Assembly: GCA_001029675.1 (NCBI GenBank)
Contig: CP011210.1
Location: 841,280 to 905,279 of the forward strand
DNA from: Candidatus Beckwithbacteria bacterium GW2011_GWC1_49_16
GTDB taxonomy: Bacteria; Patescibacteriota; Microgenomatia; UBA1400; CG1-02-47-37
Direction of reading: 5' to 3'
Length of the DNA stretch: 64,000 bases
The notes beneath the pieces were generated by a model that ran no database searches, had not been told where the DNA came from, and saw only the letters and a list, made by a program, of their open reading frames with translations. The number at the start of each line of letters is the position of its first letter. Position 1 is the first letter of the stretch. The position numbers and the translations under genes were made by a program. This document shows, in pieces, positions 1-64,000 of the stretch.

Positions 1-20
1 TCACACCCCGGGGGTGTGAT
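1..20. repeat. Palindromic repeat copy (TCACACCCCGGGGGTGTGAT), probably truncated by the window edge
   Basis: Near-perfect inverted repeat. Same family as the copies at 514-534, 19995-20015, 21447-21471 and 41364-41385. Confidence 0.7.
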
Positions 21-502
21 AATTCCTCCAGTGAATCCGGCAAATGGTCAATACCCTGGAATTCTTTGACCACTATTGATTTGATCTTGGATTTTATCTC
101 CGGTCGAAGGTTTGGGTAAGTCATTTCTTTCTCGCCGCCGATTGACTCGCAATCGTCTTCGATTAGAATGTCCGGCATGATCCGCTCGGCGACAGCCTTA
201 TATTCTTCACCCTTATTTCGAAAAACCAAGTTGTGGGCGTCGGGGAATTGATAGGTGTTTAAGACTTTTTTAATCTGGTCGATTTCCGCTTTACTCTGGC
301 GTGAGGTTAAGTAGTAAATTTCGGCTTCTTGTTCTTGCCAATTCTTAATTTTCTCAACCGCCCGGCCGGCCGGCAGGTAACTGGCAAAATCATAAACCGA
401 CTTTTCCTTAGCTTGAGACATTTTCACCCGTTCCTCCCGGCTCAAGTTTAACCCTGATTTAAACATCAACGCCGTGCCTTCGGTAAAAATCATGATCTTC
501 AT
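1..502 (-). CDS. Hypothetical protein, C-terminus runs off the window edge
   Basis: Not in the ORF track because it is partial. The reverse-complement ORF starts ATG at 502 (MKIMIFTEGTALMF...) and reads through position 1 with no stop. Its last codons (..SHPRGV) are encoded by the palindromic repeat. Confidence 0.45.
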   Translation of the reverse strand, partial: MKIMIFTEGTALMFKSGLNLSREERVKMSQAKEKSVYDFASYLPAGRAVEKIKNWQEQEAEIYYLTSRQSKAEIDQIKKVLNTYQFPDAHNLVFRNKGEEYKAVAERIMPDILIEDDCESIGGEKEMTYPNLRPEIKSKIKSIVVKEFQGIDHLPDSLEELSHPRGV

Positions 503-513
503 AGTCTTAGTCT

Positions 514-534
514 ATCACACCCCGGGGGTGTGAT
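514..534. repeat. Palindromic repeat copy (ATCACACCCC-G-GGGGTGTGAT)
   Basis: Perfect 10-bp arms around a central G. It lies between the ABC permease stop (538) and the start of the next gene (502). Confidence 0.75.
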
Positions 535-537
535 GAT

Positions 538-1317
538 TTAGCTTGAGGCAGACGAGTACTGGGTCAAAGCGTAGTGCCAAAACTTTAAGCTAAGCCACCA
601 GATAAAAACCGAGGCGGCTAAAACCCCCGCGATGGTTACCGGAGTCAAAAAGCCCAAAAGAGCTTTGGCGGGGAAAGTAAACACCAGGGCAATGGGAACA
701 ACAAAGGTTAAAAAAGCCCGGACTGACTCGACGTAGATGTCTATCGGCACCCGGCCCATGGAGGCAAGGTCTCTGAAAATCCAGATGGTGTGGTCGACCT
801 CGGTGGTAATCACCCCCACGGCGGCGACGGCAATGTGGATGGCGGTGACGATGATCACTGCCGCCAGCGACAAAAATGCAAAGCTTACCAGGTCAGGGGC
901 AGACACGCTGTTAAGCCGCCAACCCAAGGCGACGATCACCACCAGCAACAAGGGCAAATCTAAAAAGTCGGTGTGGGCGGTTAAGATTTGAAACAGCGGA
1001 TTTAGGGGTTTGGCTAATGTAAAGTCAAAAGAACCGGAAACTATTTCTTCCCTAAACCAGTAAATACCGCGGTAGAAAAACTGGCCGAAAAGATCAAAGA
1101 GGTTGTAAACCAAAAAGAAGATAATCACCTGATCCAAAGAATAACCGGCGATAGTGCCTAAGCGGTCTTTGAGGACAAAGAGGAAGGCTAAAAAGAAAAA
1201 GAAGCGGACAAACTTGCCGGCCAAAAAAAGAAACGACGACAATCTGGTAGCCAGAAGCGACTGGAGGGTGAGGGCGGAAGTTTTCAACCAGTATTTAGAA
1301 TAAGTTTTGAACCTCAT
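538..1317 (-). CDS. ABC-2 family transporter permease
   Basis: Multi-TM hydrophobic protein. Paralogous to 3126..3914 (shared C-terminal ..ALTQYSSASS / ..ALRHYTSASS). Adjacent to the ABC ATPase. Confidence 0.7.
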   Translation of the reverse strand: MRFKTYSKYWLKTSALTLQSLLATRLSSFLFLAGKFVRFFFFLAFLFVLKDRLGTIAGYSLDQVIIFFLVYNLFDLFGQFFYRGIYWFREEIVSGSFDFTLAKPLNPLFQILTAHTDFLDLPLLLVVIVALGWRLNSVSAPDLVSFAFLSLAAVIIVTAIHIAVAAVGVITTEVDHTIWIFRDLASMGRVPIDIYVESVRAFLTFVVPIALVFTFPAKALLGFLTPVTIAGVLAASVFIWWLSLKFWHYALTQYSSASS

Positions 1318-1320
1318 AGC

Positions 1321-2121
1321 TTAGCGGCCGTAGGCGCCGTAAATTTTTAAACCTTTGCGCCAAACGGCGCGACTCACCCGGTACAAAAGCACCAGCCAGA
1401 CGAGGTTGGCGGCAACCAAGCCGACAGCGCCGGCAAGGTCCACCCGGCCAAGATAAATCTGCATCGGCTGAAACAAGAAAAAGGCGGGCGGCAAAAGCCG
1501 GAAGAAGTTGTAGACGACGGGGGGGAAAATATCCAAAGGAAACAGTCCCCCGGCCAAAAACTCCAGGATCATAAAAATGAAAAAGCGCAAGGGCCAACTG
1601 TTGTGCTCGGGATACCAAAAGGCAAAAGAGCTGACCAGAAAAGAAAAAAGAAAATACAAGAGCATGGCCAAAATGACAGCGACGATAAAAATGGCGGCGG
1701 CGGGCGAGGAAGCCGGTGGCAAAAGGGGCGGGCGGAGAAGAAGGATAACCAGGGTTAACTCGAAGGTCATAAACAGCAGGTTTAAAAGTTTGTCGGAGAG
1801 GTCGCGGGCCAGCCAGTTTTTTAAGTAGCTAACCGGTTTAACCAAGTAGTTGTTAAGGTCACCGCTGGCGATTTCGACGCCGACGGTTTGGCTTCTTGAC
1901 GATAAAACGAAAGAGCGCAGGACAGAAGTGCCGATAACGTAGGTGAGCATGGCGGCCCGGCTGTAGCCAAAGAGTTGGTTGTTGTCAGCGTAAATGGCCA
2001 GCCAGAGAAAATAGACGGCTAAAAACTGGATCACGTGTCTGACCCGCCACATGATGAAGTTAAGGCGATAGACAAAGCCGTTTATCAGGCTGGTTTGAAA
2101 AATCTTGAGGTATTTGCCCAT
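1321..2121 (-). CDS. ABC-2 family transporter permease
   Basis: Multi-TM. Paralogous to 3915..4715 (..KIYGAYGR / ..KAYSAYGG tails). Confidence 0.7.
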   Translation of the reverse strand: MGKYLKIFQTSLINGFVYRLNFIMWRVRHVIQFLAVYFLWLAIYADNNQLFGYSRAAMLTYVIGTSVLRSFVLSSRSQTVGVEIASGDLNNYLVKPVSYLKNWLARDLSDKLLNLLFMTFELTLVILLLRPPLLPPASSPAAAIFIVAVILAMLLYFLFSFLVSSFAFWYPEHNSWPLRFFIFMILEFLAGGLFPLDIFPPVVYNFFRLLPPAFFLFQPMQIYLGRVDLAGAVGLVAANLVWLVLLYRVSRAVWRKGLKIYGAYGR

Positions 2122-3111
2122 TTAGGCTAGTTCGCGGTCGCCGAAAAGCTGGCGGATGATGTCTTCGATGGCCGGCTCGGTGATGTTTAAATCGGCGACG
2201 GCAAAGTTTTTGAGCAATTTAACGGCCAGACTATTGGCCAAGCTTTTTTTGACTGACAAGACCACCCGGGGCGGGTCAAAATATTTAATTTTGGCCCGGG
2301 TTAATTTTCTGATTTGATCCTTGGTGATGGGGTTGGCGAAAATTATCTCCAGCTGTTTGTGGGTAGCGTATTTTTTGATGATGGTATTAAGCTTGCCGTC
2401 AAAGAAGATTTTGCCGTGGTCGATGACGATGATACGATCGCAGAGCTCCCTGACGTCGCCCATGTAGTGGCTGGTTAAGATGATGGTGGCGTTGAATTTT
2501 TGCTGATAATTTTTGATAAAGTCTCTGATTTTTTTCTGCATGACTACGTCCAGACCGATGGTGGGTTCGTCTAAAAACAAAACTTGGGGAGAATGAAGTA
2601 GCGCCGCCACCAACTCGCACTTCATCCGTTGACCCAAAGACAACTTTCTCACCTGGACTTTGAGGATATCTTTTAAGTCGAGCATTTTGACCAGAGCCTT
2701 CAAAGTTTTATCAAAGTTGGCCGGCGGAATCTCGTAGATTTCGCGGTTTAAGATAAACGAGTCAAGGGCGGGCAGGTCCCACCAGAGCTGGTTTTTTTGA
2801 CCCATGACCAAAGAAAACTGCTTTTGAAACTGACTCTTTCTGTCAAAAGGAGTAAAGCCTAAAACCTGAACCTGACCCGAGGTGGGATAGAGTAAGCCGG
2901 AGAGAACTTTTAAAGTAGTAGTTTTACCGGCGCCGTTGGGGCCGATAAAGCCGACCAGTTCGCCTGGCTCAATATCAAAAGAAATGCCGTCGACGGCACG
3001 GACAGACTGGTAGCGGCGAGAAAAAAGTGATTTGATCGAACCGGTGAGGCCGGGTTCCTTTTGGTAAACCTGGTAGTATTTTTTTAAGTTTTTGACCGAA
3101 ATAACCGACAT
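2122..3111 (-). CDS. ABC transporter ATP-binding protein
   Basis: Walker A GPNGAGKTT, ABC signature LSLGQRMK, Walker B LFLDEPTIGLD. Confidence 0.9.
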   Translation of the reverse strand: MSVISVKNLKKYYQVYQKEPGLTGSIKSLFSRRYQSVRAVDGISFDIEPGELVGFIGPNGAGKTTTLKVLSGLLYPTSGQVQVLGFTPFDRKSQFQKQFSLVMGQKNQLWWDLPALDSFILNREIYEIPPANFDKTLKALVKMLDLKDILKVQVRKLSLGQRMKCELVAALLHSPQVLFLDEPTIGLDVVMQKKIRDFIKNYQQKFNATIILTSHYMGDVRELCDRIIVIDHGKIFFDGKLNTIIKKYATHKQLEIIFANPITKDQIRKLTRAKIKYFDPPRVVLSVKKSLANSLAVKLLKNFAVADLNITEPAIEDIIRQLFGDRELA

Positions 3112-3125
3112 AACAAATTATTCTA

Positions 3126-3914
3126 TCACGATGAGGCCGAGGTGTAGTGGCGTAAAGCGAAACGCCAGGCGCGGCCGGACAACCAGAGCAGGAGGGCGGC
3201 GGCAAATAAACCAAAAAAAGCCAGGGGCCAACTGATGGCGCCGGTAATGCTTTTTACGGGAACGGTGGCGATAAACATCAAGGGTAAAAGGTAGGTTAAA
3301 AGCGGTCGTAAAATCGGACCGGTCAAATCCAGGGGGATCCGGGCCAGCTGGTGAAAGGAGCGAAACAAATGGTTAATGTTTTCTACCCTACCCCACCAAA
3401 AAACCGGCAAAAGCGTCATAAACCACAAGGCGTAGCTGATGGTGATGCCGATGACGATAAGAAAGATAAAGACCAGCAAATTAATCATCGACACCGGCCA
3501 AAAGTAGGTTTTGATTAAATAGACAATCAGTGCGAGCATAGCAATGACGCTGACCAGGAAACTCAAAGACAGGTAACGCAAGGAAACGATGAATTGACCG
3601 GAGGCGGGCTTGGTCAAAACCAAGTCGAGCTCGCCGCTGTTGACCAGGGAGACAAAGTTGGCAAAATTAATTTCGAAAAAGGTGTCGAAGATGCGGTCGG
3701 CCAAAAAATAGACAGCGAGTAACAAAAGCACTTGAGGGCGGGCCCAGCCGTTGACAGTGTCGACGTGCTGGTAGATGAGGATAAAAGTGAGGATAAAAAG
3801 TAGCGCCCAGGAAAGGCTGACTAAATTACTGAAAATAAAGTGGGCGCGAAATTCCATTTCGCGCACCAGACAGTTTTTGAAAAATTCCCAGTAGAGCTTG
3901 AGATAGCGCTTCAT
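3126..3914 (-). CDS. ABC-2 family transporter permease (second copy)
   Basis: Paralog of 538..1317. Confidence 0.7.
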   Translation of the reverse strand: MKRYLKLYWEFFKNCLVREMEFRAHFIFSNLVSLSWALLFILTFILIYQHVDTVNGWARPQVLLLLAVYFLADRIFDTFFEINFANFVSLVNSGELDLVLTKPASGQFIVSLRYLSLSFLVSVIAMLALIVYLIKTYFWPVSMINLLVFIFLIVIGITISYALWFMTLLPVFWWGRVENINHLFRSFHQLARIPLDLTGPILRPLLTYLLPLMFIATVPVKSITGAISWPLAFFGLFAAALLLWLSGRAWRFALRHYTSASS

Positions 3915-4715
3915 TTAGCCGCCGTAAGCGGAATAGGCTTTGGTCCCCCGCTTTAAAACCAAATGATAAAGCCAGTAAAACAAAAGGCACCAGAAAAATT
4001 GGACGGCCAAACCCAAAATCACGGCGTTGGCCTGGTTGAGACGATTGAGACTTAATGAGACCGGAAAATAAAGAAAGTACTTGAAAGGCAGGAAGTTGGT
4101 AAAGTGTAAAAGTTTTGCCGGAAACAAGTCCAGGGGAATAAGCTGGCCGGAAAAAAAGCTATTGATAACGTTGAAGCTTAAAAACAACCAGCCGGCTTCG
4201 GTAAACCAGATGGTGGTCAGTCCCAAAATCATCTTGGCAAAAAAATGGAGCCAAAAAGCCATGAAGACGCTGACTAAAATTGCCAAGATTTTGGCGGGGC
4301 TAAAGCTTAAGGAACTTAAATCTAAATGAAAAATCGGCACTAAAAGTAAAATCAGGGGCAAAAAAAACAAAATTCTGACCACGCGCCAAGAACTGCCGGC
4401 GGCTATTTTGTAGACGGATAAACTCACGGGGCGGAGCAAATAGTAAGAGAAGCTGCCGGAACGGATTTCCCGGGATAACTCGTACTGGGGGTGGGTGGCG
4501 ACTAAGTTGTTGACGAACATGATGCCAAAGTAGTAAAGCACCATCGAGGTGAGCGAGTAGCCGGCGATATCGGATTTAGTTTGAAAGGCGGCCAGCCAAA
4601 AAATTAAGGCCACGACCGGTTGGCTAACCTCGAGTAACATCCAGACTGCGCCTTCGGCCCGGTAAACCAAGGCATCGGCCACGGCGACGCGAAAAAAAGC
4701 CCAGAACTGGCGCAT
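3915..4715 (-). CDS. ABC-2 family transporter permease (second copy)
   Basis: Paralog of 1321..2121. Confidence 0.7.
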   Translation of the reverse strand: MRQFWAFFRVAVADALVYRAEGAVWMLLEVSQPVVALIFWLAAFQTKSDIAGYSLTSMVLYYFGIMFVNNLVATHPQYELSREIRSGSFSYYLLRPVSLSVYKIAAGSSWRVVRILFFLPLILLLVPIFHLDLSSLSFSPAKILAILVSVFMAFWLHFFAKMILGLTTIWFTEAGWLFLSFNVINSFFSGQLIPLDLFPAKLLHFTNFLPFKYFLYFPVSLSLNRLNQANAVILGLAVQFFWCLLFYWLYHLVLKRGTKAYSAYGG

Positions 4716-4744
4716 GACTACTATTATAACAGCCGGATTTGGGG

Positions 4745-5017
4745 TTACTTGACCAGGCGCTTGAAGGTTTTGCCGACGATGAAGCGAACGACTTTGTGGC
4801 TCTTGATGATTAAATCGTCGCCGGTTTGGGGGTTTCTGCCCTTTTTATCTTTGACTTTGCCGATTTTGAAAGTACCAAAGCCGGAAAGAACCACTTTTTC
4901 GCCCTTTTCCACTTGGCGAATGACTTCGTCTAAGAAAGCGTCGATGGATTCACGGGCGGCTTTTTTGGTCAGGTGGGCTTTTTTGGCGATGACTTCGATG
5001 ATGTCGGCTTTAGTCAT
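4745..5017 (-). CDS. hup: DNA-binding protein HU
   Basis: 90 aa, MTKADIIEVIAKKAHLTKKAARESIDAFLDEV...GFGTFKIGKVKDKKGRNPQTGDDLIIKSHKVVRF. Classic HU/IHF fold signature. Confidence 0.9.
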   Translation of the reverse strand: MTKADIIEVIAKKAHLTKKAARESIDAFLDEVIRQVEKGEKVVLSGFGTFKIGKVKDKKGRNPQTGDDLIIKSHKVVRFIVGKTFKRLVK

Positions 5018-5088
5018 AAGTAAAGTCTATATTAGCCGCAGCATCAAGCTAAATCAAGTAGCAATTTCTGGCCCTTTAATTATTTGAA

Positions 5089-6450
5089 TTAAGTCACTGC
5101 TTCGGCGCGAGTCTCGCGGATGACGTTGACCTTGATCTGGCCGGGAAAATCTTTGACCTCTTCTTTGATTTTGTCCCTGATGTCGCTTGCCAGTTTGACG
5201 GTAGCGTCGTCGTCGATGTCTTTGGGATTGACCACGACGCGAACTTCGCGACCCGCCTGAATGGCGTAGGCGGTGTCGACCCCGGTGAAGCCTGACGCGA
5301 TATCCTCGATTTGGGTCATGCGGGTAAGGTAGCCCTCGTGATCTTCGTAGCGGGCGCCGGGGCGGGAGCCGGAGATGGCGTCGGCGATATAGACCAAGAC
5401 AGACTCTGTGGAAGAAAAGGGTTTGTCTTCGTGGTGCTCGGCGACACAGTTAATCACGGCTTCGGGAACGCGGAACTGACGCAAAAACTTGACGCCGACT
5501 TCGACGTGGGTGCCTTCGGCGTCGTCGATGACTTTGCCGATGTCATGAAGCAAACAGCCTAAACGAACGATGTTGACGTTGGCGCCGACTTCGTGGGCCA
5601 GCTTAATCCCTACCCTAGTTTCTTCCAGGGTATGGGCGATCATGTTCTGGCCGTAGGAGAAGCGGTATTTGAAGCGGCCGAGCTTGTCGATGATTTCCAC
5701 CGGCAGGTTGAAGACCTTGACGGCGTGGGCGAGTTTTTCTCCTTCGCGGCGCATAATCCGGTCGATGTCCTCTTTGACTCTTTTGACTATCTCTTCTATC
5801 CTGGAGGGCTGGATGCGGCCGTCGGCGAGTAACTTTTCCAAAGCCACCCGGGCGATCTCGCGCCTGACCGGATCAAAGCAGGAGAGACGGATTAGGCCCG
5901 GCTCATCCAGATCGACCTCGACGCCGGTGACTTTTTCGAAAGTCCTGATGTTTCTGCCGTCGCGGCCGATAACCCGGCCCTTCATGTCTTCGTCTTTGAC
6001 TTTGACGATGGAGACGGTGTACTCGGCGACGTAGTCTGTGGCACCGTGGCGCATGGCTTCGACTAAGATCTCTTTGGCCTTTTCGTCGGCTTCGGCTTTG
6101 GCGCGCTCCTCGGCTTCGGAGACAATTTCGGCGATATCGCGGGTGAGGCGTTTTTCGTAGGCTGAAAGCAGCATTTTTTTGGCCTCGTCCGGCTTGAGCC
6201 GAGAGATGGCCTTTAACTTATCCAACTGACTAGCTTTTAAGTCTTTTAACTCAAGTTCTTTTTGTTCCAGGGCCGTTCTTATCTTGAGAGCTTCGTCTTT
6301 GGCTTCGAGAATGATTTCCCTAGCCTGAGCCTGGGCGTGGCTCAAGTCTGTCTTGGGAGCGACCGGGGGTTTTTTGCCAACCGGAGGCTGAACCACCTTT
6401 GGGTAAGGCTTTTGACTCGAAAACTTATGAAGGCGTCTAAAAAATGACAT
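5089..6450 (-). CDS. rny: Ribonuclease Y
   Basis: KH domain (GRVIGRDGRNIRTFEKVTGV) plus HD domain (LLHDIGK, AEHHED). Confidence 0.9.
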   Translation of the reverse strand: MSFFRRLHKFSSQKPYPKVVQPPVGKKPPVAPKTDLSHAQAQAREIILEAKDEALKIRTALEQKELELKDLKASQLDKLKAISRLKPDEAKKMLLSAYEKRLTRDIAEIVSEAEERAKAEADEKAKEILVEAMRHGATDYVAEYTVSIVKVKDEDMKGRVIGRDGRNIRTFEKVTGVEVDLDEPGLIRLSCFDPVRREIARVALEKLLADGRIQPSRIEEIVKRVKEDIDRIMRREGEKLAHAVKVFNLPVEIIDKLGRFKYRFSYGQNMIAHTLEETRVGIKLAHEVGANVNIVRLGCLLHDIGKVIDDAEGTHVEVGVKFLRQFRVPEAVINCVAEHHEDKPFSSTESVLVYIADAISGSRPGARYEDHEGYLTRMTQIEDIASGFTGVDTAYAIQAGREVRVVVNPKDIDDDATVKLASDIRDKIKEEVKDFPGQIKVNVIRETRAEAVT

Positions 6451-6634
6451 ATATCAAAAACTAGCAATCAGCTACTAGCTCCTAGGTTAATTTGTGCGCG
6501 GGAGAAAAAAGGCGACCAAGCGCCCCACCGAGTTTTATTCGCTTTGGGGAGAGTAAGAAGTGTCGATTAGTTTAGGTTGATATAGTAACATTTTACTCTT
6601 GACTGGTCGTCATTTATCGCACGCTTGGTTTATT

Positions 6635-7096
6635 CTAGCCAAATTTACTAAATTCGTCAATGAGGGAATAAATGGCGGCGGCGGTAAACCCCCGGGTTTT
6701 GAGCCACGAGGAGATTTTTTGGCGTTTTTGAAGACTGGTTAAGCCCCGGAGACGACGGACACGGGAGCTGATAAATTTTTTAGCTAAAGCTTTTTCCTCG
6801 GCAGCGTCGGGTAAAACCTGGTCGATAATCTCCTCGCTGATCCCCTTTTTCTTGAGCTCGACGGTTAGGCCGAAGTTGCCCCGGGGACGGTGGCTTTGAC
6901 GTTGTTTAACCCACCAGCGGGCAAAACTAACATCGTCGAGCAGACCATCGCCTTTAAGCCGGTTGACGACCCCATCGATCAAGCTTTGGTCGGGAGTAAT
7001 TTTTTCCAAACGGGAGCGAATTTCGGCAACGGAGCGGGCGCGATAGGAAAGAAGTTTTAGAGCCTTGGCGGTTAGTTTTTCCCTAATGTCGGTCAC
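6635..7096 (-). CDS. recX: Regulatory protein RecX
   Basis: 153 aa helical protein immediately downstream of recA and overlapping its stop. RecX-like repeats. Confidence 0.7.
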
Positions 7097-8130
7097 TTTT
7101 TGGGCCGGCCGCGTTTTTTCTTGGCCGGGGCGGGTTCGGGTTCGCCTTTGACTTTGGCCCAGATGTCCTGTTCGATTTTTTTGGCAAGTTTTCCGTTTTC
7201 CAGAAGATAGAGGCGAGCGGCTTCTTTGCCCTGGCCGATGACGTCCTCGCCGTATTTGTAGAAGCTGCCGGATTTAGTCAGGATGCCGTGTTCGACGCCT
7301 AAATCAATCAGGTCGCCCACTTTGGAGATGCCGCCGAGGTTTAAAATGTCGATTTCAGCCAACCTAAAAGGCGGGGCGACTTTGTTTTTGACCACTTTAA
7401 TCCGGTGGCGGGAACCGATGATGATGTCGCCGTCGGCAATGTTGCCGATTTTTCTACAATCCAACCTTATCGAGGCGTAGAATTTTAAGGCCTTGCCTCC
7501 CGGAGTGGTTTCGGGGTTGCCGAACATGACGCCGATTTTCATTCTCAACTGGTTGGTGAAGATGACGGTGGTTTTGGATTTGGAAATGGCGCTGGTTAGT
7601 TTCCTCATCGCTTGGCTCATCAGTCGAGCCTGAACGCCGATCATGGAATCGCCCATTTCGCCTTCGATCTCGGCTTTGGGGACTAAAGCGGCGACCGAGT
7701 CGATGCAGATGACGTCAAGACCGCCGGAGCGGATTAGGGTCTCGGTAATCTCCAGGGCCTGCTCGCCGGTATCTGGCTGGGAGATGAGTAAGTCGTCGAG
7801 GTTGACGCCGATGGACTGGGCCCGTTGGGGGTCAAGGGCGTGCTCGGCGTCGATGAAAGCGGCGGTGCCGCCTTTTTTTTGCGCCTCGGCGATAACATGA
7901 AGACACAGAGTGGTTTTGCCCGAAGCCTCGGGGCCGAAGATTTCGGTAATTCTGCCGCGGGGCAAACCGCCGATACCCAAAGCGATATCTAAAGCGGGCG
8001 AACCTGTAGGAATAAAGGCGATATCGGTGTGTTGTTGCTCGCCCAGCCTCATGATCGAACCAGCACCATACTGCTTCTCGATCTGCTCCATCGCTACTTT
8101 AATTGCTTGAAGTTTGGGATCTTTAGGCAT
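7093..8130 (-). CDS. recA: Recombinase RecA
   Basis: Walker [11 protein letters not shown]. Conserved RecA core over its full length. Confidence 0.95.
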
Positions 8131-8710
8131 TTTCTATCAGTTTAACAGAATCTTGGTAAATTTCAATCAGCTGCCTGATAAAATCTTGGTTGCCGACGAT
8201 GGATTTGACTAAGCTAACAAATAGAAAGACTTCAAAAAACACCAGCAGGGCGAGGGTAGCGACTGCCCGCCAGGGACGGGGCCGGCCCACCACCCGGGTA
8301 CCGGTAAACTGGTCGTGCCAGGAGCGGTTTTTGGGGTCGATAATGATCCAGAGGAAACCGGCGCCAAAAACGAGCCAGGAAACAGTATAGCCAACGGCAT
8401 AGCGGAATAAGGCTAAACCAAAAGAGATGTTTTTGCCTTTGGCGTCAACGACTCTAAGGCCGGCGGCGAGCTTGCCTAAAGTGGTCCCAAGGTTGGCGCT
8501 AGTCAGCGACAGATAGAGCCACCAGAGGGGAACAAAGAAAAAGGCGACAAAAAACAGCCACCAAAACAAATTTTTGCCAAAAGCGGGGGCTAAACCTCCG
8601 GCTTGGCTCCAGGCCATCCACAAGCCGATTAACGCCAAAAGACAAAACAAGGACTTGTCGATTAAGAAAGCGAGGGCTCGGACAATAAAGCCGGCAACAG
8701 GTGGTTTCAT
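8123..8710 (-). CDS. RDD family membrane protein
   Basis: N-terminal [16 protein letters not shown] and C-terminal [12 protein letters not shown] motifs, typical of the RDD family. Multi-TM. Confidence 0.55.
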
Positions 8711-8712
8711 AG

Positions 8713-9651
8713 TTAGCGCTTTAATTGATTAAATAATAGGGTCCAGTTGGTTTCCAAGAAAACCTGAGTGACGGCTCTGAGCCAAAAGCTTAAGAGGATA
8801 AACGCCGGGCCGAAAACTAAAACGAAGGGAACGATGAAGATTTGGGCGTAGCGGTAGATCGCATAACCTAAGGCGGCGGTCAGACCCAAGACTGTGGCCC
8901 AAGCCAGGCCGATAAGCAAAGTCAGGCCGAGGTTAATAAGGCCCAGCTTCAGAAGCGACCGCCAGTGAGTCCGGGCCAACTTAAAGGCGATTTTGACCGC
9001 CGGAGTGAACCTCAAGGATTTTTGGACAATCAGCCTGCGGGCCAGAATCAGGGTAAAGACGATTAAAATCAGGCCGGCGGTGAAGTAAATTAAAGCGGCT
9101 GCCGCTAGAAACAACCCCACCAGGGCCTTGATGGACTCCGGGGCATTGGCAAAAATGGGGGCGGCCAAGACCAGCACCAAAAGGGCCAGCGACCAGTAAA
9201 CAAACCAGGGAAGAATTTGTAAGATCATTAAGGGGACGGCGGCTTTGAGGCCGAGAGCCGAGGCGGAAGCGATTTGGGGCCGGCCGCGATTAAGTTTTAA
9301 GTTGATGCCGGAAAGTAATGCGCCCAGGGCCCATTGGCTGATAAAAAGATGCAAGAGAAAATAGATCGTGGAGGTGACAAAAACGGTCGTGCCTAAAACA
9401 AACCAGGCAGGGCGGGGGACGCGGGCAAGACTCTCCCCGATCTTAACTAAGGCAGTTTCGGCCAAAGCCAAATAGCGGTCAACCCCGAAGTTGACGGTGT
9501 CGGTCGAAGGCATGGCTTGGGGTAAATCGGCCAAGCTTTGTAAGTTAACGCCGCGGGAGCCGGAAAAAACGGCCGCGATCAGGCCGTAAAGCCAGAGGGG
9601 CTTTTGGGTGGCGGTGAGCTGAAAAGATTGTTTCAAAATTTTTTTATACAT
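8713..9651 (-). CDS. Hypothetical polytopic membrane protein
   Basis: 312 aa with multiple hydrophobic segments. No recognisable motif. Confidence 0.5.
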   Translation of the reverse strand: MYKKILKQSFQLTATQKPLWLYGLIAAVFSGSRGVNLQSLADLPQAMPSTDTVNFGVDRYLALAETALVKIGESLARVPRPAWFVLGTTVFVTSTIYFLLHLFISQWALGALLSGINLKLNRGRPQIASASALGLKAAVPLMILQILPWFVYWSLALLVLVLAAPIFANAPESIKALVGLFLAAAALIYFTAGLILIVFTLILARRLIVQKSLRFTPAVKIAFKLARTHWRSLLKLGLINLGLTLLIGLAWATVLGLTAALGYAIYRYAQIFIVPFVLVFGPAFILLSFWLRAVTQVFLETNWTLLFNQLKR

Positions 9652-9703
9652 CGGTTCATTTTTCCATATAGTCTGGTAAAATACAAACGTACCTAGCGTA
9701 CAG

Positions 9704-9774
9704 CGGGGATTAGTTTAACGGTAGAATGCGCGGCTGGGGGCCGTGCGGAGACAGTTCGACCCTGTCATCCCCGA
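9704..9774 (+). tRNA. tRNA-Pro (anticodon GGG)
   Basis: Hand-folded cloverleaf. Acceptor stem CGGGGAT/ATCCCCG is 7 bp perfect. U8 and A14 present. D-loop AACGGTA with G18-G19 and A21, D-stem of 4 pairs including 2 G-U. Anticodon stem CGCGG/CCGTG with loop CU-GGG-GG (U33, G37). T-arm GACAG-TTCGACC-CTGTC. C1-G72 plus A73 are proline identity elements. CCA is not encoded. Confidence 0.8.
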
Positions 9775-9776
9775 AA

Positions 9777-11705
9777 TTAGACTGATATATCAGTCCTTTT
9801 TCTAAGAGCAAGACCTTCTCGAATTAATTTATTGAGAAGGTCATTAACGGTTTTATCAACTTGTTGCCATACTTCTTCGTCAATTTCATTGGTGACTCCC
9901 GGATCGTGTCTTCTAAGTGATGCTTGAAAGACTTCGGCAAAGAGTTCTTCTTGCGACTGTAGCTCTGAAAATTCAATATCTTTTTTCCTTAAAAGGGAGA
10001 AAATGTGCCTTACTTTTTGTCTATCTTCAGAGGGATAATAACTAGTTATGAGTCCCTCAACCTCTTCGGGGTTATCCTCAACCATTTTAGTGATAACAAA
10101 TGGCAAAATTACTCTATTAAAATAGACCCCTGCCGGTTCAATTTTGAACATCCTTCTTTCTGGCGCTTTAAAAAGTTCGAGGTTATTCTCGATAGTATCA
10201 AGCATTCTCTTTTCGAATTCGTTCAACCTATAACCTGACTGATCTAAGTACTGTTTATATTCGTTTTGGTAAAAATCCTCGATCGAGGCGATGGGAGTAT
10301 CACTTTCCCCTTTGGCAAAAAGTCTATAGATCATAAGGTCGTCTAAGGGTTGAGAATAATACTTACTGGAGGCACCATAAAGTCTATAAAGGAAGTAAGT
10401 TAACTTGAAAAAAAGAGATTTTTCATTGACATCATTATCAGGAAACACAAATTCTGTGGCCGGGTAGTCGGTAATACCAGCTTCATTTATATCCTTGTCG
10501 GTTCTTTCTAAAAATTCAATTATGGATTCGTTGCTAAGATCTAGAGATGCAAATTTGCCTGACGGAGTAAAAAAAGTTTTCAGGTTTCTGGTGGGACGGA
10601 AGAGCTCAAGCATTTCTTCAAGGGCGACGGTGTACTTGACGACATCAACGTCTTTCTCAAGAAAAACGATCTTTTTGTGAAGCGAGTGGCCGAATTCGTG
10701 AAGTACGTATTCTTTCCAAACGGTCGGAAATTTCCTGAAACTTTCTATATTTGCTTCTCCTATCCCCAAAACAATCTGGTTTAAAAAGTCGTCGTACTCA
10801 CCCCAAGGATTGTCGCCACCTTCAAATACACCTAAATTCGAAGCTGCTCTTTCTAAGCGATATTCTTTGAGAATTTGTTTTATTTCTTCTTTCAGTTCTT
10901 CATCTTCGGTTGCGACATAAATATTAGCCTCTTTGGGCCTTTTTGGTGCAATGGGGCCTTCCCGAAATTTGATTATTTTTCTCTGCGAGAGACTCTTAAC
11001 TTTAAGATAATTAAGAAGCGTTCCTTGATCAAGGAGTCTGTAAAGAGGACTTTGCTGACGGATCGCGCCAATAGTAGCCAACGCACTGTTGTCATCCCCG
11101 TATCGATCTTCAGAAACAGACCAAACGTCCGCCCACTGGGCGTTAATCGAGAATATCTCTTCTCCTAAAAAGGGGTCGCGAGTATCATAAACGTTAGTGA
11201 TAGATGGATTTCTCAAAGCCTCTTCAAACTTTTCAGGGACATTCCAGTATTCTTCTCTAACCATTAAAAGGGCCCAAACGGCACTGCCAACTTCGTAAAA
11301 ATCATCTTCTATCATCGTTTTGGCTCGCGGGCTTAAATTGCCTTCATTTTTAAGATCGAGATAAACCTGCTTCAGCCTTTTTAACTGGGACATTGATTTT
11401 TCCGTATTGCTTTGCCATTTTTCCTCGTCAAAGGAAATTAGTGCCAGCTGATCTTTAAATTGATAAGGGATGAGACCAAGCTCTCTTTCAATCTGGGGCA
11501 TAAATTTTTCCGGCTCAAAATCTTCTACGTTTTCAAAAAATCTTGTTTCAGACCAGTTGATTCTTTCTCTGGGGGCTTCGTGAGGAAGAAATTTTTCTAA
11601 CTTAAGTAACCAGGGTATCGCGGCCAACTTCAGAACCTCTCTTCTTTTAAGATCAACTTGTGGCCTAGGCAGGTTACCTGTTTCTAATCCGCCTGAATCT
11701 TTCAT
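9777..11705 (-). CDS. Large hypothetical protein with HExxH zinc-metallopeptidase motif
   Basis: 642 aa. HEFGHSLH motif at about residue 330. No other recognisable domain. Confidence 0.4.
   Translation of the reverse strand: MKDSGGLETGNLPRPQVDLKRREVLKLAAIPWLLKLEKFLPHEAPRERINWSETRFFENVEDFEPEKFMPQIERELGLIPYQFKDQLALISFDEEKWQSNTEKSMSQLKRLKQVYLDLKNEGNLSPRAKTMIEDDFYEVGSAVWALLMVREEYWNVPEKFEEALRNPSITNVYDTRDPFLGEEIFSINAQWADVWSVSEDRYGDDNSALATIGAIRQQSPLYRLLDQGTLLNYLKVKSLSQRKIIKFREGPIAPKRPKEANIYVATEDEELKEEIKQILKEYRLERAASNLGVFEGGDNPWGEYDDFLNQIVLGIGEANIESFRKFPTVWKEYVLHEFGHSLHKKIVFLEKDVDVVKYTVALEEMLELFRPTRNLKTFFTPSGKFASLDLSNESIIEFLERTDKDINEAGITDYPATEFVFPDNDVNEKSLFFKLTYFLYRLYGASSKYYSQPLDDLMIYRLFAKGESDTPIASIEDFYQNEYKQYLDQSGYRLNEFEKRMLDTIENNLELFKAPERRMFKIEPAGVYFNRVILPFVITKMVEDNPEEVEGLITSYYPSEDRQKVRHIFSLLRKKDIEFSELQSQEELFAEVFQASLRRHDPGVTNEIDEEVWQQVDKTVNDLLNKLIREGLALRKRTDISV
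9780..9803 (+). terminator. Intrinsic terminator downstream of tRNA-Pro
   Basis: Perfect 16-nt palindrome GACTGATATATCAGTC followed by CTTTTTCT. It overlaps the last codons of the convergent minus-strand gene. Confidence 0.55.
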
Positions 11706-11756
11706 GTAGCCAATTATATCGAGATAGGCCTGTGGTTGTCGACCTAGGAGGAAAGT

Positions 11757-12425
11757 TTATTCGGTGGTTTTTTCCGGGCCGGCGTTGTGGAAGGATGAGG
11801 CAAAGGCTTTGATGCGAGCTTCATCGAAGCTGTCCATTTTGTCGATCTTGCCCCAGGCGGTTAAGGCGATGGCGACGTCGAGCTCCGGGCGAGGGACGAT
11901 GATCAGGCGTTGATAAGAATTTAAAAGTGGGGTTAATTGATCAACTAAAGCCTGGCAAGGCGCGGAAGCAAACCTTTCCGGCAAATCGACGACTTTGTCC
12001 GGCGGGTTTTCAGGCGTAAGCCAGCTCATGCCGGCCGGCGGGGTGAAGGTTAAATGATACAGGTCGGGGCTGGCCGAACTGGTAGCAATGTCTTCTCCCT
12101 CGTGGGCAAAGACGGCAGGAATAAAACGGCCGGCGGACAACCGGTCGCAGTTGTAGGAGATGACCACGTACCCATGCTCTAAGGAATGAATTAAGTAACC
12201 GTCTGATAAAACTTGGGTATAGGCTCCCCTTTTGGCCCAAACGGGAAAGTGGGGGCCGGAGGTGGGCGGGTTGGAGTTATAGTTTACGCCGGCGATGTCG
12301 TTGACGTGGTCTGCTCCTTGGTCGGCGATGGTGTCAAAGTGAAGATTTTCACTGCCGCGGCTAAACCAAAACCAGGCGCCAATGACGGCGGCGATGATAA
12401 TGGTTGGCCAAAGAAATTTTTTCAT
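11757..12425 (-). CDS. DUF3105-like secreted/membrane-anchored protein
   Basis: N-terminal TM segment. Motifs SGPHFPVW..LIHSLEHGYVVISY resemble the DUF3105 family. Confidence 0.45.
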   Translation of the reverse strand: MKKFLWPTIIIAAVIGAWFWFSRGSENLHFDTIADQGADHVNDIAGVNYNSNPPTSGPHFPVWAKRGAYTQVLSDGYLIHSLEHGYVVISYNCDRLSAGRFIPAVFAHEGEDIATSSASPDLYHLTFTPPAGMSWLTPENPPDKVVDLPERFASAPCQALVDQLTPLLNSYQRLIIVPRPELDVAIALTAWGKIDKMDSFDEARIKAFASSFHNAGPEKTTE

Positions 12426-12428
12426 GAC

Positions 12429-13202
12429 TTATTTAAGTTCGAAGGTAACGGAAACGGTTTTTGACAGCCTTTCTCTGCCCGGCTCGATCGGGGTGGCGGT
12501 TTGGTCGGAGACCACCTCCAGGCCGCGGTAGATGGGGCCAACTCCCGACTCGGAAACGGTCAAGACTTTGCCCAAACGGCGACCGGAAGCTTTGGCGGCG
12601 GCTTGGGCTTTTTCCCTGGCGTCGGCAATGGCTTGCTCGAGAAGCTGACTGTCGTAGTCGGCGGTGTCGTCAAGGGAAAAATTGGGGCCGGAGACTGAAG
12701 TGGCGCCAGAGCTAGCCAGCAAATCTGCCAGCTCTCCCGCCCGGTCGATGTTTTTGAGTTTGATCTCGACGGTGTTTGAGGCTTGCCACTGGTTGCCGGT
12801 TCGGGGGCGGGGCGGGTAGATCATAATCTCGACCTCGCCATCGGTTTGATAGACGCTAATCTCTCTGGTTTGTAAATCCTCGTCGGCAATACCAAAACTT
12901 TTTAGCGAGTCGATTAGGTCGGCCATATTGGAATTGACTTGGTCGACGGCAACTTCTTTGTCAGCGTCGGTGACGCTAACTGTGGCAGAAAAGCGGGCTA
13001 CCTGCGGCAGGGTGTCTAGGTGGGCCTCACCGGTGACGGTTAAGCTTGAGCCGGGCAAGACCTCAAACTTGCCCCAGTTGACCCTGTCCCAGGGCAAAAC
13101 GAAAATTCCAGCGAGAACTACCAGAACGATAACTAGAACTTTCGCCCAGTAAGGTTTAAAAATCATCTCTTGAGAGTAACATCTTAAACTCAAAGGTGTC
13201 AA
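12429..13202 (-). CDS. SIMPL (DUF541) domain protein
   Basis: N-terminal TM/signal. Pattern matches SIMPL/BP26-like periplasmic proteins. Confidence 0.5.
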   Translation of the reverse strand: MTPLSLRCYSQEMIFKPYWAKVLVIVLVVLAGIFVLPWDRVNWGKFEVLPGSSLTVTGEAHLDTLPQVARFSATVSVTDADKEVAVDQVNSNMADLIDSLKSFGIADEDLQTREISVYQTDGEVEIMIYPPRPRTGNQWQASNTVEIKLKNIDRAGELADLLASSGATSVSGPNFSLDDTADYDSQLLEQAIADAREKAQAAAKASGRRLGKVLTVSESGVGPIYRGLEVVSDQTATPIEPGRERLSKTVSVTFELK

Positions 13203-13234
13203 TCACTCTGGTATAATAACCCATAATTTTTAAA

Positions 13235-14074
13235 ATGGGCTGGACAGAGAAAGTTTTAAATACCAAGCCAGAATTAAAGTATAAGAGCGTTCCTGAAGCT
13301 CTTGAGGCTTTTGCTTTAGAGCAAGAAACTTACAGAAATTCTGATGAAGTCGAGCGCTTCGGGGTGGAAACGCGCAAGGGTTTAAGAGAAGCAACCAGAG
13401 AAAGTGCCTGGTTTAAGCGAATTTATGGCGAGGCGGTTAACCGCTTCTCGGTACCTTTAAGTGGCGTCGACCTCCGCCAACTGAAGGGAGAGTTGAGTGG
13501 GGCCATTTTTGAAAACATGGCTTATCATTTTCTACTGGCTGACTTAGACAACCAAACTACCTTGCTGTCGCCCCAGCAAACATTTGAGATTTATTTAATT
13601 CAACTGGGGCTCGACTACACCAGTGAAAAAGTAATTCAACACCCTTTTGACGGCTGGGGAATTATAGGCATAAGCGTTCCCGATGGCTTGGAAGTAGGTT
13701 TAATCGATTTACAAATTAAACGCGTCCACGAGTATACCACTTCGAATAAAAACCACCACTTAAGCCGCAAGGTCACTAGCTTTTGGGCGAACCGACAACA
13801 TCATCAATTTCCCCCAAGCGAAGCAGGCTTAACCATGACGCTCCCAGACGGGATAATGATTGAAAACAGACGCTTGGCTAAAGATTTAAAAACTAAACAC
13901 CTGCCGATTACCGGCAGTCAGTTTAGAGAATTCATTCACCACACCATAAACCACTACCGCTCGTTTCAGCCCTTAGAAGAAGGCGTAGCCAGCGCCACCT
14001 TGATGGAAATACAAGAATTTGCCCGGGCGCGGGCGGGCCAAACAGCAGAAGTTGCTACCACTCTGGTAAAATAA
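13235..14074 (+). CDS. Hypothetical protein
   Basis: 279 aa ORF with no recognisable motifs. Confidence 0.4.
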   Translation: MGWTEKVLNTKPELKYKSVPEALEAFALEQETYRNSDEVERFGVETRKGLREATRESAWFKRIYGEAVNRFSVPLSGVDLRQLKGELSGAIFENMAYHFLLADLDNQTTLLSPQQTFEIYLIQLGLDYTSEKVIQHPFDGWGIIGISVPDGLEVGLIDLQIKRVHEYTTSNKNHHLSRKVTSFWANRQHHQFPPSEAGLTMTLPDGIMIENRRLAKDLKTKHLPITGSQFREFIHHTINHYRSFQPLEEGVASATLMEIQEFARARAGQTAEVATTLVK

Positions 14075-14078
14075 CTCC

Positions 14079-15221
14079 ATGAAAAACTCGCCGGCACTGG
14101 CCTACTCTCAAAAGCCCAAGCTGGCGGTGAAAATCCTGGCGCCATTGAAAAGCAAAAGAGATTTGAGTTTGGCCTATACGCCCGGCATTGCCGAGGTGGC
14201 CAAAGCGGTGGCGGCAGACGGCAACAAACTTTATACTTACACCTTTAAAAGAAACAATCTGGCGGTAATTTCGGACGGGTCGGCGGTGTTGGGGCTGGGG
14301 AACATCGGCCACAAGGGCAGCTACCCGGTGATGGAGGGCAAGGCGATGTTGTTTCGCCGCTTTGGCAGAATCAACGCCGTGCCGATCATTGTCAAAACCC
14401 AAAAGGTCGATGAGTTTGTGGACACGGTAGTCAACATTGCCGATTCTTTTGGGGCGATTAACCTTGAAGACATCAGCGCCCCGCGCTGCTTTGAGATTGA
14501 AGAGCGGTTAAAGAAGCTTTTGGACATTCCCCTGATGCACGACGACCAGCACGGCACGGCCATCGTGGTGCTGTCGGCTTTGACCAATGCCTTAAAACTT
14601 CTGCCCAAATCAGGCAAAAACACCCGGATCGTGATGGTCGGCTCCGGGTCGGCGGGAGTGGCGGTGAGCCGGCTTTTAGTCATGGCCGGCTATAAAAACA
14701 TCATTCTGTGCGATTCCAAAGGCATCGTCAGCAAACGCCGGCGCGACCTGAACCCGGTAAAAAGAGCCATGCTCAAGGTGACCAACCCCAATAATGTTTC
14801 GGGGAAAATCCAAGACGCTTTGAAAGGCGCCCAAGGGCTAATCGGGGTGTCGCGGGCGGGGCTGGTCGGCCCGGCCGATATTAAACTGATGGATAAAGCG
14901 CCGATTATTTTTGCCATGGCCAACCCGGTGCCGGAGATTATGCCCGACGAAGCCCGCCGCGCCGGGGCCGGGATCGTGGGCACGGGCAGGAGCGACTATC
15001 CTAACCAAATCAACAACGCTTTGGCTTTCCCCGGAGTCTTCCGAGGGGCGATTGACGCCAGGGCGAAAATTACCGACAAGATGAAACTGGCCGCAGTTGC
15101 CGCCATCGTCTCCTACCACCAAAAGAATTTAGCCAAAAACAAACTCATGCCGAGGGTATTGGATTCTAAAGTCCACCAAGTGATTGCCCGGGCGGTTTAC
15201 TCGGCCGCCAAACAAAAGTAG
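14079..15221 (+). CDS. NAD(P)-dependent malic enzyme (short form)
   Basis: Conserved malic-enzyme blocks LSLAYTPGIAEV, AVISDGSAVLGLGNIG, and Rossmann GSGSAGVAV. Confidence 0.85.
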   Translation: MKNSPALAYSQKPKLAVKILAPLKSKRDLSLAYTPGIAEVAKAVAADGNKLYTYTFKRNNLAVISDGSAVLGLGNIGHKGSYPVMEGKAMLFRRFGRINAVPIIVKTQKVDEFVDTVVNIADSFGAINLEDISAPRCFEIEERLKKLLDIPLMHDDQHGTAIVVLSALTNALKLLPKSGKNTRIVMVGSGSAGVAVSRLLVMAGYKNIILCDSKGIVSKRRRDLNPVKRAMLKVTNPNNVSGKIQDALKGAQGLIGVSRAGLVGPADIKLMDKAPIIFAMANPVPEIMPDEARRAGAGIVGTGRSDYPNQINNALAFPGVFRGAIDARAKITDKMKLAAVAAIVSYHQKNLAKNKLMPRVLDSKVHQVIARAVYSAAKQK

Positions 15222-15988
15222 CTGCCGATTAGGGAAAATTCTTCCAAGTGGGTTTGTTGGTTATAGAAGGTCGAGGCAGAACCGCCGTCGAGGTTTAAAG
15301 CCGTGGTGAAGCTTAACCCTAAAGTCTCGGCCAGGTTAACCAAAAGGCGCGGAGTCTCGGCCAAAAGCGGCCCGGTAAAAGCCGAGTCTTCCCCGACGAG
15401 CGCCAAAAAAACCAGCTGGCCTTGGAGGGTAGTAGCGGCGACTACTCGGCGGCGGGGTTCGTCGTTTTTGATCCTCAAAGGCAAAGGCAGGCCGTTGGCA
15501 ATCAGCAGCGGCCCCGACTGCAAACCCCAGTCAACCGCCCCCTGCGGTCTGACGTTGCTCAAAGAAACTTGGCCTTGATTTAAACTTAAGTAGCCGTTTA
15601 AGAAATCTGACAAAACCGGCGGAGACGCTTGGCGACCCTCGGCAACCAACCAACCGATGGGTTCGCCGTTAAGGTCGTAAAATCCGCCGGAAACTAAACC
15701 AGAGCAGGTAGAGATTAGATCGGCGCTTTCGGCTTTAGCTTGGTGATTGGGGAAAAGCTTGAGGCTGGCGGGATCGTCAACCGCCAAAACGGCGTAGTGA
15801 AAGGTTTGGTCTTCAAAAAAGAAAGTGTCCATGGTGGCTAAAACCACTTCGGGGGTTTGGGGACCCTCCTGGCTAACACCCCTCGGGGTAAGCTGGGGCT
15901 CTTCGACGGAAGTTGGATCAAAGTTGGTTTTTTGGTAAAACCAAACTCCAGTTAAAACCACCCCCAAAAGGATGAGGATCTTTTTCAT
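15197..15988 (-). CDS. Phosphodiester glycosidase-like secreted protein
   Basis: N-terminal signal/TM. ALNLDGGSAS motif resembles the NAGPA/phosphodiester glycosidase family. Confidence 0.4.
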   Translation of the reverse strand: MKKILILLGVVLTGVWFYQKTNFDPTSVEEPQLTPRGVSQEGPQTPEVVLATMDTFFFEDQTFHYAVLAVDDPASLKLFPNHQAKAESADLISTCSGLVSGGFYDLNGEPIGWLVAEGRQASPPVLSDFLNGYLSLNQGQVSLSNVRPQGAVDWGLQSGPLLIANGLPLPLRIKNDEPRRRVVAATTLQGQLVFLALVGEDSAFTGPLLAETPRLLVNLAETLGLSFTTALNLDGGSASTFYNQQTHLEEFSLIGSYFCLAAE

Positions 15989-16005
15989 GGCTCAATTATA
16001 CTTGA

Positions 16006-16584
16006 CTAGTAGCCGCCGTCGGGCAAGTCTTGCATCATCTTGTCGAGCGTTTCCTGGTCCATCACTTGGTCGCCCTCGGCGCTAGGCTGCATCAGGTCTT
16101 CCATCATGGCGCCAAAGTCGGCGAAAGTAACGTCGGCCGGAGGCTCGAACATGGAGTCGGCGACGACTGCGGGCAGACAGCTGTAGTCAACGTCAGGAGC
16201 AGTGTAGTCGCCCTGATCGGTGGTCTCGTCGGGCACGACGCTGGGTTCGGGCTGGTCAAATAAAGAACCCTCGGCCGGGTCGGAACAGAATTTGGTACCC
16301 TGGCCGTCTTGACCCCAAGAGTACATGCAGTTGTCGCGGATGATGATGTCGACTTGACCGGTGTCGCCGAGCATCTGTCCTCGGTACATTTCGCCTTTGA
16401 CGTAACCTTCATACTGGACCTCGTCCACGGTATAGGTACATTTCATCGGTACGCCCAACTTTACGGCGGCGGCCAGCGAGCCGGTGAAGACGTCCTGGCC
16501 GGTCGGGGTTTTGCCGCCTTTAAGGTAGAACCAGCCGATGCCGGCCAAAACCACCACAGCGACGATTATTAAAATATTTTTCAT
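16006..16584 (-). CDS. Hypothetical secreted acidic protein
   Basis: Signal-anchor followed by an Asp/Glu-rich C-terminus. Confidence 0.4.
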   Translation of the reverse strand: MKNILIIVAVVVLAGIGWFYLKGGKTPTGQDVFTGSLAAAVKLGVPMKCTYTVDEVQYEGYVKGEMYRGQMLGDTGQVDIIIRDNCMYSWGQDGQGTKFCSDPAEGSLFDQPEPSVVPDETTDQGDYTAPDVDYSCLPAVVADSMFEPPADVTFADFGAMMEDLMQPSAEGDQVMDQETLDKMMQDLPDGGY

Positions 16585-16601
16585 TGGTTACTCACCCCCT
16601 C

Positions 16602-17072
16602 TCAAAAGTTGAGTTGAACGATTGATAGATTCAAGTAGGCAGCAAAGCTAACCCAGGCCAGGTAAGGCAGAAGCAGCAGGCCGGCGGTTTGGCTCAAGCG
16701 ATAGAATTTGACCAGGGTGACTAAAATCAAAAGCCACAAGATAATGATTTCTACTAAAGCCAGGTCGGGGCGTTTGAGACCAAAAAATAAGTAAGACCAG
16801 AAAAAATTAGCCACCAGCTGGAGGGCGTAGAAAGCGAGGGCGGCTTTGACTTTTTTGGCTTTGGCCTTGACCATAAGGATAAGGTAGGAAGCGTAGCCCA
16901 TGAGCAGGAAAAGCAGGGTCCAGACCGGGGCAAAAACAAAGTTGGGCGGGGTGAACGAGGGCTGGTTGATGGTCGCGTACCAAGTGGTGATTGAAGGGGT
17001 AGTGACAAGAGAGCCTAGAAAGCCAACAAGTTGAGGGACAGCTAAAGCGACGATCAGCTTGGTAAGATTCAT
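16602..17072 (-). CDS. tspO: TspO/MBR family tryptophan-rich sensory protein
   Basis: 156 aa, 5 TM, W/Y/F-rich. FAPVWTLLFLLMGYASYL matches the TspO signature. Confidence 0.6.
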   Translation of the reverse strand: MNLTKLIVALAVPQLVGFLGSLVTTPSITTWYATINQPSFTPPNFVFAPVWTLLFLLMGYASYLILMVKAKAKKVKAALAFYALQLVANFFWSYLFFGLKRPDLALVEIIILWLLILVTLVKFYRLSQTAGLLLLPYLAWVSFAAYLNLSIVQLNF

Positions 17073-17569
17073 TGAGACAATTGTATACTAGACAGATGGA
17101 AAAGGAAGCCATATTTGCCGGAGGCTGTTTTTGGTGCATTGAGGCGGCGTTTGTAGATATGGAGGGGGTGTTGGAAGTGACTTCGGGCTACACCGACCAC
17201 TATGAAGCGGTCAAAGTGGTTTATGACCCGGACAAGGTAGCTTACGAGAAATTACTCGAAAGATTTTGGCAGCAGATCGACCCGACCGACCCCAATGGCC
17301 AGTTTGCCGACGTGGGGCCGCAATACCGGACGGCGATTTTTTATGCCGATGATGCCCAAAAACGGGCGGCGGAAAAATCGCGCGACGAACTTGACCGCTC
17401 GGGTAAGTTTGAGGAACCGATCGTCACCGAGATTTTGCCGGTAGGAGAGTTTTACCCTGCCGAAGACTACCACCAGGAGTATTACCGCAAAAACCCGACG
17501 CATTACAAGCTCTACAAAGCCGGCTCGGGAAGAGAGGGGTATATTAAGAAGACGTGGGGGAAGGATTAA
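17072..17569 (+). CDS. msrA: Peptide methionine sulfoxide reductase MsrA
   Basis: Active-site GGCFWC motif near the N-terminus and conserved MsrA core. Confidence 0.9.
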   Translation: MRQLYTRQMEKEAIFAGGCFWCIEAAFVDMEGVLEVTSGYTDHYEAVKVVYDPDKVAYEKLLERFWQQIDPTDPNGQFADVGPQYRTAIFYADDAQKRAAEKSRDELDRSGKFEEPIVTEILPVGEFYPAEDYHQEYYRKNPTHYKLYKAGSGREGYIKKTWGKD

Positions 17570-18480
17570 AATCTACCCATGATTCTATCGACATCCATCA
17601 TCAGCATAACTTGCCTTATTTGCTCGTCGGTAAAATCAGGATTTTGCGCTCTTACGCTTTCTTCAAAAACAAACTTAGTCAGCTCCAAAGCATACTCGCG
17701 TCGGGCTTTTTCGCTTTCTAAAAATCTTGCGGCTTGACTCTTAGAGATTTTGCCGTCAAGAGCCATTTTGGTTACTTCACCTTTGTCTTCCAGCGCGGCT
17801 AAAAAAATCTCGAATTGCTCTCTAAATTTACTGCCAGGCCTGCCGACTTTTAACAAGTTCGTAGGTATTTCGTTAGGATCGACCTCTTCTTCAACTTCAT
17901 CTTCTTCTAAGCCTCTGTACTGCGATACAGGAAAACCTGTATCTTCTAGGGTTTTAGAGACTTGAGCCCTGGCGTCTTCGTCCCAACCTAAAACCTGGAG
18001 TTGATAACCTGGGGCAAACAGGTAGTTATCCCTTTCTTCCCTAGTTGGTTCCCGGCCATTTTCTGCTTGAAAACGCTTTTCCCAAAACTTCTCCTGCTTG
18101 CGGGCCTTTGAAATTGACGGCCGAGATATAGCTACATAGACAGGATCGTGTTGGCCGACTATTTTGAAAGAGTCTAAGTCGAAAGAGTCAAGAATGCTAT
18201 CGTGAGGGAAAAATTTCTCCAGGGGGATTAACCCTTGAGGAAATTCTGCTTCTAGTTGAGTAAGTTCATCATCGAGTATCTTAGAAAGATCGTCACCTAG
18301 CCAACCTTCGCTAAAGTAATCACGCAACCTGGCGTCATTATACTTGACCTCGTTGACGACGGCGAAAATTTGCCTCAACTCATCCGGGGTAAGCTCCAAG
18401 GGTACAAGCCGGTCGTTGCCGATGGTAACAATGCGGTCTTTTATTGGCGGAATTGAATTTTGAGTTGTTTCTGGCGGCAT
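17566..18480 (-). CDS. Hypothetical acidic protein
   Basis: 304 aa ORF with no known motif. Confidence 0.4.
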   Translation of the reverse strand: MPPETTQNSIPPIKDRIVTIGNDRLVPLELTPDELRQIFAVVNEVKYNDARLRDYFSEGWLGDDLSKILDDELTQLEAEFPQGLIPLEKFFPHDSILDSFDLDSFKIVGQHDPVYVAISRPSISKARKQEKFWEKRFQAENGREPTREERDNYLFAPGYQLQVLGWDEDARAQVSKTLEDTGFPVSQYRGLEEDEVEEEVDPNEIPTNLLKVGRPGSKFREQFEIFLAALEDKGEVTKMALDGKISKSQAARFLESEKARREYALELTKFVFEESVRAQNPDFTDEQIRQVMLMMDVDRIMGRF

Positions 18481-18492
18481 GGCGAGAATTTA

Positions 18493-19077
18493 TCAAAAAG
18501 ACGTGGGGGGAATAGGCTGATCTCGAAGTTTTTCTTTTAAAGGATCGAAAGTGGCTAAGCTGATAGTGCCGGGAACGGCCCGGTCCAGGTTTAAAATGCC
18601 CTCTAAGTGATCATACTCGTGTTGGATGAGTCTGGCTAGATCACCGGAAAAGTTGTCTTCTTGCTCTTGACCGCTGCCGTCAATCCATTTTATTCTGATG
18701 GCTTCTGACCTTTCGACGTCGGCGCTGATGATGCCGGCGCTGATGCAAACCTCTCGAAAAAAGTTGGTTGAGTCTGAATATCTGATGATCTCGGGATTGA
18801 TAAAAATGTCCACTTCTTGATTTTCGTTTAGGGTGACAAAGACTCTTTTGCTCTCACCGATTTGGGGAGCGGCTAGTCCCCGGCCCATGCCGGTTAGCTT
18901 TCTGTATTTTTTCAAAACCCGACCCAAACGCTGGCCAATCTCCAACCCTTCTTCAACATCAACTTCTTGGGTTTTGGTCCTTAAGACCGGGTCGCCGGCA
19001 TAAACGATCTCGGGGACGACCCCGGTAACGCACATAAAGTCTTCGGCCAACGCTTGCAGTTGTTTTTCTCGCGCCAT
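18493..19077 (-). CDS. def: Peptide deformylase
   Basis: GRGLAAPQIG, EGCLS-like region and the metal-binding QHEYDHLEG motif. The track ORF extends to 19308, but the conserved PDF start MAREKQ.. maps to the ATG at 19077. Confidence 0.85.
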   Translation of the reverse strand: MAREKQLQALAEDFMCVTGVVPEIVYAGDPVLRTKTQEVDVEEGLEIGQRLGRVLKKYRKLTGMGRGLAAPQIGESKRVFVTLNENQEVDIFINPEIIRYSDSTNFFREVCISAGIISADVERSEAIRIKWIDGSGQEQEDNFSGDLARLIQHEYDHLEGILNLDRAVPGTISLATFDPLKEKLRDQPIPPTSF

Positions 19078-19146
19078 GGCCGGATTATACCACAATATCA
19101 ACCTATAATGTTGTTTGGCGGGGCTAGTTAGGCTATAATCCGGACC

Positions 19147-19722
19147 ATGAAAACAGAAAATTTCCAGGATTTGAAAAGCAAAGAAACAAGCCGGGGGGTA
19201 GCGGTAGAGCTTTTTACTAAAGTTCGAGACGTTCCTTACGCTTTGAATGCTGACGGTAATATTGAGGGCTTGTTTGAAGATGGAGTGGCGGGCTATACCA
19301 GAAAACATCTTTATTTGCTTCCCCGCCTGAAAAAGCTGGGGTATAAAGTCGACATTGGCATTGCTGAATTTGACTGGCGAGAGCTGCCAATTCCCACAGA
19401 TATTCTAGAGCTGCTAAAAGATCCCCACGGCTATCATATGTTTTTGTACGTGGGCACGGGAAAAGCCACTAAGGTAGTCGACGCTACCTGGGATAAAGGC
19501 ATGACACGTCTTGGCTTTCCGGTTTTTTCTTGGGATGGAGTTTCTTCAACAGGCCTGGCGATAAAGGCGACCAACGCTAGAAGACAAAACTTACTGACTC
19601 TTAAAACCAGAGCGATAGCAAGCTCAACTCTCAAAAAGTTAAAAAATCCAATAGAGACTGAAGCAACTCCTTTTAATGATGGTTTTAATCTGTGGTTGGG
19701 AGAAATGAGGGGAAAGATTTAG
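19147..19722 (+). CDS. Hypothetical protein
   Basis: 191 aa ORF, no motif recognised. Confidence 0.35.
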   Translation: MKTENFQDLKSKETSRGVAVELFTKVRDVPYALNADGNIEGLFEDGVAGYTRKHLYLLPRLKKLGYKVDIGIAEFDWRELPIPTDILELLKDPHGYHMFLYVGTGKATKVVDATWDKGMTRLGFPVFSWDGVSSTGLAIKATNARRQNLLTLKTRAIASSTLKKLKNPIETEATPFNDGFNLWLGEMRGKI

Positions 19723-19759
19723 GCTTTGCCCAGGTGGCTGGGAATGGTAGGATAAAACC

Positions 19760-20014
19760 ATGAAACTTAAAGCGGGAGATAAGGCACCTGCGGCTGTACC
19801 CGGGAAGCCTGCGGTATTCGCGACAACTTTAGTCAATTAAAGCAGAAAAATGATTAAAAGTTACGGCGCCGACGGGGTGATTTTTGCCAGAAGAACCACT
19901 TTTGTGATCGACCCCGCCGGCAAAATCGCCAAAATCTACGACAAAGTCAAGCCTGACGAGCACGCGGGAGAGTTGATTGAGGATTTAAAAGTCTATCACA
20001 CACCGGGTGTGTGA
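19760..20014 (+). pseudogene. bcp: bcp (thiol peroxidase/peroxiredoxin Q) pseudogene with internal deletion
   Basis: N-terminal fragment MKLKAGDKAPA matches the Bcp N-terminus (MNPLKAGDIAPK), followed by a stop at 19838. The C-terminal fragment 19850-20014 (..SYGADGVIFARRTTFVIDPAGKIAKIY..) matches the Bcp C-terminus. The roughly 90-codon core that carries the catalytic Cys is missing. The fragment ends HTPGV-stop inside the palindromic repeat. Confidence 0.7.
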
Positions 20015-20025
20015 TTGGGGTGGGG
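19995..20025. repeat. Palindromic repeat copy (ATCACACACC-G-GGTGTGTGAT) plus GGGGTGGGG tract
   Basis: 10-bp inverted arms. A G4TG4 tract follows immediately, as at the 21447 copy. Confidence 0.75.
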
Positions 20026-20198
20026 CGGCTTTTTGGGCGGATTGAGTGTCGCTAATCGCCCGCATCAAAATGACGTCCTTGACATTTTTGGGCCTTAGCT
20101 TTTCTCCTTTTTCATCCATATGTCAATAATAGCATGTTAGCGGCAGGTGGCGGCTTGGGCATAGAAAAATAGCCTGTTTTTTGGTAAAATATAGGGGT

Positions 20199-20462
20199 AT
20201 GTATAATTGGTCGGTTGATGAGAAGGCTTTTAAAAAAAGAAATCCGGAAGGGTATCGGCTGTGGCGGCTGGTACAACTGATTAACTACGGCCTGGACGGC
20301 GAGAAACTCGACGAGGACGAAGTCAAAAAAGCCTGGCCGAAGATTAAAGATGATCTCGATCCGTATTCTCGGCGGGCTATAGAGTATTTATTATGGCAAA
20401 AAGCATACTCACTGCCAAGCAACGTGACTTTTTGGAATTGGCAGAAAAAGAACCTTCACTAG
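20199..20462 (+). CDS. Small hypothetical protein upstream of and overlapping the AbiEii-like gene
   Basis: ORF of about 87 aa (track 20181..20462). It overlaps the NTase start by 70 nt, so it is uncertain whether it is real. By position it could be a cognate antitoxin. Confidence 0.3.
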   Translation: MYNWSVDEKAFKKRNPEGYRLWRLVQLINYGLDGEKLDEDEVKKAWPKIKDDLDPYSRRAIEYLLWQKAYSLPSNVTFWNWQKKNLH

Positions 20463-21073
20463 TTAAGCGGTTTTATTTAACCGGCGGCACGGCTTTGGCG
20501 GAGTTTTACTTTCAACATCGGTTGTCGGAAGATATCGATCTTTTTTCCGAACAAGAAGTAAATCCCAAAGCGGCAGAGGCTTTTTTGAAAAAGGCGGCGG
20601 CAAACTTAAAGATTAAAAAAATTGTCAGACAGCAGTTTTTGGGACTTCATACCTATAAACTCCACTATAAAGATGGCGATTTTTTAAAGGTGGATTTTAA
20701 CTATTATCCGTTCCCCCGGATTGAAAAAGGAACGAGTTTTGGTAAATTGGAAGTTAGCAGCGTCTACGATATTGCCGTAAATAAGATTCATACCGTCGGC
20801 ATGAAGCCCAGGGCCAGAGACTATGTTGATTTGTATTTTATTTTTACCACCTCAAAATACAAACCGGAAAAATATTTACAGAGAATGCGGCTCGACAGCC
20901 AGGCAAAATTTGATTGGCCGTTGGAGGCAAAAAACTTGGCGGCGGGGTTTTTGCGGGTGAAAGACTTTTCTAAAACCGACCTGCCCAAAATGCTCAAACC
21001 CCTTGACCTTAAAGCCATGGAAAAGTTTTTTTTGCAGCTGGCCCGGGGTTTGAAAAAGGAAATTTTTAAATGA
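20393..21073 (+). CDS. Nucleotidyltransferase of the AbiEii/AbiGii toxin family
   Basis: FYLTGGTALAEFYF..RLSEDIDLF matches the AbiEii NTase signature (GGTAL...SxDIDL). Confidence 0.65.
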   Translation: MAKSILTAKQRDFLELAEKEPSLVKRFYLTGGTALAEFYFQHRLSEDIDLFSEQEVNPKAAEAFLKKAAANLKIKKIVRQQFLGLHTYKLHYKDGDFLKVDFNYYPFPRIEKGTSFGKLEVSSVYDIAVNKIHTVGMKPRARDYVDLYFIFTTSKYKPEKYLQRMRLDSQAKFDWPLEAKNLAAGFLRVKDFSKTDLPKMLKPLDLKAMEKFFLQLARGLKKEIFK

Positions 21074-21468
21074 CCACTGTAACCATTGCCAGCGATAAAA
21101 AAGACCAAGTGGTGGATATTAGCGACCGGGTGCAGGAGGTGGTGGATAAGGCTGGGGTGAAAGACGGCAGCGTTACCGTGTCTGTGGCCCACACCACCTG
21201 CGCCGTGACTACCGCTGACCTTGATCCCGGCACCGACGAGGACATGATGGAAGCTTTCCGGGCGATGGTGCCTAAGTTAAAATTCCGCCACCCGCATGAC
21301 CCCGAGCACGCGCCGGATCATATTTTGTCCAGCCTCATCGGCCCGTCGGTGACCGTGCCGGTGGCAAAAGGCAAACTGGTGTTAGGATCCTGGCAGAGAA
21401 TCGTTTTGGTCGAGTTTAACGGCCCCCGCCAAAGACACATCACCATCTATCACATACCGGGTGTGTGA
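21070..21468 (+). CDS. yjbQ: YjbQ family (UPF0047) protein
   Basis: VSVAHTTCAVT...PDHILSSLIGPSVTVPVAKGKLVLGSWQRIVLVEFNGPRQRHI aligns with E. coli YjbQ. ATGA overlap with the NTase. C-terminus ..YHIPGV-stop is encoded by the repeat. Confidence 0.75.
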   Translation: MTTVTIASDKKDQVVDISDRVQEVVDKAGVKDGSVTVSVAHTTCAVTTADLDPGTDEDMMEAFRAMVPKLKFRHPHDPEHAPDHILSSLIGPSVTVPVAKGKLVLGSWQRIVLVEFNGPRQRHITIYHIPGV

Positions 21469-21479
21469 TAGGGGTGGGG
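21447..21479. repeat. Palindromic repeat copy (CTATCACATACC-G-GGTGTGTGATAG) plus GGGGTGGGG tract
   Basis: 12-bp arms with one mismatch. It contains the YjbQ stop codon and is followed by G4TG4. Confidence 0.75.
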
Positions 21480-22154
21480 TTAGCGGCAGGTGTCGGCTTT
21501 GACGAAGCCGGCGGCTTGGGCTTCTTTCTCACTGCAAAACCAAGCCTCGCCGATGTCCAGCTCGACCACGGTCCAAATGTACTGGGCGCAGCCGGGATAG
21601 TAGTATTTTTTGACTTTGGTGGATTTGTCGATGTTGGCTTTGATGTTACAGCCGGGATTGGCTAAGTTCTCCTTTTGCCAGCATTTTTGACTGAAAACGC
21701 CCAAGTTGTTTTTTCGGGCAGAGTGGTTGGCGGCTTTGAGGGCTTCCCTTTGGGAGGTCTGGTCTGAGTGGTAGCGGACCCAACCTGAAGCCAGCATAGC
21801 CTGATTCACCAGTTCGTCCCCGACATAGATTAAAGCCATGGGCCGGCCGCGCTGGTCTAAGATTTTTTCCGAGACGACCACCGACTGGCCTTCGACTAAA
21901 CTGGTGAGCAAGTCCTTGGCTTCCTGCCCGCCGCAAAACTCGAGCTCGGGGGCGTCGAGGTGGCGGAGCCTCAAGCGGACTTTGCCGTCTAGCACAATGG
22001 TGTCGCCGTCGATGACGCCTAAAACCTTGATGGCGTCGCCGGAGACTTGGGGCTCACCGAGTAAAACCAAATTTAAAATCAGTGAAGGCACGGCGACGGC
22101 AAAACCTATCCAAGGCAGAAGCTTGGTGAAGTTTAGTCTAACTCTCTTTTTCAC
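21480..22154 (-). CDS. Secreted thermonuclease (SNase-like) with Cys-rich C-terminal domain
   Basis: N-terminal TM/signal. GVIDGDTIVLDGKVRLRLRHLDAPE is the staphylococcal-nuclease motif. C-terminal YYYPGC..WFCSEKEAQAAGF..C cysteine module. Confidence 0.75.
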   Translation of the reverse strand: MKKRVRLNFTKLLPWIGFAVAVPSLILNLVLLGEPQVSGDAIKVLGVIDGDTIVLDGKVRLRLRHLDAPELEFCGGQEAKDLLTSLVEGQSVVVSEKILDQRGRPMALIYVGDELVNQAMLASGWVRYHSDQTSQREALKAANHSARKNNLGVFSQKCWQKENLANPGCNIKANIDKSTKVKKYYYPGCAQYIWTVVELDIGEAWFCSEKEAQAAGFVKADTCR

Positions 22155-22963
22155 TTTGCTCCCATGACTTGCTGTTCGTACTCACCGAGCGGTACGATTC
22201 GGTAAACAAACTGGTCAGGTATATCGTCATGAAGAGATATAGTAACGTCATCAATATGTTCGAAGCGGTTAGGCTGACCATCTCCTTTTATAAACTCGGT
22301 AAAATTACCTCTGTCCCCGAAGATTACTTGGACTCCCTTATGTGATTTTCCTTCAAATAGTAAGTCGGCAATTTTCTTGTCGTTTATGCCGAACTTTTCT
22401 AGGGCTTTTAGCGTTTTCGTTAAGTGATTTTGGACAAGTGGTTTGTCAATCTCATGGATCGCCCTAAGTACTTCGTCAGAGTTTTTTAGATTATCCACTT
22501 TTATCCACCCGTTTATCAATTCAAAGCTGGGTTCGAACCCTGTGCCAATTCTATCCGATTCTTCCTTGGGAACCCCGAGTCTGTATAATCTTTCCATGAG
22601 GCTCCAGCGCCAACCAATGTGCCAGTAATCCATCACCCAATCAAGGTTGCTTCCATAGACACTATCGACTAGATCCTCATGAATCCCCTGTTCTACAACA
22701 ACTTTTAAAACGTCAGGGTGAGGAATTAAGTTAACTCTTGCTTCCTCAGAATCTTTAGCTCCAGAGGACCACTTTAGTACTGAAATTTTTTCTCCAGATA
22801 CACCCTCTTCTAAATGGGATAAAGATATAGAGGTGCATCCGGCTAGTTCTTCCTTGAATAAAGGCTGATTTAGCTCATTTACAAGCTTGTCGGGAGTGAT
22901 AATCCTATCTTTGAATGGCTGCCAAATTTCTTTTGGTAGACCTTCACTATACTTTGCGTCCAT
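22151..22963 (-). CDS. Hypothetical protein
   Basis: 270 aa. 4-nt overlap with the SNase gene, so likely co-operonic. Confidence 0.4.
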   Translation of the reverse strand: MDAKYSEGLPKEIWQPFKDRIITPDKLVNELNQPLFKEELAGCTSISLSHLEEGVSGEKISVLKWSSGAKDSEEARVNLIPHPDVLKVVVEQGIHEDLVDSVYGSNLDWVMDYWHIGWRWSLMERLYRLGVPKEESDRIGTGFEPSFELINGWIKVDNLKNSDEVLRAIHEIDKPLVQNHLTKTLKALEKFGINDKKIADLLFEGKSHKGVQVIFGDRGNFTEFIKGDGQPNRFEHIDDVTISLHDDIPDQFVYRIVPLGEYEQQVMGAK

Positions 22964-23024
22964 ATAGATTCATTTTACACCAAGGTGATTCTCCGGGGCA
23001 TTGAGTGAATTTTAGCACAAAAAA

Positions 23025-23480
23025 TTATCTATACCCCTGGATTTCAGGTACCAGTGCAAAATGTTTGGAAAATTCGGTTTCTAGTTTTTCGGTGTAAAAA
23101 TCCTTTGACCCTCTCACGTCGTCTGGGTTCAAAGTGGTAGCTTCTAAATCTAGTTGTCGTGAAACTCTGTGTTCAGGCGTCACTCCTAAATGAATCTTAC
23201 CGGCGCATTGAATTTGAGTTTGAGGATTTATTGACCTTAGCGCATCGGCGAAATCAGAGTGATATACCGCACCTGAAAAAACGTACATTGTATCTTCCGC
23301 TACAATAAACTTTAACCTTACCCCGGCTCCCCCGATGAAAAATTCGTCAGCCAATTGGTCAAAATCTCTAATGTTCAACGGCTGATCGTTGATAGTTATC
23401 CTAAAACAATCGAAGGTTAAATCCTGTCTTTCTGTAGGAACCGGATTTATTCCTTCTAGAGCTTCTATCGTCGGTGACAT
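23025..23480 (-). CDS. Hypothetical protein
   Basis: Start is probably the ATG at 23480 (MSPTIEALEG). The track ORF begins at a TTG at 23564. Confidence 0.35.
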   Translation of the reverse strand: MSPTIEALEGINPVPTERQDLTFDCFRITINDQPLNIRDFDQLADEFFIGGAGVRLKFIVAEDTMYVFSGAVYHSDFADALRSINPQTQIQCAGKIHLGVTPEHRVSRQLDLEATTLNPDDVRGSKDFYTEKLETEFSKHFALVPEIQGYR

Positions 23481-23579
23481 AAAAAAAGCCTCCCCTTTTA
23501 CGGCAGGCGGAGATATTATACAACTAAAACTTGTTGGCGTGGTAAGATTATTATAGTACGGCAAAGGGGGTGAGGAGAA

Positions 23580-23765
23580 ATGAAAAAGGCTGATTATATT
23601 AAACTTTCCGGTTATCTTTTTGGGATTGTGGGGCTAATTCACCTAGGCAGGGTTTTTCTGGGCTGGCCGCTGATTTTGGGCGGCTTTCTAATCCCCGCCT
23701 GGGCCAGCTTTTTGGCCGGCTTGATCCTGTGGTACCTGGCCTACGCCTCGATGAAGTTGAAGTGA
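23580..23765 (+). CDS. Small two-TM membrane protein
   Basis: 61 aa, two hydrophobic helices. Confidence 0.35.
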   Translation: MKKADYIKLSGYLFGIVGLIHLGRVFLGWPLILGGFLIPAWASFLAGLILWYLAYASMKLK

Positions 23766-23772
23766 GGGGTTA

Positions 23773-24216
23773 CTAAGGGTGGGTAGCAAAACTAAAAATG
23801 CCTTCGGGCATCTGGTTTAGCATAAGGTTAGTTTTGGCTGCGAACGCGTCTGTGTCTCTCCGGTGAAGCACTAATCTTTCCAGGCGGCTTAATTTCGCGT
23901 CTTGTGGCCTGGTTTCGACAACTTCCATGGCTAACTGTTGATCGAACTCCGGGTTTTGGCTTAGTTTGTGTCTTATGGCTGTAACAACAAGGCGGTGGGG
24001 TTTGCTTGACATTCCGCCCTGATAATTTTCGTCATGAAGAAAAGACACGGTAGAATCTAGAAAGGCCGCGCTTTTTGAGGTAAGACCGATTAACAGGCTG
24101 GGATCGATGTCGATAGTGGCGCTGCCTTCTGTTAAGGCTTTTTGGGCGGCAGAGTTAGCCTCGGACAAAATGTGGTCAAGAGTATTAGCGCCTGCTTCTT
24201 TAGTTCCGCCCTGCAT
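23773..24216 (-). CDS. Hypothetical protein
   Basis: 147 aa ORF. Confidence 0.35.
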   Translation of the reverse strand: MQGGTKEAGANTLDHILSEANSAAQKALTEGSATIDIDPSLLIGLTSKSAAFLDSTVSFLHDENYQGGMSSKPHRLVVTAIRHKLSQNPEFDQQLAMEVVETRPQDAKLSRLERLVLHRRDTDAFAAKTNLMLNQMPEGIFSFATHP

Positions 24217-24228
24217 ACTTGCTGCCCA

Positions 24229-24618
24229 CTATTCCAAATCCGCAGGCTCTTTTTTCTTGACTTTAGGCTTTTTCATGGCTGAAACCAGCTCGAGAAGATG
24301 ATCCAGTTTTTGGTTAATCGCATCAAAGTGGTCCTGGTAATTGGGTCCTGATCTTTGCGGCGTCCGACCATCCCGGTTAAAGCGGCCACCTCCGCGCGGC
24401 TGACTGTCGCCGCTGTCTTTTCTGAAACAATCGTTGCAAAAAACCGGCTTGTCCCCTGTAGGGCGAAAAGGCACTTCGCAGTCTTTGCCGCAGTTGGAAC
24501 AGACTGCCGGATGCATTTCGCGCCTGAAGTCCCCGCCGCCAAAGCGCCCGCCGCCAGGGCCGCCCCGGCCTCCCCCGCCTCGGCTGCCTCCACCTCTGCC
24601 TCGATTAAAATCTCTCAT
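24229..24618 (-). CDS. Arg/Gly-rich protein with C4 zinc ribbon
   Basis: N-terminal RGG repeats (GRGGGSRGGGGRGGPGGGRFGGG). CSNCGKDCEVPF...PVFCNDCF zinc ribbon. Putative nucleic-acid binder. Confidence 0.45.
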   Translation of the reverse strand: MRDFNRGRGGGSRGGGGRGGPGGGRFGGGDFRREMHPAVCSNCGKDCEVPFRPTGDKPVFCNDCFRKDSGDSQPRGGGRFNRDGRTPQRSGPNYQDHFDAINQKLDHLLELVSAMKKPKVKKKEPADLE

Positions 24619-24665
24619 GGCGCCATTATACTCTTATTTCCCGCCTGGAAAAGGGGTAGAATGGA

Positions 24666-25487
24666 TTGATGAAAAATTACTTTGCCTTTATAGACGAATC
24701 AGGAAACTCGACGCAGGAAAGATTTTTTGGTCTGGGTTTAATGCTGATGGACGACGAAATTGGTGATTTCTATGATGCTATGAAGCCTCATTATGAAAAA
24801 GCTTTTAACATTGCCAAGTCAAACAAAATAACCAGAGTTAAAGAACTAGAAAAGAATGCCGACCTGAAACAGTTGTCTAGTTTAGCAAGTAGCCATATCC
24901 ATTTTGAATTAAAGTTTAAGTATGTAAACTTTACTAATAATGTAGTTTATCGAGACTTGGTAGCCACCTATTTTAACTTCAAAGAGGTAAGGTTTTGCGC
25001 CTTGATTATTGATCGTCAAACTTATTCAAATACAACCAAAAAGGGAATTACCTTAAATCCCTGGGATGTTTATATTAATCAAGCCTCCATGCTTCTGGCA
25101 AACAACATCAGGGAAATTACCCCGTGTAATGTTTGCGTTTTAGCGGATGATTTGTCAAAGCCCACATATATCAAAAAGTCGTTTGAAAAATCTCTCAAAG
25201 ATGCGCTTGAATACCGATTGAAAAAACGAGGTATCAGCAATAGTGTGTTTGGAGTTACAAGATTGGAGTCTCATTCATCTTTACTATTGCAAGTTTCAGA
25301 CATACTTTTGGGAGCGGTAATGTATGATTATAAGAAAAAAATTGGTTTAATTTCCGAAAAGCTTAGTCAAAGACAAGAGATTGTCACTGAAAAGATTCGC
25401 AGTATTCTCAAAACTAAAAGCTTAGCTGTCAATAAAACATTTCATCAACCCAACTATTTTTCCGTTTGGGAACTGAAGAAGCCATAA
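24666..25487 (+). CDS. DUF3800 family protein
   Basis: N-terminal YFAFIDESGN motif characteristic of DUF3800. Confidence 0.5.
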   Translation: MMKNYFAFIDESGNSTQERFFGLGLMLMDDEIGDFYDAMKPHYEKAFNIAKSNKITRVKELEKNADLKQLSSLASSHIHFELKFKYVNFTNNVVYRDLVATYFNFKEVRFCALIIDRQTYSNTTKKGITLNPWDVYINQASMLLANNIREITPCNVCVLADDLSKPTYIKKSFEKSLKDALEYRLKKRGISNSVFGVTRLESHSSLLLQVSDILLGAVMYDYKKKIGLISEKLSQRQEIVTEKIRSILKTKSLAVNKTFHQPNYFSVWELKKP

Positions 25488-25490
25488 AAA

Positions 25491-25524
25491 TTGCGGGTCA
25501 TGGACAAGAGACCCACACCCGCAA
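25491..25524. terminator. Hairpin between convergent DUF3800 and VRR-NUC genes
   Basis: TTGCGGGTC-n-GACCCACACCCGCAA inverted repeat (8-9 bp stem). No clean T-run. Confidence 0.3.
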
Positions 25525-25588
25525 TAACAGTATATATAAATTGTGGGACAAAAGTCAATCTTCTTTGTCTTTTTTGTCAACCCCCTGC

Positions 25589-26092
25589 TTAATTTTTTAA
25601 AACAACTAAACCTTCGCAAACTTTAGCTTGCAAAAGAACCACTTGCTTTTTAATCATCTGCTTTTTAAACCTTTTTTCAATTTGCTTAAAGAAATTCTTT
25701 TGGGCTGGGCTAAGCTTATCGGTTCTTTTAACCTCGGCGAAGAAAAATTCTTTACCCTTATAAACAAAAAGGTCTGGCGGCTGGGTTTTCTTCCTTTTAT
25801 CTTCTCGGCGCAAAAACCTAAAACCGTCTTCGCCGACAAATTTTTTGACAATTTGCTGTTTTCTGGGATGGGGGTTGTAAATGTACTGCTCCACCAAAAC
25901 ATTGAAGCCCTGCCGGTAGTAATGGATGGCCCTTAACCACTCGATAAAATGCCAGCTCGGCTGGCTGACGGTCAACTGCAAATCTTTATCGTCAAACAGC
26001 TTGGGATATTTCTTTTTTAGTTCCTTTGCCAACTTACCGGTTTTCCACCGATCCCAGAGCTTTGGATCATAACTAAAGTACTCGGTTTTCAT
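25589..26092 (-). CDS. VRR-NUC domain nuclease
   Basis: PDLFVYKGKEFFFAEVKRTDKLSPAQKNFFKQI matches the VRR-NUC PD-(D/E)XK core (PDL...EVK...LSxxQ). Confidence 0.5.
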   Translation of the reverse strand: MKTEYFSYDPKLWDRWKTGKLAKELKKKYPKLFDDKDLQLTVSQPSWHFIEWLRAIHYYRQGFNVLVEQYIYNPHPRKQQIVKKFVGEDGFRFLRREDKRKKTQPPDLFVYKGKEFFFAEVKRTDKLSPAQKNFFKQIEKRFKKQMIKKQVVLLQAKVCEGLVVLKN

Positions 26093-26214
26093 ACAAGGCG
26101 TTGACTGCTTCAGTGTAGCATGGAGTCAGTTTCTTGGGGGGGGCGTTGTGATGATATAGTTTGCACGAGATATTGGTAGTTGACCCAGACGAAATAGTCG
26201 GGTATTCTCGAGGT

Positions 26215-26850
26215 ATGAAAAAAGTAACTGCCCGGCAAAAAGAGTTGTTAAAGGTTGTTTACGACTATATTAAAACAACTGGTTATCCTCCGACCATAAA
26301 GGAGATGAGAGATAGTTTGAAGGTCACCTCTAATCAGTCTGTCATCGACCTACTAGAACACCTAGAAAATAAAAAGTTGATCAAGCGACAAGAAGGTGTA
26401 GCTAGAAGCATTGTGATTTTACCTTTTGGGTACGAAGCCATTGCTAAAACAGCCTTGGCTCCATTCCTGGGCATGAGTCACGCCGGATCCCCCATTGACG
26501 CTATACAAATAGATGGCGAGTGGCAAGAGCTTTCTAACGAGGCCGCTCAGCTTAAGGATAATGTTTTTTTGCTTAAAGTTTTGGGTGACTCGATGATAAA
26601 CGCAGGCATTGATAACGGTGACGTTGTTTTAGTCAGAGTGCAAAAGGAGTTTGTGTCCGGAGACATAGTACTGGCTGAGGTTGAAGGTGAATCAACAATT
26701 AAACGGTTTATGTCTGATGACACTCCTCCATTTATTTACCTAAAGCCTGAGAATCCAAAACATAAAGTAATTCCATTTAACGAAAGAACTAAGCTTAAGG
26801 GAAAAATAATCTCTATCTTAAAAGAGGGGTCCTGGAAGTCTATTAACTAA
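26215..26850 (+). CDS. lexA: LexA-like repressor (wHTH plus S24 peptidase)
   Basis: N-terminal LexA DNA-binding domain (ARQKELLKVVYDYIKTTGYPPTIKEMRDSL). Ala-Gly cleavage site (SHAGSP). Ser/Lys dyad (VLGDSM ... TIKRF). Stop is 1 nt before the methylase start. Confidence 0.8.
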   Translation: MKKVTARQKELLKVVYDYIKTTGYPPTIKEMRDSLKVTSNQSVIDLLEHLENKKLIKRQEGVARSIVILPFGYEAIAKTALAPFLGMSHAGSPIDAIQIDGEWQELSNEAAQLKDNVFLLKVLGDSMINAGIDNGDVVLVRVQKEFVSGDIVLAEVEGESTIKRFMSDDTPPFIYLKPENPKHKVIPFNERTKLKGKIISILKEGSWKSIN

Positions 26851-26851
26851 T

Positions 26852-28807
26852 ATGCCAACTAAAAAGCCCAATAAAGCTGAAGAAATTATCAAAAAGGTTT
26901 TTAAAGAGCCGGATATTGCCCATGGCCTTAAAGAGTTTGAAGACTTGGATTTGAAAACTATCCTTTATATCACCGAGGAAGAAAAAGGCAGATATTTTGT
27001 GAAAGATCTTAAATCCGGCAAAACAAGGCTGGTTTATGACGAGACCAAAAAAAAGGGCAAGCCAGAGGAGATTGTGCGCCAGCTTTGGCTTTACAAGCTC
27101 AACAAAATCTATGGCTATCCTTTTGAAAGGATTGAAGTAGAAAAAAGTATCCATTTCGGCAGAGAGATTAGAGCAAAAGCGGCTGACATTGTGATTACCA
27201 AAACAGACAAAATCACACCCTATATTATCGTTGAAGTAAAAAAGCCTGATGAGAAAAAAGGCATAGAACAGTTAAAGAGTTATCTATCTGCCGAGGGTAG
27301 CGAAATTGGCGTTTGGTCAAACGGGATAGAAAAGGTGGTGCTCTACCGCCCTTACCCTAAAGAATATGAAGACTCTTTGAGTGATATTCCCAGAGCAGAC
27401 CAAAAGATTGACGATTTATTCGAAGTTAGGCGCACTTGGCAGGAATTAAACCCTAAGTTTGACTTTGTCCATATTGTCAGAAGCATCGAAGAGGCGGCGC
27501 TGGCTGGTTCCGGGGCGAATGTATTTGAAGAGATTTTTAAAATTCTTTATGCCAAGCTATTTGACGAAAAACTGGCCCGGGATCAACGGAAAGATCAAGA
27601 GGTGTTGTTTAGAAAATATAAAGATCCGGAAAAAACTTATGAGGTGATTAACCAACTTTTTAAAAATGCTGCTAGGCAATGGCCGGATACTTTTGAGCTG
27701 TCTGACAAGATTAGGCTTTCTCCCCAGAGACTTAATGTTTGTGTGCCATTTTTAGAAAAAGTGCGTTTGTTTGAAGTGGGCCAAGGAGAACTGGAGATTA
27801 TCGATAGCGCTTTTGAGTACTTAATTACCGAGGTTTCCAAGGGTAAAAAAGGGCAGTATTTCACCCCCCGCCACGTAATTAAGATGTGTATCAAGATTGT
27901 GAACCCCAAAACAAGCGAATATGTGATTGATCCTGCCTGTGGCTCGGGAGGGTTTCTGCTTCACACCATGTATCATGCCTGGGAAGAATTACCGACCGAA
28001 GCGGCTAAAAAAGAGTACGCCGCCAAATATTTATACGGCATTGACTTTGACGATAACATGCGCCGGATTTCCCAAGCGCTGATGCTAATTGCCGGAGACG
28101 GCAAGCACCATATTTTCAAACGCAACTCGCTTGACAGTCGTGACTGGACCGGCTATGAAGCCGAAGAAGCCAGAGTAGAGTTTAAAAAACTGCTACACAA
28201 ATTTGATAATCCCGCTGATGACAAGGAAAATCAAAAAAGCTTTAGGCATTTGGATTTCGACATCCTGCTGACAAACCCACCGTTTGCCGGAGAGAATAAG
28301 GGCGACGCCGGACTTTTAAGACAATACGAATTGGCTAAAAGCGACGGTAAGCTAAAAAACAATGTCGATCGGCATATCCTATTTATCGAGCGATCGCTAG
28401 ACGCTGTCCGCCCTGGGGGCAGACTAGCGATAGTTTTACCCCAAGGGGTGCTTAACAATACCAATATGGCCTACATTCGCCAGTGGCTGTTTGATAAGGC
28501 CATAATTTTGGCGGTGGTCGGGCTTCACGTCAACACTTTTAAACCTCACGCGGGCACGAAAACGTCCGTGCTATTTTTGCAAAAGTGGCCCGAGGACAAA
28601 AAACACCTCAAAGACTACCCTATTTTTATGGCGGTTTCCAAAAAACCCGGCAAGGACAACTCCGGCGACTATGTTTATAAAAAAGACGATAAAGGCAACT
28701 TTTCCTACGACGTTAATGGTCGCAAGGTCCTGGATCACGACCTAGACGAAATTGCGGATAAGTTTATCGAGTTTGCTAAAAAGGAGGGTTTTAGTTTTTC
28801 GACATGA
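26852..28807 (+). CDS. Restriction-modification fusion: HsdR-N-type PD-(D/E)XK nuclease domain plus N6-adenine DNA methyltransferase (Type IIB/BcgI-A-like)
   Basis: Residues about 100-180: ADIVITKTD...PYIIVEVKKPD...GIEQLKSY...GVWSNG, equivalent to the HsdR N-terminal endonuclease motifs. MTase motif I DPACGSGGFL and motif IV LLTNPPFAG. Confidence 0.8.
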   Translation: MPTKKPNKAEEIIKKVFKEPDIAHGLKEFEDLDLKTILYITEEEKGRYFVKDLKSGKTRLVYDETKKKGKPEEIVRQLWLYKLNKIYGYPFERIEVEKSIHFGREIRAKAADIVITKTDKITPYIIVEVKKPDEKKGIEQLKSYLSAEGSEIGVWSNGIEKVVLYRPYPKEYEDSLSDIPRADQKIDDLFEVRRTWQELNPKFDFVHIVRSIEEAALAGSGANVFEEIFKILYAKLFDEKLARDQRKDQEVLFRKYKDPEKTYEVINQLFKNAARQWPDTFELSDKIRLSPQRLNVCVPFLEKVRLFEVGQGELEIIDSAFEYLITEVSKGKKGQYFTPRHVIKMCIKIVNPKTSEYVIDPACGSGGFLLHTMYHAWEELPTEAAKKEYAAKYLYGIDFDDNMRRISQALMLIAGDGKHHIFKRNSLDSRDWTGYEAEEARVEFKKLLHKFDNPADDKENQKSFRHLDFDILLTNPPFAGENKGDAGLLRQYELAKSDGKLKNNVDRHILFIERSLDAVRPGGRLAIVLPQGVLNNTNMAYIRQWLFDKAIILAVVGLHVNTFKPHAGTKTSVLFLQKWPEDKKHLKDYPIFMAVSKKPGKDNSGDYVYKKDDKGNFSYDVNGRKVLDHDLDEIADKFIEFAKKEGFSFST

Positions 28808-30549
28808 GATACAAAAAATTTCTAATTCAAAATTATAAAGCCATCAAAAAAGCAACCATAGAATTGACAGACGATGGTCTTGTCTTGCTACTAGGAATAA
28901 ACGAGTCTGGAAAGACGAGTGTTCTACTGGCTATAGAGTCATTTGATCATACAAATGACCCTACCGATGAGAATCTGAAACTAAAACGGTATAAGCAGAT
29001 AAGAAATAAAAGAGAGATTACGGGTGTTAGCGAGGCCAAAATAACAGCCGAGATACAAATGGAGAAAAACGACCAAAAGAGGATCAAAGAAACGCTTTTA
29101 ACAGATGGTTTTTTAGACAAGGATCGAGAAAGAGAATTTCAAGAGCTCCTTAAGATAGTAGGTGTGATAAAGATATGCAGAAAATTTGTTTATCAAGATG
29201 CAGAGTTTAATCAAGTTGTCTATGAACTTTTGGATAACGGTAAAAAATTCTTAAGCCTCTTAAAAGGTGAAATTAATGAGGATGCAGTTTGCAAGTCTAT
29301 TCTAAAAATCTCCCCATCAGTTCAGTATTTTGAAGATTTCAAAGACCAGATACCAGAATTTATTAGTCCTGTTCCAGGCGCACAGTATTATGATTTAGAT
29401 TGGGTCAATACACTGGAAGGTCTTTTCTATCATGCGGACCCAAAGCTGTCGATATCAGCCTTTGAGGCAATCAAAGATGATGTTGCTAGAAAAACCTTAG
29501 AAAGAAGGGTAAACAACAAATTAAATAAACAATTCACTCAGCGCTGGAATAAATTAAAAGGCGTAAAAACTATTCATCAGGCAGACCTTATTTATCTAAA
29601 GACAGAACAGCTTTTTACCTTTCAAATAGTAGGGGCTGATAGGGCAACAGTTTTTTCTGTTGATGAAAGAAGTAAGGGGGCCTTGTGGTATTTCACTTTT
29701 CTTTTAAAAACTGAGTTTAGGAAACGTAAACTGAGAGCACAAACTGGAAAGACTTTATACCTAATAGATGAGCCTGGTTCCAACTTGCACTCATCGGCTC
29801 AGACAAATATGAGAGAGGATTTTAAAACTCTGGCTAGCGACTCTAATGTTATATACACAACTCACAACCAGTATCTTATTGATACAACTAACCTTTCAAG
29901 CACCTATATCACTGAAACTTCTGGAGGCGTGATCAAAGCTACTAAGTATAGCCAGTATTTACAAGGACGCAGTGTTAAGACTTCTTACTTCCAGCCACTA
30001 CTGGATGCAATTAAAGTACAACCTTTTTCGCTAGAAATTCCATGGGAAAAAACATTAATCTGTGAAGGAATATATGACTACATTGCTTACTCCATAGCTT
30101 TTGAAGATTTACTTGGTAAAAAGCTGGGTTTCTCCATTATTCCGGGAGAAGGTGCTTCTAGTCTTTCACCTCTCATATCTCTGAGTATAGCCTGGGGTTC
30201 AAAGTTTTTGGTGTTGCTCGATAGAGATGAAGAGGGGGTGGAACAAGCTGAAAGGTACTCTGGTAATTTTAAAATTTTCAAAGATAAAATCTTAACTTTA
30301 GGTGATATTGCCAAATTGGCAAAACAGAATTTTGAAGTGGAAGACCTTTTTTCTGTCCGAGATAAAATGAAACTTGCTACTTTGGCTGGAGTGTCCTTGG
30401 TCAAACCTCCAACGAAGGGGTCTTTTGACCAAATTTTGGCTACCATATTTCTCTCACAACCTTTAAGGAGAAAGGTTCAAGACAATTTGGAAAAGAGCAC
30501 AAAAAAAACATTTGAAGGAATTTACAGACATTTAAACTCTCTTTATTAA
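28804..30549 (+). CDS. OLD-family ATP-dependent endonuclease (ABC-type ATPase plus Toprim)
   Basis: Walker A LGINESGKTS, Walker B LYLIDEPGSNLH, H-loop TTHNQ. C-terminal Toprim: TLICEGIYDYIAY (catalytic Glu) and FLVLLDRDEEG (DxD). ATGA overlap with the upstream gene. Confidence 0.75.
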   Translation: MRYKKFLIQNYKAIKKATIELTDDGLVLLLGINESGKTSVLLAIESFDHTNDPTDENLKLKRYKQIRNKREITGVSEAKITAEIQMEKNDQKRIKETLLTDGFLDKDREREFQELLKIVGVIKICRKFVYQDAEFNQVVYELLDNGKKFLSLLKGEINEDAVCKSILKISPSVQYFEDFKDQIPEFISPVPGAQYYDLDWVNTLEGLFYHADPKLSISAFEAIKDDVARKTLERRVNNKLNKQFTQRWNKLKGVKTIHQADLIYLKTEQLFTFQIVGADRATVFSVDERSKGALWYFTFLLKTEFRKRKLRAQTGKTLYLIDEPGSNLHSSAQTNMREDFKTLASDSNVIYTTHNQYLIDTTNLSSTYITETSGGVIKATKYSQYLQGRSVKTSYFQPLLDAIKVQPFSLEIPWEKTLICEGIYDYIAYSIAFEDLLGKKLGFSIIPGEGASSLSPLISLSIAWGSKFLVLLDRDEEGVEQAERYSGNFKIFKDKILTLGDIAKLAKQNFEVEDLFSVRDKMKLATLAGVSLVKPPTKGSFDQILATIFLSQPLRRKVQDNLEKSTKKTFEGIYRHLNSLY

Positions 30550-30556
30550 AATTGCC

Positions 30557-31957
30557 ATGGATTTTTCAATAATCCAAAAATCTCAACTTGAAGGACCGAA
30601 TCGGCTGGATGCGGAATATTTTCAACCACAATATTTGGAATTAGAGAAGAATATTTTACAAACAGATACACTTATAAAGTGGGAAGAAATAGATGGTAAA
30701 TTCATTACAGGTCCGTTTGGTTCGGAATTTAATGTTGAAAACTACGATGAGAACAGCCAACACAGATATGTTAGGGGTAAGGATGTAAAACCCTTCTTTT
30801 TATCGACGGATGATAATGTTTACATACCTGAAAAAGATTTTGTAAGACTTAAAAAGTACTCTCTTGAAGAAGATGATATTTTAATATCTGTGGTTGGGAC
30901 TTTGGGAAATGCAACAGTTATAGACAGCTCTAACTTACCTGCCATATTCAGTAGCAAAAGCACTACATTTAGATCCAGAAATATTAATGCGTATTATTTA
31001 TTAGCATATTTAAACTCAAAATATGGTCAGGGGCTTTTGTTAAGATGCTCAAGAGGTCAGGTACAGACAGGGCTAAATATAGTCGACTTGAAAACTTTAC
31101 CTATTTACTTGCCTTCTACAGAAAAGCAAGACGCCGTGGCCTCTTTAGTTAAAAAATCTTACGATTTGCTAGGGCAATCAAAATTTAGGTATGTGGAAGC
31201 AGAAGACTTACTTTTTGAGGAGTTGGGATTGAAAGATTTTGAGGTTCCGGAAGATTTGACTTGGGTGGTAGGTTATTCGGAAGTTGAGAAGGAAAATCGT
31301 GTTGATGCCGAGTACTTTCAACCAAAGTACGAAAAAATTGTTTCAACAATAAAATCATATAGTAAGGGTTGGGACTTTTTAAAAAATTTAACAACTTTGA
31401 TTGGCCATCCTTCAAACCCTCCATATGCTCGCGCGGATTCAATTGATAAAACTTTTATCATCACTCAAAAACATCTTTCAGACTATTTTCCTTTAGATAA
31501 TTTTTGGGAAGATAAAAAAGCACTATATACAACTAATGACTTTATAAATAAAAATAAAGAATTTCTTTTAAGGGAAAACGATATTCTTCTTTATTCAGTC
31601 GGAGCCTATATAGGTAAGACAAACATCTATAATTCAAATACAAAAGCTACAATTGGAAGCTTTTTAACTTTAGTTCGGGCAAAACAAGACATTATCAACC
31701 CGTTTTACCTACTAGTTTTCTTGAATTCTGAAATTGGACACCTTCTTACACGTAGAAATTCAAAAGGATTGGCCCAGCAATACATTTACCCCTATGATAC
31801 AAAAAACATTCCAGTTCCAAAAATTGATAATGGTGTTCAAGAAGAAATTGGGAAGTTTATCAAAAAGGGTTACGAGGCGAGGAAGAAATCAAAAGAGTTA
31901 CTTGAAGAAGCTAAAAGGAAAGTTGAAGAAATGATAGACAAGGGCAGTAAAAACTAA
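30557..31957 (+). CDS. hsdS: Restriction-modification specificity subunit HsdS with two TRDs
   Basis: Two-fold internal repeat with conserved LDAEYFQPQY / VDAEYFQPKY blocks at residues about 18 and about 251. 466 aa. Confidence 0.8.
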   Translation: MDFSIIQKSQLEGPNRLDAEYFQPQYLELEKNILQTDTLIKWEEIDGKFITGPFGSEFNVENYDENSQHRYVRGKDVKPFFLSTDDNVYIPEKDFVRLKKYSLEEDDILISVVGTLGNATVIDSSNLPAIFSSKSTTFRSRNINAYYLLAYLNSKYGQGLLLRCSRGQVQTGLNIVDLKTLPIYLPSTEKQDAVASLVKKSYDLLGQSKFRYVEAEDLLFEELGLKDFEVPEDLTWVVGYSEVEKENRVDAEYFQPKYEKIVSTIKSYSKGWDFLKNLTTLIGHPSNPPYARADSIDKTFIITQKHLSDYFPLDNFWEDKKALYTTNDFINKNKEFLLRENDILLYSVGAYIGKTNIYNSNTKATIGSFLTLVRAKQDIINPFYLLVFLNSEIGHLLTRRNSKGLAQQYIYPYDTKNIPVPKIDNGVQEEIGKFIKKGYEARKKSKELLEEAKRKVEEMIDKGSKN

Positions 31958-31964
31958 TGATCTT

Positions 31965-32159
31965 ATGAATATTAAAGAACTATTAAAGGAAATGGAAAGA
32001 GTTTATGAGCCCCAAGAAATAGAATTTGATTTTACTAGGTTATTCTATAAACTTGAGAAGATTTGCCCGGAGCATGGAGTTGGAGAGAAAAATTTAGACC
32101 TACAAAGATATGCTTGTCCGGCTTGCAATAAGATTCTAAAGAAAAAGAGGCGTTTATGA
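31965..32159 (+). CDS. Small zinc-ribbon protein with basic tail
   Basis: CPEHG...CPAC, C-terminal KKKRRL. 7 nt after the hsdS stop. Confidence 0.4.
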   Translation: MNIKELLKEMERVYEPQEIEFDFTRLFYKLEKICPEHGVGEKNLDLQRYACPACNKILKKKRRL

Positions 32160-32476
32160 CCAAACAGGCTTTGCTGGAAAAACTGGAAGTAAAAGTTGGA
32201 AAAACTTTAAGGTTTATAAACGAAGTTTTATTCCCTAGAAACGACGTAAATAGAGATATCTTGGATAAATATAAAGTGGTGCTCAATAACTACTTAAAAA
32301 GTAAAAATATTGACACACTACATCAGCTGAAAGATTTACATTATAGACCAACACCTGAGGGTTCTCAGACTGACTACACTGAAGGCACGGGTTTGGCTTT
32401 TGATGGAAAACACACTACGCTTTCTGACCTGCTTATGGAAATTGAAGATTTAATTGTAATAATTAGAAAGAATTGA
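32156..32476 (+). CDS. Hypothetical protein
   Basis: 106 aa. ATGA overlap with the upstream ORF. Confidence 0.35.
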   Translation: MTKQALLEKLEVKVGKTLRFINEVLFPRNDVNRDILDKYKVVLNNYLKSKNIDTLHQLKDLHYRPTPEGSQTDYTEGTGLAFDGKHTTLSDLLMEIEDLIVIIRKN

Positions 32477-32479
32477 TAA

Positions 32480-32938
32480 ATGAGTGATAAAAAGAAAAAA
32501 GGAAGAACTGGAGAGCAAGAGGTGGTTGATTTAGTAAAATGTCCAAATTGTTTAAGTAAACTAATCTTGCTACCAGAAAGTTTTCCGATGTATGACGTGC
32601 AATGTTCGAGGTGTCTTTTTCGAGCCCAAGTGAAAACAGTGCATAGCAAGCCTAAAGCCTCAATTTTCGGCGCCGGATGGAGAATTCTTGAAAAAGTTTT
32701 AAAGGCTGGATGCTTGATGCCTCAATTAATGGTTAACTTCAAGTGGAGTTCAAGAAACGGTGGCTTAAATCAAGAAATTCGTTTTTACCCATTCATTGCT
32801 AAAGGCAATATCCAAAAATATAAATTGTCTGCAAAAGCGAGAAGGGCTAACTATTGGATGTTTAAATACGTGAAGTTAGATAAAATACCCTATCTACCCT
32901 TATATCAACAACACGATCCTCTACGGACTAATGAGTAG
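32480..32938 (+). CDS. Zinc-ribbon protein, possible degenerate PD-(D/E)XK (Hjc-like) nuclease fold
   Basis: GRTGEQEV (GxxGE-like motif I), CPNC..CSRC insertion, YDVQ and AQVK as candidate D/(E/Q)xK. Speculative. Confidence 0.3.
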   Translation: MSDKKKKGRTGEQEVVDLVKCPNCLSKLILLPESFPMYDVQCSRCLFRAQVKTVHSKPKASIFGAGWRILEKVLKAGCLMPQLMVNFKWSSRNGGLNQEIRFYPFIAKGNIQKYKLSAKARRANYWMFKYVKLDKIPYLPLYQQHDPLRTNE

Positions 32939-32964
32939 AATTTTTTAGGTTATAAGGTTCTTCT

Positions 32965-33030
32965 ATGACCCATAAAAAATTTCTGGCAAAGTATCGCAAG
33001 TTTTTGAGGGAGAACCGAGAAAATTTCTAA
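32965..33030 (+). pseudogene. 5' remnant of an AlkD-like DNA alkylation repair gene
   Basis: Encodes MTHKKFLAKYRKFLRENRENF-stop. Nucleotide and peptide similarity to the start of the intact gene at 34463 (MTPQKFLATYRKFLKENYNAE). Confidence 0.55.
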
Positions 33031-33044
33031 TTGACCTAATTGTT

Positions 33045-33581
33045 CTAAGATTTACTTCGCCTCCACACCATCCTACTCGAATCATCCATGGTGCGGCGGA
33101 AGCCGCGGTTGAGGTAAAACTGGTTTAAGTCGGGATCCCCTGGTTTGGTGCCGATACCATGAAGAACGTCTATCTCGATATAGTCATACTGGCTTTTTAG
33201 ATCATCTAATAAAGTTGTACCGATACCCTGGTTTTGAAATTCGGGATCTACGATCCTAAAGTGGCCATGAAAACCGCGTGATTCCTGACCAACAATTTCT
33301 TCTCCGATATGAGCACCGAAAACTTGACTGGGGCCCTGGGCAAGAATGGTAGTGAGGGGGCGGCTAGGATCGAAAGGTTGGCTAAGCCAAGATTTGACTC
33401 TGTCCGGTAACCAATTTCTATCCGGATACTTGACTTCCAAATAAAGGATAAAGTCCAAGAAGGTTTGGGCCGCTTTGGCGGGAACTTCCTGGACTAAATT
33501 GTAGTCGGCGCCGAGCCTTAAGGATTCTTTTAGTTTAGTCAATTTACGGCAACATGTAGCCCAGGCGGGCGAAGTTGACAA
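33045..33581 (-). CDS. GNAT family N-acetyltransferase
   Basis: FQNQGIGTTLLDDL is acetyl-CoA-binding motif A. Confidence 0.65.
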   Translation of the reverse strand: MSTSPAWATCCRKLTKLKESLRLGADYNLVQEVPAKAAQTFLDFILYLEVKYPDRNWLPDRVKSWLSQPFDPSRPLTTILAQGPSQVFGAHIGEEIVGQESRGFHGHFRIVDPEFQNQGIGTTLLDDLKSQYDYIEIDVLHGIGTKPGDPDLNQFYLNRGFRRTMDDSSRMVWRRSKS

Positions 33582-34416
33582 AATTTCCTAAGCGGTCAAG
33601 TAAAACTTGCTCTTTAATGTCCTGCTCTGTTTCGTTGTAGACCATCACGTTAGATTCCCTGAGCTTTAATATATTTAGTCTGACTTCTACAGGCAGCGAT
33701 TTATTGATGGGGTAAGAGTCAAAAATATCCATATCAAAAAAAGCATCCCTTTCTTGGCTATCTACCGCGTTAACCGCTAGTTTGTCGTGGCTTAGAGTAA
33801 AACCAACCGGTTCATGGTCTGGATCTAGTAGAACTGTCGGTTCGGGCATAAGGTCGGGTAGGAGTAAGTGGGCTACGGCTCTGGACATTATTTCTGCCGA
33901 GGCAAAGTATCTGGCTACTTCCGGAGCGTCGTTTTGAAGTTTATGGCCCGCTTTTTCGACTATTGTGGGCTTCTGGCCTGGTTTTCTCATAGTAATTTTG
34001 AAATAATCTAGAATCGGGTTTCTAACATACTCAGGTTGTGGGGTATCGGGGTAAAGCCTGTATAGGGCTTTAGTAATTACTTCCTGTGAGTTGTTAAAGC
34101 CGCCACCGAAGAGTTTGACTATGGTTGATTCAGTATCTCTAGTTGCGGCTCCGAGTTCTGGGCCGTTTATGATTGAAAAAATTAAACCTTCGCGCCTGAT
34201 GCTGTTTCTGCCTACAGGAATAAGGCTTAGATTAGGATTTAATAGATTAACCAGGAACATTCCGGCATCTTTAGTTTTAAGACCTTTAAGCTTTGTCTCA
34301 ACCTGGTCAAGATTTAAACGTCGGGGGTCACTAATGGCTTGAGCTGCTAGATCGAGGTGGTTTCGAGCACGTTCAAGGTAAGGGGCAGGAGTGGGTACTT
34401 TAACCTCGCCTCCCAT
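33544..34416 (-). CDS. Hypothetical protein
   Basis: 290 aa ORF. Confidence 0.4.
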   Translation of the reverse strand: MGGEVKVPTPAPYLERARNHLDLAAQAISDPRRLNLDQVETKLKGLKTKDAGMFLVNLLNPNLSLIPVGRNSIRREGLIFSIINGPELGAATRDTESTIVKLFGGGFNNSQEVITKALYRLYPDTPQPEYVRNPILDYFKITMRKPGQKPTIVEKAGHKLQNDAPEVARYFASAEIMSRAVAHLLLPDLMPEPTVLLDPDHEPVGFTLSHDKLAVNAVDSQERDAFFDMDIFDSYPINKSLPVEVRLNILKLRESNVMVYNETEQDIKEQVLLDRLGNFVNFARLGYMLP

Positions 34417-34462
34417 AGTGGCAGTATAATATCATAGATATTTTGTGAAGTAAACTAAATTT

Positions 34463-35209
34463 ATGACCCCGCAAAAATTCCTGGCTACGTACCGCAAGTT
34501 TTTAAAAGAGAATTACAACGCCGAGCGAGCCAGGCAGGAGAAAAGATACCTCTACTCTACCCTTAAGCACTACGGCGTGTCGGTGTGGCAGATGAGGAAG
34601 TTTTTTAAGAAATGGCAGAAGGAGATGGCAAGATTAAACAAGAAACAGGCTTTGGCCTGGGCGAAGCTTTTCTGGGCCCAGCCGTCGCACGAGGAGAAAA
34701 GCTTGGCTTTGGGAGTTCTTAACATTCATAAAGACAAACTCACCCTGGCTGATATGCCCTTGATTGAAAAAATGATGCGCGAGTCGCGCGGCTGGGCTTT
34801 GCTTGACTACCTGATGATTCCGCTGATGCCGGGGATTTTAGAGAAAGATAAACGGGCATACAAATATCTGACCAAATGGATTAAGGACAACGATTTCTGG
34901 GTACGGCGGTCGGCACTTTTGGCCCAAAACTTGTTTTTTCGCTATGGCAACGGCGGTGATAAAAAACTATTTTTTAAACTGGCCGAGAGCCAATTTGACG
35001 AGGCTTGGATTGATAAAGTTTACCAAGATAGGCTGATGAACAAACGAGCCAAGTTTTTTATCAGAAAGGCCATCGGTTGGGCTTTGCGGGAGATGGGCGA
35101 GAAAGACCCAAAGGCGGTTTTGGCCTTCACCAAGAAAAACAAGAGTAAGATGTCGGGACTAAGCTATCGGGAAGCGACCAGGAAGATAGAGCCTAAGTTT
35201 GGTATATAA
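34463..35209 (+). CDS. DNA alkylation repair protein (AlkC/AlkD-like HEAT-repeat glycosylase family)
   Basis: Helical-repeat protein. N-terminal and overall pattern typical of the DNA_alkylation family. Confidence 0.55.
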   Translation: MTPQKFLATYRKFLKENYNAERARQEKRYLYSTLKHYGVSVWQMRKFFKKWQKEMARLNKKQALAWAKLFWAQPSHEEKSLALGVLNIHKDKLTLADMPLIEKMMRESRGWALLDYLMIPLMPGILEKDKRAYKYLTKWIKDNDFWVRRSALLAQNLFFRYGNGGDKKLFFKLAESQFDEAWIDKVYQDRLMNKRAKFFIRKAIGWALREMGEKDPKAVLAFTKKNKSKMSGLSYREATRKIEPKFGI

Positions 35210-35217
35210 TTGGGGCA

Positions 35218-35562
35218 ATGTTGGTAGTGGATAATAAAATTTCTCTTGAGAAGCTAAAGCAGATGGCTAAGGACCGGTTTGGTAATTTAGTCAAGGCAGT
35301 GGTGGATACAGCTAAAGAAATTATGGCGGTGGACGGGGAGCTTCACGCTGACCAGGAGAGGCTGCTTTTGGACCGCGGCTCGAAGCAGCAAGATTTGTGG
35401 GGCATTAACCTTTATCCGGAAAAGTATGGCGATGATGATTTTGTCGAGTTTGACTCGATGATTAATTTGAAACCGGGGCAGAATAATTTGAGCCGCGGGG
35501 TAGATGACAAAAAAATCCGAGCCAGGATTGTCAAAATTGTTAACCGGTTGGTAGAGAAATGA
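35218..35562 (+). CDS. Hypothetical protein
   Basis: 114 aa. ATGA overlap with the next ORF. Confidence 0.4.
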   Translation: MLVVDNKISLEKLKQMAKDRFGNLVKAVVDTAKEIMAVDGELHADQERLLLDRGSKQQDLWGINLYPEKYGDDDFVEFDSMINLKPGQNNLSRGVDDKKIRARIVKIVNRLVEK

Positions 35563-35888
35563 AATATCAACATCGGGATTTGGCCAAGGGTAAGTGGAGG
35601 AAATTGACTTTGATGGAACAGATGGCCAACGTGGGCAGTGAGGTGTCAAGAACGATTAAGTGGAAGAAAAAAGATAAAAAGTACGCCCAAATGGCTTTTT
35701 GGCGGGCTTTGGAGCTTTTGGGTTTGACCATTAACGACCCCAAAAACAAAGCTGGGCTTAAGGAAATCTGCCGGGCCAAAGAAATGCTGGTCGATTGGTA
35801 TTTTGATAATCCGCTTTATAGAAGCAGTGATGAGGAGTGGCAGAGGTATTTTAACCAATTTAACTGGGCGGCAAGAATTAAAAGGTAG
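35559..35888 (+). CDS. Hypothetical protein
   Basis: 109 aa. Confidence 0.4.
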   Translation: MKYQHRDLAKGKWRKLTLMEQMANVGSEVSRTIKWKKKDKKYAQMAFWRALELLGLTINDPKNKAGLKEICRAKEMLVDWYFDNPLYRSSDEEWQRYFNQFNWAARIKR

Positions 35889-35895
35889 GTTTTTT

Positions 35896-36579
35896 ATGTA
35901 TAAGCTCTCGCCATCTGACTTTGCTTACCTTTATGAGGAGTGCAAGCTGTGTTACTGGCTTAAAGTCAAAAAGGGCATTTACCAACCAAGCATGCCCATG
36001 CCGGGGGTGTTTTCGGCGATTAACACCAGGATCCAGGGGACTTTGATCGGCAAAAACTTGCAAAGTTTATCAGCCGACCTGCCCCAGGCGGTGGTGAAAA
36101 CCCAAGAGGGGTGGGTGGAGTCTAAGCTCGTGCCGGAGACCGGCGTTTACATCAAAGGTAAGTATGATTTGCTGGCTCAAGCTGCCGACGGGGGCAACTT
36201 TTTAGTTGACCTTAAGATCAGCCAGCCGCATGAGGATAAGATTGACAAATACAAAACCCAGCTCTCGGCCTACAAGTTTGCTTTGGAAAACCCTAAAAGC
36301 GGAGTGGGAGTTAAAATCGCCCGGATGGGATTACTCATCTTCTACCCTGACGCGGTGGCTTTTGAAAATGGCGCGGCTAGAGTCAACTTCCCCCCAAGCT
36401 GGCTGGAAATTCCCCTGGATGAGGCAGGCTTTTTGGCTTTTGCCAGAGAGGTTAACGCTTTGCTTGACGGGCCGGCGCCTGAAGAAGGGACGGGCTGTAA
36501 GTGGTGCCAATACCGGCATAAAGGTGAGGAAGAGACCCACGAAGAAGACGAGGTCAAGCAGCAGGATATTCCTTTTTGA
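35896..36579 (+). CDS. Cas4/RecB-like PD-(D/E)XK nuclease with Fe-S cysteine cluster
   Basis: N-terminal CKLC and C-terminal CKWC cysteines flank a core with DLLAQAADGGNFLVDLKIS (D...DxK-like). The real start is probably MYKLSP at 35896; the track ORF begins upstream. Confidence 0.5.
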   Translation: MYKLSPSDFAYLYEECKLCYWLKVKKGIYQPSMPMPGVFSAINTRIQGTLIGKNLQSLSADLPQAVVKTQEGWVESKLVPETGVYIKGKYDLLAQAADGGNFLVDLKISQPHEDKIDKYKTQLSAYKFALENPKSGVGVKIARMGLLIFYPDAVAFENGAARVNFPPSWLEIPLDEAGFLAFAREVNALLDGPAPEEGTGCKWCQYRHKGEEETHEEDEVKQQDIPF

Positions 36580-36582
36580 AAC

Positions 36583-37035
36583 TTAGGCGGCTTCCGGAAA
36601 GTGAATGTGGGTGTTTAATTTACCAAAGAGGTTTTCGCGATTTTGTCTCTGAATGACAGGATTTTTATCTGCGGCCAAATCATAAACTTGGCTTTGAATC
36701 AGCTTCTCGGCATGAACGGAGGTGATGCCTAGGTCGCTTAGCTGACCCTTAAAGGCTTCGATGACTTTTTCATTTTCGTGGGCTCTGAGGTATTCGTCGG
36801 TAAAGACGGCCATGCCTTCGTCTAAAAATCCGGCTATGTGGCGGGTAACTCTGTCTATTCTTTCCGGGGGAATTTTTAAAACGGTGGAGAGGATTTCGAT
36901 CCTTCTTGGCAAGGGAACGCCCCTTTTTATCCTTAAGCTTTCAATCAGTTCACCGCCGACAAGGCGATGAAAGATGGTATAGTCCGGAAAAAACTGGGGT
37001 TTAGGTCTGCCTGTCTCGGTTTTTGCTTCAGCCAT
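36583..37035 (-). CDS. Hypothetical protein
   Basis: 150 aa. Confidence 0.35.
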   Translation of the reverse strand: MAEAKTETGRPKPQFFPDYTIFHRLVGGELIESLRIKRGVPLPRRIEILSTVLKIPPERIDRVTRHIAGFLDEGMAVFTDEYLRAHENEKVIEAFKGQLSDLGITSVHAEKLIQSQVYDLAADKNPVIQRQNRENLFGKLNTHIHFPEAA

Positions 37036-37071
37036 AGAGATTTAGAGTTATAGGGTTAGGGTAAGTATAAC

Positions 37072-37647
37072 ATGAGATATAATAAAACTATGCGCGCTAA
37101 AGGCCTGATATTAATTCTTTTGATTGTGGCGGTGGGTTTGGGGGTGTTAAGATATAGGCAAGAGGACTCTCCCAGCCCGAGCGAAGAGACGACTAAGGAG
37201 GTAGTAGACATGAAGCTAGTAAGCAGCGCTTTTGAGGAAGGCCAAGCGATTCCGGCTCAATATACCTGTGACGGGGACAATGTTTCTCCCCCGCTAACAG
37301 TTAGTGAGGTATCTGAGCAAGCTAAAAGTTTAGCCATGATTGTGGATGACCCAGACGCCCCGGCAGGAGACTGGGTGCATTGGCTGTGGTGGAATGCTTC
37401 GGGCGCCACGGCAGAAATTGCCGAGAACGCCACGCCTTCGGGGGCGATGGTGGGCAAAAACGACTTTGGCGCCAATGGTTATGGCGGGCCGTGCCCGCCG
37501 TCAGGGACGCACCGGTACCAGTTTAAACTTTTTGCTTTGGATGCGGCTTTGGACTTACCTGAAACTTCTGGCAAGGCGGGGTTACTTTCGGCGATGGAGG
37601 GGCATATTTTGGAACAGGTGATGCTGACGGGAACGTATTCAAGATAA
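37072..37647 (+). CDS. YbhB/YbcL (PEBP/Raf-kinase-inhibitor-like) family protein
   Basis: DPDAPAG, WVHWLWWN, YGGPCPPSGTHRY motifs. Confidence 0.8.
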   Translation: MRYNKTMRAKGLILILLIVAVGLGVLRYRQEDSPSPSEETTKEVVDMKLVSSAFEEGQAIPAQYTCDGDNVSPPLTVSEVSEQAKSLAMIVDDPDAPAGDWVHWLWWNASGATAEIAENATPSGAMVGKNDFGANGYGGPCPPSGTHRYQFKLFALDAALDLPETSGKAGLLSAMEGHILEQVMLTGTYSR

Positions 37648-37691
37648 TATCAAAACTGTCTCTTGACATTATGATAATTTTGGCATAATAT

Positions 37692-37988
37692 ATGAAAGTA
37701 CTTTTTGATCCAAGGGTTAAAAAATTTCTTAAGAATATTTCTAAGCAAGAACGGGCTAAGGTGACTGAATACGTAGATCTTTTTAAGGAGTACGGCTTTG
37801 CTCTAGGGCAAAAGTATTTGAAAAAGGTGGATAATAAAATATGGGAGTTGCGCCCGGGCAAGATGAGAGTGTTTTTGTTCAAATACTCCGCTAACCATAT
37901 TGTTATTCACGCGATGTTTAAAAAGTCACAGAAAATTACTAAGGAAACAAAACAGTTATTAGCAAGTAGACTTAAGGAATATTTATGA
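37692..37988 (+). CDS. Type II toxin, Gp49-like/HigB (RelE/ParE superfamily)
   Basis: IWELRPGKMRVFLFKYSANHIVIHAMFKKSQKITKETKQ matches the phage Gp49-like toxin family. ATGA overlap with the downstream XRE gene. Confidence 0.65.
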   Translation: MKVLFDPRVKKFLKNISKQERAKVTEYVDLFKEYGFALGQKYLKKVDNKIWELRPGKMRVFLFKYSANHIVIHAMFKKSQKITKETKQLLASRLKEYL

Positions 37989-38284
37989 AGAAAAAAATAG
38001 ATATTAGCAAGCTGACAACCTTTGAGGAACTTAAAGTTGAATGGATGAAAGATCCTGGCTTTAGGCGTGAATATCAAAAAGTCCAGCCTCATTACCAGCT
38101 GGCGCGGCAAATTATTGGCGCTAGGTTAAAAAAGAAAATGACCCAAGCGGAACTGGCAAAAAAGGCTAAAACGGGCCAGGCGGTAATTTCGCGGCTTGAG
38201 GGGATGAACGCCCAGCCGACGATTTCGCTTTTGCAAAGAATCGCCCAGGCCTTGAACACCAAAATTGAGCTGACCATTCGCTGA
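37985..38284 (+). CDS. XRE-family HTH antitoxin (HigA-like)
   Basis: [21 protein letters not shown] helix-turn-helix. Confidence 0.65.
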
Positions 38285-38715
38285 TGGTAAAAGTAGTTAA
38301 ATCCGACCGCCAGTGGGGGGAAAAATTAACTGACGAGCAGTTTAAGGTATTGAGGCGTTGCGGAACAGAACCACCGTTTACGGGGAAATACGTTCGTCAC
38401 AAAGGCAAGGGTATGTATGTTTGCGCCGGCTGCGGAGCGAAACTGTTTGACTCGGACACCAAGTATGACTCGCAGTCGGGCTGGCCGGCTTTTTGGGACG
38501 TGGTGGATAAAAAGGCGGTCAAGCTAACAGACGACAATACTTTGGGGATGAGTCGAACCGAAGTCACTTGTGCCAATTGCGGCGGGCACCTGGGACATGT
38601 ATTCAACGACGGACCCAAGGAAAAAACGGGGTTAAGGTACTGCATCAACTCGGCGGCTTTGGATTTTCAGCCAAAGGCTGATGGGTCTTTGGCCCATGAG
38701 GGGAAGGAAAAATGA
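38284..38715 (+). CDS. msrB: Peptide methionine sulfoxide reductase MsrB
   Basis: [38 protein letters not shown] are SelR/MsrB signatures. Confidence 0.9.
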
Positions 38716-39578
38716 AAGATAAGTATAACGCCACCTGGGTGTCGTATTCATCGATTTCGGACTGGTTGCGCTGCCCTCGGGCCTACTACTTTAAAAACGT
38801 CTATAAAAACCCCAAGACGGGTAGGAAAATCAGCCTGATGGCCCCGCCTTTGGCTTTGGGCCAGGCGGTGCACGAGGTGATCGAGGGCTTGTCGACCTTA
38901 GCGGTGGATAAACGCTTTGACACGCCGTTGGTTACCAGGCTGGAACAAGCCTGGAAGAAAATTTCCGGCAAGCGGGGTGGGTTTTCTGATCGTGACCAGG
39001 AAGCAAGATTTTTGGACCGGGCCAAGGTCATGCTTAAGCGAGTGAACGACCATCCGGGGCCTTTGAAAAATTTGGCGGTAAAAATTAAAACCGAGGGCGG
39101 GATGACGCCGTATTTTTGGCTGTCGGAAGCTGACGAGATCATTTTGGTGGGCAGGATCGACTGGCTGGAATATTTGGCGGACAAGGAAGCAGTGCACATC
39201 ATCGACTTTAAGACGGGTAAGACAAAACAGAAAGACGGCTCGCTCCAGCTGCCGATCTACTTGCTTCTGGCCGAAAACCTGCAAGAGCGGCCGGTGAAAA
39301 AAGTAAGTTATTGGTATATTGAACAGAGTAACGCTCCGGAAGAGCAAAAAATGCCGGTGAAAGAAAAAGCCGAACAAGACGTCTTAAAGGTAGCCAAGGA
39401 AATTAGTCTGGCTAAAAAACTTAATCGCTTTGTCTGCCCCCACGGCGGCTGCCCGGCCTGCCGCGAAATGGAGGCGGTAACTGAAGGTAAAGCCGAGATG
39501 GTGGGGGTGGACGAGATCGGCCGGGAGGTGTATGTTTTGGAGCACGGCAAAGCGGCTTTTGAAAGCGAGCTGCTATAA
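38712..39578 (+). CDS. Cas4/RecB-like PD-(D/E)XK nuclease with Fe-S cluster
   Basis: N-terminal Cys (WLRCPRAYY) plus C-terminal CPHGGCPAC, which is the Cas4 C-x(n)-C-x4-C-x2-C arrangement. Core [17 protein letters not shown]. Confidence 0.55.
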
Positions 39579-39590
39579 TAGAAAAAGCTC

Positions 39591-40679
39591 ATGAGCATTT
39601 TGGCTAAGGATTTTTTAAAGACCGAAGGGATATTGACCGGAGAGCCTAACGACAGCTTGGCGTCGGCACTAGCAAAACTTAATTCCAGCCACGGGGCGGT
39701 GTTTGTGACTGAAGGCAAGAAACTCCTGGGGCTGATCAGCCCTTATCACGTCTTGTACCGGTCAAACTTTCCCGGTGAGAGTAAACTCAAAAACTGTTTG
39801 TTTCGCCCGCCGAAACTATCCCCTGACACGCCGGTGGCCAAGATCGCCCGTCTCATGGTCGAGTCCAAGGTTTACTATTTGCCGGTGGTTGACTTGGAGG
39901 ACAATCTTTTAGGGATCGTGTCGTACCGGCGGATTTTGCGCTGGCTTAAAGATAACGGCTTGATCGGCGAGTTTGGCGATTTGATGAAACCAAAAGCGAT
40001 GATTTCGATTAAGGAAGACGAGGCTTTGGGGCGGGCCCGGACTTTAATGAAGCCGGGCGGAGTCAGCCGTTTGATGGTGACGGCCCCTTCGGGGAAATTG
40101 ATCGGCATTTTGACCCGGTATGATTTAAGGTTGGCTTTGGCCGAGCCGCAAAACTCGCAGAAATCTTGGTCGCGGGCAGGGAGCAAAGACGGTTTGGCGG
40201 ATAGACAAGTCAGACCGTACATAAAACGGGCGGTGGCGACTTTGGGGCGGGATAAAGATATCAAACAAGCCATCGAGCTGATTTTGACCCGGACTATCGG
40301 CAGCGTAGTCTTAGTCAACAACAAGTACCAACCGGTGGGGCTGGTGTCGGTCCACGACATCTTAAACAGGCTGGCGGAAAGAGAACAAGGCAGTAAGAAC
40401 CCCTTGAGCTTTAATTTGCCGGATGGGTTCCGCTATCGGGAAACTTTGAAACGCAAGGTAAGAAAAAGCTTTAGAAAACTTTCCCGGCGGGGGAAAATCC
40501 TGACCTACCGCGTGACGGTCAAACAAAAACTTAACCGCGCCGGTAAAGTCAGCCGCTATGAGGTAATAATCGGAGTGAAACTGCCCAACCGGGCGGAGCT
40601 TAGCACCAAGGTGGTAGAATATGACGCGGTCAAGGCCGTTAACCAGGCTTTGGATAAAATCGCCGCCCAGATGGAGTAA
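39591..40679 (+). CDS. CBS-pair domain protein with C-terminal HPF/RaiA-like segment
   Basis: Two CBS pairs. Tail KILTYRVTVKQ...YEVIIGVKLPNRAELSTKVVEYDAVKAVNQALDKI has an HPF-like pattern. Confidence 0.45.
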   Translation: MSILAKDFLKTEGILTGEPNDSLASALAKLNSSHGAVFVTEGKKLLGLISPYHVLYRSNFPGESKLKNCLFRPPKLSPDTPVAKIARLMVESKVYYLPVVDLEDNLLGIVSYRRILRWLKDNGLIGEFGDLMKPKAMISIKEDEALGRARTLMKPGGVSRLMVTAPSGKLIGILTRYDLRLALAEPQNSQKSWSRAGSKDGLADRQVRPYIKRAVATLGRDKDIKQAIELILTRTIGSVVLVNNKYQPVGLVSVHDILNRLAEREQGSKNPLSFNLPDGFRYRETLKRKVRKSFRKLSRRGKILTYRVTVKQKLNRAGKVSRYEVIIGVKLPNRAELSTKVVEYDAVKAVNQALDKIAAQME

Positions 40680-40680
40680 A

Positions 40681-41064
40681 ATGGTGACGATGAAGCTTAG
40701 TCAACAAAAATGCGTCCCTTGCCGCGGCGGCGTGCCGCCGATGAAGCGGAGTTTGATTAAAGAGTATATTAAAAAGGTAAATCCGGGCTGGCGGGTGAAA
40801 CACGTGGAGCTACCTGGGGCAAAGGACGGTGAGGGGGCCAAGATTGTGCGGCGGTTCACTTTCAAAAACTTTGCGGCGGCTTTGGAGTTTGTCAACCAGG
40901 TGGGGGCGATTGCTGAAGGTGAGGACCACCACCCGAATATTCACTTAACTAACTGGAACAAGGTCAAGTTAGTTTTATTCACCCATAAAATTAACGGGCT
41001 TCACGCTAATGACTTTATCCTGGCGGCCAAAATTGATAAACTGGCTCATGACTTTGAAGGATAG
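40681..41064 (+). CDS. Pterin-4a-carbinolamine dehydratase
   Basis: GEDHHPNIHL is the PCD signature [EDKH]-x3-H-[HN]-P. Start assumed at MVTMKL (40681). Confidence 0.7.
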   Translation: MVTMKLSQQKCVPCRGGVPPMKRSLIKEYIKKVNPGWRVKHVELPGAKDGEGAKIVRRFTFKNFAAALEFVNQVGAIAEGEDHHPNIHLTNWNKVKLVLFTHKINGLHANDFILAAKIDKLAHDFEG

Positions 41065-41350
41065 AGTTTATAAACTGACCAGCCGCATCCCTAAAGGCAA
41101 AGTGACCACTTATGGCGCTATCGCCAAAAAACTTGGCGTCGGCAGTGCCCGGCCGATCGGCAATATCCTCCACGTTAATCCTTACGCCCCCAAAGTCCCC
41201 TGCCACCGGGTGGTGTCTTCAACCGGTAGGCTCGCCAAAAACTTTGGCGCTCCCGGCAAAATCGCCACCCACGCTAAGTTGTTACGCGCCGAAGGCGTTA
41301 CCGTCACCAACAATCGCGTGAGCTTAAAAAAATATTTATGGACACCCTAG
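41048..41350 (+). CDS. ogt: Methylated-DNA--protein-cysteine methyltransferase DNA-binding domain (Ogt/MGMT)
   Basis: VPCHRVV active-site motif with TYGAIAKKLG..ARPIGN. Start assumed at MTLKDRVY (41048). Confidence 0.75.
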   Translation: MTLKDRVYKLTSRIPKGKVTTYGAIAKKLGVGSARPIGNILHVNPYAPKVPCHRVVSSTGRLAKNFGAPGKIATHAKLLRAEGVTVTNNRVSLKKYLWTP

Positions 41351-41357
41351 CTTAATT

Positions 41358-41385
41358 CAGGCTTCACACACCGGGTGCGTGATAG
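41358..41385. repeat. Palindromic repeat copy (TCACACACC-GGG-TGCGTGATAG) with CAGGCTTCACAC leader
   Basis: Imperfect member of the repeat family. It shares the 14-nt direct repeat CAGGCTTCACAC(A/C)CC with 41907-41922. Confidence 0.65.
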
Positions 41386-41386
41386 T

Positions 41387-41893
41387 TTAGGTAATTTCAA
41401 CAATTTGGGCGGAGTTGGTTTTGGTGTCGTAGATAGCGTAAGTGGCGCGAACGTAACCTTTGCCCGGCACGATGCCACAAACAGCACCAGGGTTGACCAG
41501 TAAAGATTGGCCAATTTTTTTGTTGACTACCTGGTGGGTGTGACCAAAGAAAACGGCATCGTAGTCGCCGGTTTTGGCCAAAAGCTCTCCCAATTTAGGA
41601 TAGTGACAGAAAGCAATCTTCTTTTTATCGAGTTCGACCTCGCCAAACTCTTTGGTTAAAGGAGTCCAGGTAAAATTATCACCCCCTCTTTGTAACATGG
41701 CAATGTGGTCTTCGTCGACATTGCCCAAGCAAGCGTAAATCGGCAGGCCAATTTGCCCCATCGCCCCGGCTGTAAAAGGAGCGCACATATCCCCTAAAAA
41801 GATAATGGCTTCCACCTTAGCTTTTATTTGTTGGGCAATTTTTTCCAGATTACCAATGTGGTCGTGAATGTCAGATAAAATGGCAATTTTCAT
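41387..41893 (-). CDS. Metallophosphoesterase (YfcE/MPP family)
   Basis: MKIAILSDIHD, GDMCAPF, FGHTHQ motifs. Confidence 0.8.
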   Translation of the reverse strand: MKIAILSDIHDHIGNLEKIAQQIKAKVEAIIFLGDMCAPFTAGAMGQIGLPIYACLGNVDEDHIAMLQRGGDNFTWTPLTKEFGEVELDKKKIAFCHYPKLGELLAKTGDYDAVFFGHTHQVVNKKIGQSLLVNPGAVCGIVPGKGYVRATYAIYDTKTNSAQIVEIT

Positions 41894-41906
41894 TGGTTAC
41901 ATTATA

Positions 41907-41922
41907 CAGGCTTCACACCCCG
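41907..41922. repeat. Half-copy of the palindromic repeat (CAGGCTTCACACCCCG)
   Basis: Direct repeat of 41358-41373. It supplies the ..GV-stop (GGGGTGTGA on the minus strand) of the 644-aa ORF. Confidence 0.6.
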
Positions 41923-43847
41923 ACAATCGCCTGTTGCTGTTTTATATCTTTGGCTTTAAAAAATTCAAGCATTCTATTCGTCCCTCCTGAGGTGCTTCTG
42001 GTATGAGCGACAAACTCCCATAAATCCTTGAGCCAGCCTCTGGCATCTTGGGTGCGTAAAAGAGACGTATAGCCAAACCCCATATTTTCCGGAAATTCTA
42101 TGTCTTCCAGAGCTTGGTTATTTTTCTGAGCCACAATCACCTTGGCAATTGGTTCTGAAATAAGATCGTTTTCATGACGTTGCAACGCTAATTCTTGTTT
42201 TTTCCTTAAATATTCTGTGCTTTCGGCAAAGGCCTGCAAGTTGGCGTCTTGCCAGTCTGATGCTTCCGGTATCTGACCAAGCGCATAGCCTTTATCAGCT
42301 AAAATTCTATCTATATGTCTGGCTGAGTCTACCTCTAACACGTCGGGCATGAAACCCATGCGCCGTTTGTGCTCCGTCTCGCTATCAAGGTCTGCTATGA
42401 AAGCGGCTACTTCCGAGTTTTGGATAGATTGACTTAAAGCTTTTCGGGTGGCCTGCCGAGAGGTTGGTTGATCGGCCGCAAATGCCTGAGGATTGAAGTC
42501 ATTACCCCCAAGCATGTCCATGTTGGGATCTTGAAGCGATTTTAACACTGCCTCCTCGTATTGTTTGACAAAAATCGGATTGGCCAGAAGCCTGGCTCTG
42601 GCAGTTTCGTCGGCAGGCAGATCGCCCAGAAAAAAAAGCAGTCGTTTTTCCAACAAACCTTGTGCCGTGGCCGCACGCTGGCTTTGATGCATTAAATCCA
42701 ATAAAGCCCAATGGGCCCGCGATTCTGGTCGATCTAGGGGTTGTTTCAAATCCTCAATCAAGGACTGTCTAACACTATCTTTGGCGGCATCCCCTTGTTT
42801 ATCTAATAAAACTCTATGCTCTATCCACTTGCTGGTTAAATAGGCAATAATAATCAACTCATGATAACTGCATTCCTGCTCTAAAAAAGTCGATAAAGAA
42901 GCTTGTGTTTGGGAAAGGCTCATGTTTTTAATGTCTTTTTCTAATTTTTGCTGCCGGTAACCTACTCTGTCTAGATCCACTAAGGCCATTTCGTAGGCTT
43001 TGGCTACTGTTTTCGGCTCCATTGTTTTAATTTTTTCTCTTAAACGACTGGCTAAATAACCGCTCGTTCCCCGCATGCGCTCGGCTGCATCTTTTTGCCT
43101 ACGTTGATCACCCTGCTTAAAGGCCGAGCGCGAAGCTTTTAAATCAACTTCGTAGTCGGCAAAATCATAATAAGTAAACATTTCGTCAGTTTGAGAGGGG
43201 TCTAGCTGGTTGATAGCAGTGTTGATTCTGGCCATTTGCCCGACTGAAAGTCTAGTCTGTTCCCATTCCCCCCATTGATCCAATTCTCCCAGGGAATACT
43301 TTACTGCCGCCATAATGTCCTCTTCTGTGGTTGGGGTTTCAGGTAAAGTTAAGTTGGTTCTGGCGGCAAAAAGGCTCAGGTTATTGCTGGCGTAGGCAAC
43401 CGTCTTTTCCAAAACTGTCGTGCTTTCATCGATGTTTCTGGCGTGATCTTCTTCTTGCTGTTTTTCATTTTCTTCTTGCTCAACGAGCTTGCGGACTAGT
43501 CCAGGATTGGAGGCCGAGTGTAAGTAATGAGTCGCTTCTTCGTCTCGGGTGCGGCGATGAATTAAGGCGTCAGAGGATAACACCTCATCGCTCTCAAAAG
43601 AAATTTCACCGACACTTTTATCTCCTTCCTTAGTCGCCCGGAATGAGCCTATTGCCATTGGAGGGCGCTGGTTGGATAAGCGGAGGGGCAAATTGGCGGA
43701 AAGGTGCTCCAGGCTTGCTGCGGAAATGCCTAAAAAGGTGGCCATGTCTTTGACGCTTTGATTTAATCTTTCGTCTGGAGAAATGGGCTGCTCCGCACCT
43801 TTTTGTTTAAAACCTGATTCGATCACTCCGGTGGGGTTTTCGGGCAT
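41913..43847 (-). CDS. Large hypothetical protein
   Basis: 644 aa, largely helical, no recognisable motif. Confidence 0.4.
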   Translation of the reverse strand: MPENPTGVIESGFKQKGAEQPISPDERLNQSVKDMATFLGISAASLEHLSANLPLRLSNQRPPMAIGSFRATKEGDKSVGEISFESDEVLSSDALIHRRTRDEEATHYLHSASNPGLVRKLVEQEENEKQQEEDHARNIDESTTVLEKTVAYASNNLSLFAARTNLTLPETPTTEEDIMAAVKYSLGELDQWGEWEQTRLSVGQMARINTAINQLDPSQTDEMFTYYDFADYEVDLKASRSAFKQGDQRRQKDAAERMRGTSGYLASRLREKIKTMEPKTVAKAYEMALVDLDRVGYRQQKLEKDIKNMSLSQTQASLSTFLEQECSYHELIIIAYLTSKWIEHRVLLDKQGDAAKDSVRQSLIEDLKQPLDRPESRAHWALLDLMHQSQRAATAQGLLEKRLLFFLGDLPADETARARLLANPIFVKQYEEAVLKSLQDPNMDMLGGNDFNPQAFAADQPTSRQATRKALSQSIQNSEVAAFIADLDSETEHKRRMGFMPDVLEVDSARHIDRILADKGYALGQIPEASDWQDANLQAFAESTEYLRKKQELALQRHENDLISEPIAKVIVAQKNNQALEDIEFPENMGFGYTSLLRTQDARGWLKDLWEFVAHTRSTSGGTNRMLEFFKAKDIKQQQAIVGV

Positions 43848-43919
43848 ATGCCTAAATTATAATAGCAAAACGGCGAGGGTGGGTGGGGTGGTAAGTTTTA
43901 ACGATTATGGTAGACTAGG

Positions 43920-44549
43920 TTGATGAAAAAAGTCAGTGGGTTTTTCATCTTGCTTCTTCTGGGTGCTTTGGGTGCGGCGGGATATTTTGCCTGGCAAAAT
44001 TATCAGTTAAGGTCAAAACCGCAGCCTTCACAACTTCAACCTAAAGAAGTTCAGCTCCAACCGACCCCAACCGCTCAAACCGCTCAAGTAGATGAATTTT
44101 CCGATTGGTTAGACTTTGGCAGCAGGACAGATCTCTTTACCATTAAACATCCAAAAAATGTCAGCGTGGGACAAACGCCAGACAACTACATTCAAGTATC
44201 TGTCTGGGGGCCCACCCAAGAAAAAGACACCGAGTTTTATGACGGCATCAACCTGTTATTTAAATTTAATCCCCTAAATGGACAAACCCTAGAAGCTGTG
44301 GTTGACAATAGCGTTCAAGAGTCTCAAGTGGTGGGCGAAATCATTACGGCTAAGACGCCGATGAGCTTAAATAATTATGATGGCTTTACTTATACCAGCC
44401 AGGGCTTGGGGGTTTTCCGGTATATTTTCCTAGAATGGCCTGGGCAAGGATATATGGAAATAATTGACGGCACTAACGACCCCACCGGCCAAGGCTACAA
44501 AGAAATCGTTGAAAAGATTCTTTTGACTTTGGAGTACTCCGCTGTTTAG
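43920..44549 (+). CDS. Hypothetical secreted/membrane-anchored protein
   Basis: N-terminal hydrophobic anchor (FILLLLGALGAAGYFAW). Confidence 0.4.
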   Translation: MMKKVSGFFILLLLGALGAAGYFAWQNYQLRSKPQPSQLQPKEVQLQPTPTAQTAQVDEFSDWLDFGSRTDLFTIKHPKNVSVGQTPDNYIQVSVWGPTQEKDTEFYDGINLLFKFNPLNGQTLEAVVDNSVQESQVVGEIITAKTPMSLNNYDGFTYTSQGLGVFRYIFLEWPGQGYMEIIDGTNDPTGQGYKEIVEKILLTLEYSAV

Positions 44550-44599
44550 GCGGGGGTGATCGAAATCGGGCTGGCGGCGAAAGTGAATGGGGTGAGGGG

Positions 44600-44893
44600 C
44601 TAGGATTCTAAAACTCGAAGCTGGCTAATATGCCTAAAGTCTGCGTCTTGAGTAACATCAAACTTAGCTGTAGCTACTTGTTGGCCTAATACCGGAACGC
44701 CCTGCTCCCATGCTTTTCTTGATTTATGATTGCCGTCTGTGACGTAGGGCCTACCCTTGGCGTCTTTGCCAAATTTAATCGGGTCTTTTAAATTTACCTT
44801 TTTAATTCCGCTTCTATAGACTCTAGTCTCTTGGGTATAAAGGCTGTTGGGATCAAGAGAAATTATTTTGGGTTCCGACTCATTTTCTGGCAT
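44600..44893 (-). CDS. Hypothetical protein
   Basis: 97 aa ORF. Confidence 0.3.
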   Translation of the reverse strand: MPENESEPKIISLDPNSLYTQETRVYRSGIKKVNLKDPIKFGKDAKGRPYVTDGNHKSRKAWEQGVPVLGQQVATAKFDVTQDADFRHISQLRVLES

Positions 44894-44906
44894 AGCCTTA
44901 TTTTAC

Positions 44907-45776
44907 CTAGGAAACGGGAATTTTTCTTTTGCCAAAAGTGACGGCGTAACCGCCGACTTTGACGCCACCGCGTAGGTTAACGTACATTTTGCCGCCTTTG
45001 CCTAAGATATAGCCCTGCTCGATAACCAGCTGATCTTTATCGGTTAGGCCGTATTTTTGGACGTAGCAGCCCAAGGCGTCGGCGGCAATGCCGGTAATCG
45101 GGTCTTCGTCGATGCCGATTAGGGGATTAAACTGGCGGGCGTGAAAATCGCTGCCCGCCTCCATGGTTTGGCTGGTGAAGGGGTAAAACCCCCGACAATC
45201 TCCGTGAGCGCGGTAGTTTTTGATGCCGGCTAAATCTGGCTTAATACTTTTGAGGCTTATCAGTGAATCGACGGGGATCATTAGTTTAGCCACGCCGCCG
45301 GTGGAGACGCTTTGGAGAGGGTAGTTTAACAAGTGGTTTGCGTTTAGATTGAGCAATTTAGCGATCACCTCTTTGTCCGGTTCGGGACGGTAAAACTTGG
45401 GAGCAGATTGTTCCATGACCATCATGCCGTCCTGGCGGCAAAAAACTGCCAGGGTTCCTGCTTGGGTGACTTGGTTGGCTTTAACTTCTTTTTGGCCGGC
45501 AAGGTTGATTTGGATTTCTTGGACAAGAATGTGGAAAGCGGCGATGGTGGCGTGGCCACAAAGGGGCACTTCTGTTTTGGAAGTGAAGAACCTAACCCTA
45601 AAAGTAGACTTTTGCGGCAGCGCCTGAACAAACGCCGACTCGGAAAAGCCGAGCTTGCTGGCTATCTGCAACATTTGCTTGTCGCTTAAGTCGCCTGCTT
45701 CCAGGATAACGCCAGCGGGGTTGCCTTGATTGGGGTCTTTGGTAAAGGCTTTAACCAGGAAGGCTTCTTTGTCCAT
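44907..45776 (-). CDS. PhzF family isomerase-like protein
   Basis: GNPAGVIL near the N-terminus, CGHATIAA, and overall PhzF/YHI9 pattern. Confidence 0.6.
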   Translation of the reverse strand: MDKEAFLVKAFTKDPNQGNPAGVILEAGDLSDKQMLQIASKLGFSESAFVQALPQKSTFRVRFFTSKTEVPLCGHATIAAFHILVQEIQINLAGQKEVKANQVTQAGTLAVFCRQDGMMVMEQSAPKFYRPEPDKEVIAKLLNLNANHLLNYPLQSVSTGGVAKLMIPVDSLISLKSIKPDLAGIKNYRAHGDCRGFYPFTSQTMEAGSDFHARQFNPLIGIDEDPITGIAADALGCYVQKYGLTDKDQLVIEQGYILGKGGKMYVNLRGGVKVGGYAVTFGKRKIPVS

Positions 45777-45840
45777 AGAGAAATTTTAGCACGAGGAGCT
45801 TGGGGGTGAGGGCGGATGGGGTGGTTTTTCTTTATCTGTC

Positions 45841-45866
45841 TTGAGAAAAACACTCCGGGAGTGTTA
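45841..45866 (-). terminator. Intrinsic terminator after rpsI (end of the ribosomal superoperon)
   Basis: Perfect palindrome AACACTCC-G-GGAGTGTT followed on the minus strand by TTTTCTC. Confidence 0.55.
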
Positions 45867-45880
45867 GAGATTAGGAAGGA

Positions 45881-46294
45881 TTAGCGCTTGGGAGATTGTT
45901 TCTGGCGACGGGATTTACCGCCCTTGCCGGCTTGGCGGCGCTGCCTTTTTCTGGGGTCGCGGGTTAAAAGGTCGTACTTTTTTAACAGGGGTTTGAATTT
46001 ATCCTCATTGGCTTTGACGAGAGCCCGCGATAGACCGTGGGTGACGGCAACCAATTGGCCCGAAGGGCCGGAACCGACTACCTTGACGGATGCCGAGTAG
46101 CGGTCGATGACGCCGACGGCCTCAAAGGGCTTGAGATAAAGTTTTTTAGCCAGCTGGCCGGGAAAATAGTCCCCGATGGGCTTGTCGTTGACGGTAATCT
46201 CCCCTGGCTTTCTGAACAACCTGACCCGGGCGATGGCCCGTTTTCTGCGGCCGACGGCAAAGATGAAGTTGCTCTTTTTAGTCTTTTTTGGCAT
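45881..46294 (-). CDS. rpsI: 30S ribosomal protein S9
   Basis: Conserved S9 sequence with C-terminal basic tail. Confidence 0.9.
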   Translation of the reverse strand: MPKKTKKSNFIFAVGRRKRAIARVRLFRKPGEITVNDKPIGDYFPGQLAKKLYLKPFEAVGVIDRYSASVKVVGSGPSGQLVAVTHGLSRALVKANEDKFKPLLKKYDLLTRDPRKRQRRQAGKGGKSRRQKQSPKR

Positions 46295-46709
46295 GGGGCT
46301 TTAGCTGACTTTGGTGGGGGTGGGTGGCGTCTGGGAAAACTTTGAGGCGGCGCAGTCTGGGGTCACGAAGTTTGTTTTGGGGCAACATTCTTTTGACCGC
46401 CATTTCGATGATTTTTCTGGAGTCTTTGGCAAGCTGTTTGGCGAAAGTGATTGACTTTAAGCCGCCGGGGTAATTTGAGTGATGGTAGTAGGTTTTTTGG
46501 GTGGACTTTTTGCCGGTGACTTCGATTTGGTCGGAATTTATCACCACCACGTAGTCGCCGCAGTCAAGGTAAGAGGTAAAGTAGGGCTTGGATTTACCCA
46601 TGAGAAGCTGGGCGACTTTGGTGGCAAAGCGGCCCAAGATCTGGCCTTTGGCGTCGAGAAGATGCCAGGCTCTGGTAATGTCTTTTGGTTTGGTGGAGTA
46701 AGTCTTCAT
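46278..46709 (-). CDS. rplM: 50S ribosomal protein L13
   Basis: MKTYSTKPKDITRAWHLLDAKGQILGR. Confidence 0.9.
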   Translation of the reverse strand: MKTYSTKPKDITRAWHLLDAKGQILGRFATKVAQLLMGKSKPYFTSYLDCGDYVVVINSDQIEVTGKKSTQKTYYHHSNYPGGLKSITFAKQLAKDSRKIIEMAVKRMLPQNKLRDPRLRRLKVFPDATHPHQSQLKPHAKKD

Positions 46710-47257
46710 TAGTGTTTTTGACGGCCGGCTTTTTTAAGGTAGCGGGCGAAAAGGCCGCGGCGCTCGGTCTTCTCCTCCGGGGCTTGGGGAGTCGCAGATT
46801 TTACTTTAAGGTCGGACCTTCCCTCACTGCGTTCGGGTTGCCCAGACCGCTTCGCGGTCTTCCCCTTTAAGGTCCGACCTTTGGTCTTGGCTTTAGGCGG
46901 AGCCTTGTCTACCAGCTCGAGGCGGGCCATCATGGCGTTGTCTCCAACCCGCCTGCCGACGCGAATCAGCCGGGTAAAGCCGGAGAGGCGCTTTTTGGTG
47001 CGGGGGGCGATGTCGTCAAAAAGCTTGTGGACTGCCGTCTTGTCCGGCAAGAAAGCCAACAGCTGCCGCCGGGACGAAAGCGAGCCTTTTTGGGCCCGGG
47101 AAATTAATTTATCGACCAGGCCCTTGACCGCCTTGGCTTTGGCCTCGGTGGTCAAAATCGCTTCTTTGAGGATCAACGACCGGGCCAACCCTTTGAACAG
47201 GGCTTGGCGCTTTTTGGTGTTGCGGCCGAGCTTGAGGCCTTTTTTACGATGCCTCAT
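46709..47257 (-). CDS. rplQ: 50S ribosomal protein L17 with C-terminal extension
   Basis: MRHRKKGLKLGRNTKKRQALFKGLARSL. 182 aa, so it carries a C-terminal extension. Confidence 0.85.
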   Translation of the reverse strand: MRHRKKGLKLGRNTKKRQALFKGLARSLILKEAILTTEAKAKAVKGLVDKLISRAQKGSLSSRRQLLAFLPDKTAVHKLFDDIAPRTKKRLSGFTRLIRVGRRVGDNAMMARLELVDKAPPKAKTKGRTLKGKTAKRSGQPERSEGRSDLKVKSATPQAPEEKTERRGLFARYLKKAGRQKH

Positions 47258-48174
47258 TAACCTTTGACCTTTATGCCTTTGGCTTTTAATTTTTTAATGA
47301 TGATGTCGACCGACTTACCGCCGAGGTTTTTGACTTTGGCGATGTCGGCGACGCTGACGCCGGCAAAGTCCTTGACCGTGGCGTAGCCGCCTTTTCTTAG
47401 GGCGTTGGCGATACGCGTGGGTAAGTCTAGCTCCTCGACCGAGAGCTTGAGAGCCTCGTCGTCGTCCTCTTTGACCACCTCTTCCGCCTTGGCTTTCTCG
47501 AAAGTCGGCTCGACTATTTGGGTAAAGGAGGCGATCAAGATCCGGGCGGCGTGGCTTAGCGCCTCGGCGGGCTTGATGGAGCCGTCGGTGGTAATCTCCA
47601 GCACCAGCTTGTCCAGGTCGGTGCGCCTGCCGACGCGGGCGGTGTCGACGTGGTACTTGACGCGCAAAACCGGAGAAAAGGTGGCGTCTAAGACTATCTC
47701 GCCTAACTTTTCCGGCTGGCGGTCTTTGCTCGATTGGTAGCCGTAGCCGGGGCTGATGGTGAGCTTAGCCTCGAGTTTGGCTTTTTTGTCAGAAAGATCG
47801 GCTAAAACCAGGTCGGCGTTGACCACTTTGACCTTGGCCGGGGCCTTGATGTCGCCGGCTTTGATTTTGCCCGGGCCGGTGGCGGTGATTTCCGCCTCGA
47901 CCGGTTTGTCGCCCGTAAACTTAAAGCGAACCTGCTTTAAGTTTAACAAGAATTCGACCACGTCCTGGCGCATGCCGGAAAGCGTGGTAAATTGGTGGCT
48001 GACGCCCTCGATTGATACCTTGGTGACGGCGGCGCCGGGAAGGCTGGTTAAGAGCACCCGCCGAATGGCGTTGCCGAGAGTCAAGCCGTAGCCGGGCTCG
48101 AGCGGCGAAAGCTCGAAGCGGCCGAAATCGCGACTGACGGCCCGGGCAGTGGTTTTAAAGTTTACTTTTAACAT
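47257..48174 (-). CDS. rpoA: DNA-directed RNA polymerase subunit alpha
   Basis: N-terminal alpha dimerisation domain plus alpha-CTD (ELDLPTRIANAL). Confidence 0.9.
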   Translation of the reverse strand: MLKVNFKTTARAVSRDFGRFELSPLEPGYGLTLGNAIRRVLLTSLPGAAVTKVSIEGVSHQFTTLSGMRQDVVEFLLNLKQVRFKFTGDKPVEAEITATGPGKIKAGDIKAPAKVKVVNADLVLADLSDKKAKLEAKLTISPGYGYQSSKDRQPEKLGEIVLDATFSPVLRVKYHVDTARVGRRTDLDKLVLEITTDGSIKPAEALSHAARILIASFTQIVEPTFEKAKAEEVVKEDDDEALKLSVEELDLPTRIANALRKGGYATVKDFAGVSVADIAKVKNLGGKSVDIIIKKLKAKGIKVKG

Positions 48175-48182
48175 GTAACTCC

Positions 48183-48791
48183 TTACCTGGAGTAAAACTC
48201 CACTATTTGTTGTTCTTGAATGTTGGCGTCGACTTCTTCGCGCTGGGGCAAGCGCTCCACTTTGGCCACGGCGGCCTTACGTTTAATCCATTTGGGGGGT
48301 GAAAAATCCTTGTCGCTAAGAAGTTCGGCGACGTGGGGAACTTTTTGGCCTTTGTCGGTCAAGCTGACTACGGCTCCCGGTTTGACTTCGTAAGAGGGGA
48401 CGTCGATTTTTTTGCCGTCGACTAAGACGTGGCCGTGGCCGACCAATTGTCTGGCGGCGGCGCGGGTGGGGGCGAGCCCAGCCCGGTAGATAATGTTGTC
48501 GAGACGGGATTCAAGAATTTCTAACAATTTGGCGCCGGTGGCGGCCTTTAACTTTCTGGCCCGGTTGTAGTAGCGGCGGAACTGGCGTTCGAGGACGCCG
48601 TAGTAGGCCCTTAACTTTTGTTTTTCGGTTAGCTGGAGGGCGTAGTCGGAACGTTTTCTGATATAGCGCTGGCCGTGGTGGCCGGGGCGGTGGGGTTTTT
48701 TGGCCAAAATCTTGTCGAACTTGGGGTTGCCGAAGATATTTTCGTTGAAAAGTCTGACCACTTTGGCTCTGGGTGTATTTGCTCTTGCCAT
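48183..48791 (-). CDS. rpsD: 30S ribosomal protein S4
   Basis: MARANTPRAKVVRLF, S4 domain. Confidence 0.9.
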   Translation of the reverse strand: MARANTPRAKVVRLFNENIFGNPKFDKILAKKPHRPGHHGQRYIRKRSDYALQLTEKQKLRAYYGVLERQFRRYYNRARKLKAATGAKLLEILESRLDNIIYRAGLAPTRAAARQLVGHGHVLVDGKKIDVPSYEVKPGAVVSLTDKGQKVPHVAELLSDKDFSPPKWIKRKAAVAKVERLPQREEVDANIQEQQIVEFYSR

Positions 48792-48796
48792 ATAAA

Positions 48797-49156
48797 TTAA
48801 CCCCTCCGCCTCTTTTTGGGCCGGCAGCCGTTGTGGGGCATGGGAGAAACGTCGGCTAACTCAATTACTCTGATGCCGCTGGCTCTTAAAGCGCTCAAGG
48901 CGGCGTCGCGGCCGGAGCCGGGGCCTTTGATGAAGACTTGGGCAGAAGTTAACCCTTGGTCTTTGGCTTTTTTTAAAACGGCGTCGATGGCGGTGGTGGC
49001 GGCAAAGGGAGTGGATTTTCTGGCGCCTTTAAAGCCGGATGAACCGGTCGAACCCCAGAGGGCGACTTGGCCGTCCGGGTCGGTAACGGTGATGATGGTG
49101 TTGTTGAAGGTGGCGGTGATGTAGATGCGGCCCTGGTTCAACGATTTTTGGGTCAT
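48797..49156 (-). CDS. rpsK: 30S ribosomal protein S11
   Basis: Conserved S11. Confidence 0.9.
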   Translation of the reverse strand: MTQKSLNQGRIYITATFNNTIITVTDPDGQVALWGSTGSSGFKGARKSTPFAATTAIDAVLKKAKDQGLTSAQVFIKGPGSGRDAALSALRASGIRVIELADVSPMPHNGCRPKKRRRG

Positions 49157-49159
49157 AGG

Positions 49160-49558
49160 TTATTTTTTGGCCTCTTCAACTTTGGTGGCTTCTTCTTTTT
49201 TAAGGGCGCCGACGGTCATGCGTTTACCTCTTTTGGTGCGGGCGTTGTGGCGGGTTCTCTGGCCGCGGGCGGGAAGATTTGCCGAGTGGCGTTTGCCCCG
49301 GTAGGTGCCGATTTGCTTTAAACGCTTGATGTTGTCGCGGACGGTCTTTCGTAAGTTGCCTTCGGTGGAGACGGTGTCTAAGGCCTTAGCCAAGCGGCTG
49401 ATCTCGTCGGGAGTTAAGTCGCGGGCTTTTTTGTCGGGGTCGACGTGGGCCAGTTTTAAGATAGAGCCGACGTTGCCCCGGCCGATGCCAAAGATGGCGG
49501 TTAAGGCGATTTCGGTTCTTTTTTGCTCTGGTAGGTCAATACCTGATATGCGGGGCAT
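49160..49558 (-). CDS. rpsM: 30S ribosomal protein S13
   Basis: MPRISGIDLPEQKR. Confidence 0.9.
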   Translation of the reverse strand: MPRISGIDLPEQKRTEIALTAIFGIGRGNVGSILKLAHVDPDKKARDLTPDEISRLAKALDTVSTEGNLRKTVRDNIKRLKQIGTYRGKRHSANLPARGQRTRHNARTKRGKRMTVGALKKEEATKVEEAKK

Positions 49559-49560
49559 AT

Positions 49561-49674
49561 TTAGCCTTGTCTCTGTTTATGCCGCGGGTTGGTGCAAACG
49601 ACGTAGACCTTCCCCTTGCGGCGAACGATTTTACATTTGAGGCATCTTTTTTTGACTGATGCTTGGACTTTCAT
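49561..49674 (-). CDS. rpmJ: 50S ribosomal protein L36
   Basis: Not in the ORF track. The reverse complement encodes [37 protein letters not shown] (37 aa, zinc ribbon). Confidence 0.9.
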
Positions 49675-49719
49675 AAAATAACTTAATACTTAATACTAAA
49701 AACTTTGAGGTTTGAGCCC

Positions 49720-49941
49720 TTACTTGTTTCTGTAAACGATGCGACCCTTGGTGTCGTCATAGGGGGTCAGCTCGACCTTAACCTGGTCACCAGGAAGAAC
49801 TCTAATGCGGTACATTCTCATTTTGCCTGCCAGGTGACAAAGAAGGACTTTGTTTGAATTTTCAAGCTTGACTCTGAAGGTGGCGTTGGGCAGTGCCTCG
49901 ATTACCTCCCCTTCGACTGTGTTAGCGTCGCTGTCAACCAT
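49720..49941 (-). CDS. infA: Translation initiation factor IF-1
   Basis: 73 aa S1-like OB fold. [32 protein letters not shown]. Confidence 0.9.
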
Positions 49942-49953
49942 TTAGTCTGTTGA

Positions 49954-50718
49954 TTATACCATTTCTGTCAAAATTTGTGGGCCGGTGGTGGTGATAGCGA
50001 CGGTATCTTCAAACACAGCCGCTAGTTTACCATCGGCGGTAGCAATAGTCCAGTGGTCGGCCTCATCGGTAACGGTGTCGGGGGTGCCGGCCATGTAGAT
50101 GGCCTCGATCGCCAGGGTCATGCCGACAGTTAATTTGGGGCTTAATTCGATCGGCCCGTCGATAAAACAGGGCACGGCCGGAGCCTCGTGGAGCTGACGG
50201 CCCACGCCGTGGCCGGTGAGGTTGGTGGCCGGAGAGTAGCCGGCGGCAGTGATGGTATCCTCCAACGCTTGGGAAATGTGGCCGACGCGGTGGCCGGGGA
50301 CGGCTTGGGCGATAGCCAGTTTTAAGGCTTTTTTGCCCACGGCAAGGAATTTGAGCTTATCGGGGTAGAGATTTTTTTGCCTGGTGGCAGTGAAGCTAAC
50401 TGAAGTGTCGGTGTGAAAGCCTTGGTAGTAGAGGCCGACGTCGATAGAAACCAAGTCGCCTTCGGTTATTTTGGTGGCGGAGGGGATGCCGTGGACAATG
50501 CCGGAATTGAGGTTGACGCAGGTGGCAAAGCGGTAGCCGGGGACCAGGGCAAAAGAGGCCTGGCCGCCGGAATTGCTGATGAGTTTTTGGGCCAAGGCTT
50601 CGATTTGGGACAGGGCAACTCCGGGGGCGGCAAAGTTTACCAGTTGGTTTTTGATGGCGGCTAACTTCTTGCCGCCCTCCGCCATTGACTTGACTTTAAC
50701 GGCTAATTTTAAGTTCAT
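49954..50718 (-). CDS. map: Methionine aminopeptidase (type I)
   Basis: Pita-bread fold with metal ligands in conserved blocks (DVGLYYQGFHTD, HGVGRQLHE). Confidence 0.9.
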   Translation of the reverse strand: MNLKLAVKVKSMAEGGKKLAAIKNQLVNFAAPGVALSQIEALAQKLISNSGGQASFALVPGYRFATCVNLNSGIVHGIPSATKITEGDLVSIDVGLYYQGFHTDTSVSFTATRQKNLYPDKLKFLAVGKKALKLAIAQAVPGHRVGHISQALEDTITAAGYSPATNLTGHGVGRQLHEAPAVPCFIDGPIELSPKLTVGMTLAIEAIYMAGTPDTVTDEADHWTIATADGKLAAVFEDTVAITTTGPQILTEMV

Positions 50719-51259
50719 TTAAAATGCTTCTTAGTTGGCCGTGGAAACGGTCCAGAGTCGAGTTGTTTTGCACCAGAAAGTCTGAAAGAGCAATCGGCCC
50801 GCCTTTGTTTAAATTTTCCAGTTCGGCCATGTCGCGGAGGCGGGCTTGGTCTGGTTGAAGCGGCCTGACGGCCCGAGAGCTCAAGCGGGCGTAGCGGACC
50901 GGCGGCTTGGCGTAAACGGCCAGCAAAATCAGGCCGGGAAAGGCCTGTTTTAGATAGAGGTATTCTTCCCAGGAATAAAGGCCGTCTAAGACCACCAAGG
51001 GGTGGTCGGCTAAAAGTTTTTTGACCTGGGGGGTTACCTTCCGGGCGTAGGCGTCCATGCCCAAGCGCTGGCGCAATCCCTCGCGAAAGGCCTTTTCGTT
51101 TGCCTCGGTTAAGGGCAGGTTTTGCTCTTTTAGGCCTTGGTCGGTGACGGCGCCGAAACGAACCACGGGGTAGCCTAGGCTTTTAAAAAAAGCGGCGGCG
51201 GCCGATTTGCCGGCTCCGGGCATGCCGACGACGGCGACGATGGCGGGTCTTGGGGTCAT
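50696..51259 (-). CDS. P-loop nucleotide kinase-like protein (dephospho-CoA-kinase-like)
   Basis: Walker A VVGMPGAGKSAAAAFF. 187 aa, inserted between map and adk. Confidence 0.45.
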   Translation of the reverse strand: MTPRPAIVAVVGMPGAGKSAAAAFFKSLGYPVVRFGAVTDQGLKEQNLPLTEANEKAFREGLRQRLGMDAYARKVTPQVKKLLADHPLVVLDGLYSWEEYLYLKQAFPGLILLAVYAKPPVRYARLSSRAVRPLQPDQARLRDMAELENLNKGGPIALSDFLVQNNSTLDRFHGQLRSILNELKISR

Positions 51260-51834
51260 GACTTGGCGTTTACCAGGCCCAAAATATCTTGGTGGATGGC
51301 CTCGACTGACTGCTCGCCGTTAACCTCTTTTAACAAACCTTCTTGGCGGTAGAAATTTAAGACCTCTTCTTCCTGCTTTTGGTAGAGGTTGAGGCGCTGC
51401 CTGATCTTTTCCTGGCTGTCGTGGAGAGTACCGTCGGGGCTGACCCGGGCTCTGTTTAACAAGCGTTTGACCGACTCGGCCTCGGAGACTTTGAGGTAGA
51501 AAACGAAATTGACGTGATGGCCGTATTTGTCCAGTTTTTCGGCCAGAAACAGGGCTTGGGAGTGGTTTCGGGGAAAGCCGTCGATGATGAAGCCGGCGGC
51601 GACGTCTTTGTCTTTGAGGCGGGCCTTCCAGAGGACGAACATCTCCGAGTCGGCGACATAGTGGCCGGAGTTTAGGGCTTCACGGCAGGTTTGGCCCATG
51701 ACGCCGCGGTCTTTTTCAGCGTAGTGGCGGACCAAGTCGCCGGAGCCAAGGTAAGGCAGTTTCAATTTTTCTGCCAGGAGCTTGGCCTGGGTGGATTTGC
51801 CGGAACCCTCGGGGCCGTAAAAGATTATGTACAT
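51256..51834 (-). CDS. adk: Adenylate kinase
   Basis: MYIIFYGPEGSGKSTQAKLLAEKL P-loop, NMP-binding and LID regions. Confidence 0.9.
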   Translation of the reverse strand: MYIIFYGPEGSGKSTQAKLLAEKLKLPYLGSGDLVRHYAEKDRGVMGQTCREALNSGHYVADSEMFVLWKARLKDKDVAAGFIIDGFPRNHSQALFLAEKLDKYGHHVNFVFYLKVSEAESVKRLLNRARVSPDGTLHDSQEKIRQRLNLYQKQEEEVLNFYRQEGLLKEVNGEQSVEAIHQDILGLVNAKS

Positions 51835-51841
51835 AGGTTTA

Positions 51842-53122
51842 TTATAGAAAGCTGTCGTAATTTCTCATAATCAGCTGCGACTCTAGACTTTTGCTGACTT
51901 CTAAAACTACCGAGACGACGATTAAAATGCCGGTACCGCCGAGAGTCAGAGTGGTGATGCCGGTGAGCGACGAGGCGATGGAAGGGAGGATGGCGACTAA
52001 CCCTAAAAAGATAGCGCCGGCCAGGGTGATCCGGTTTAAGACGTAGGAAAGGTAGTCGGCGGTGGGGCGGCCGGGGCGGATGCCGGGAATGAAGCCGCCG
52101 TATTTTTTGATGTCGTCGGCAATTTTATCCGGGTTGAAGGTAACGGCGGTGTAAAAGTAAGTAAAGGCAACGACCAGGCCAAAGTAGATCAGGTGGTAGG
52201 GGGCGCGGTTGGGGTCAAACCAGTTGACCAATAACCCAGAAAGCCTGACCAGGGTAGGATTTGAAGCCTGCTGAAGCCAGCTGCCCAAGATGCTGGGCAT
52301 GACCACCAAGGAAACGGCAAAGATGATGGGAATGACGCCGGCTTGGTTGACGCGTAAGGGAAGATGGGTGCTGGTTCCGCCCTGGGAAGAGGTAGAAATG
52401 CGGCGGGCGTAGCGGACGGTGATTTGACGGGTGGCTTCGTTGACGTAGACGATGCCGGCGATGACCGCCAGCCCCATGATGGAAAAGGCGAGCAAATGAG
52501 ACAAGCTGACGGCTTGGATGATGGAGGTGGTCTGGAACAATGAGATGGGCAGGCGGCTGACGATGCCGGCAAAGATTAACAGCGAGATGCCGTTGCCGAG
52601 GCCGTATTCGGTGAGAAGCTCCCCCAGCCACATCAGTAAGCAGGTGCCGGCCACCATGGTGGTGACGATGGTGATGATGTCAGCCGGGCTGGTGGGGTTT
52701 AGTACCTGCTGGTTTCGGAGTAACACCACCATGCCGATTGATTGGAGGGCGGCCAAAGGCACGGTCAGAAGCCGGGTGTATTGGTTGATTTTTTCCCGGC
52801 CCAGATCGCCTTCTTTTTGTAAAGCCTCAAGCTTGGGGAAAACCATGGTCAGAAGCTGGAGGACAATCGAGGCGTTGATATAAGGGGCCAGCCCCAAGGC
52901 CATGACGGAAAAGTTGGCCAAGGTGCCCCCGGAAAAGATATCCAGTAGTCCTAATATTTGATTTGAAGCAAAAAGTTGGTTTAAAGCCACCAGGTCGACT
53001 CCGGGGGCGGGAACGTGGGCGATAAGGCGGAAAATGGCAAAAATCCCCAGGGTAATGAGGAATTTTTTTCTAAGCTCGGGGGTTTTAACGGCGTTTAAAA
53101 TCGAAGAGAAACGGTTAGTCAT
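51842..53122 (-). CDS. secY: Preprotein translocase subunit SecY
   Basis: 426 aa, 10 TM, conserved SecY blocks. Confidence 0.9.
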
Positions 53123-53574
53123 TTAACCTTCTCGATAATTTTGCCTCCGGCGGCGGTAATTTTTTTAGCCGCGGCCTTGGAGGTGGCTAAGGCCACTTTT
53201 AAACCCTTGGGGGCAACACCGTCGCCTAAAAGCTTGATGGGTAAATTTTGCGCGCTTGGGGGTAAAAGGCCGACTTTGACCAAGCTTTCCGGCGTCACCT
53301 CGGAGGTTTTTGGGAAATCTTTAAGATCTTTAAGGTTTAAGATGACGCTAGCAGTCTTAAAGGACTTAAACTTACCCTTACCGCGGAACATGGGCAGGCG
53401 GCGGATGAGGCTTTTTCTCATGGCCGTGCCTTCGAAATAAGTTTTGACTTTGCTTCGGGCCTTTTGGCCTTTGGCGCCGCGGCCTGAAGTGTGGCCGCCT
53501 TTGCCTGAGCCGTAGCCGCGGCCGGGGCGTTTTTTACTTTTGGTAACGGTTTTGGTTAACTTTTCAAGCTTCAT
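53119..53574 (-). CDS. rplO: 50S ribosomal protein L15
   Basis: [20 protein letters not shown]. It directly follows S5, with no L30 gene between them. Confidence 0.9.
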
Positions 53575-53582
53575 GAGTCTCC

Positions 53583-54050
53583 TTAAATTTTTTCTAATTT
53601 TTTTAATGCTTTAATGGTAGCATAAACGTTTGAGGCCGGATTTCTGGTACCCAAAACTTTGCTGGAAATGTTTTTGACGCCGGCGGCTTCCATGACGGCC
53701 CTGACCGGGCCTCCGGCGATGACTCCGCTGCCGGGAGGAGCGGGTTTGAGGAGGATTTTGGCGGCGCCGAACTTGAATATGATGTCGTGGGGAATGGTAT
53801 CGTTCTTAAGGGGAACGGTGATCAGGTTTTTCTTGGCGCGCCGGACACCCTTTTTGATGCCGCCGACGACGTCGGGAGCCTTGCCCAGGCCCACGCCGAC
53901 GCGGCCTTTTTTGTCGCCGACGACCATGAGCACCGAAAAGCCGATTTGGTTGCCGCCTTTGGTCTTTTTGGAAACGCGGCTGACCTGGATGACTTTTTCG
54001 TCAAATTCTTTGGGTTCTTGGCGGCGGGGATAGGACCTTGAATCTCTCAT
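53583..54050 (-). CDS. rpsE: 30S ribosomal protein S5
   Basis: Conserved S5. Confidence 0.9.
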
Positions 54051-54052
54051 AG

Positions 54053-54379
54053 TTAGAATTTTAAACCACCTTTGCGGGCTGCTTCAGCCAGGGCTTTGAC
54101 CCGGCCGTGGTAGCGGAAGCCGCCGCGGTCAAAAACCACTTTAATAATTTTTTTGGGTTTGGCGGCAGCGGCGATGGCCTCCCCGACTGATTCGGCCAGC
54201 TTGGTCTTTTTGATAGCGGCAGTTTTTTTAAGCTTCAAGCTTGAGGCAGAAGCTAAAATGTTGCCGGTTTTGGGTTCGATAATCTGGGCGTAGATTTGTT
54301 TGCCCGAACGAAAGACCGACAGCCGGGGTAAGTTTACCCGGCGGATTTTGGCGCGGACTCGTAACTTTCTTTGTTGCAT
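54053..54379 (-). CDS. rplR: 50S ribosomal protein L18
   Basis: Conserved L18. Confidence 0.9.
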
Positions 54380-54383
54380 AAGT

Positions 54384-54941
54384 TTAACCTTCGCCGCCTT
54401 CGGCGGCTTTAGCGGCTTTACCCGGCTTCAATTTAACTTCCTCCCCCTGATAGCGGATGCCTTTACCCTTATAGACGTCGGGAGGCCGCAGCCGACGGAT
54501 CTTGGCGGCGGTTTCGCCCACCAGTTGTTTGTCGGCGCCGGAAACGGTGATGAGATTGTTGTCGTTGGCCTCAAGCTTGATGCCCTCTGGGGCGGGAAAA
54601 ATTATCGGGTGGGAGAAGCCGAGTTTTAGCTCTAAACCGTTGTCTTTGGCGGCGACCCGGTAGCCGGTGCCGAGAATCTGTAAAACCTTGCTGAAACCCG
54701 CGCTGACGCCTTTGACGGCGTTGGCGATTAGAGACCGGGTCAGACCATGCAGCTCCCTGGCCTGACGGGAGTTTTTAACCGGAGAGATAAAAAGCTGGTC
54801 ACCTTTTTGCTCGAGCTTTAATTCACGGGGGATTATCTGGGAAAGCTCACCGCTCCCCGACTTAACCGTGACCCGTCTGCCGTCGACGGTGACGGTAACT
54901 TGGTCAGGGATGGTGATGGGGGCTTTGCCGACTCTAGACAT
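54384..54941 (-). CDS. rplF: 50S ribosomal protein L6
   Basis: [12 protein letters not shown]; start taken at the ATG at 54941. Confidence 0.9.
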
Positions 54942-54943
54942 AG

Positions 54944-55339
54944 TTAGTTTATCTTGCAAATTATCTCTCCGCCGAGTTTGGCTTTTTGGGCCTGGCGGGC
55001 GGTCATTAAGCCCCTGGAAGTGGAGATTAAGGTTGTCCCCCTCCCCAGTAAAAGCCGGGAGAGCCCCTGATATTTGACGTAGCGGCGGACGCCGGGCTTG
55101 GAGATGCGCTTTATGCCGGTTATGGCCGGGCGGCCTTTTTGATGCTTGAGGCCAACCTGGAGCATTTTTTCCTGGGGTTTTTTGCCGCTGACGCTAACGT
55201 CTTTTAAGTAAGCCTCTTTGACTAAAATCTTGACTAGGTCGTGCTTCAATTTGGAGTAAGGGACCACCACCTGATTGTGTTTGACGCGAGAGGCGTTTCT
55301 TAATCTGGTGAGTAAATCGGCAATCGGGTCTGATAGCAT
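54944..55339 (-). CDS. rpsH: 30S ribosomal protein S8
   Basis: MLSDPIADLLTRLRNA. Confidence 0.9.
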   Translation of the reverse strand: MLSDPIADLLTRLRNASRVKHNQVVVPYSKLKHDLVKILVKEAYLKDVSVSGKKPQEKMLQVGLKHQKGRPAITGIKRISKPGVRRYVKYQGLSRLLLGRGTTLISTSRGLMTARQAQKAKLGGEIICKIN

Positions 55340-55341
55340 AG

Positions 55342-55527
55342 TTACCAGCTGGCCTTGGTGACGCCGGGCAGATCACCCTTGTGGGCTAATTTTCTAAAAC
55401 AGAGGCGGCAAATGCCAAACTGCCTTAAGAAACCGCGGGGCCGGCCGCAAAGCTGACAGCGGTTTCTGGCTCTAGTCGAGAATTTTGGCTTTTTGGTTCT
55501 TCTGACAAAGTATTTGACTTTGGCCAT
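55342..55527 (-). CDS. rpsZ: 30S ribosomal protein S14 type Z (zinc-binding)
   Basis: 61 aa, CQLCGRP...CRLCFR. Confidence 0.9.
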
Positions 55528-55530
55528 AAT

Positions 55531-56091
55531 TTAGGTTTTAGTATCTGATTCTGGTTTGGCAAAGGGCATGCCTAAAAGCTCAAGCAGACGGTGGGCCTGT
55601 TTGTTATCGTTGGTGTTGGTCACGATGGTGAGCTGTAAGCCCCGGATCTGGTCGATTGTATCATAATCGACTTCGGGGAAAACGATTTGTTCGGCCAACC
55701 CCAAGGAATAGTTGCCCCGGCCGTCAAAAGAGTTAAGGCTTACCCCCTGAAAGTCGCGCAATTGGGGCAGAACTAGGTGGACCAGTTTATCCAAAAAGGC
55801 ATACATCCGTTCACCTCTAAGGGTGGCCATGACGCCGATGGTGTCCCCTTTTCTAAGGTTAAAGCCGGCTTCGGCTTGGTGGGCCCGGGTGATCACCGCC
55901 TGTTGACCGGCGATTAAACTGACATACTTTTGGATCTTTTGGGCGACGCCCTTGTCGCCGGCCCCCTCTTTGATCCCTAAGTTGATGACTATTTTGGTCA
56001 CCCGGGGGACGGCCAGGTCGGCCGCGAAATTCCATTCCTTTTTGAGGGCGGGGACGATTTCGTCTTGGTATTTTTGTTTTAAACGATTCAT
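55531..56091 (-). CDS. rplE: 50S ribosomal protein L5
   Basis: Conserved L5. Confidence 0.9.
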   Translation of the reverse strand: MNRLKQKYQDEIVPALKKEWNFAADLAVPRVTKIVINLGIKEGAGDKGVAQKIQKYVSLIAGQQAVITRAHQAEAGFNLRKGDTIGVMATLRGERMYAFLDKLVHLVLPQLRDFQGVSLNSFDGRGNYSLGLAEQIVFPEVDYDTIDQIRGLQLTIVTNTNDNKQAHRLLELLGMPFAKPESDTKT

Positions 56092-56408
56092 TTGGTTTTA
56101 CTGTCAACCGGTTTGCCGCATTTTTTACAGACTCTGACCTTTTTTTTACCCTCGCCCTGAAAGCCGACGCGGGTGGGCTGGTGGCACTGGGGGCAGATGA
56201 GTTTAACTTTGGCGACATTTAAGGGTTTTGAGATGTCGACGATGCCGCCGGGGCGGTTTTGACCCTGGGCTTTTTGGTGTTTTTTGACTTGGTTGACGCC
56301 GGCGACGATGACCGAGTTTATCCGCGGTAAAACCGCTTCGACTTTGCCGCTTCTACCGCGGTCGCGGCCTAAAACTACTTTGACGGTGTCGGCGGGTTTT
56401 AACTTCAT
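56088..56408 (-). CDS. rplX: 50S ribosomal protein L24 with C-terminal zinc ribbon
   Basis: MKLKPADTVKVVLGRDRGRSGKV KOW domain. Unusual C-terminal CPQC...CKKC. Start at the ATG at 56408. Confidence 0.85.
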   Translation of the reverse strand: MKLKPADTVKVVLGRDRGRSGKVEAVLPRINSVIVAGVNQVKKHQKAQGQNRPGGIVDISKPLNVAKVKLICPQCHQPTRVGFQGEGKKKVRVCKKCGKPVDSKTK

Positions 56409-56412
56409 ATAT

Positions 56413-56787
56413 TTAAAGCACCTCGGGGGCCAAGGAGGCAATTTTACTGTAACCGGCGGTTTTGACCTCGCGGGCGATGGGGCCGAAAATCCGAGTGCCG
56501 ACGGGGTCGCGGGTTTTGAGGCTGTCTAAAACCACGGCGGCGTTGTCGTCGAAGCGGATGTAGGAACCGTCGGGGCGGCCGAGCTCTTTTTTGGTGCGGA
56601 CGATGACGGCCTTGACCACTTGGCCTGATTTAATCTGACCGTGGGGGTCGGCGGCGATGACCGAGGCGGTGATAATGTCGGATAAATGGCCGAAGCGGCG
56701 CCTGGAACCGCCGTGGACCAGGATCACCCGGAGTTTTTTGGCTCCGGAATTGTCGGCCACTTTTAAGATACTTCTTAGTTGAATCAT
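56413..56787 (-). CDS. rplN: 50S ribosomal protein L14
   Basis: [19 protein letters not shown]. Confidence 0.9.
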
Positions 56788-57011
56788 AGTTTTTTAATCA
56801 CCTTCCATCTTTTCTTCTTACTGATGGGTGGGGTTTCTTCGATGACCACTTTGTCGCCGGGAGCAAGCTTTAAGTCATTGGCCGCCAAGTAATGCTTTTT
56901 GACGGTTAGAGTTTTTTGGTACAACGGGTGGGACCAGCGTCTGACCACCAAAACTTTGGCGGTAGCAACCATTTTGGTGTGGACGACGGTGCCGGTAATT
57001 TGTTTTTTCAT
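56784..57011 (-). CDS. rpsQ: 30S ribosomal protein S17
   Basis: Conserved S17. Confidence 0.9.
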
Positions 57012-57199
57012 TTGGCCGAGATAATAGTTTTTAAAACGGCGATAAGGTGACGGGTGCGGGAAAGGCTTTTGACGTCTTTTAGCTTGGCGGTTGATAGGTC
57101 CAGCTTGAGCTTGGCAACGTCGGCTTGAGCCTGACTTAACCGCTTGGTTAATTCTGGCAGCTGTTGCTGGTGGAGGTCTTTTAAATCCTTTGACTTCAT
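57008..57199 (-). CDS. rpmC: 50S ribosomal protein L29
   Basis: 63 aa helical. Confidence 0.85.
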   Translation of the reverse strand: MKSKDLKDLHQQQLPELTKRLSQAQADVAKLKLDLSTAKLKDVKSLSRTRHLIAVLKTIISAK

Positions 57200-57200
57200 C

Positions 57201-57614
57201 TTAAATTTTGGTAATAATTTTGCTTCTTAATGATAGTTTTTGGGCGGCTTTGCGCAAGGCTTCCTGGGATAAGCCCTTCTCGACGCCGGCCAGCTCAAAA
57301 ATGATCCGGCCGGGCCTGACCACGGCGACATAGCCTTCGATGTCGCCTTTGCCGCTGCCCATTCTGACGCCGGCGCCTTTTTTGGTGTAGCTTTTGTCGG
57401 GAAAAATCCTGATCCAAAGCTTACCGGTTCTTTTGGTGGCGTGGGTGATGACTTTTCTGGCCGCTTCGATCTGACGGGCGGAAACCCAACCACGAGTCAG
57501 GGCCTTGAGGCCATATTCGCCAAAAGCCAAGGTGATACCGCGGCCAGCGTTGCCGCGCATTACGCCCCGGAAGTGCTTACGGTATTTTGATTTTTTAGGT
57601 TGTAGCATAAACAA
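57201..57614 (-). CDS. rplP: 50S ribosomal protein L16
   Basis: MFMLQPKKSKYRKHFRG. Confidence 0.9.
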   Translation of the reverse strand: MFMLQPKKSKYRKHFRGVMRGNAGRGITLAFGEYGLKALTRGWVSARQIEAARKVITHATKRTGKLWIRIFPDKSYTKKGAGVRMGSGKGDIEGYVAVVRPGRIIFELAGVEKGLSQEALRKAAQKLSLRSKIITKI

Positions 57615-57627
57615 ACAGAATTTCTAA

Positions 57628-58284
57628 TTATTTAAGGTCTTTTTCCCCTTTGTAGATCCAGACTTTGATGCCGACGTAGCCAAACTTGGTGAAGGCGGGT
57701 TTTTCAAAATAGTCGATATCGGCCCTGATGGTACTCAAGGGCACGCTGCCCTGGGAATATTTTTCGGTGCGGGAGATTTCGGCGCCGCCGATACGACCGG
57801 AGAGGACGATGCGCGCCCCTTTGGCGCCGGCGGAGATAACTTTCTCCAGGGCCTGGGAAACGGCGCGCCGATGCGGGTAGCGGCGAATCAGCTGGTCGGC
57901 GATTCTGTCACCCACCAGGCGGGCAGACAAATCGGGAGTTTTCATCTCGACCACGTTTAGTTCAAATTTGGGGCTTTTGCCTGATTTGGTGTCGAAGGCC
58001 AACTTTTGAGTGAGAAGCTTTTTTAGCTCCTCGAGTCCGGAGCCGCCTCGGCCGATGACTACGCCGGGGCGGGCGACCTCTAGGGTGATTTTGACGGTGT
58101 TGATGGAGCGGTCGATCTTGACTTGGGTGATGCCGGCCAACTTTAATTTATCAAAGAGGAATTTTCTAAGCTTGATATCCTCGAACATGAATTTTTGATA
58201 CTGTTTGCCCTCGGCAAACCAGTTGGACCGCCATGAATAAAGCGGGCCAAGACGAAAGCCAATGGGGTTAACTTTTTGACCCAT
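57628..58284 (-). CDS. rpsC: 30S ribosomal protein S3
   Basis: MGQKVNPIGFRLG; start at the ATG at 58284. Confidence 0.9.
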   Translation of the reverse strand: MGQKVNPIGFRLGPLYSWRSNWFAEGKQYQKFMFEDIKLRKFLFDKLKLAGITQVKIDRSINTVKITLEVARPGVVIGRGGSGLEELKKLLTQKLAFDTKSGKSPKFELNVVEMKTPDLSARLVGDRIADQLIRRYPHRRAVSQALEKVISAGAKGARIVLSGRIGGAEISRTEKYSQGSVPLSTIRADIDYFEKPAFTKFGYVGIKVWIYKGEKDLK

Positions 58285-58666
58285 TTTTATTAGTTTTATT
58301 TGTTTTTCGTGCTTGGGATTTCGTGCTTTGATCATCTTTGGCCTCTAAGATGATCTTGATGTGCGAGGTTTTCTTCTGAATGGCGTGGCCGCGACCGCGG
58401 GCGGCGGCCCGCGACCTTTTGTAAGTGGGGCCCTGGTTGACCTGAAGCGAAGAGAAAGTCAACCCGTCGCGGTTTAGATTGTGGTTGTTGACGGCGTTGG
58501 CGATGGCTTGCTTTAAAACCTTGAGAATCACCTTGGCGCCGCGGTGGGGCAGGTGTTTGAGAAAAATAGTCGCCTCTTGGGGAGAACGACCCCTGACCGC
58601 GTCGGCGACGACCCGCAACTTTTGGGGGCTTTGATGCACAAATTTGGTTTCGGCTTTGATTAACAT
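58268..58666 (-). CDS. rplV: 50S ribosomal protein L22
   Basis: Start taken at MLIKAETKF (58666), which overlaps the S19 stop. Confidence 0.85.
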   Translation of the reverse strand: MLIKAETKFVHQSPQKLRVVADAVRGRSPQEATIFLKHLPHRGAKVILKVLKQAIANAVNNHNLNRDGLTFSSLQVNQGPTYKRSRAAARGRGHAIQKKTSHIKIILEAKDDQSTKSQARKTNKTNKNGSKS

Positions 58667-58667
58667 A

Positions 58668-58952
58668 TTAGGTTTTGGTGACGAGACGTTTGACCATCTT
58701 GCCGTGGCCTCTGAAACTTCTGGTGGGAGCAAACTCCCCCAGGTGGTGGCCGACCATGGCCTCGGTGATGTAGACCTCGATAAATTTTTTACCGTTGTGG
58801 ATCAAAAAGGTGTGGCCGACGAACTCGGGCGAAATTTGGCTGGATCGGATCCAGGTTTTGATCGGCTCTTTTTTGCCCGCAGTTTTCATCTTTTGAATTT
58901 TTTTGATTAGCCTGTCGTCGACGTAGGGGCCTTTTTTGCTGCTTCTGGCCAT
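58668..58952 (-). CDS. rpsS: 30S ribosomal protein S19
   Basis: [15 protein letters not shown]. Confidence 0.9.
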
Positions 58953-58953
58953 A

Positions 58954-59778
58954 TTATTTCTTGCGCCTGTCTTTGATAATTGATTTGTTGGAGTATTTTC
59001 TCTGGCGGCGGGTCTTTTTGCCTAAAGTCTTTTTGCCCCAAGGGCTAACGGGAGAAGGGCGGCCGACGCCGCTTCTACCCTCGCCGCCGCCGTGAGGGTG
59101 GGAGTCGGGATGCTGGGCGGTGCCGCGAACCGTGGGGCGGATGCCCATATGGCGCTTGCGGCCGGCTTTGCCGAGTTTAATGTTTTTTTTGTCGATGTTG
59201 CCGATCTCGCCGACGGTGGCGTAACAGGCCAAAGAGACACTTCTGATCTCGCCTGACGGGAGTTTGATGGAGGCGGCTTTGTCTTTGGACTGCAAGACAG
59301 CGGCGGTGCCGGCCGAGCGAACCAGTTGGCCGCCTTTACCGGGAGTTAATTCGAGGTTATGGATGGTGGTGCCGACGGGAATGCTTTTTAGGGGTAAGGC
59401 GTTGCCGGCTCTTATCGGGGCCTTGACGGAAGCCAAGACGGTCTGGCCCGCCCTTAACCCCTTGGGGGCTAAAATATAGCGCTTGGCGCCGTCGGTGTAG
59501 AAAAGCAAAGCCAGGTGGGCGGAACGGTTGGGGTCGTATTCCAACCCCACGACCTGGGCGGGAATATCCCTTTTGTCTCTTTTAAAGTCTATTTCCCGAT
59601 AAAAGCGCTTGTGACGGCCGCCGCGGTGGCGGACGGTAACCCGACCGCTGGAGTTTCTGCCGGCGGTGTAGTTTAAACTCCGAGTCAGGCTCTTTTCCGG
59701 CCTTTTTAAAACCAAATGGGCGTAGCTGACGTCCCGGCGGTGACGCCGGCCGGGAGTGGTGGCTTTGTAGGTTTTCAT
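58954..59778 (-). CDS. rplB: 50S ribosomal protein L2
   Basis: Conserved L2. Confidence 0.9.
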
Positions 59779-60110
59779 TTTTTCTTGGCTTTTCCCGGCT
59801 TTGCCGAGGATCCACGGCCTTTGGGCCGGGATTCTTCCGGTAATTGAAAGTAGTCGATTGTATCACCTGGCTTTAAAGTGACAAGGGCCTTTTTTTGGGG
59901 CGAGGTATAGATGCGGCGGCGAAGCTTTAAAGTATGCTTGGGCTTGGCGGCGGTTTTTGCCGTCTTGACCGCCAAAACCGTAACCTGAAACTGGTCCTGA
60001 ATCGCCTTTTTGACGGCCGCCTTGGAGGCAGAAGCCAAAACCTCAAAAGTAAACTGATGGCTTTGGGAAAGCTTGAGGCTTTTTTCGGTGACGATTGGTT
60101 TAACCAGCAT
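59775..60110 (-). CDS. rplW: 50S ribosomal protein L23
   Basis: Conserved L23 with basic tail. Confidence 0.85.
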
Positions 60111-60735
60111 AGTGGTCTGTTAAGCTTTTTAAGGATTTTTCGGTGAAAATGAGCTGGTGGCTTGAGAGCGCCTGGTAGGTGGTGAGTTTGTCGGCGGAAG
60201 TGACGCTAAGCCGGGGTAAGTTTTTGGTGGCGGTAACGATGTTGGCGGGGGGCTTGGGGGCTAAAATCAGGGTGGCGTTTTTGGCTTTGGGGGCGAGTTT
60301 TTGAATAATTTGGGCAAAGATTTTGGTCTTTGGTTTTTGGGTGTCAAGGCCGGAGACGGCGATAACCTCTTGGTCTTTTAATTTTTGAGTTAAGGCGGAA
60401 AAGAGGCTTAAGCGTTTCATTTTGCGGGTCAGCTTGAGGTTAAAGTTTTGCTGGCCGGTGGGGCCGTGGGCCTTGGCGCCGCCGACAAAAATGGGGGCAT
60501 TACGGCTCCCGTGGCGGGCGCGGCCGGTGCCTTTTTGGCGCCAGATTTTGGCTTTGGTGACCTTAACTTCGCCGCGAGACTTGGTGCGGGCGGAAGCCTG
60601 GCGCTGATTAGATAAATAAACCCTCACCGCCTGATTGACAAGACTGGGGTTGACCTTGGCGCCAAAGATTTTGCCCGAAACTTTCAGGCTTTTTACTTTT
60701 TTACCGCTGGTGTTAACGAGGGGAATTTGGGCCAT
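60100..60735 (-). CDS. rplD: 50S ribosomal protein L4
   Basis: Conserved L4. Confidence 0.9.
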
Positions 60736-60738
60736 AGA

Positions 60739-61344
60739 TCAAATTTTGGTTAGTTTTAAAAGGCCTTTTCTGAAGCCGGGGACGGTGCCCGTGAGTGTCA
60801 AGAGGTTATCAGCTTCGGAAACAGAGACGACTTGGCAGTTTTTGACGGTGACGGTGGCGGCGCCGTAGTGGCCGGCCATTTTTTTGCCCTTCCAGACCCG
60901 GCCGGGGTCGGTGCGCATGCCGATGGAGCCGGGGGCACGGGCGCGGTCGGACTGGCCGTGGGTCTTGGGGCCGCCGGCAAAGCCATGGCGCTTCATCACC
61001 CCGGCAAAGCCGCGGCCTAAACTTATCCCGGTGACCTTGACTTTGTCCTGGGGCTTTAAAACGGCGTCGACGGGAACGAGGTCCCCTGGCTTTAATTCAG
61101 GCTCTGACTCGAGCTTGATCTCCCTTAAAAAACGGGGGCCTTTAGCTTTTTTGGCCCCCCTTTTGACTGACTTTTGACCGATGCCGACTTTAAGACCCCA
61201 ATAGCCGTCGCGGTCGAGGGTCTTGACCTGGGTGACCACCAGGGGCTCGACTTTGACGACGCTGACCACCTGGCGGCGGCCCTTGGCGTCAAAGGCTTGA
61301 GTAGTGGTGAACTTGGTGCCGTAAAATGAATTAATCATAATCAT
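60739..61344 (-). CDS. rplC: 50S ribosomal protein L3
   Basis: Conserved L3. Confidence 0.9.
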   Translation of the reverse strand: MIMINSFYGTKFTTTQAFDAKGRRQVVSVVKVEPLVVTQVKTLDRDGYWGLKVGIGQKSVKRGAKKAKGPRFLREIKLESEPELKPGDLVPVDAVLKPQDKVKVTGISLGRGFAGVMKRHGFAGGPKTHGQSDRARAPGSIGMRTDPGRVWKGKKMAGHYGAATVTVKNCQVVSVSEADNLLTLTGTVPGFRKGLLKLTKI

Positions 61345-61371
61345 CAGGGGATCTCTCGTTGACTCTCGAGA

Positions 61372-61680
61372 TTACATACGTATTTCAATACCGACGCCGG
61401 CGGGAAGCTCCAGGTGCATTAAAGAGTCGATGGTTTTGTCGGTGGCGTCGATGATGTCGACCAGGCGCTTGTGGGTCAAAACCTCGAAGTGTTCCCGGGC
61501 GTCTTTGTCGACGTGGGGGCTGGTGGTGACGGTGAGTAGCTTTCTTTTGGTGGGCAAGGGTACCGGGCCCACGATCTTGGCTCCCGTCGACAGGGCAGTG
61601 TCCAGGATTTTTTGGCAGCATTCGTCGATGATGCGATGATCATACGACTTAAGCTTAATTCTAATTCTGCCTTTTGGCAT
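61372..61680 (-). CDS. rpsJ: 30S ribosomal protein S10
   Basis: Conserved S10. Confidence 0.9.
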
Positions 61681-61745
61681 AATCTTTGGTCACAAGATAA
61701 GAAGAGCCCGAAGGCTCTGTCTTATCCAATGGACGAAATTGGTAG

Positions 61746-62924
61746 TTAAGCCAGAATCTTGGTGATGACCCCGGCGCCAACGGTCAAGCCACCCTCGCGG
61801 ATAGCAAACCGGAGGTTTTCCTCCAGGGCTACCGGTTGGATGAGTTTGGCCGTCATCTTGGCGCTGTCGCCGGGCATGACCATCTCAACTCCTTTGGGGA
61901 GAGTGACTTCCCCGGTGACATCAGTAGTCCTGATGTAGAATTGAGGTTTGTAGCCGGTAAAGAAAGGCGTATGGCGGCCACCCTCTTCTTTACTTAAGAT
62001 GTAAATCTCGGCCTCAAACCCGGTGTGAGCCTTGGCGCTGCCGGGCTTGGCCAATACCTGGCCGCGCTCGACTTCGTCTTTCTCGACGCCGCGCAGAAGC
62101 ACACCGACGTTGTCGCCGGCTTGGCCTTCGTCGAGTTGTTTTCGGAACATCTCGACGCCGGTGACGGTGGTCTTTTTGGCGTCTTTGAGGCCGACGATCT
62201 CGATTTCTTCGCCGACTTTGACGACGCCTCTTTCAATCCGGCCGGTAACGACCGTGCCGCGACCTTTGATGGAAAAGACGTCCTCGACGGGCATCAAGAA
62301 CGGCTGATCCAGAGGGCGCTTGGGCTCGGGAATGTACTCGTCCAGAGCTTTCATCAGCTCCTCGATGGATTTTTGGGCTTCTTTGTCGCCCTCGAGGCAC
62401 TTTAAGGCAGAGCCCCGAATGATGGGGATGTCTTTGCCAGGGAACTCGTATTTGGTCAGAAGTTCCCTGATTTCCTCCTCGACCAAGTCGACCATTTCTT
62501 TGTCTTCGACGGCGTCGACTTTGTTTAAAAAGACGACGACGGCCGGGACGTTTACCTGGCGAGCTAAAAGTATGTGCTCCCGGGTTTGGGGCATGGGGCC
62601 ATCGGTGGCGGCGACCACCAGGATGGCACCGTCCATCTGGGCGGCTCCGGTAATCATGTTTTTGATGTAGTCACGGTGCCCGGGGCAGTCGATGTGGGCA
62701 TAGTGACGCTTGTCGGTCTCGTACTCGAGGTGGGTAATCGAAATGGTGATACCCCGCTCCTTTTCCTCGGGCGCCTTATCGATGTCTTCAAATTTCAAGG
62801 CGGTAGCCTGATTTTTACCGGCCAAATACTGGGTAATGGCCGCTGATAGAGTGGTCTTGCCGTGGTCGACGTGACCGATGGTGCCGACGTTGATGTGCGG
62901 CTTGGTGCGTTGATAGACTGCCAT
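61746..62924 (-). CDS. tuf: Elongation factor Tu
   Basis: [19 protein letters not shown] GTPase motifs. Confidence 0.95.
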
Positions 62925-62977
62925 GATTCCTCCTTATTTTTTGGTAACTTGTTATTTTACCTTATTGTAATATGTTT

Positions 62978-64000
62978 TCAAGTTTTTTGCTCGGTTGGTT
63001 TTGCGGCATCCGGTTTTTGCTTTTGGATGATGCCCTGGGCGATGTTGTCGGGCACCACCTCGTAGTGGGACGGCTCCATGTAAAAACTGGCCCGGCCTTG
63101 AGTCATGGAGCGCAAAATGGTGGCGTACTGGGACATTTCTGCCAGGGGTACCAGGGCGGTGATCAAGAGGACCTGGCCGCGTTTTTTGGTACCTAAGACC
63201 TGGCCGCGTTTTGAAGAAAGGTCGCCGATAACCTCGCCCATAAACTGCTCGGGAGTGCTAACTTCTATCTTCATGATCGGCTCAAGCAGCACCGGGCTTG
63301 CTTGTTTGATGGCGGCCTGCAGGGCGATGGAGCCGGCGATTTTGAAGGCGACCTCACTACTGTCGACGTCGTGGAAGGTGCCGTCGTAGACGGCGGCTTT
63401 GACGTCTACCAGGGGAAAGCCGGCGATGACGCCGTTGGCCATGGCCTCTTTGACGCCCTTTTCGACGGCGGGGATAAACTCCCTGGGGATGGCGCCGCCG
63501 GTGACTTCGGAGACAAACTCGTAGCCCTCGCCGCGGTCTTTGGGTTCGACCCTAATGAAACAGTGGCCGTACTGGCCGCGGCCGCCCGACTGGCGGATGT
63601 ATTTACCTTCGGCCTCGGCGGTGGCAGTAATGGTTTCTTTGTAGGCGACCTGGGGCCGGCCGGTGTTGGCTTCGACCTTAAACTCGCGCTTCATCCGGTC
63701 GACTAAAATCTCCAAATGAAGCTCCCCCATGCCGGAGATGATGGTTTGGCCGGTTTCGGGGTCGGACTTGATGGTGAAGGTGGGGTCTTCGTCGGCCAGC
63801 CTATTTAGAGCCAGGCCCATTTTTTCCTGGTCGGCCTTGGTTTTGGGCTCGATAGCCAAGGAGATGACCGGCTCGGTAAAAGAAATCCCCTCGAGAATAA
63901 TGGGATTTTGCTCGTCGCAGAGGGTGTCGCCGGTGGTGGTGTCTTTGAGACCGACGACGGCGACGATTTCACCGGCGTAAGCCTGACTGATCTCTTCCCG
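62978..64000 (-). CDS. fusA: Elongation factor G (C-terminal roughly 340 codons; the N-terminus lies beyond the window end)
   Basis: Domains III-V of EF-G. The ORF stays open to position 64000. Confidence 0.9.

Follow-up and report, generated by a model that had tools for sequence, protein, structure and literature searches.

Repeat copies and neighbouring genes in the window

The window, i.e. the whole 64 kb stretch of DNA analysed here, holds five copies and one decayed copy of the sequence TCACAC(A/C)CCGGG(G/T)GTGTGA, compared to 0.03 expected by chance (dinucleotide shuffles), as detected in a scan with the core TCACACNCCGGGNGTGTGA allowing up to 3 mismatches. The unit is a near-perfect palindrome of ~23-25 nt, (C)TA-TCACAC(A/C)CC-S-GG(G/T)GTGTGA-TA(G), with 9-bp arms and a 1-nt centre. 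The copies, labelled REP for repetitive extragenic palindrome in keeping with the interpretation below, and the genes next to them are as follows.

1-502 in the window, minus strand: edge ORF, 175 aa in full, stop 26 nt past the window start
1-21 (core 1-19): REP copy 1, perfect, TCACACCCCGGGGGTGTGA
512-536 (core 515-533): REP copy 2, perfect
538-1317, minus strand: ABC-2 permease gene
19757-20014, plus strand: bcp pseudogene, ~26 N-terminal codons, a stop, then a 54-codon C-terminal ORF (19850-20014)
19993-20025 (core 19996-20014): REP copy 3, perfect, ACCGGGT centre, GGGGTGGGG tail at 20017-20025
20136-20160: duplicated SNase gene 3' end, GTTAGCGGCAGGTGGCGGCTT, 95% identical to 21479-21499
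21070-21468, plus strand: yjbQ (UPF0047), ending ..ITIYHIPGV-stop, its six final codons (YHIPGV) and its stop being REP copy 4
21447-21479 (core 21450-21468): REP copy 4, one arm mismatch (TCACAT), GGGGTGGGG tail at 21471-21479
41358-41385 (core 41364-41382): REP copy 5, one arm mismatch (GCGTGA), weak hairpin
41906-41934: decayed REP copy 6, ACAGGCT-TCACACCCCG-acaatc-GCCTGT
41913-43847, minus strand: 644-aa ORF, no Pfam family, ending ..AIVGV-stop

All five full copies of the original prediction were recovered, as was the short tail that it reported behind two of them. The half copy that it placed at 41907-41922 is real and is better termed a decayed full copy, in which the outer stem and the left arm are retained and the right arm is gone. 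REP copy 1 lies within the last ~15 codons of the edge ORF, REP copy 2 is found 4 nt past the stop of the ABC-2 permease gene and 12 nt ahead of the edge ORF start, and REP copy 5 separates the convergent ends of a 113-aa DNA_binding_1 gene and a metallophosphoesterase gene. A convergent PIN-domain gene ends immediately past REP copy 1, outside the window. A seventh copy, located 9 kb past the left edge of the window (L082, 20064-20082), is the same as the copy at 21450 over 34 nt, including the GGGGTGGGGTTAG tail. Unlike REPINs, which are inverted doublets with a short spacer that move as a single unit, the copies in the window are singlets at least 500 bp apart; doublets are present in some other loci (L013, L025, L097 and L114).

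Hairpin and flanks

On single-stranded DNA the palindrome forms a hairpin of 9-11 bp, with fold z-scores of -3 to -4.7 for the intact copies, REP copy 2 adopting a 9-bp hairpin of -8.7 kcal/mol (z -4.7). The stem is extended by the flanks (mean 2.26, compared to 1.08 for shuffled partners with a shuffle maximum of 1.46), the flank consensus being A at -1 (74/93), T at -2 (53/93) and mixed at -3. The GT[AG]G guide tetranucleotide, which defines described REPs and is located 0-2 nt 5' of the hairpin foot, is absent from the consensus of these 93 flanks; atypical REPs are known in RAYT subclass 2.6 (PMC6006769). No strand bias of the copies relative to GC skew was detected.

A perfect dyad of the kind found in many operators, its arms measuring 9-11 bp, and the presence of several copies per genome would also suit an operator recognised by a dimeric regulator, or a competence signal for DNA uptake. 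However, the extension of the stem by variable flanks argues for a hairpin and not for duplex recognition, the copies are located at 3' ends and not at promoters, and the palindrome is linked to a RAYT (see below). The density of ~1 per 12 kb is also far under that of known uptake sequences, those of Neisseria and Haemophilus being far denser. Neither a regulator co-varying with the palindrome nor a concentration of copies upstream of a regulon was seen, and we regard such a role as extremely unlikely.

Placement relative to genes and origin of the gene ends

Across all loci, 86 of the 96 copies are not deep within long ORFs. The nearest gene boundary within 30 nt is a 3' end for 36 copies and a 5' end for 15 (p 0.005, with gene calls in the fetched loci being crude ORF calls), in agreement with the anticipated association with 3' gene ends. 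About a quarter of the copies overlap the last codons of an ORF, different to Proteobacteria REPs, and one frame of the palindrome encodes H-T-P-G-V-stop.

In YjbQ, the conserved domain ends at residue 126 and alignments to solved homologues reach only residue 126-128 of 132. None of the 115 listed more distant homologues (up to 66% identity) has the PGV ending, and a strain variant with two left-arm substitutions ends ..ITI-stop. No polymorphism with an empty site was detected, and the repeat is retained in the single shorter YjbQ allele. The bcp remnant (19850-20014) ends ..LKVYHTPGV-stop, its last 6 codons and stop being within REP copy 3, and the alignment of PDB 3drn (Bcp) to the pseudogene is restricted to residues 4-47. 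The GV-stop of the 644-aa ORF comes from decayed REP copy 6, and the ..HTPGV-stop tail is also present elsewhere at the end of unrelated ORFs, among them a SecF and even a RAYT gene. As judged by these sequence comparisons, the ..PGV C-terminal tails are repeat-derived, a point that a comparison of yjbQ and bcp orthologues had been suggested to check.

Four ORFs were originally thought to end inside copies, which holds for YjbQ, the bcp remnant and the 644-aa ORF, but not for the edge ORF, whose frame through REP copy 1 is a different one with no stop (..LSHPRGV..). The claim that the repeat donates Pro-Gly-Val-stop is likewise valid for three ORFs, but the donation seems to be passive: of the long ORFs at the 100-odd copies, 13 stop at the palindrome TGA and 13 read through in other frames. 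Gene ends within copies look like a passive outcome of insertion at 3' ends.

The stable hairpin, the enrichment of copies within 30 nt of gene 3' ends and the location of several copies between convergent genes could alternatively indicate a host RNA element, i.e. a terminator that depends on a factor or lacks a U-tract, or a stabiliser of mRNA 3' ends, maintained at gene ends by selection and not spread by transposition. E. coli REPs, which shield mRNA 3' ends from exonucleases, provide a precedent (cited in PMC12320835). Whereas terminators can do without a fixed stem sequence, the same 19-nt core is found in different phyla, and RAYT genes are bracketed at their 5' and 3' sides alike. A T4 run is present within 10 nt on either strand in just 9 of 96 copies, in agreement with the earlier view that the palindrome is not a classical terminator, and an Rfam scan of the window returned no match at the palindrome, the sole match being a tRNA (9704-9774). 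This explanation is improbable, while a host RNA role could be compatible with a REP family as a secondary use.

The palindrome brackets a RAYT gene in other genomes

The exact core is widespread in Patescibacteria and Omnitrophota genomes, and the only family recurring beside it in an all-against-all ORF comparison of 80 loci is a protein of 220-240 aa. All eight recurring proteins are above the Pfam Y1_Tnp (PF01797) cut-off, and the same eight match NCBIfam REP_Tyr_transpos with E values of 1e-11 to 1e-17, their scores being below the curated cut-off. RAYT motifs are present, namely HUH (MPNHFHLL) and the tyrosine motif RY(V/I)HLNP, with H89, H91, Y149, H151 and N153 being invariant in the RAYT alignment (A1) and aligning with the corresponding region of 4er8. 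Compared to solved structures, the RAYT profile fits best to 4er8, E. coli TnpA-REP, followed by ISDra2 TnpA.

The TCACAC palindrome is present at both ends of six of the eight RAYT genes and of the Beckwithbacteria RAYT P0138 (two-sided loci L001, L009, L014, L022, L045, L077 and L167), about 5-25 nt away on each side in the seven genomes. The anticipated tie between a REP-like element and an IS200/IS605-type transposase is thereby upheld. Related RAYT genes bear other, lineage-specific hairpins, and ~24 of 80 further metagenome RAYT loci have the same such hairpin on either side; a hairpin on both sides in this clade is the standard REP/RAYT arrangement. Relatives of the ~225-aa RAYTs number at least 7167 at E <= 1e-10, the named matches and the fetched RAYT loci stemming mostly from groundwater Patescibacteria and Omnitrophota, and the locus is conserved in related genomes (SecF-RAYT-CCA enzyme).

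In the source genome, no RAYT gene was detected in the window and 10 kb on each side (84 kb in total), and none of the best 120 relatives from two protein searches is located on the 1.05 Mb contig. With copies that appear partly degraded and no assignable RAYT, this genome may harbour the family as an orphaned, fossil population.

Units bracketed by the copies

As originally described, copies pairwise flank short units, at 21-502, 20016-21446 and 41387-41893. The borders of the AbiEii-YjbQ block form a direct duplication, comprising the REP with its G-tail plus 21 nt from the end of the SNase gene next to it, which is one hint of REP-linked rearrangement.

The three bracketed units also underlie the proposal of a cassette-delimiting recombination site, integron attC-like or Xer/dif-module-like, at which a tyrosine recombinase would swap the bracketed blocks. 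The direct repeat round the AbiEii-YjbQ block resembles a join left by insertion or duplication, CAGGCTTCACAC(A/C)CCG occurs on either side of the metallophosphoesterase gene, and integron attC and Acinetobacter pdif sites are likewise imperfect palindromes bracketing small gene units. However, no tyrosine recombinase or integrase domain is called in the 84 kb (Pfam tables), and the protein co-occurring with the palindrome elsewhere is a Y1 HUH transposase. Gene order is essentially identical in all 24 contigs read in each of four look-ups, i.e. the expected variability of cassette content between strains is not observed, and the bracketed genes are found on both strands and are not co-oriented promoterless cassettes. 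The dif/pdif Xer site has 28 bp, with 11 bp each for the XerC and XerD arms plus a 6-bp spacer, and its modules vary between replicons. The 25-nt unit has neither this 11-6-11 architecture and 6-bp spacer nor conserved R/L boxes, the attC R''/R' motifs (RYYYAAC..GTTRRRY) or a linked IntI. A cassette site of this kind is not supported and is very improbable.

Discussion

Based on the analyses above, we propose that the palindrome in this groundwater Candidatus Beckwithbacteria genome is very probably a REP family of short hairpins spread by a RAYT, a domesticated transposase acting on single-stranded DNA, since the same palindrome brackets a RAYT gene in other genomes. It is a known kind of element in an unusual lineage, and gives no sign of a novel type of recombination or cassette system. 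By analogy with E. coli TnpA-REP and IS200/IS605 TnpA, the RAYT would bind the hairpin where the DNA is single-stranded, e.g. at replication forks, and would cut and rejoin next to it, seeding new copies over the chromosome. Copies would persist where little harm is done, i.e. in the few bases round gene 3' ends in tightly packed genomes. With H-T-P-G-V-TGA-TAG readable in one frame per strand, a copy landing in-frame in the last codons would swap the protein tail for ..HTPGV followed by a stop, while in the other two frames the ORF would continue and stop slightly later. The host might be affected through stabilised mRNA 3' ends and through recombination from one copy to another.

Work on the REP/RAYT system has been confined almost entirely to Proteobacteria and Cyanobacteria, and the system is in this way extended to the reduced genomes of the Candidate Phyla Radiation and to Omnitrophota. 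The family also explains odd ..HTPGV C-termini and annotation artefacts such as truncated or extended ORFs and 'cassette-like' units. Its symmetric hairpin, lacking the GTAG guide, represents a compact system for testing hairpin recognition by RAYTs, and the copies provide natural markers with which strains can be typed and recombination joins recognised in these genomes.

The comparison set comprises E. coli REP/BIME with YafM (PDB 4er8) and Pseudomonas REPINs (Nunvar 2010; Bertels & Rainey 2011, PMC3116915; Quentin 2018, PMC6006769). As in Proteobacteria, a short hairpin repeat that is mostly extragenic and close to 3' ends brackets one Y1/HUH transposase gene, which bears HUH and YxHxNP motifs, and the repeat varies in sequence between RAYT lineages. 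The RAYT similarly occupies a conserved chromosomal locus in related genomes, as expected of vertically inherited, domesticated RAYTs (PMC5581495). In contrast to Proteobacteria REPs, a (C)TA flank on both sides is found here instead of a GT[AG]G guide, and the palindrome is almost perfect, so that its orientation is nearly undefined. The RAYTs of ~225 aa also differ from those of Proteobacteria in a ~60-aa C-terminal extension and in falling below the NCBIfam cut-off. Moreover, described REPs have been called species-specific, whereas the identical 19-nt core occurs here in both Patescibacteria and Omnitrophota, beside RAYTs that share only 38-45% identity with a reference chosen from among them.

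The RAYTs belong to the PF01797 fold family together with the TnpA of IS200/IS605 elements (IS608, ISDra2), in which subterminal hairpins also flank the transposase gene, and a single-strand DNA mechanism is presumably shared. Unlike in IS200/IS605, the hairpins are dispersed alone and far from transposase genes, neither a TnpB partner beside the RAYT genes examined nor full elements in several identical copies were observed, and the profile fits TnpA-REP better. With one hairpin on each side, pairs of REPs could act as IS200/IS605 ends. This would be a distinct, undescribed RAYT subclass that recognises perfectly symmetric hairpins lacking GTAG and sharing a conserved CACC...GGTG apex, and whose REP pairs mobilise passenger genes in an IS200/IS605-like manner, the units in the window being RAYT-moved cassettes. 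We consider this unlikely; if true, the AbiEii-YjbQ block with its duplicated borders of REP and SNase end would be the clearest cassette, and ..HTPGV a lineage-wide, repeat-born tail that influences termination or stability in some way.

The REP family proposed here also recalls palindromic repeats within or against coding sequence that alter protein ends or translation termination. The Rickettsia palindromic elements (RPEs), reportedly described by Ogata in 2000, are palindromic repeats ending up inside coding sequence, and Liang, Rudd and Deutscher are said to have found in 2015 that E. coli REPs lie close to stop codons. RPEs are 100-150 bp long and form internal peptide segments in-frame inside genes, whereas the element of 25 nt described here swaps only the last 2-6 residues.

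REP copies in the window

Based on the sequence comparisons presented here, we conclude that the palindrome in the window is a REP family, with a cognate enzyme type that is known by guilt-by-association in related genomes. Searching with TCACACNCCGGGNGTGTGA and up to three mismatches recovered five sites in the window, as compared to 0.03 expected from dinucleotide shuffles.

REP cores in the window
1-19, REP core
515-533, REP core
19996-20014, REP core
21450-21468, REP core with one mismatch (TCACAT)
41364-41382, REP core with one mismatch

The longer consensus of the original prediction fits three of these sites, and its half copy at 41907-41922 is real but actually represents a decayed full copy (41906-41934, ACAGGCT-TCACACCCCG-acaatc-GCCTGT), which keeps its left arm and a 6-bp outer stem and has its right arm replaced. 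The motif GGGGTGGGG, noted there behind two copies, was indeed seen after those at 19996 and 21450. An extra copy in the left flank (L082 20064-20082) matches the 21450 copy without a difference over 34 nt, sharing both its TCACAT mismatch and its GGGGTGGGGTTAG tail. With this copy included, the six full copies in 84 kb (the window and its 10-kb flanks) all share one orientation of the central asymmetric base, which reads CCGGG on the window + strand. Because this base (CCGGG or CCCGG) has no association with local GC skew across loci (Fisher p 1.0), we leave the co-orientation without interpretation.

Hairpin structure and flanks

Folded as single-stranded DNA, the intact window copies adopt hairpins of 9-11 bp with a 3-nt loop (-7.8 to -9.6 kcal/mol, z -3.0 to -4.7), and the two mutated copies fold poorly. 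Among 93 copies, A precedes the core at -1 in 74 and T follows at +1 in 75, with T at -2 in 53 and A at +2 in 50, and the REP unit is therefore (C)TA-core-TA(G). Complementary flanks that are specific to the individual copy add 5-9 bp in about one sixth of the copies, the mean stem extension being 2.26 versus 1.08 for shuffled partners, which argues for recognition of a hairpin rather than a duplex. A T-run lies beside only 9 of 96 copies, and an Rfam scan of the window returned no family at the REP copies. In some Microgenomates copies, a G/T-rich tail is attached to one side, the version of the source genome being GGGGTGGGG. The GT[AG]G guide, a property of described REPs (PMC6006769), is absent from the REP units here.

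In one MAG (JAHJSD; L022, L027, L042, L051, L058, L060 and L068) and in L043, the core is embedded in a longer composite repeat, GTGTGATAGGTTGACACMTCGGGAATTATTTCGATCCTGGA...TCCAGGATCGTGATTATCC, which resembles BIMEs and carries a second hairpin and a TTGACA box. Amesbacteria possess a second hairpin family (L021 6826, L032 6305 and 7012, L057 6530), TCACAC-CTTTAAG-GTGTGA-AGGCT, with arms identical to those of the REP, a different loop and an added fixed tail; the AGGCT of this tail also flanks, as AGGCT/AGCCT, the window copies near 41360 and 41906.

Distribution of the core

Scanning one genome per species for the exact core identified at least 80 loci, mostly of Patescibacteria (Amesbacteria, Beckwithbacteria, Gottesmanbacteria, Saccharibacteria, Peregrinibacteria, Azambacteria and unclassified members) along with four Omnitrophota MAGs, and several genomes have at least ten loci each. 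Two matches in Streptomyces and one further high-GC match fall within coding sequence and look like chance occurrences. The REP is also present in several MAGs titled 'uncultured Gammaproteobacteria/Pseudomonadales' (L043; L012, L019, L028, L034 and others). L043, labelled Gammaproteobacteria, is syntenic with the Patescibacteria loci L042 and L045, with three genes in common; such labels are probably wrong, and Gammaproteobacteria were dropped from the cross-phylum spread.

A RAYT transposase linked to the palindrome in other genomes

In an all-versus-all ORF comparison of 80 such loci, the sole family recurring beside the palindrome is a protein of 220-240 aa, placed exactly between pairs of copies. 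All eight representatives exceed the gathering score of Pfam PF01797 (Y1_Tnp), and they match NCBIfam NF047646, 'REP-associated tyrosine transposase' (RAYT), with E 1e-11 to 1e-17, under the curated 80-bit cut-off. The HUH motif (MPNHFHLL) and the tyrosine motif RY(V/I)HLNP are invariant. The best solved relative of a six-member profile is E. coli TnpA-REP (4er8, E 8e-4), with ISDra2 TnpA behind; the profile was required, as a single RAYT sequence found no match among solved structures.

The TCACAC palindrome occurs on both sides of six of the eight RAYT genes, about 5-25 nt from start and stop, with P0138, a Beckwithbacteria RAYT at L167, likewise lying between two such copies. The L066 gene has another palindrome at both flanks, and the L080 gene a hairpin only upstream. 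Searching metagenomes with the RAYT profile yielded 80 further loci, about 24 of them with one identical hairpin at both sides of the gene. One hairpin type on both gene sides is the textbook arrangement of REP/RAYT systems, in which the REP sequence co-varies with the RAYT lineage (PMC6006769, PMC5581495). Across the 80 further loci the hairpin sequences vary by lineage, and many retain a CACC...GGTG apex (e.g. TTCCACCTCTAAGGTGGAA, CACGGGTTGAACCCGTG and ATGCACCCCAGGGGTGCAT). The clade is very large: of 8000 scored candidates, at least 7167 are relatives at E <= 1e-10.

The order SecF-RAYT-CCA-adding enzyme is found in three Beckwithbacteria-like genomes (L045 5450-8000, L167 9081-12785, L168 7674-10599), a shared locus that fits vertical inheritance, and a RAYT also adjoins the CCA-enzyme gene in an Omnitrophota MAG (L001 315-2455). 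L167 and L168 have RAYTs that are 63% identical at this same locus, yet their REP types differ. In a rough neighbour-joining tree, crude and with sampling biased by how the sequences were collected, RAYTs of the TCACAC type are scattered among those with other hairpins. Toxin-antitoxin pairs of the Gp49/HTH_3 (HigB/HigA-like) type are present in the window (37692-38284) and in L167 (10772-11378), the latter directly adjoining the RAYT.

By analogy with E. coli TnpA-REP and IS200/IS605, the REP would spread through single-strand cut-and-paste. As compared to described REP/RAYT systems, the lack of a GTAG guide, the symmetric unit, the cross-phylum core and the longer RAYT are atypical. This is nonetheless an already known kind of system, in a lineage for which our literature searches on RAYT or REP in CPR found no description.

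Copy position and protein tails

The following figures on copy position and ORF ends are based on crude ORF calls. Of 96 copies, 86 are not deep within long ORFs, and within 30 nt, 36 copies have a 3' end as their nearest gene boundary and 15 have a 5' end (p 0.005). On each strand, one of the frames gives (Y/H)-H-T-P-G-V-TGA-TAG. Considering ORFs of 80 codons or more that reach into a copy, 13 stop at the palindrome TGA (including a SecF, a RAYT gene and the window YjbQ), 13 run through and stop within 60 nt, and 10 hold the copy further inside. A preference for the stop-giving frame was not adopted, since 13 versus 13 where 1:2 is expected is a weak excess given such ORF calls.

The proposal that the PGV tail of YjbQ stems from the repeat is borne out by ortholog comparison. 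The window protein, which is identical to UX85_C0001G0173 of Candidatus Beckwithbacteria bacterium GW2011_GWB1_47_15, has a conserved domain with residue 126 as its last, and no PGV C-terminus occurs among the 115 listed homologues that are more distant (66% identity or less). Moreover, two Rifle-site assemblies (L165/L166 480-500, variants of window 21447-21458) have the left arm of this REP changed by two substitutions, from CTATCAC to CTAACGC, which make a TAA and cut YjbQ to 126 aa, ending ..ITI*. Reading this allele as an empty REP site was rejected, as the REP is still in place and is altered at two positions; it is rather evidence for ongoing decay of the yjbQ copy. The tail is repeat-derived and dispensable. 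The bcp gene (19757-20014) is a pseudogene, with about 26 N-terminal codons (MKLKAGDKAP..), a stop and then a 54-codon C-terminal ORF, the middle being missing through an internal deletion. The edge ORF passes through its REP copy in another frame and stops 26 nt later.

The AbiEii-YjbQ block and the surroundings of the window

No RAYT better than E 0.3 was detected in the window by tblastn and an HMM of eight RAYTs in all six frames, and the 10 kb on each side hold one more REP and no RAYT. None of the listed relatives from the two RAYT protein searches is placed on the 1.05 Mb contig of the source genome. Because copies have decayed and no RAYT was found, the family may be orphaned in this genome.

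The 1.45-kb AbiEii-YjbQ block has direct repeats at its borders. One comprises the REP and GGGGTGGGG (19992-20025 versus 21446-21479, 34 nt, 94% identity), the other the 3' end of the adjacent SNase gene (20136-20156 versus 21479-21499, 21 nt, 95% identity); wider spans for the SNase-end repeat region are 20136-20160 versus 21479-21521. This arrangement points to a join at a REP, made by insertion or duplication, and would fit REP-mediated recombination or, more speculatively, a RAYT mobilising the segment between two REPs. The original prediction of cassettes delimited by a recombination site gained no support as a recombinase-driven system: precomputed Pfam tables for the window and 10 kb on each side list neither a Y1 transposase nor a tyrosine recombinase, no variation in block content was seen (neighbours are essentially alike in 24 of 24 contigs in each of four look-ups) and the partner elsewhere is a RAYT.

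The Pfam content of the same 84 kb is that of ordinary housekeeping genes together with several toxin-antitoxin pairs and one restriction-modification system, and the window maps to roughly 124-188 kb on a 260-kb contig from groundwater (PRJNA268031). The segment at 26161-31957 encodes a LexA-like repressor and, behind it, an N6_Mtase/Eco57I-type enzyme, an AAA ATPase and a Methylase_S specificity subunit; this defence or restriction island has a GC of 0.34-0.41, below its surroundings. About 1.2-2.6 kb past the right end of the window (right flank, L083 6329-7728), a bAvd-like gene adjoins a reverse transcriptase (RVT_1), between ribosomal protein S7 and EF-G and three genes upstream of the latter, and the pair looks like a diversity-generating retroelement.

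Follow-up and report, generated by a model that had tools for sequence, protein, structure and literature searches.

A LexA-headed, helicase-free restriction-modification operon of Candidatus Beckwithbacteria with an OLD-family nuclease gene in a variable slot

The genome of a Candidatus Beckwithbacteria bacterium (CPR) carries seven closely packed ORFs on the plus strand at positions 26215-32938 of the window, i.e. of the whole 64-kb stretch of DNA that was analysed. The seven-gene co-directional operon proposed in the first-pass annotation was recovered in full: all ORFs are present in the ORF list, and the same seven genes are predicted by independent gene callers in re-assemblies of the same organism, with the start of lexA at ATG 26215. 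The first and second genes are 1 nt apart, the second and third overlap at ATGA, the fourth has 7 nt on either side, the fifth and sixth again overlap at ATGA, and 3 nt precede the seventh; these are the lengths first given, except that the junction from S to p64 is 7 nt in the sequence and not 5 nt. The domain content is backed by Pfam, PADLOC and NCBIfam.

The operon lies inside a low-GC island (0.34-0.44; flanks, 0.45-0.55), and the GC content of its OLD-S-3' portion is below that of lexA-M. The same island contains, upstream of the operon, a DUF3800 / PDC-M04A gene (24666-25487, plus strand; Pfam and PADLOC), the family of which is found between M and S in other loci (L029, L036, L037, L044, L052, L084 and L108). 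It also contains a 167-aa ORF divergent from lexA (25589-26092, minus strand) with a weak VRR-NUC-like match (Pfam VRR_NUC, E 4.4e-4, below the gathering score); this ORF is not conserved beside other cassettes and lies outside the conserved cassette.

The first gene (lexA, 26215-26850, plus strand) encodes a 211-aa protein with a winged-helix DNA-binding domain and an S24 autopeptidase (Pfam LexA_DNA_bind and Peptidase_S24). Annotated at first as a LexA-like repressor, it is a genuine LexA by its score against the NCBIfam lexA equivalog (160.7 bits; cutoff, 110.95), and 87 relatives show at least 97% conservation at its A90-G91 cleavage site, S126 and K163. A promoter scan detected a promoter with an embedded operator at 26180-26208 (plus strand), comprising a -35 element TTGACC (26180-26185), the dyad operator CCAGACGAAATAGTCGGG (26185-26202) and a -10 element TATTCT (26203-26208), followed by a GAGG Shine-Dalgarno sequence and the lexA start codon. 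Among 86 unique sequences upstream of lexA in related loci, 81 carry the element TTGACa-CCaGAatAAATAGTCGGG-TATaAT, and the arms of the GAC-N6-GTC operator co-vary in divergent loci. No second full copy of the operator was found within the window, and no further copies in 1.3 Mb of flanking sequence, which comprises cassette flanks only.

The second gene (26852-28807, plus strand) encodes a 651-aa RM fusion (M) with an N-terminal PD-(D/E)XK nuclease domain (Pfam HSDR_N_2; aa 71-180, nt 27062-27391) and a gamma-class N6-adenine methyltransferase (MTase) domain (Pfam; aa 316-649, nt 27797-28798). In PADLOC it matched MTase_I (PDLC03034) over its full length at 1.5e-162, and also mad2. Its best relative in the PDB is RM.BsaXI (8w0p), with which both regions align, and the motifs E97/D112/E128-x-K130, GSGGF and NPPF are at least 97% conserved among 68 relatives. 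The earlier reading of this protein as a nuclease-MTase fusion in the style of a Type IIB 'A subunit' is thus upheld, the N-terminal nuclease motifs included. Many CPR lineages have relatives at 60-80% identity; outside the CPR, relatives form two-gene RM+S systems or single-chain fusions, in each case without HsdR.

The specificity subunit S (30557-31957, plus strand; 466 aa) shows Pfam Methylase_S in two stretches, in agreement with the two TRDs first assigned to it, and matched Specificity_I and mad5 in PADLOC. In related loci, S is found downstream of M wherever the contig extends that far, at 29-50% identity and with a conserved N-terminus. No ORF in the window is longer than the 651 aa of the RM fusion, and the two further ORFs that reach about 640 aa gave no Pfam match; hence the window contains no SF2-helicase-type HsdR, as had been noted before.

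Between M and S lies the gene for a 581-aa protein of the OLD family (28804-30549, plus strand), which comprises an ABC ATPase (aa 1-360; Pfam AAA_15/AAA_21) and a Toprim domain (about aa 416-515, nt 30049-30348; weak match to Pfam OLD-like_TOPRIM). Across 29 homologues, G31xNESGK37, D322-E323, E421-G422, D473xD475 and E513 are invariant. PADLOC returned matches to AriA and Old, and AriA of PARIS is the best match of the ATPase domain. The AF2 model (pLDDT 83.9) retrieved GajA and the Thermus scotoductus OLD as top matches in Foldseek, with low TM-scores (about 0.4) that are due to domain orientation. Sequence similarity to solved OLD structures is limited to the N-terminus of the ATPase, and the C-terminus is linked to them weakly by single-sequence and profile searches; the protein is placed in the OLD family by its invariant motifs, the PADLOC Old model and the fold search. 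The initial assignment as an OLD-type ABC-ATPase plus Toprim nuclease therefore stands, with the Walker A/B and Toprim residues (the Glu, E421, and the DxD, D473-x-D475) intact. Identification of the locus as Gabija was rejected, since it has no UvrD/GajB partner. Elsewhere, OLD homologues at 38-56% identity are stand-alone genes with neither M nor S.

Of the three small 3' ORFs, all first taken for zinc ribbons, one may deserve that name. The 64-aa p64 (31965-32159, plus strand; ORF list, called also in the re-assemblies) has three cysteines and one histidine (CPEH...CPAC), for which a zinc ribbon is plausible, and has no homologue in any fetched locus. The 106-aa p106 (32156-32476, plus strand; ORF list) has no cysteine at all; a homologue search of 1.8 billion representatives returned 22 matches at E <= 0.001, of which about 20 are small proteins matched over their full length; one homologue is encoded amid small ORFs near a TraG/TrwB-like gene. 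This rare family was found in no other cassette and lies outside the conserved cassette. The 152-aa p152 (32480-32938, plus strand) does have a Cys4 zinc site, as part of a stand-alone DpnI-like PD-(D/E)XK domain. It scored 25.5 bits against Pfam DpnI (gathering score, 26.7); most of its 761 homologues carry PF06044, and the motif D39...Q50-x-K52 is invariant in the alignment. DpnI alone was recovered by profile (4esj) and fold searches both (AF2 pLDDT 87.9; Foldseek top match 4kyw, TM 0.68). DpnI (Type IIM, an m6A-dependent endonuclease) shares the catalytic domain and the Cys4 site with p152, but p152 lacks DpnI's C-terminal winged-helix domain, and the p152 family has an invariant Gln in place of the catalytic Glu of ExK. 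Homologues are located directly 3' of S in two other cassettes (L126 and L127) and at another position in L128; p152 is an accessory that recurs at the cassette's 3' end.

The comparison covered about 100 related CPR loci, and the interval between M and S (the slot) was readable in 60 dereplicated ones. Across this set, conservation is limited to lexA, the RM fusion and S, and there is no recurrent helicase among 40 loci. lexA stands directly 5' of the RM gene in all 37 loci fetched via M that include upstream sequence, and in L007, as well as in about 90% of the loci fetched via LexA; in rare loci without the RM fusion, lexA is followed instead by Type II or other restriction-modification (R-M) systems. 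The M-S gap varies from 12 to 2443 nt. Six of the 60 loci have an empty slot; the others together contain 75 co-directional ORFs of 50 families or clusters, which are typical defence effectors (DUF3800, NYN, MazF, proteases and others). The order hsdM-old-hsdS, which had been taken for the architecture itself, occurs at two loci only, here and in L007; the remaining 58 keep LexA-RM-S without OLD.

On balance, the operon is probably a LexA-headed, helicase-free, Type IIB-like R-M cassette that is widespread in the CPR and has a hypervariable RM-S slot for defence or toxin genes. Its parts are the promoter with its dyad operator, lexA, the RM fusion and the two-TRD S; the slot is here filled by a Class-1-like OLD (ABC ATPase plus Toprim), and S is followed by the DpnI-like protein and two small ORFs. 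LexA, bound to the GAC-N6-GTC operator between -35 and -10, would keep expression of the entire polycistron low, yet high enough that (RM)2S-type complexes could methylate the bipartite sites of the host. The same complexes may cleave unmethylated incoming DNA with their N-terminal nucleases and without ATP-driven translocation, as do BsaXI and BcgI. DNA breaks or replication stress would generate RecA filaments and thereby induce self-cleavage of LexA at A90-G91 via S126 and K163; derepression would then raise the level of the R-M proteins and add a second line of defence by turning on the embedded cargo, in this operon presumably a Toprim nuclease that is ATP-dependent and acts on its own.

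A different role for the OLD protein follows from the first-pass comparison with nested PrrC/RloC nucleases, which is the stronger of the two ideas put forward there. The OLD protein would be held latent on the RM-S complex and would fire once a DNA-mimic anti-restriction protein of the Ocr/Stp type inhibits that complex. Its gene is nested between M and S and coupled to them translationally by the ATGA overlap and the 7-nt spacer, which could reflect physical association with the R-M complex instead of autonomy; the nesting is identical in L007, AriA (the best match of its ATPase) is a sensor of Ocr, and PrrC provides a precedent. Nevertheless, we consider such a guard function unlikely, as the approximately 50 slot families are unrelated and share no common docking domain, the slot can be vacant, and the OLD homologues work in contexts that have neither M nor S.

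Less probable still is that lexA is simply the SOS regulator of the cell and its 3' flank a hotspot at which R-M and defence genes insert, so that the co-location has no regulatory meaning. The R-M types that follow lexA in L079, L098 and L091 differ, the flanks are non-syntenic, L037 carries a recombination scar, and the lower GC content of the OLD-S-3' part fits this reading as well. However, lexA and M move jointly into unrelated genomic contexts, and L091 encodes a LexA-MTase fusion ORF. Co-transcription of lexA and M is, moreover, nearly unavoidable, because their spacers are 1-20 nt and the sole conserved promoter lies upstream of lexA.

The second first-pass idea is very doubtful: here the OLD protein would have taken over from HsdR and would provide the ATP-driven nuclease to a Type I-like enzyme in which M and S recognise and methylate only. 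HsdR is absent, the OLD protein is predicted to supply both ATPase and nuclease activities, and its gene is co-transcribed with M and S; but the RM fusion retains a strongly conserved PD-(D/E)XK motif of its own and is similar to BsaXI, a self-sufficient Type IIB enzyme, and nearly all relatives do without OLD. The variable slot content and the stand-alone OLD homologues therefore point to embedded cargo and not to an HsdR replacement, an idea that the comparative data largely refute.

It is equally improbable that the locus is a minimal MADS subtype (regulator, MAD2, MAD3, MAD5): M has its top NCBIfam match in MAD2 (1e-87) and S in MAD5 (2.8e-42), PADLOC matched mad2, mad3 and mad5 and the gene order is that of mad1-2-3-(4)-5, but the NCBIfam scores are far under the equivalog cutoffs (295 vs 720 and 145 vs 400 bits), the window lacks mad4 (DUF4276) and the mandatory mad6-8, and the OLD protein has no NCBIfam MAD3 match and is not conserved among relatives. 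The mad1-mad5 module encodes a regulator, an N6 MTase, an ABC-ATPase with C-terminal Toprim (OLD-like) and S, and in the published model mad6-8 (kinase, DptG-like, HerA/DptH-like) are mandatory (Maestri et al., bioRxiv 10.1101/2023.03.30.534895). The cassette shares this order of regulator, MTase, ATPase-Toprim and S, but its regulator is a LexA and not an HTH protein, and the ATPase-Toprim gene is optional cargo.

The first-pass statement that no such architecture had been described is thus not supported: the order M, ABC-ATPase/Toprim, S is that of mad2-mad3-(mad4)-mad5, and R-M loci are known to harbour embedded defence genes, ATPase-Toprim genes among them. Examples are PrrC in EcoprrI, Rlo genes (e.g. 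RloF) in Campylobacter Type I loci, TgvAB in VPI-2 of Vibrio cholerae, and the HEC/PDC systems (Payne et al., 'guilt by embedding'). As in these, the genes for R-M subunits flank an autonomous defence gene, and several families are held in common, namely ABC-ATPase/Toprim (HEC-01, HEC-04), NYN (HEC-09) and DUF3800 (PDC-M04A). The present host differs in that it is helicase-free and Type IIB-like, not Type I, BREX or Hma; its slot has a fixed position, from the 3' end of M to the 5' end of S, and is occupied in about 90% of loci, and the whole unit would be under LexA.

With BsaXI and BcgI, the cassette shares the combination of an N-terminal PD-(D/E)XK nuclease and a gamma-class N6A MTase in one chain, a separate two-TRD S, and the lack of both helicase and translocase; RM of BsaXI forms (RM)2S (PMC11997821). 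The cassette differs from these enzymes in the gene embedded between RM and S, in the lexA gene ahead of them and in its shorter RM protein (651 aa vs 916 aa in BsaXI; similarity, only about 105 bits); cleavage on both sides of the target is a prediction for the cassette. The OLD protein resembles the Class 1 OLDs (P2 Old, Thermus scotoductus OLD) and GajA in its N-terminal ABC ATPase and its C-terminal Toprim with conserved Glu and DxD. Schiltz and colleagues are said to describe Class 1 OLD nucleases as single stand-alone genes, as are the OLD homologues found here; in this lineage, however, OLD is nested in an R-M operon.

In having a small, presumably autoregulatory repressor gene in first position, which would set R-M expression, the cassette is similar to R-M systems controlled by C-proteins. 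Its controller, however, is a LexA, and since the autocleavage site is intact, the input would be RecA filaments and not the concentration of a C-protein. Toxins repressed by LexA are known, e.g. symE, and SymE/LexA adjoins hsd in E. coli; CapH/CapP and BrxR/CapW are DNA-damage-responsive defence regulators comparable to control by LexA. No published description of lexA-headed R-M operons was found in the literature searched, and the position of lexA at the head of R-M operons throughout the CPR looks new. No other feature of the locus has proved as general or as interesting as the linkage to LexA, which had already been noticed in the first-pass annotation.

The operon (26215–32938) comprises seven genes, all on the + strand: lexA (26215–26850; 211 aa), a restriction-modification fusion gene (RM; 26852–28807; 651 aa), a gene for an ABC-ATPase/Toprim protein (OLD; 28804–30549; 581 aa), a specificity gene (S; 30557–31957; 466 aa), and three small ORFs (p64, p106 and p152; 64, 106 and 152 aa), the last of which ends at 32938. 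These seven ORFs were found exactly where the first-pass annotation had placed them; lexA and RM are separated by 1 nt, RM and OLD overlap in ATGA, 7 nt lie between OLD and S and again between S and p64 (where a gap of 5 nt had been reported earlier), p64 and p106 overlap in ATGA, and p106 is 3 nt from p152. The same seven genes were called independently in many re-assemblies of the locus, with a LexA of 211 aa. Below, lexA, RM and S are referred to as the cassette, and the interval between RM and S as the M-S slot.

The source organism belongs to the candidate phyla radiation (CPR), and the operon block is located in a low-GC island (0.34–0.44, versus 0.45–0.55 around it). A DUF3800 gene (PADLOC candidate PDC-M04A; 24666–25487, + strand) is positioned in the same island, just upstream of the operon. 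Nuclease- and toxin-type genes are predicted around the island (21480–22154 and 24229–24618, − strand; 35803–36579 and about 37690–38285, + strand), comprising an SNase homologue, a Gly/Arg-rich treble-clef zinc-finger protein, PD-(D/E)XK (PDDEXK_1, Cas4-like) genes and a Gp49/HTH toxin-antitoxin pair.

The RM protein contains a PD-(D/E)XK nuclease domain (HSDR_N_2, aa 71–180) followed by an N6_Mtase domain (aa 316–649) in Pfam searches. The N-terminal nuclease motif (E97...D112...E128-x-K130) and the methyltransferase (MTase) motifs GSGGF and NPPF are present and conserved to at least 97% among 68 relatives, which bears out the nuclease-MTase fusion proposed in the first-pass annotation. Similarly, the S protein has the two TRDs ascribed to it, as Methylase_S was matched in two stretches; in PADLOC, S was assigned to Specificity_I and the RM fusion to MTase_I.

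The operon resembles a Type I R-M system in its gamma-class N6A MTase of the HsdM type and in its HsdS-type S with two TRDs, but the Type I HsdR (SF2 helicase/translocase plus nuclease) is missing from the window, as the first reading had it. No ORF in the 64 kb is longer than 651 aa, and the other long ORFs carry no helicase domains; the other two ORFs of about 640 aa (9777–11705 and 41913–43847, both − strand) have no Pfam match at E ≤ 0.01. Across 40 related cassettes, no helicase recurs next to the cassette. An ordinary Type I locus with a nearby HsdR is ruled out by these observations, and the operon is not Type I because it has no HsdR. As in Type IIB systems, a single polypeptide combines nuclease and MTase, the PD-(D/E)XK domain is at the N-terminus, the bipartite S is separate, and there is no ATP-dependent translocase. 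The best solved relative of the RM fusion (PDB) is the Type IIB enzyme RM.BsaXI, for which both regions were aligned, with Type I HsdM scoring lower. The closest non-CPR relatives are plasmid-borne and represent two-gene RM plus S systems or, in one case, a single-chain fusion; neither HsdR nor LexA was found with any of these. The core of the cassette is, by architecture, a member of the Type IIB R-M systems, and is predicted to cleave on both sides of a bipartite site in an AdoMet-dependent manner.

LexA contains the LexA_DNA_bind and Peptidase_S24 domains (Pfam) and passed the NCBIfam lexA equivalog TIGR00498 (160.7 bits; cutoff 110.95). With the winged helix, the S24 peptidase, the Ala-Gly site (A90-G91) and the Ser/Lys dyad (S126, K163) all present, and the site and dyad conserved in 87 relatives, the assignment as a LexA-type regulator holds. 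The promoter element TTGACa-CCaGAatAAATAGTCGGG-TATaAT is common to 81 of the 86 unique lexA upstream regions, and the copy of the window was located by a promoter scan at 26180–26208. Placed between its −35 and −10 hexamers is a GAC-N6-GTC dyad, perfectly palindromic in some loci (CCCGACTAAATAGTCGGG) and with co-varying arms in divergent loci (e.g. CTGACC-AAAA-GGTCAG). This dyad is the signature expected of an autoregulatory LexA operator, and would be bound by LexA. When further operator copies were sought in the window and in 1.3 Mb of locus sequence, only lexA promoters (palindromes, matching on both strands) and three degenerate matches in coding regions came up.

An exact DnaA-box consensus (TTATCCACA) was also observed 5–25 nt upstream of the lexA −35 hexamer in 39 of the 86 unique loci (for example, loci L025, L039, L020, L029 and L032). 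Within 130 nt upstream of lexA, the relaxed pattern TTWTNCACA is found in 56 of the 86, for a chance expectation of about 0.001 per locus, and this excess suggests that in many CPR lineages the cassette is also under the control of DnaA or another factor. The region upstream of lexA in the window (26085–26180) has no DnaA box.

Across many CPR lineages, 38 genomic loci were fetched with the RM fusion, which is highly conserved (60–80% identity). A lexA gene (50–65% identity) is located immediately upstream of RM in all 37 loci with upstream sequence, as well as in L007, and S (29–47% identity) is found downstream of RM in every contig that extends that far. In the reciprocal test, with 80 metagenomic loci fetched with LexA, the RM gene directly follows about 90% of the LexA relatives of at least 43% identity that have enough downstream sequence, and never follows the LexAs that are distant, at 34% identity or less. 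When flanking ORFs were clustered all against all, only lexA, RM and S proved to be conserved, and the flanks were non-syntenic. In a few loci, members of the same LexA clade are without the RM fusion, and other R-M systems follow lexA instead: an N6/N4 MTase and a TdeIII endonuclease (locus L079, 5953–9023), an MTase and a Tsp45I endonuclease (L098, 5989–8636), and a 493-aa ORF for a LexA-N6/N4-MTase fusion, with genes for an HNH nuclease and an ABC ATPase behind it (L091, 1004–6788); in one further locus (L094, 1859–3731) only a remnant of S follows lexA. In the CPR, the lexA of this clade almost without exception stands at the head of an R-M operon. A scan of viral contigs for the RM fusion was empty and gave no sign of carriage by phages. 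Several metagenome-assembled genomes with the cassette at 70–78% identity (L008, L021, L026 and L035) are labelled 'uncultured Gammaproteobacteria'; these are probably mis-binned or mislabelled CPR contigs, or else the cassette could have passed between CPR epibionts and host bacteria.

The M-S interval varies from 12 to 2443 nt. It is empty in six of 60 dereplicated loci, and the remainder hold 75 co-directional ORFs in 50 sequence clusters. The families found there include DUF3800 (PDC-M04A), which is the commonest cargo in other cassettes, NYN, MazF/PemK, trypsin-like proteases, DUF6602, DUF2806, Schlafen/AlbA_2, NucC-like, LmuA-like and PD-(D/E)XK proteins, and a second, unrelated ABC ATPase; many slot proteins have no match at all. 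One locus (L037) has a DUF3800 cargo gene (10261–10959) next to a truncated duplicate of the S 5'-end (10171–10257; S from 11069 onward), and this direct repeat looks like the scar of a recombination-mediated insertion of cargo. The Shine-Dalgarno sequence for whichever gene comes next is, in many of the loci, contained in the final codons of M, i.e. of the RM gene. The repeat and the M-borne Shine-Dalgarno sequence both suggest that cargo genes are swapped through recombination at the conserved 3' end of M and 5' end of S.

The cargo of the window, OLD, is predicted as an ABC ATPase (AAA_15/AAA_21, Pfam) with PADLOC matches to AriA and Old; its Toprim region was matched weakly by the Pfam OLD-like_TOPRIM profile (20.8 versus 23.2 bits), and the PADLOC Old match (1e-18) covers aa 308–475. 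Across 29 homologues, there is no variation in Walker A (G31xNESGK37), Walker B (D322-E323) or the residues E421-G422, D473-x-D475 and E513, so that the Toprim Glu and DxD implied by the original OLD-family call are in place. A single-sequence search of the PDB with OLD found nothing and a profile search gave matches at the ABC-ATPase level only, hence a fold search was needed: the AlphaFold model (pLDDT 83.9) has Gabija GajA and the Thermus scotoductus OLD as its closest full-length folds. OLD differs from the Class 2 OLD of Gabija in that there is no adjacent UvrD-like GajB, its neighbours being M and S, and no helicase partner was found for its stand-alone homologues in loci L001–L004. Besides the window, L007 is the only locus with OLD in the M-S slot (65% identical protein); the other homologues (38–56% identity) stand alone, with neither M nor S in the vicinity. 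This neighbourhood survey excludes OLD as a conserved component of the cassette; judged by its distribution, OLD is an interchangeable cargo, and neither a subunit of the R-M enzyme nor a new R-M motor. In a further locus (L065, 8570–10285), the slot holds a different, unrelated 571-aa ABC ATPase (AAA_21; best PADLOC match mad3; faint C-terminal Toprim-like match), and two unrelated ATPases in the slot imply that ATPase cargo was captured at least twice independently.

The three small ORFs behind S had been annotated as zinc ribbons, which may be correct for p64 (CPEH...CPAC motif) and is not for p106, which has no cysteine, or for p152, whose Cys4 site belongs to a DpnI-like protein. No homologues of p64 and p106 were found in the fetched loci, even with permissive tblastn; p106 represents a rare small-protein family, for which 1.8 billion representatives yielded about 20 full-length relatives, in non-R-M context and in one setting near a TraG-like gene. 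The p152 protein belongs to a large CPR family of proteins of about 145 aa, most with PF06044, and the family profile retrieved DpnI alone from the PDB. Its model (pLDDT 87.9) matches DpnI with a TM-score of 0.68, and the fold, the Cys4 zinc site and the catalytic Asp and Lys are kept, but p152 lacks the winged-helix domain, has an invariant Gln (QxK) for the Glu of ExK, and scores below the Pfam gathering threshold; we regard it as DpnI-like only, and not as a member of the DpnI family. Homologues of p152 directly follow S in two other cassettes. In a third genome (L128, 3768–7223), a p152-type gene is located outside any LexA-RM-S cassette and adjoins DUF3800, NYN and SNase genes; the same families turn up in the M-S slot, which suggests that mobile defence genes are drawn from a common pool.

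The RM fusion and S, which have no helicase and whose catalytic motifs are intact, the conserved operator-bearing promoter, the tightly packed polycistron and the autonomous OLD homologues are direct observations. In the mechanism that we consider most likely, LexA would hold the operon down at a maintenance level, and (RM)2S-type complexes would methylate the sites of the host and, in the fashion of Type IIB, cleave DNA that is unmethylated; breaks or stalled replication would then generate RecA filaments and trigger LexA autocleavage, and the operon would be induced together with its embedded effector, here OLD as a putative ATP-dependent Toprim nuclease and second line of defence. A more tentative reading, rather less likely than not, is that CPR LexA has been recruited, or is mainly used, as a DNA-damage-sensing controller of R-M, with lexA-RM-[slot]-S as an integron-like capture platform. 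If this is true, any toxin or nuclease that lands between the conserved RM 3' end and S 5' end would be turned into a second-line effector (abortive infection) under SOS control, and breaks made by restriction would feed back via RecA and LexA to unleash it.

A guard model, in which OLD would respond to inhibition of the R-M complex in the manner of PrrC, is rather unlikely as an alternative; the analogy with PrrC drawn earlier holds, and defence genes embedded in R-M loci are well known (PrrC, RloF, TgvAB). We consider it improbable that the site behind lexA is a coincidental hotspot. A reduced methylation-associated defence system (MADS) is very improbable: the order regulator-MTase-ATPase/Toprim-S is the same, and among the NCBIfam models M and S score best against MAD2 and MAD5, but at 294.9 bits (cutoff 720) and 145.1 bits (cutoff 400), well under the equivalog cutoffs. 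MAD6 (kinase), MAD7 (DptG-like) and MAD8 (HerA/DptH-like) are mandatory in the published MacSyFinder model (Maestri et al., bioRxiv 10.1101/2023.03.30.534895); mad4 and mad6–8 are lacking in the window, with no PADLOC match to mad6–8 among the proteins scanned and no ORFs of such size, so membership in MADS, suggested by the best PADLOC/NCBIfam matches, is rejected. The proposal that OLD stands in place of the missing HsdR is equally hard to credit, given the variable slot and the stand-alone OLD homologues.

The architecture had been considered undescribed, which does not apply to the gene order, as it is that of MADS, nor to the nesting: a 'guilt-by-embedding' survey has ABC-ATPase/Toprim and NYN systems among those embedded. 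OLD inside an R-M locus is a new example of a known phenomenon. What appears to be new is the putatively LexA-controlled, Type IIB-like chassis with its hypervariable slot, and with OLD as cargo, the locus is better described as the known embedding principle in this new chassis.

CPR bacteria are mostly without CRISPR and are believed to depend on R-M, and the regulation and diversification of their defence are barely known. The patescibacterial SOS network is reportedly the subject of a 2017 study by Sanchez-Osuna, Barbe and Erill (Environ Microbiol 19:3465), which may already report the operator or the link to R-M. Full-text searches on LexA/SOS, R-M and CPR/Patescibacteria turned up no account of R-M operons headed by lexA, nor of a CPR cassette with a fixed slot; the linkage is also not mentioned in a review of R-M regulation or in a 2026 preprint on CPR methyltransferases. 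The widespread, lexA-led three-gene cassette with its conserved operator suggests that R-M expression is wired to a DNA-damage signal, which is counter-intuitive because restriction itself damages DNA. With about 50 families, many of them unannotated, the fixed slot offers a 'guilt-by-embedding' inventory of putative defence effectors in a radiation of uncultivated bacteria.

Follow-up and report, generated by a model that had tools for sequence, protein, structure and literature searches.

A LexA gene heads a predicted self-repressed restriction-modification and defence operon in Candidatus Beckwithbacteria

Positions 26180-32938 of a 64,000-nucleotide stretch of the genome of Candidatus Beckwithbacteria bacterium GW2011_GWC1_49_16 (GCA_001029675.1, CP011210.1:841280-905279; hereafter the window) would form a single self-repressed operon headed by a true LexA, and on balance we read this operon as probably a DNA-damage-inducible restriction-modification (R-M) and defence cassette. 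The reading is built on the identities of the genes (Table 1), their catalytic residues, the geometry of promoter and operator, the tight coupling of the genes and the conservation of the arrangement across about 50 loci among the matches listed. A preliminary description of this DNA had proposed either that the cell's SOS regulator shares a transcript with a defence operon or that an island-specific LexA paralog makes restriction respond to DNA damage. Part of each proposal held up, as the regulator is a true LexA, tightly coupled and with its own operator; the systematic pairing of lexA with R-M genes described below was unforeseen.

Table 1. Features of the lexA operon and its surroundings, in window coordinates
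Feature	Position	Strand	Details
recX and recA; presumed co-protease signal; without LexA operator	6635..8130	-	context
Weak half-operator, ACCAGAC on the - strand	9658..9677	.	PWM 9.9 bits; in promoter spacer of the hyp312-RDD-recA-recX transcription unit
DUF3800 gene, PADLOC candidate PDC-M04A; left end of low-GC block	24666..25487	+	Pfam, PADLOC, GC
Divergent PD-(D/E)XK (VRR-NUC-like) gene, 167 aa	25589..26092	-	Pfam VRR_NUC 20.7 bits, cutoff 23.8
lexA sigma-70-type promoter	26180..26208	+	-35 TTGACC 26180-26185, spacer 17 nt, -10 TATTCT 26203-26208; independent consensus scan
Predicted LexA operator, 7+6+7 imperfect palindrome CCCAGAC-GAAATA-GTCGGGT	26184..26203	.	PWM 28.2 bits; occupies -35/-10 spacer
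lexA, 211 aa; winged-HTH, cleavage site A90-G91, dyad S126/K163	26215..26850	+	Pfam, TIGR00498, alignment, structures
R-M fusion subunit, 651 aa	26852..28807	+	N-terminal PD-(D/E)XK nuclease (HSDR_N_2; D112, E128, K130) and gamma-class N6-adenine MTase (DPACGSGG; NPPF at residue 475)
OLD-family ABC-ATPase, probable TOPRIM domain, 581 aa	28804..30549	+	cargo slot between R-M and S genes; start overlaps R-M stop (ATGA)
Specificity (S) subunit, 466 aa, two target-recognition domains	30557..31957	+	Methylase_S in two stretches
Three low-GC ORFs, 64, 106 and 152 aa, tightly packed; operon end	31965..32938	+	gaps/overlaps 7, -4, 3 nt

The product of the first gene scores 160.7 bits against the NCBIfam LexA equivalog TIGR00498 (cutoff 110.95), and Pfam assigns its residues 1-64 to the winged-HTH domain LexA_DNA_bind (PF01726, 61.1 bits) and residues 83-198 to Peptidase_S24 (PF00717, 81 bits). 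Thermotoga and E. coli LexA structures match it over its full length. Across 18 aligned homologues, the cleavage site A90-G91 and the dyad residues, S126 within GDSM and K163 within IKRF, never vary, and they line up with the LexA structure of Thermotoga, which bears out the full LexA architecture claimed earlier. The gene had been drawn to 26860, 10 nt too far and inside the next gene; its ORF runs from an ATG at 26215 to a TAA at 26848-26850. The 229-aa gene model from JGI, which begins with a TTG at 26161, is too long; the geometry of the promoter points to 26215 as the start.

The lexA ATG begins 6 nt past the end of the -10 box, and the lexA mRNA is therefore predicted to be leaderless. 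This geometry is kept in 52 of 54 CPR lexA loci among the matches listed, with 5-9 nt, most often 6, between the -10 box and the start. The spacer of the promoter holds the predicted operator, a 20-bp palindrome that can also be given as ACCCGAC-N6-GTCGGGT and far outscores the runner-up in the 64-kb window (28.2 against 10.8 bits). Among the matches listed, 50 of 63 loci overall, and 33 of the 39 metagenome loci outside the PWM training set, have a predicted operator palindrome in the promoter of lexA; its core shifts with LexA divergence, reading (G/T)AC-N6-GT(C/T) in the sub-clade of 40-45% identity. From its location in the promoter of lexA itself we infer that LexA would regulate its own synthesis, and its position in the spacer predicts repression only. 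The earlier concern that this copy might lack a conserved operator is answered by a palindrome in its own promoter that is kept across loci. Two GTTGAC hexamers that had been pointed out are both present (26100-26105 and 26179-26184), but only the second looks functional, as it contains the -35 element TTGACC of lexA. The first lacks a correctly spaced -10 box and was absent from the promoter scan, and the divergent promoter said to be shared with the VRR-NUC gene found no support.

lexA and the R-M gene meet at TAA-T-ATG, with the MTase ATG at 26852, exactly 1 nt apart as the preliminary description had it. About 39 homologues among the matches listed share the N-terminus of the enzyme (MPTKKPNK...YGLKEF) from its first residue on; its start codon is thus not an annotation artefact, which disposes of the suggestion that the true start might lie further downstream. 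Among the matches listed, 28 of 38 family loci separate the two genes by -4 to +8 nt, and only 6 of 39 have a Shine-Dalgarno-like motif. A consensus scan revealed no evident separate promoter or terminator between lexA and the R-M gene. Pfam places HSDR_N_2 at residues 71-180 and N6_Mtase at residues 316-649 of the R-M subunit, which also scores 540 bits against PADLOC MTase_I (PDLC03034). D112, E128 and K130 together with NPPF are invariant in all 28 R-M family members compared, and the enzyme looks active. Its closest solved structure is RM.BsaXI (8w0p, E = 2.6e-29).

The remaining operon junctions are gaps or overlaps of no more than 7 nt. For the OLD gene that follows, the ATPase domain is solid (AAA_15, 65.5 bits; PADLOC Old, 65.5 bits), but the OLD-like_TOPRIM match lies below threshold (20.8 against a cutoff of 23.2). 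No OLD gene was found in the other lexA-R-M loci compared. Elsewhere the slot between R-M and S genes carries DUF3800, Trypsin_2, DUF6119, PemK/MazF and RnlA-like genes; DUF3800 was found in 3 of 24 related cargo genes scanned, including those of L010 and L118, and a DUF3800-like gene follows the R-M gene in L005. In nearly all loci an HsdS-like gene of just 29-36% identity comes next after the R-M gene. The last small ORF (152 aa) has a sub-threshold DpnI-like match and gave no match in a PDB search, and no homologues of the three terminal small ORFs were found in the other loci compared. The operon and its flanks (24.2-36.6 kb) hold no helicase or ResIII gene that could represent an HsdR motor subunit. 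Upstream, the divergent neighbour previously called VRR-NUC has a readable PD...EVK...S..Q motif, but its VRR_NUC match falls short of the threshold (Table 1). Among the compared loci this gene occurs in this genome only, and a PDB sequence search with its product gave no match; a DnaA box stands at its place in relatives.

The pairing of lexA with an R-M gene recurs widely. Of the 58 Patescibacteria lexA loci among the matches listed that were informative, 52 have an R-M gene directly behind lexA or fused to it; the linked loci (again among the matches listed) comprise 39 with the same enzyme family, 9 with other MTase or REase types and 4 in-frame LexA-MTase fusions. These CPR loci were gathered with LexA-specific peptide patterns, and some of them, L012 and L095 for example, are near-duplicates, which keeps the tallies from being an unbiased census. 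Among the 53 first downstream ORFs in the matches listed, HSDR_N_2 is present in 39 and N6_Mtase in 38; other partners in this position carry N6_N4_Mtase, MutH, HNH, Tsp45I or TdeIII. The four fusions (among the matches listed) are independent, and none has lost the A-G site, GDSM or the lysine. As a control, 89 non-CPR lexA loci yielded 34 same-strand downstream ORFs, none of which (0/34) carried an R-M domain. Four loci labelled 'Saccharibacteria' (L023-L026) have lexA without an R-M gene, and in L013 a replacement cassette is preceded by what is left of the R-M gene, a 72-aa remnant. The best reading of these data is that lexA, the R-M enzyme, a variable cargo and the S subunit constitute a module shared and exchanged among Patescibacteria, in which lexA and its operator stay constant and the R-M cassette behind them is swapped. 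Since the pairing recurs in about 50 other loci of the ultra-small CPR bacteria among the matches listed, the sensing of DNA damage is probably tied to anti-phage defence in these organisms.

Composition and context show signs of horizontal exchange. GC3 is 0.41 for lexA, 0.47 for the R-M gene and 0.29 for the S gene, against 0.65-0.75 for host core genes, and the block lies inside a 23-kb variable segment that is missing from three related Beckwithbacteria backbones. Across CPR phyla, the R-M protein is conserved at 74-80% identity, compared with 60-64% for RecA. The window LexA is 61% identical to that of another Beckwithbacteria locus (L007) and 60-63% identical to those of Parcubacteria loci. 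A phage origin of the module was considered and set aside: the best LexA match in 2.9 M viral contigs has 37% identity, and the module is absent from known viral contigs.

How far the LexA regulon reaches bears on what kind of regulator this is. recA (7093-8130, minus strand) and recX (6635-7096, minus strand) had been placed 18 kb away, in agreement with the 18.1 kb that separate recA from lexA. A LexA box upstream of recA, which the preliminary description had thought worth seeking, was not found: the PWM revealed none at the recA genes of the window, of three Beckwithbacteria relatives and of L021, L119 and L121, and the site at 26184-26203 has no counterpart there. The half-site in the spacer upstream of the recA transcription unit is missing from the recA promoters of three relatives and, being unconserved, is treated as chance. 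The operator scan covered the 64 kb (about 6% of this genome) and 10 kb on either side of lexA in the other loci, and in the approximately 0.8 Mb scanned no predicted operator was found at any non-lexA promoter. A structured search for the operator together with a -10 box likewise matched lexA promoters only, and three candidates for additional regulon members (L085:6420, L003:706 and L106:1427) proved to be intragenic or in hairpins, without promoter context. LexA's own operon is thus the sole target detectable in the scanned sequence. The SOS network of Patescibacteria is reportedly the subject of a study by Sanchez-Osuna et al. 2017. Tentatively, the LexA regulon of Microgenomates/Parcubacteria-type CPR may have collapsed to lexA and an exchangeable R-M/defence cassette; restriction and anti-phage defence would then replace repair or mutagenesis as the main output of RecA and LexA, and the pair of lexA and operator could serve as a fixed docking point at which R-M genes are swapped by recombination.

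In the mechanism that we propose, a LexA dimer on the 20-bp palindrome between the -35 and -10 boxes would block RNA polymerase and keep the operon self-repressed. Transcription is predicted to start at or beside the lexA ATG and to give a leaderless transcript, and ribosomes ending lexA could re-initiate 1 nt on, at the nuclease-methyltransferase, followed by the OLD-family nuclease, the S subunit and the three small ORFs. RecA filaments on single-stranded DNA, which could arise from DNA damage or from the processing of restricted or phage DNA, would lead LexA to cut itself at A90-G91 by means of S126 and K163. The promoter would then open, and LexA, the R-M enzyme and the cargo nuclease would rise together until fresh LexA shut it again. 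Binding of LexA to the palindrome, its RecA-dependent cleavage, the induction and a pay-off in defence are all predictions from sequence. Type I systems show the classical 'restriction alleviation' after DNA damage. Damage-induced restriction would be the opposite, so its benefit is not obvious.

Other readings of the locus have to be weighed against this one. The copy in the window might be a module-specific paralog, like lexA2, that controls only its own acquired R-M cassette while a separate canonical lexA runs the SOS regulon, which comes close to the island-specific LexA of the preliminary description. The foreign GC3 of the lexA, R-M and S genes, their location in the 23-kb variable segment, the higher conservation of the R-M protein than of RecA, a LexA without taxonomic signal, and an operator that in the scanned sequence lies at its own promoter only and not at recA are what this reading would predict, and lexA2 provides a precedent (PMC5261740). 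We nevertheless regard it as unlikely, as the 64-kb window of the 1.05-Mb genome contains no further S24/LexA gene, and CPR genomes are gene-poor, at about 1 Mb. This is moreover the only LexA type recovered among the matches listed: all CPR LexA proteins of at least 40% identity from Microgenomates and Parcubacteria are R-M-linked there, and no assembly held two LexA matches, the search patterns being specific to this clade. recA adjoins lexA in three loci among the matches listed, and lexA GC partly follows host GC, features that fit a resident housekeeping gene equally with a mobile one.

A protein with the LexA fold could also act as a homeostatic autorepressor only, a C-protein-like limiter of the R-M enzyme when a new host is entered; cleavage triggered by RecA would then have no physiological role. 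Such a role would suit the layout, in which the regulator lies directly upstream of the R gene, with an operator in its own promoter and a predicted leaderless mRNA, and it would suit the finding of an operator at no repair gene examined. It sits poorly with the A-G site, Ser and Lys, which are invariant in 18/18 homologues and kept even in the LexA-MTase fusions and would be hard to explain if cleavage went unused. recA and recX are present, and a fused R-M enzyme requires no delay between methylation and restriction, so that we hold this reading improbable. Least probable, in our estimation, is that the adjacency has no regulatory meaning and that a housekeeping lexA simply has a hot spot for R-M insertion behind it. 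Varied R-M types at one position, the variable cargo genes and the remnant of a replaced gene in L013 would follow from it, but it does not account for conserved start-stop distances of a few nt without a Shine-Dalgarno motif, for four in-frame fusions among the matches listed, or for a junction with neither promoter nor terminator evident, and the arrangement was found at 0 of 34 same-strand downstream ORFs from 89 non-CPR lexA loci.

A damage-inducible operon headed by LexA, the reading that we prefer, shares features with several known systems. Canonical lexA loci (E. coli lexA-dinF, Thermotoga, Gram-positive bacteria) have the same domains, cleavage site and dyad, an operator in their own promoter and a co-transcribed downstream gene; here, however, an R-M/defence cassette takes the place of dinF, the mRNA is predicted to be leaderless, and an operator at recA or elsewhere was undetected in the scanned sequence. 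The Gram-positive LexA box has the consensus CGAAC-N4-GTTCG, of which the outer CGA...TCG is retained in the operator here. In C-protein R-M systems (C.PvuII, C.AhdI, C.Esp1396I), a small regulator gene lies directly upstream of or overlaps the restriction gene, and its promoter carries a palindromic operator; the C transcript of PvuII is leaderless. The likeness drawn earlier to C-protein control is apt, as here too the regulator gene precedes the R-M gene, its promoter contains a palindrome, and a leaderless mRNA is predicted. C proteins belong to the XRE-type HTH proteins, measure about 80-100 aa, lack a peptidase domain and both activate and repress. The regulator here is instead a 211-aa LexA with a self-cleavage module, not a small XRE/HTH_3 protein.

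The lexA2-imuA-imuB-dnaE2 cassette is said by Abella et al. 2004 to be distributed widely and patchily. In P. putida, lexA2 stands first in a transcript that it shares with imuABC, and it mediates the induction of this cassette by DNA damage (PMC5261740). The lexA2-imuA-imuB-dnaE2 (imuC) cassettes of P. putida and other Proteobacteria thus resemble the present operon in that a LexA gene heads its own multigene cassette; their cargo consists of translesion polymerases and a primary lexA1 is known, whereas here the cargo is an R-M enzyme and an OLD-type nuclease. Type IIB enzymes (BsaXI, BcgI), which cleave on either side of a bipartite site, have the same R-M fusion of a nuclease and a gamma-class N6A MTase and a separate two-domain S subunit, and BsaXI works as an (RM)2S assembly (PMC11997821). 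Similarity to BsaXI is limited to the MTase and the helical part (residues 213-582), the nuclease here being an N-terminal HSDR_N_2; the R-M proteins measure 916 aa in BsaXI and 651 aa here. Type I R-M systems differ in that their HsdR motor subunit is absent from the operon here. In the Type I system EcoprrI, the genes for methylase and specificity subunit flank prrC, a foreign defence or toxin gene. The embedded-gene layout is the same here, but the cargo families differ from PrrC, being OLD in the window and MazF, RnlA-like, DUF3800 and trypsin-like in related loci. The R-M subunit, ATPase and S subunit also match MAD2, MAD3 and MAD5 of MADS, below threshold and in the same order. The MADS model makes MAD6, MAD7 and MAD8 mandatory (bioRxiv 10.1101/2023.03.30.534895), and membership was rejected, as MAD6-8 are absent and the scores lie far under the NCBIfam cutoffs (295 against 720; 145 against 400).

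Much of bacterial diversity belongs to the CPR (Patescibacteria), most of which have no CRISPR and presumably depend on restriction-modification. If R-M and embedded defence genes are wired to a LexA/RecA sensor, this would amount to a lineage-wide regulatory logic for CPR immunity. CBASS is under DNA-damage-responsive control by CapH/CapP, and the operon would be a parallel to it, yet one built from the classical SOS repressor. The precise predicted operator, the predicted leaderless start, the natural LexA-MTase fusions and the highly conserved Type IIB-like enzyme family provide testable material, and the locus would be a concrete case of a conserved regulator gene acting as an anchor for cassette exchange.

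At the strain level, the LexA of Ca. Beckwithbacteria GW2011_GWB1_47_15 (AKM79676.1) is identical to that of the window. A G8 tract at 26136-26143 was considered as a phase-variation switch and discarded, as it is the same in three assemblies; strain-level variation of the locus was likewise set aside, the neighbourhood being alike in all 24 contigs.

The product of the window's lexA gene carries LexA_DNA_bind (residues 1-64) and Peptidase_S24 (residues 83-198) domains in Pfam, scores 160.7 bits against the NCBIfam lexA equivalog TIGR00498 (cutoff 110.95) and matches solved LexA structures over its full length, with Thermotoga 3k2z at the top. When the protein was aligned with 17 homologues, no variation appeared at the A90-G91 cleavage site, S126 (GDSM) or K163 (IKRF), and the full LexA architecture given in the preliminary description is thus present. 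The factual statements of that description were all borne out, including the 1-nt spacing between the lexA stop and the methyltransferase start (TAA-T-ATG) and the location of recA (7093-8130, minus strand) and recX (6635-7096, minus strand) 18 kb away. Only two of its labels proved weaker than claimed: the OLD ATPase stood, but its TOPRIM part and the "VRR-NUC" assignment of the divergent gene are sub-threshold Pfam matches. Candidatus Beckwithbacteria bacterium GW2011_GWB1_47_15 has proteins that match LexA, RecA and the methyltransferase at 100% identity. The lexA neighbourhood is common to 24 assemblies, 3 of which match the segment 24666-32938 exactly or with a single-nucleotide difference. 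A G8 tract (26136-26143) between the VRR-NUC-like gene and lexA is identical across three independent assemblies and therefore shows no sign of phase variation.

We found that the window genes after lexA are spaced or overlap by no more than 7 nt throughout, forming an operon of seven genes and 6.7 kb that is followed by a convergent gene. The nearest solved structure to its restriction-modification (R-M) protein is the R-M subunit (8w0p, E = 2.6e-29) of BsaXI, a Type IIB enzyme acting as an (RM)2S assembly (PMC11997821). All 28 full-length members of the R-M family keep the D112/E128/K130 triad of the nuclease and the NPPF motif of the methyltransferase. Nearly every locus has a specificity (S) gene behind its R-M gene, with identity of only 29-36%; by sequence this combination follows the usual pattern in which the enzyme is conserved and the specificity subunit diversifies. 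The window operon lacks an HsdR motor, and a classical Type I assignment was therefore rejected; MADS was also rejected, since MAD2/3/5-like matches fell far under cutoff and MAD6-8 were absent.

The slot that separates the R-M gene from the S gene holds 0-3 unrelated genes on the same strand and behaves like a small intra-operon hot spot for defence or toxin-like genes. Among 24 related cargo genes, Pfam matches comprised DUF3800 (three), Trypsin_2 (two), DUF6119 (one), PemK/MazF toxin (one) and RnlA-toxin-like (one); the OLD-family ATPase of the window occurs in no other locus examined. PrrC is lodged inside the EcoprrI operon, an arrangement to which this cargo position may be likened. In the last operon gene (32480-32938, 152 aa), Cys-x2-Cys pairs accompany a DpnI-family match of 25.5 bits (cutoff 26.7), features on which it could represent part of a methyl-directed nuclease; PDB and PADLOC gave no match to its product.

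Coordinates of the features discussed (L-numbers denote related loci, mostly lexA loci of CPR bacteria, the ultra-small Patescibacteria)
Feature	Position	Strand	Description
lexA	26215 (ATG) to 26848-26850 (TAA)	+	211-aa product
lexA promoter -35 box	26180-26185		TTGACC, then 17-nt spacer; recovered by blind consensus scan
Putative LexA operator	26184-26203		CCCAGAC-GAAATA-GTCGGGT; fills lexA promoter spacer
lexA promoter -10 box	26203-26208		TATTCT, ATG six nt downstream; blind consensus scan
R-M gene	26852-28807	+	651 aa; HSDR_N_2 nuclease domain fused to N6-adenine methyltransferase (Pfam)
OLD-family ATPase (window cargo slot)	28804-30549	+	Start overlaps R-M stop as ATGA
S subunit	30557-31957	+	Tightly packed operon member
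Three small ORFs	last one ends 32938	+	Operon tail
Cargo slots, other examples	L010:8793-10708; L084:3226-4794; L118:2767-4453; others
LexA-methyltransferase fusions	L022:9995-11431; L110:9992-11479; L111:4789-6282; L113:431-1882
DnaA boxes, examples	L021:9903-9911; L022:9941-9949; L116:9930-9938; L121:9913-9921
recA promoter regions, Beckwithbacteria relatives	L244:5930-6003; L245:5960-6003; L246:5960-6003
recA promoter region, window	9652-9700	-

Pairing of lexA with an R-M gene extends well beyond this genome. Using LexA-specific peptide patterns, we retrieved lexA loci from species-representative genomes and metagenomes; 63 Patescibacteria-type loci were listed, of which 58 were informative (enough downstream sequence). 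An R-M gene was directly behind lexA or fused to it in 52 of these 58: the HSDR_N-methyltransferase family of the window in 39, other methyltransferase/endonuclease sets in nine, and an in-frame LexA-N4/N6 methyltransferase fusion in four. The second class includes N6_N4_Mtase with TdeIII, Eco57I-type with Tsp45I, further kinds and, where the contig reaches far enough, a 600-620-aa N6_Mtase with short S subunits. The fusions (478-497 aa, on four separate contigs, with two methyltransferase subtypes) join a full LexA part through a Lys/Asn-rich linker to a methyltransferase with DPPY or SPPY; all keep the A-G site, GDSM and Lys, and the genes after them are HNH, MutH-like or DUF6996/DUF6997. 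No R-M gene was present in the other six informative loci: L017 (a Bro-N gene downstream), L096 (an unknown 133-aa ORF) and L023-L026, which are labelled "Saccharibacteria" and whose LexA is about 40% identical and whose box is of the GAAC type. The control set consisted of 89 non-CPR lexA loci, just 34 of which had a same-strand ORF within 250 nt; none of these 34 ORFs had an R-M domain. Pairing is therefore a strong rule in the sampled Patescibacteria-type loci, although the counts are not a census, given the peptide patterns used and the near-duplicates among the CPR loci. In loci sharing the window methyltransferase family, the next start lies -4 to +8 nt from the lexA stop in 28/38, and only 6/39 have a Shine-Dalgarno-like motif before the R-M gene, a configuration that fits termination-reinitiation.

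Aligned upstream regions of related lexA genes gave the consensus ACCCGAC-N6-GTCGGGT between a TTGAC -35 and a TATAAT-like -10. With a position weight matrix trained on 19 sites, the window lexA site scored 28.2 bits and the runner-up in the 64 kb scored 10.8. The matrix recovered a site at the lexA promoter in 33/39 metagenome loci outside training and 50/63 loci overall; the same position carries a variant core, (G/T)AC-N6-GT(C/T), in the remaining sub-clade, whose LexA is 40-45% identical. The site thus drifts together with LexA, as expected if the palindrome is the LexA operator. The preliminary description had named the recA upstream region as a place to search for a LexA box, but none was found at the window recA, at the recA promoters of three relatives or at any promoter other than lexA in the ~0.8 Mb scanned; within this scope, the putative operator is exclusive to lexA promoters. 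The distance from the -10 box to the start codon was 5-9 nt (mode 6) in 52 of 54 lexA loci, the two exceptions having a Shine-Dalgarno leader. On this geometry the lexA mRNA is predicted to be leaderless, with the true start at 26215, and a TTG at 26161 (one gene call) was rejected.

Whether the lexA block belongs to a mobile module or lexA is a resident gene was weighed on composition, context and distribution. Several lines favour a mobile module. GC3 is low in the block (lexA 0.41, R-M gene 0.47, OLD 0.33, S 0.29) next to recA (0.66) and core genes (0.65-0.75), yet in other loci lexA GC partly follows host GC. Three Beckwithbacteria relatives share the backbone S9-PDDEXK1-Dus-NAGPA-SIMPL-...-recA-recX-RNaseY-HU, and in the window ~23 kb containing the lexA block lies between PDDEXK1 (38712-39578) and NAGPA (15212-15832). 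Proteins from Daviesbacteria, Nealsonbacteria, Woesebacteria, Portnoybacteria and Roizmanbacteria share 74-80% identity with the R-M protein, whereas RecA is just 60-64% identical to Parcubacteria-type loci; this better conservation of the enzyme implies exchange among lineages. Moreover, L013:1557-1775, directly behind lexA, is a 72-aa remnant of the N-terminus of this HSDR_N-methyltransferase, and another R-M system (N6_N4 MTase + TdeIII) comes after it, which is direct evidence for replacement of the lexA-linked cassette. Residence of lexA itself is favoured by recA lying <4 kb away in L021, L119 and L121, by the recovery of no other LexA type for the sampled lineages with the peptide patterns, and by the lack of a second S24 gene in the 64-kb window; elsewhere in the genome, a second lexA is possible.

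The variable segment (15900-38700, ~23 kb, mosaic GC) replaces Dus between PDDEXK1 and NAGPA of the three relatives and also holds AbiEii (20393-21073), an SNase, a DNA-alkylation-repair gene and several low-GC hypothetical genes. A 642-aa ORF (9777-11705, minus strand), which adjoins tRNA-Pro (9704-9774), has no Pfam match and a GC3 of 0.37 where its neighbours have ~0.65, and was probably acquired as well.

From the sequence features we infer LexA binding, self-cleavage and induction. LexA would occupy the promoter spacer and repress the leaderless operon; RecA filaments would trigger its self-cleavage, upon which LexA, the R-M enzyme and the cargo nuclease would rise together until new LexA shut the operon again. 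A feed-forward defence pay-off is plausible, in which ends of restricted or replicating phage DNA would activate RecA and thereby raise restriction and abortive-type cargo. The nearest precedent for such an arrangement is P. putida lexA2, which shares a transcript with imuABC and mediates the damage induction of that cassette (PMC5261740). Neither LexA nor the R-M family is a new kind; the apparent novelty lies in the lineage-wide lexA-R-M operon, its conserved operator with leaderless geometry, the exchangeable cassette and the LexA-methyltransferase fusions. These four features were undescribed in the literature searched, but the study of the Patescibacteria SOS network by Sanchez-Osuna et al. 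2017, the single paper of direct relevance, may already contain the motif or operon.

Two further observations concern promoter regions. A perfect DnaA box (TTATCCACA, either orientation) is found upstream of the lexA -35 in most CPR loci (about 30), ~30-60 nt away in the cases examined and often beside a terminator-like hairpin; the window, including 26093-26180, has no perfect box, and the divergent VRR-NUC-like gene takes that position instead. The recA promoters of the Beckwithbacteria relatives are also leaderless (TTGACA-17-TTTAAT, 6-7 nt, ATG), with a conserved spacer, GTTTCGGTAAATCTTTG. In the window, two additional genes, hyp312 and one of the RDD family, separate tRNA-Pro from recA, whose start overlaps the stop of the RDD gene.
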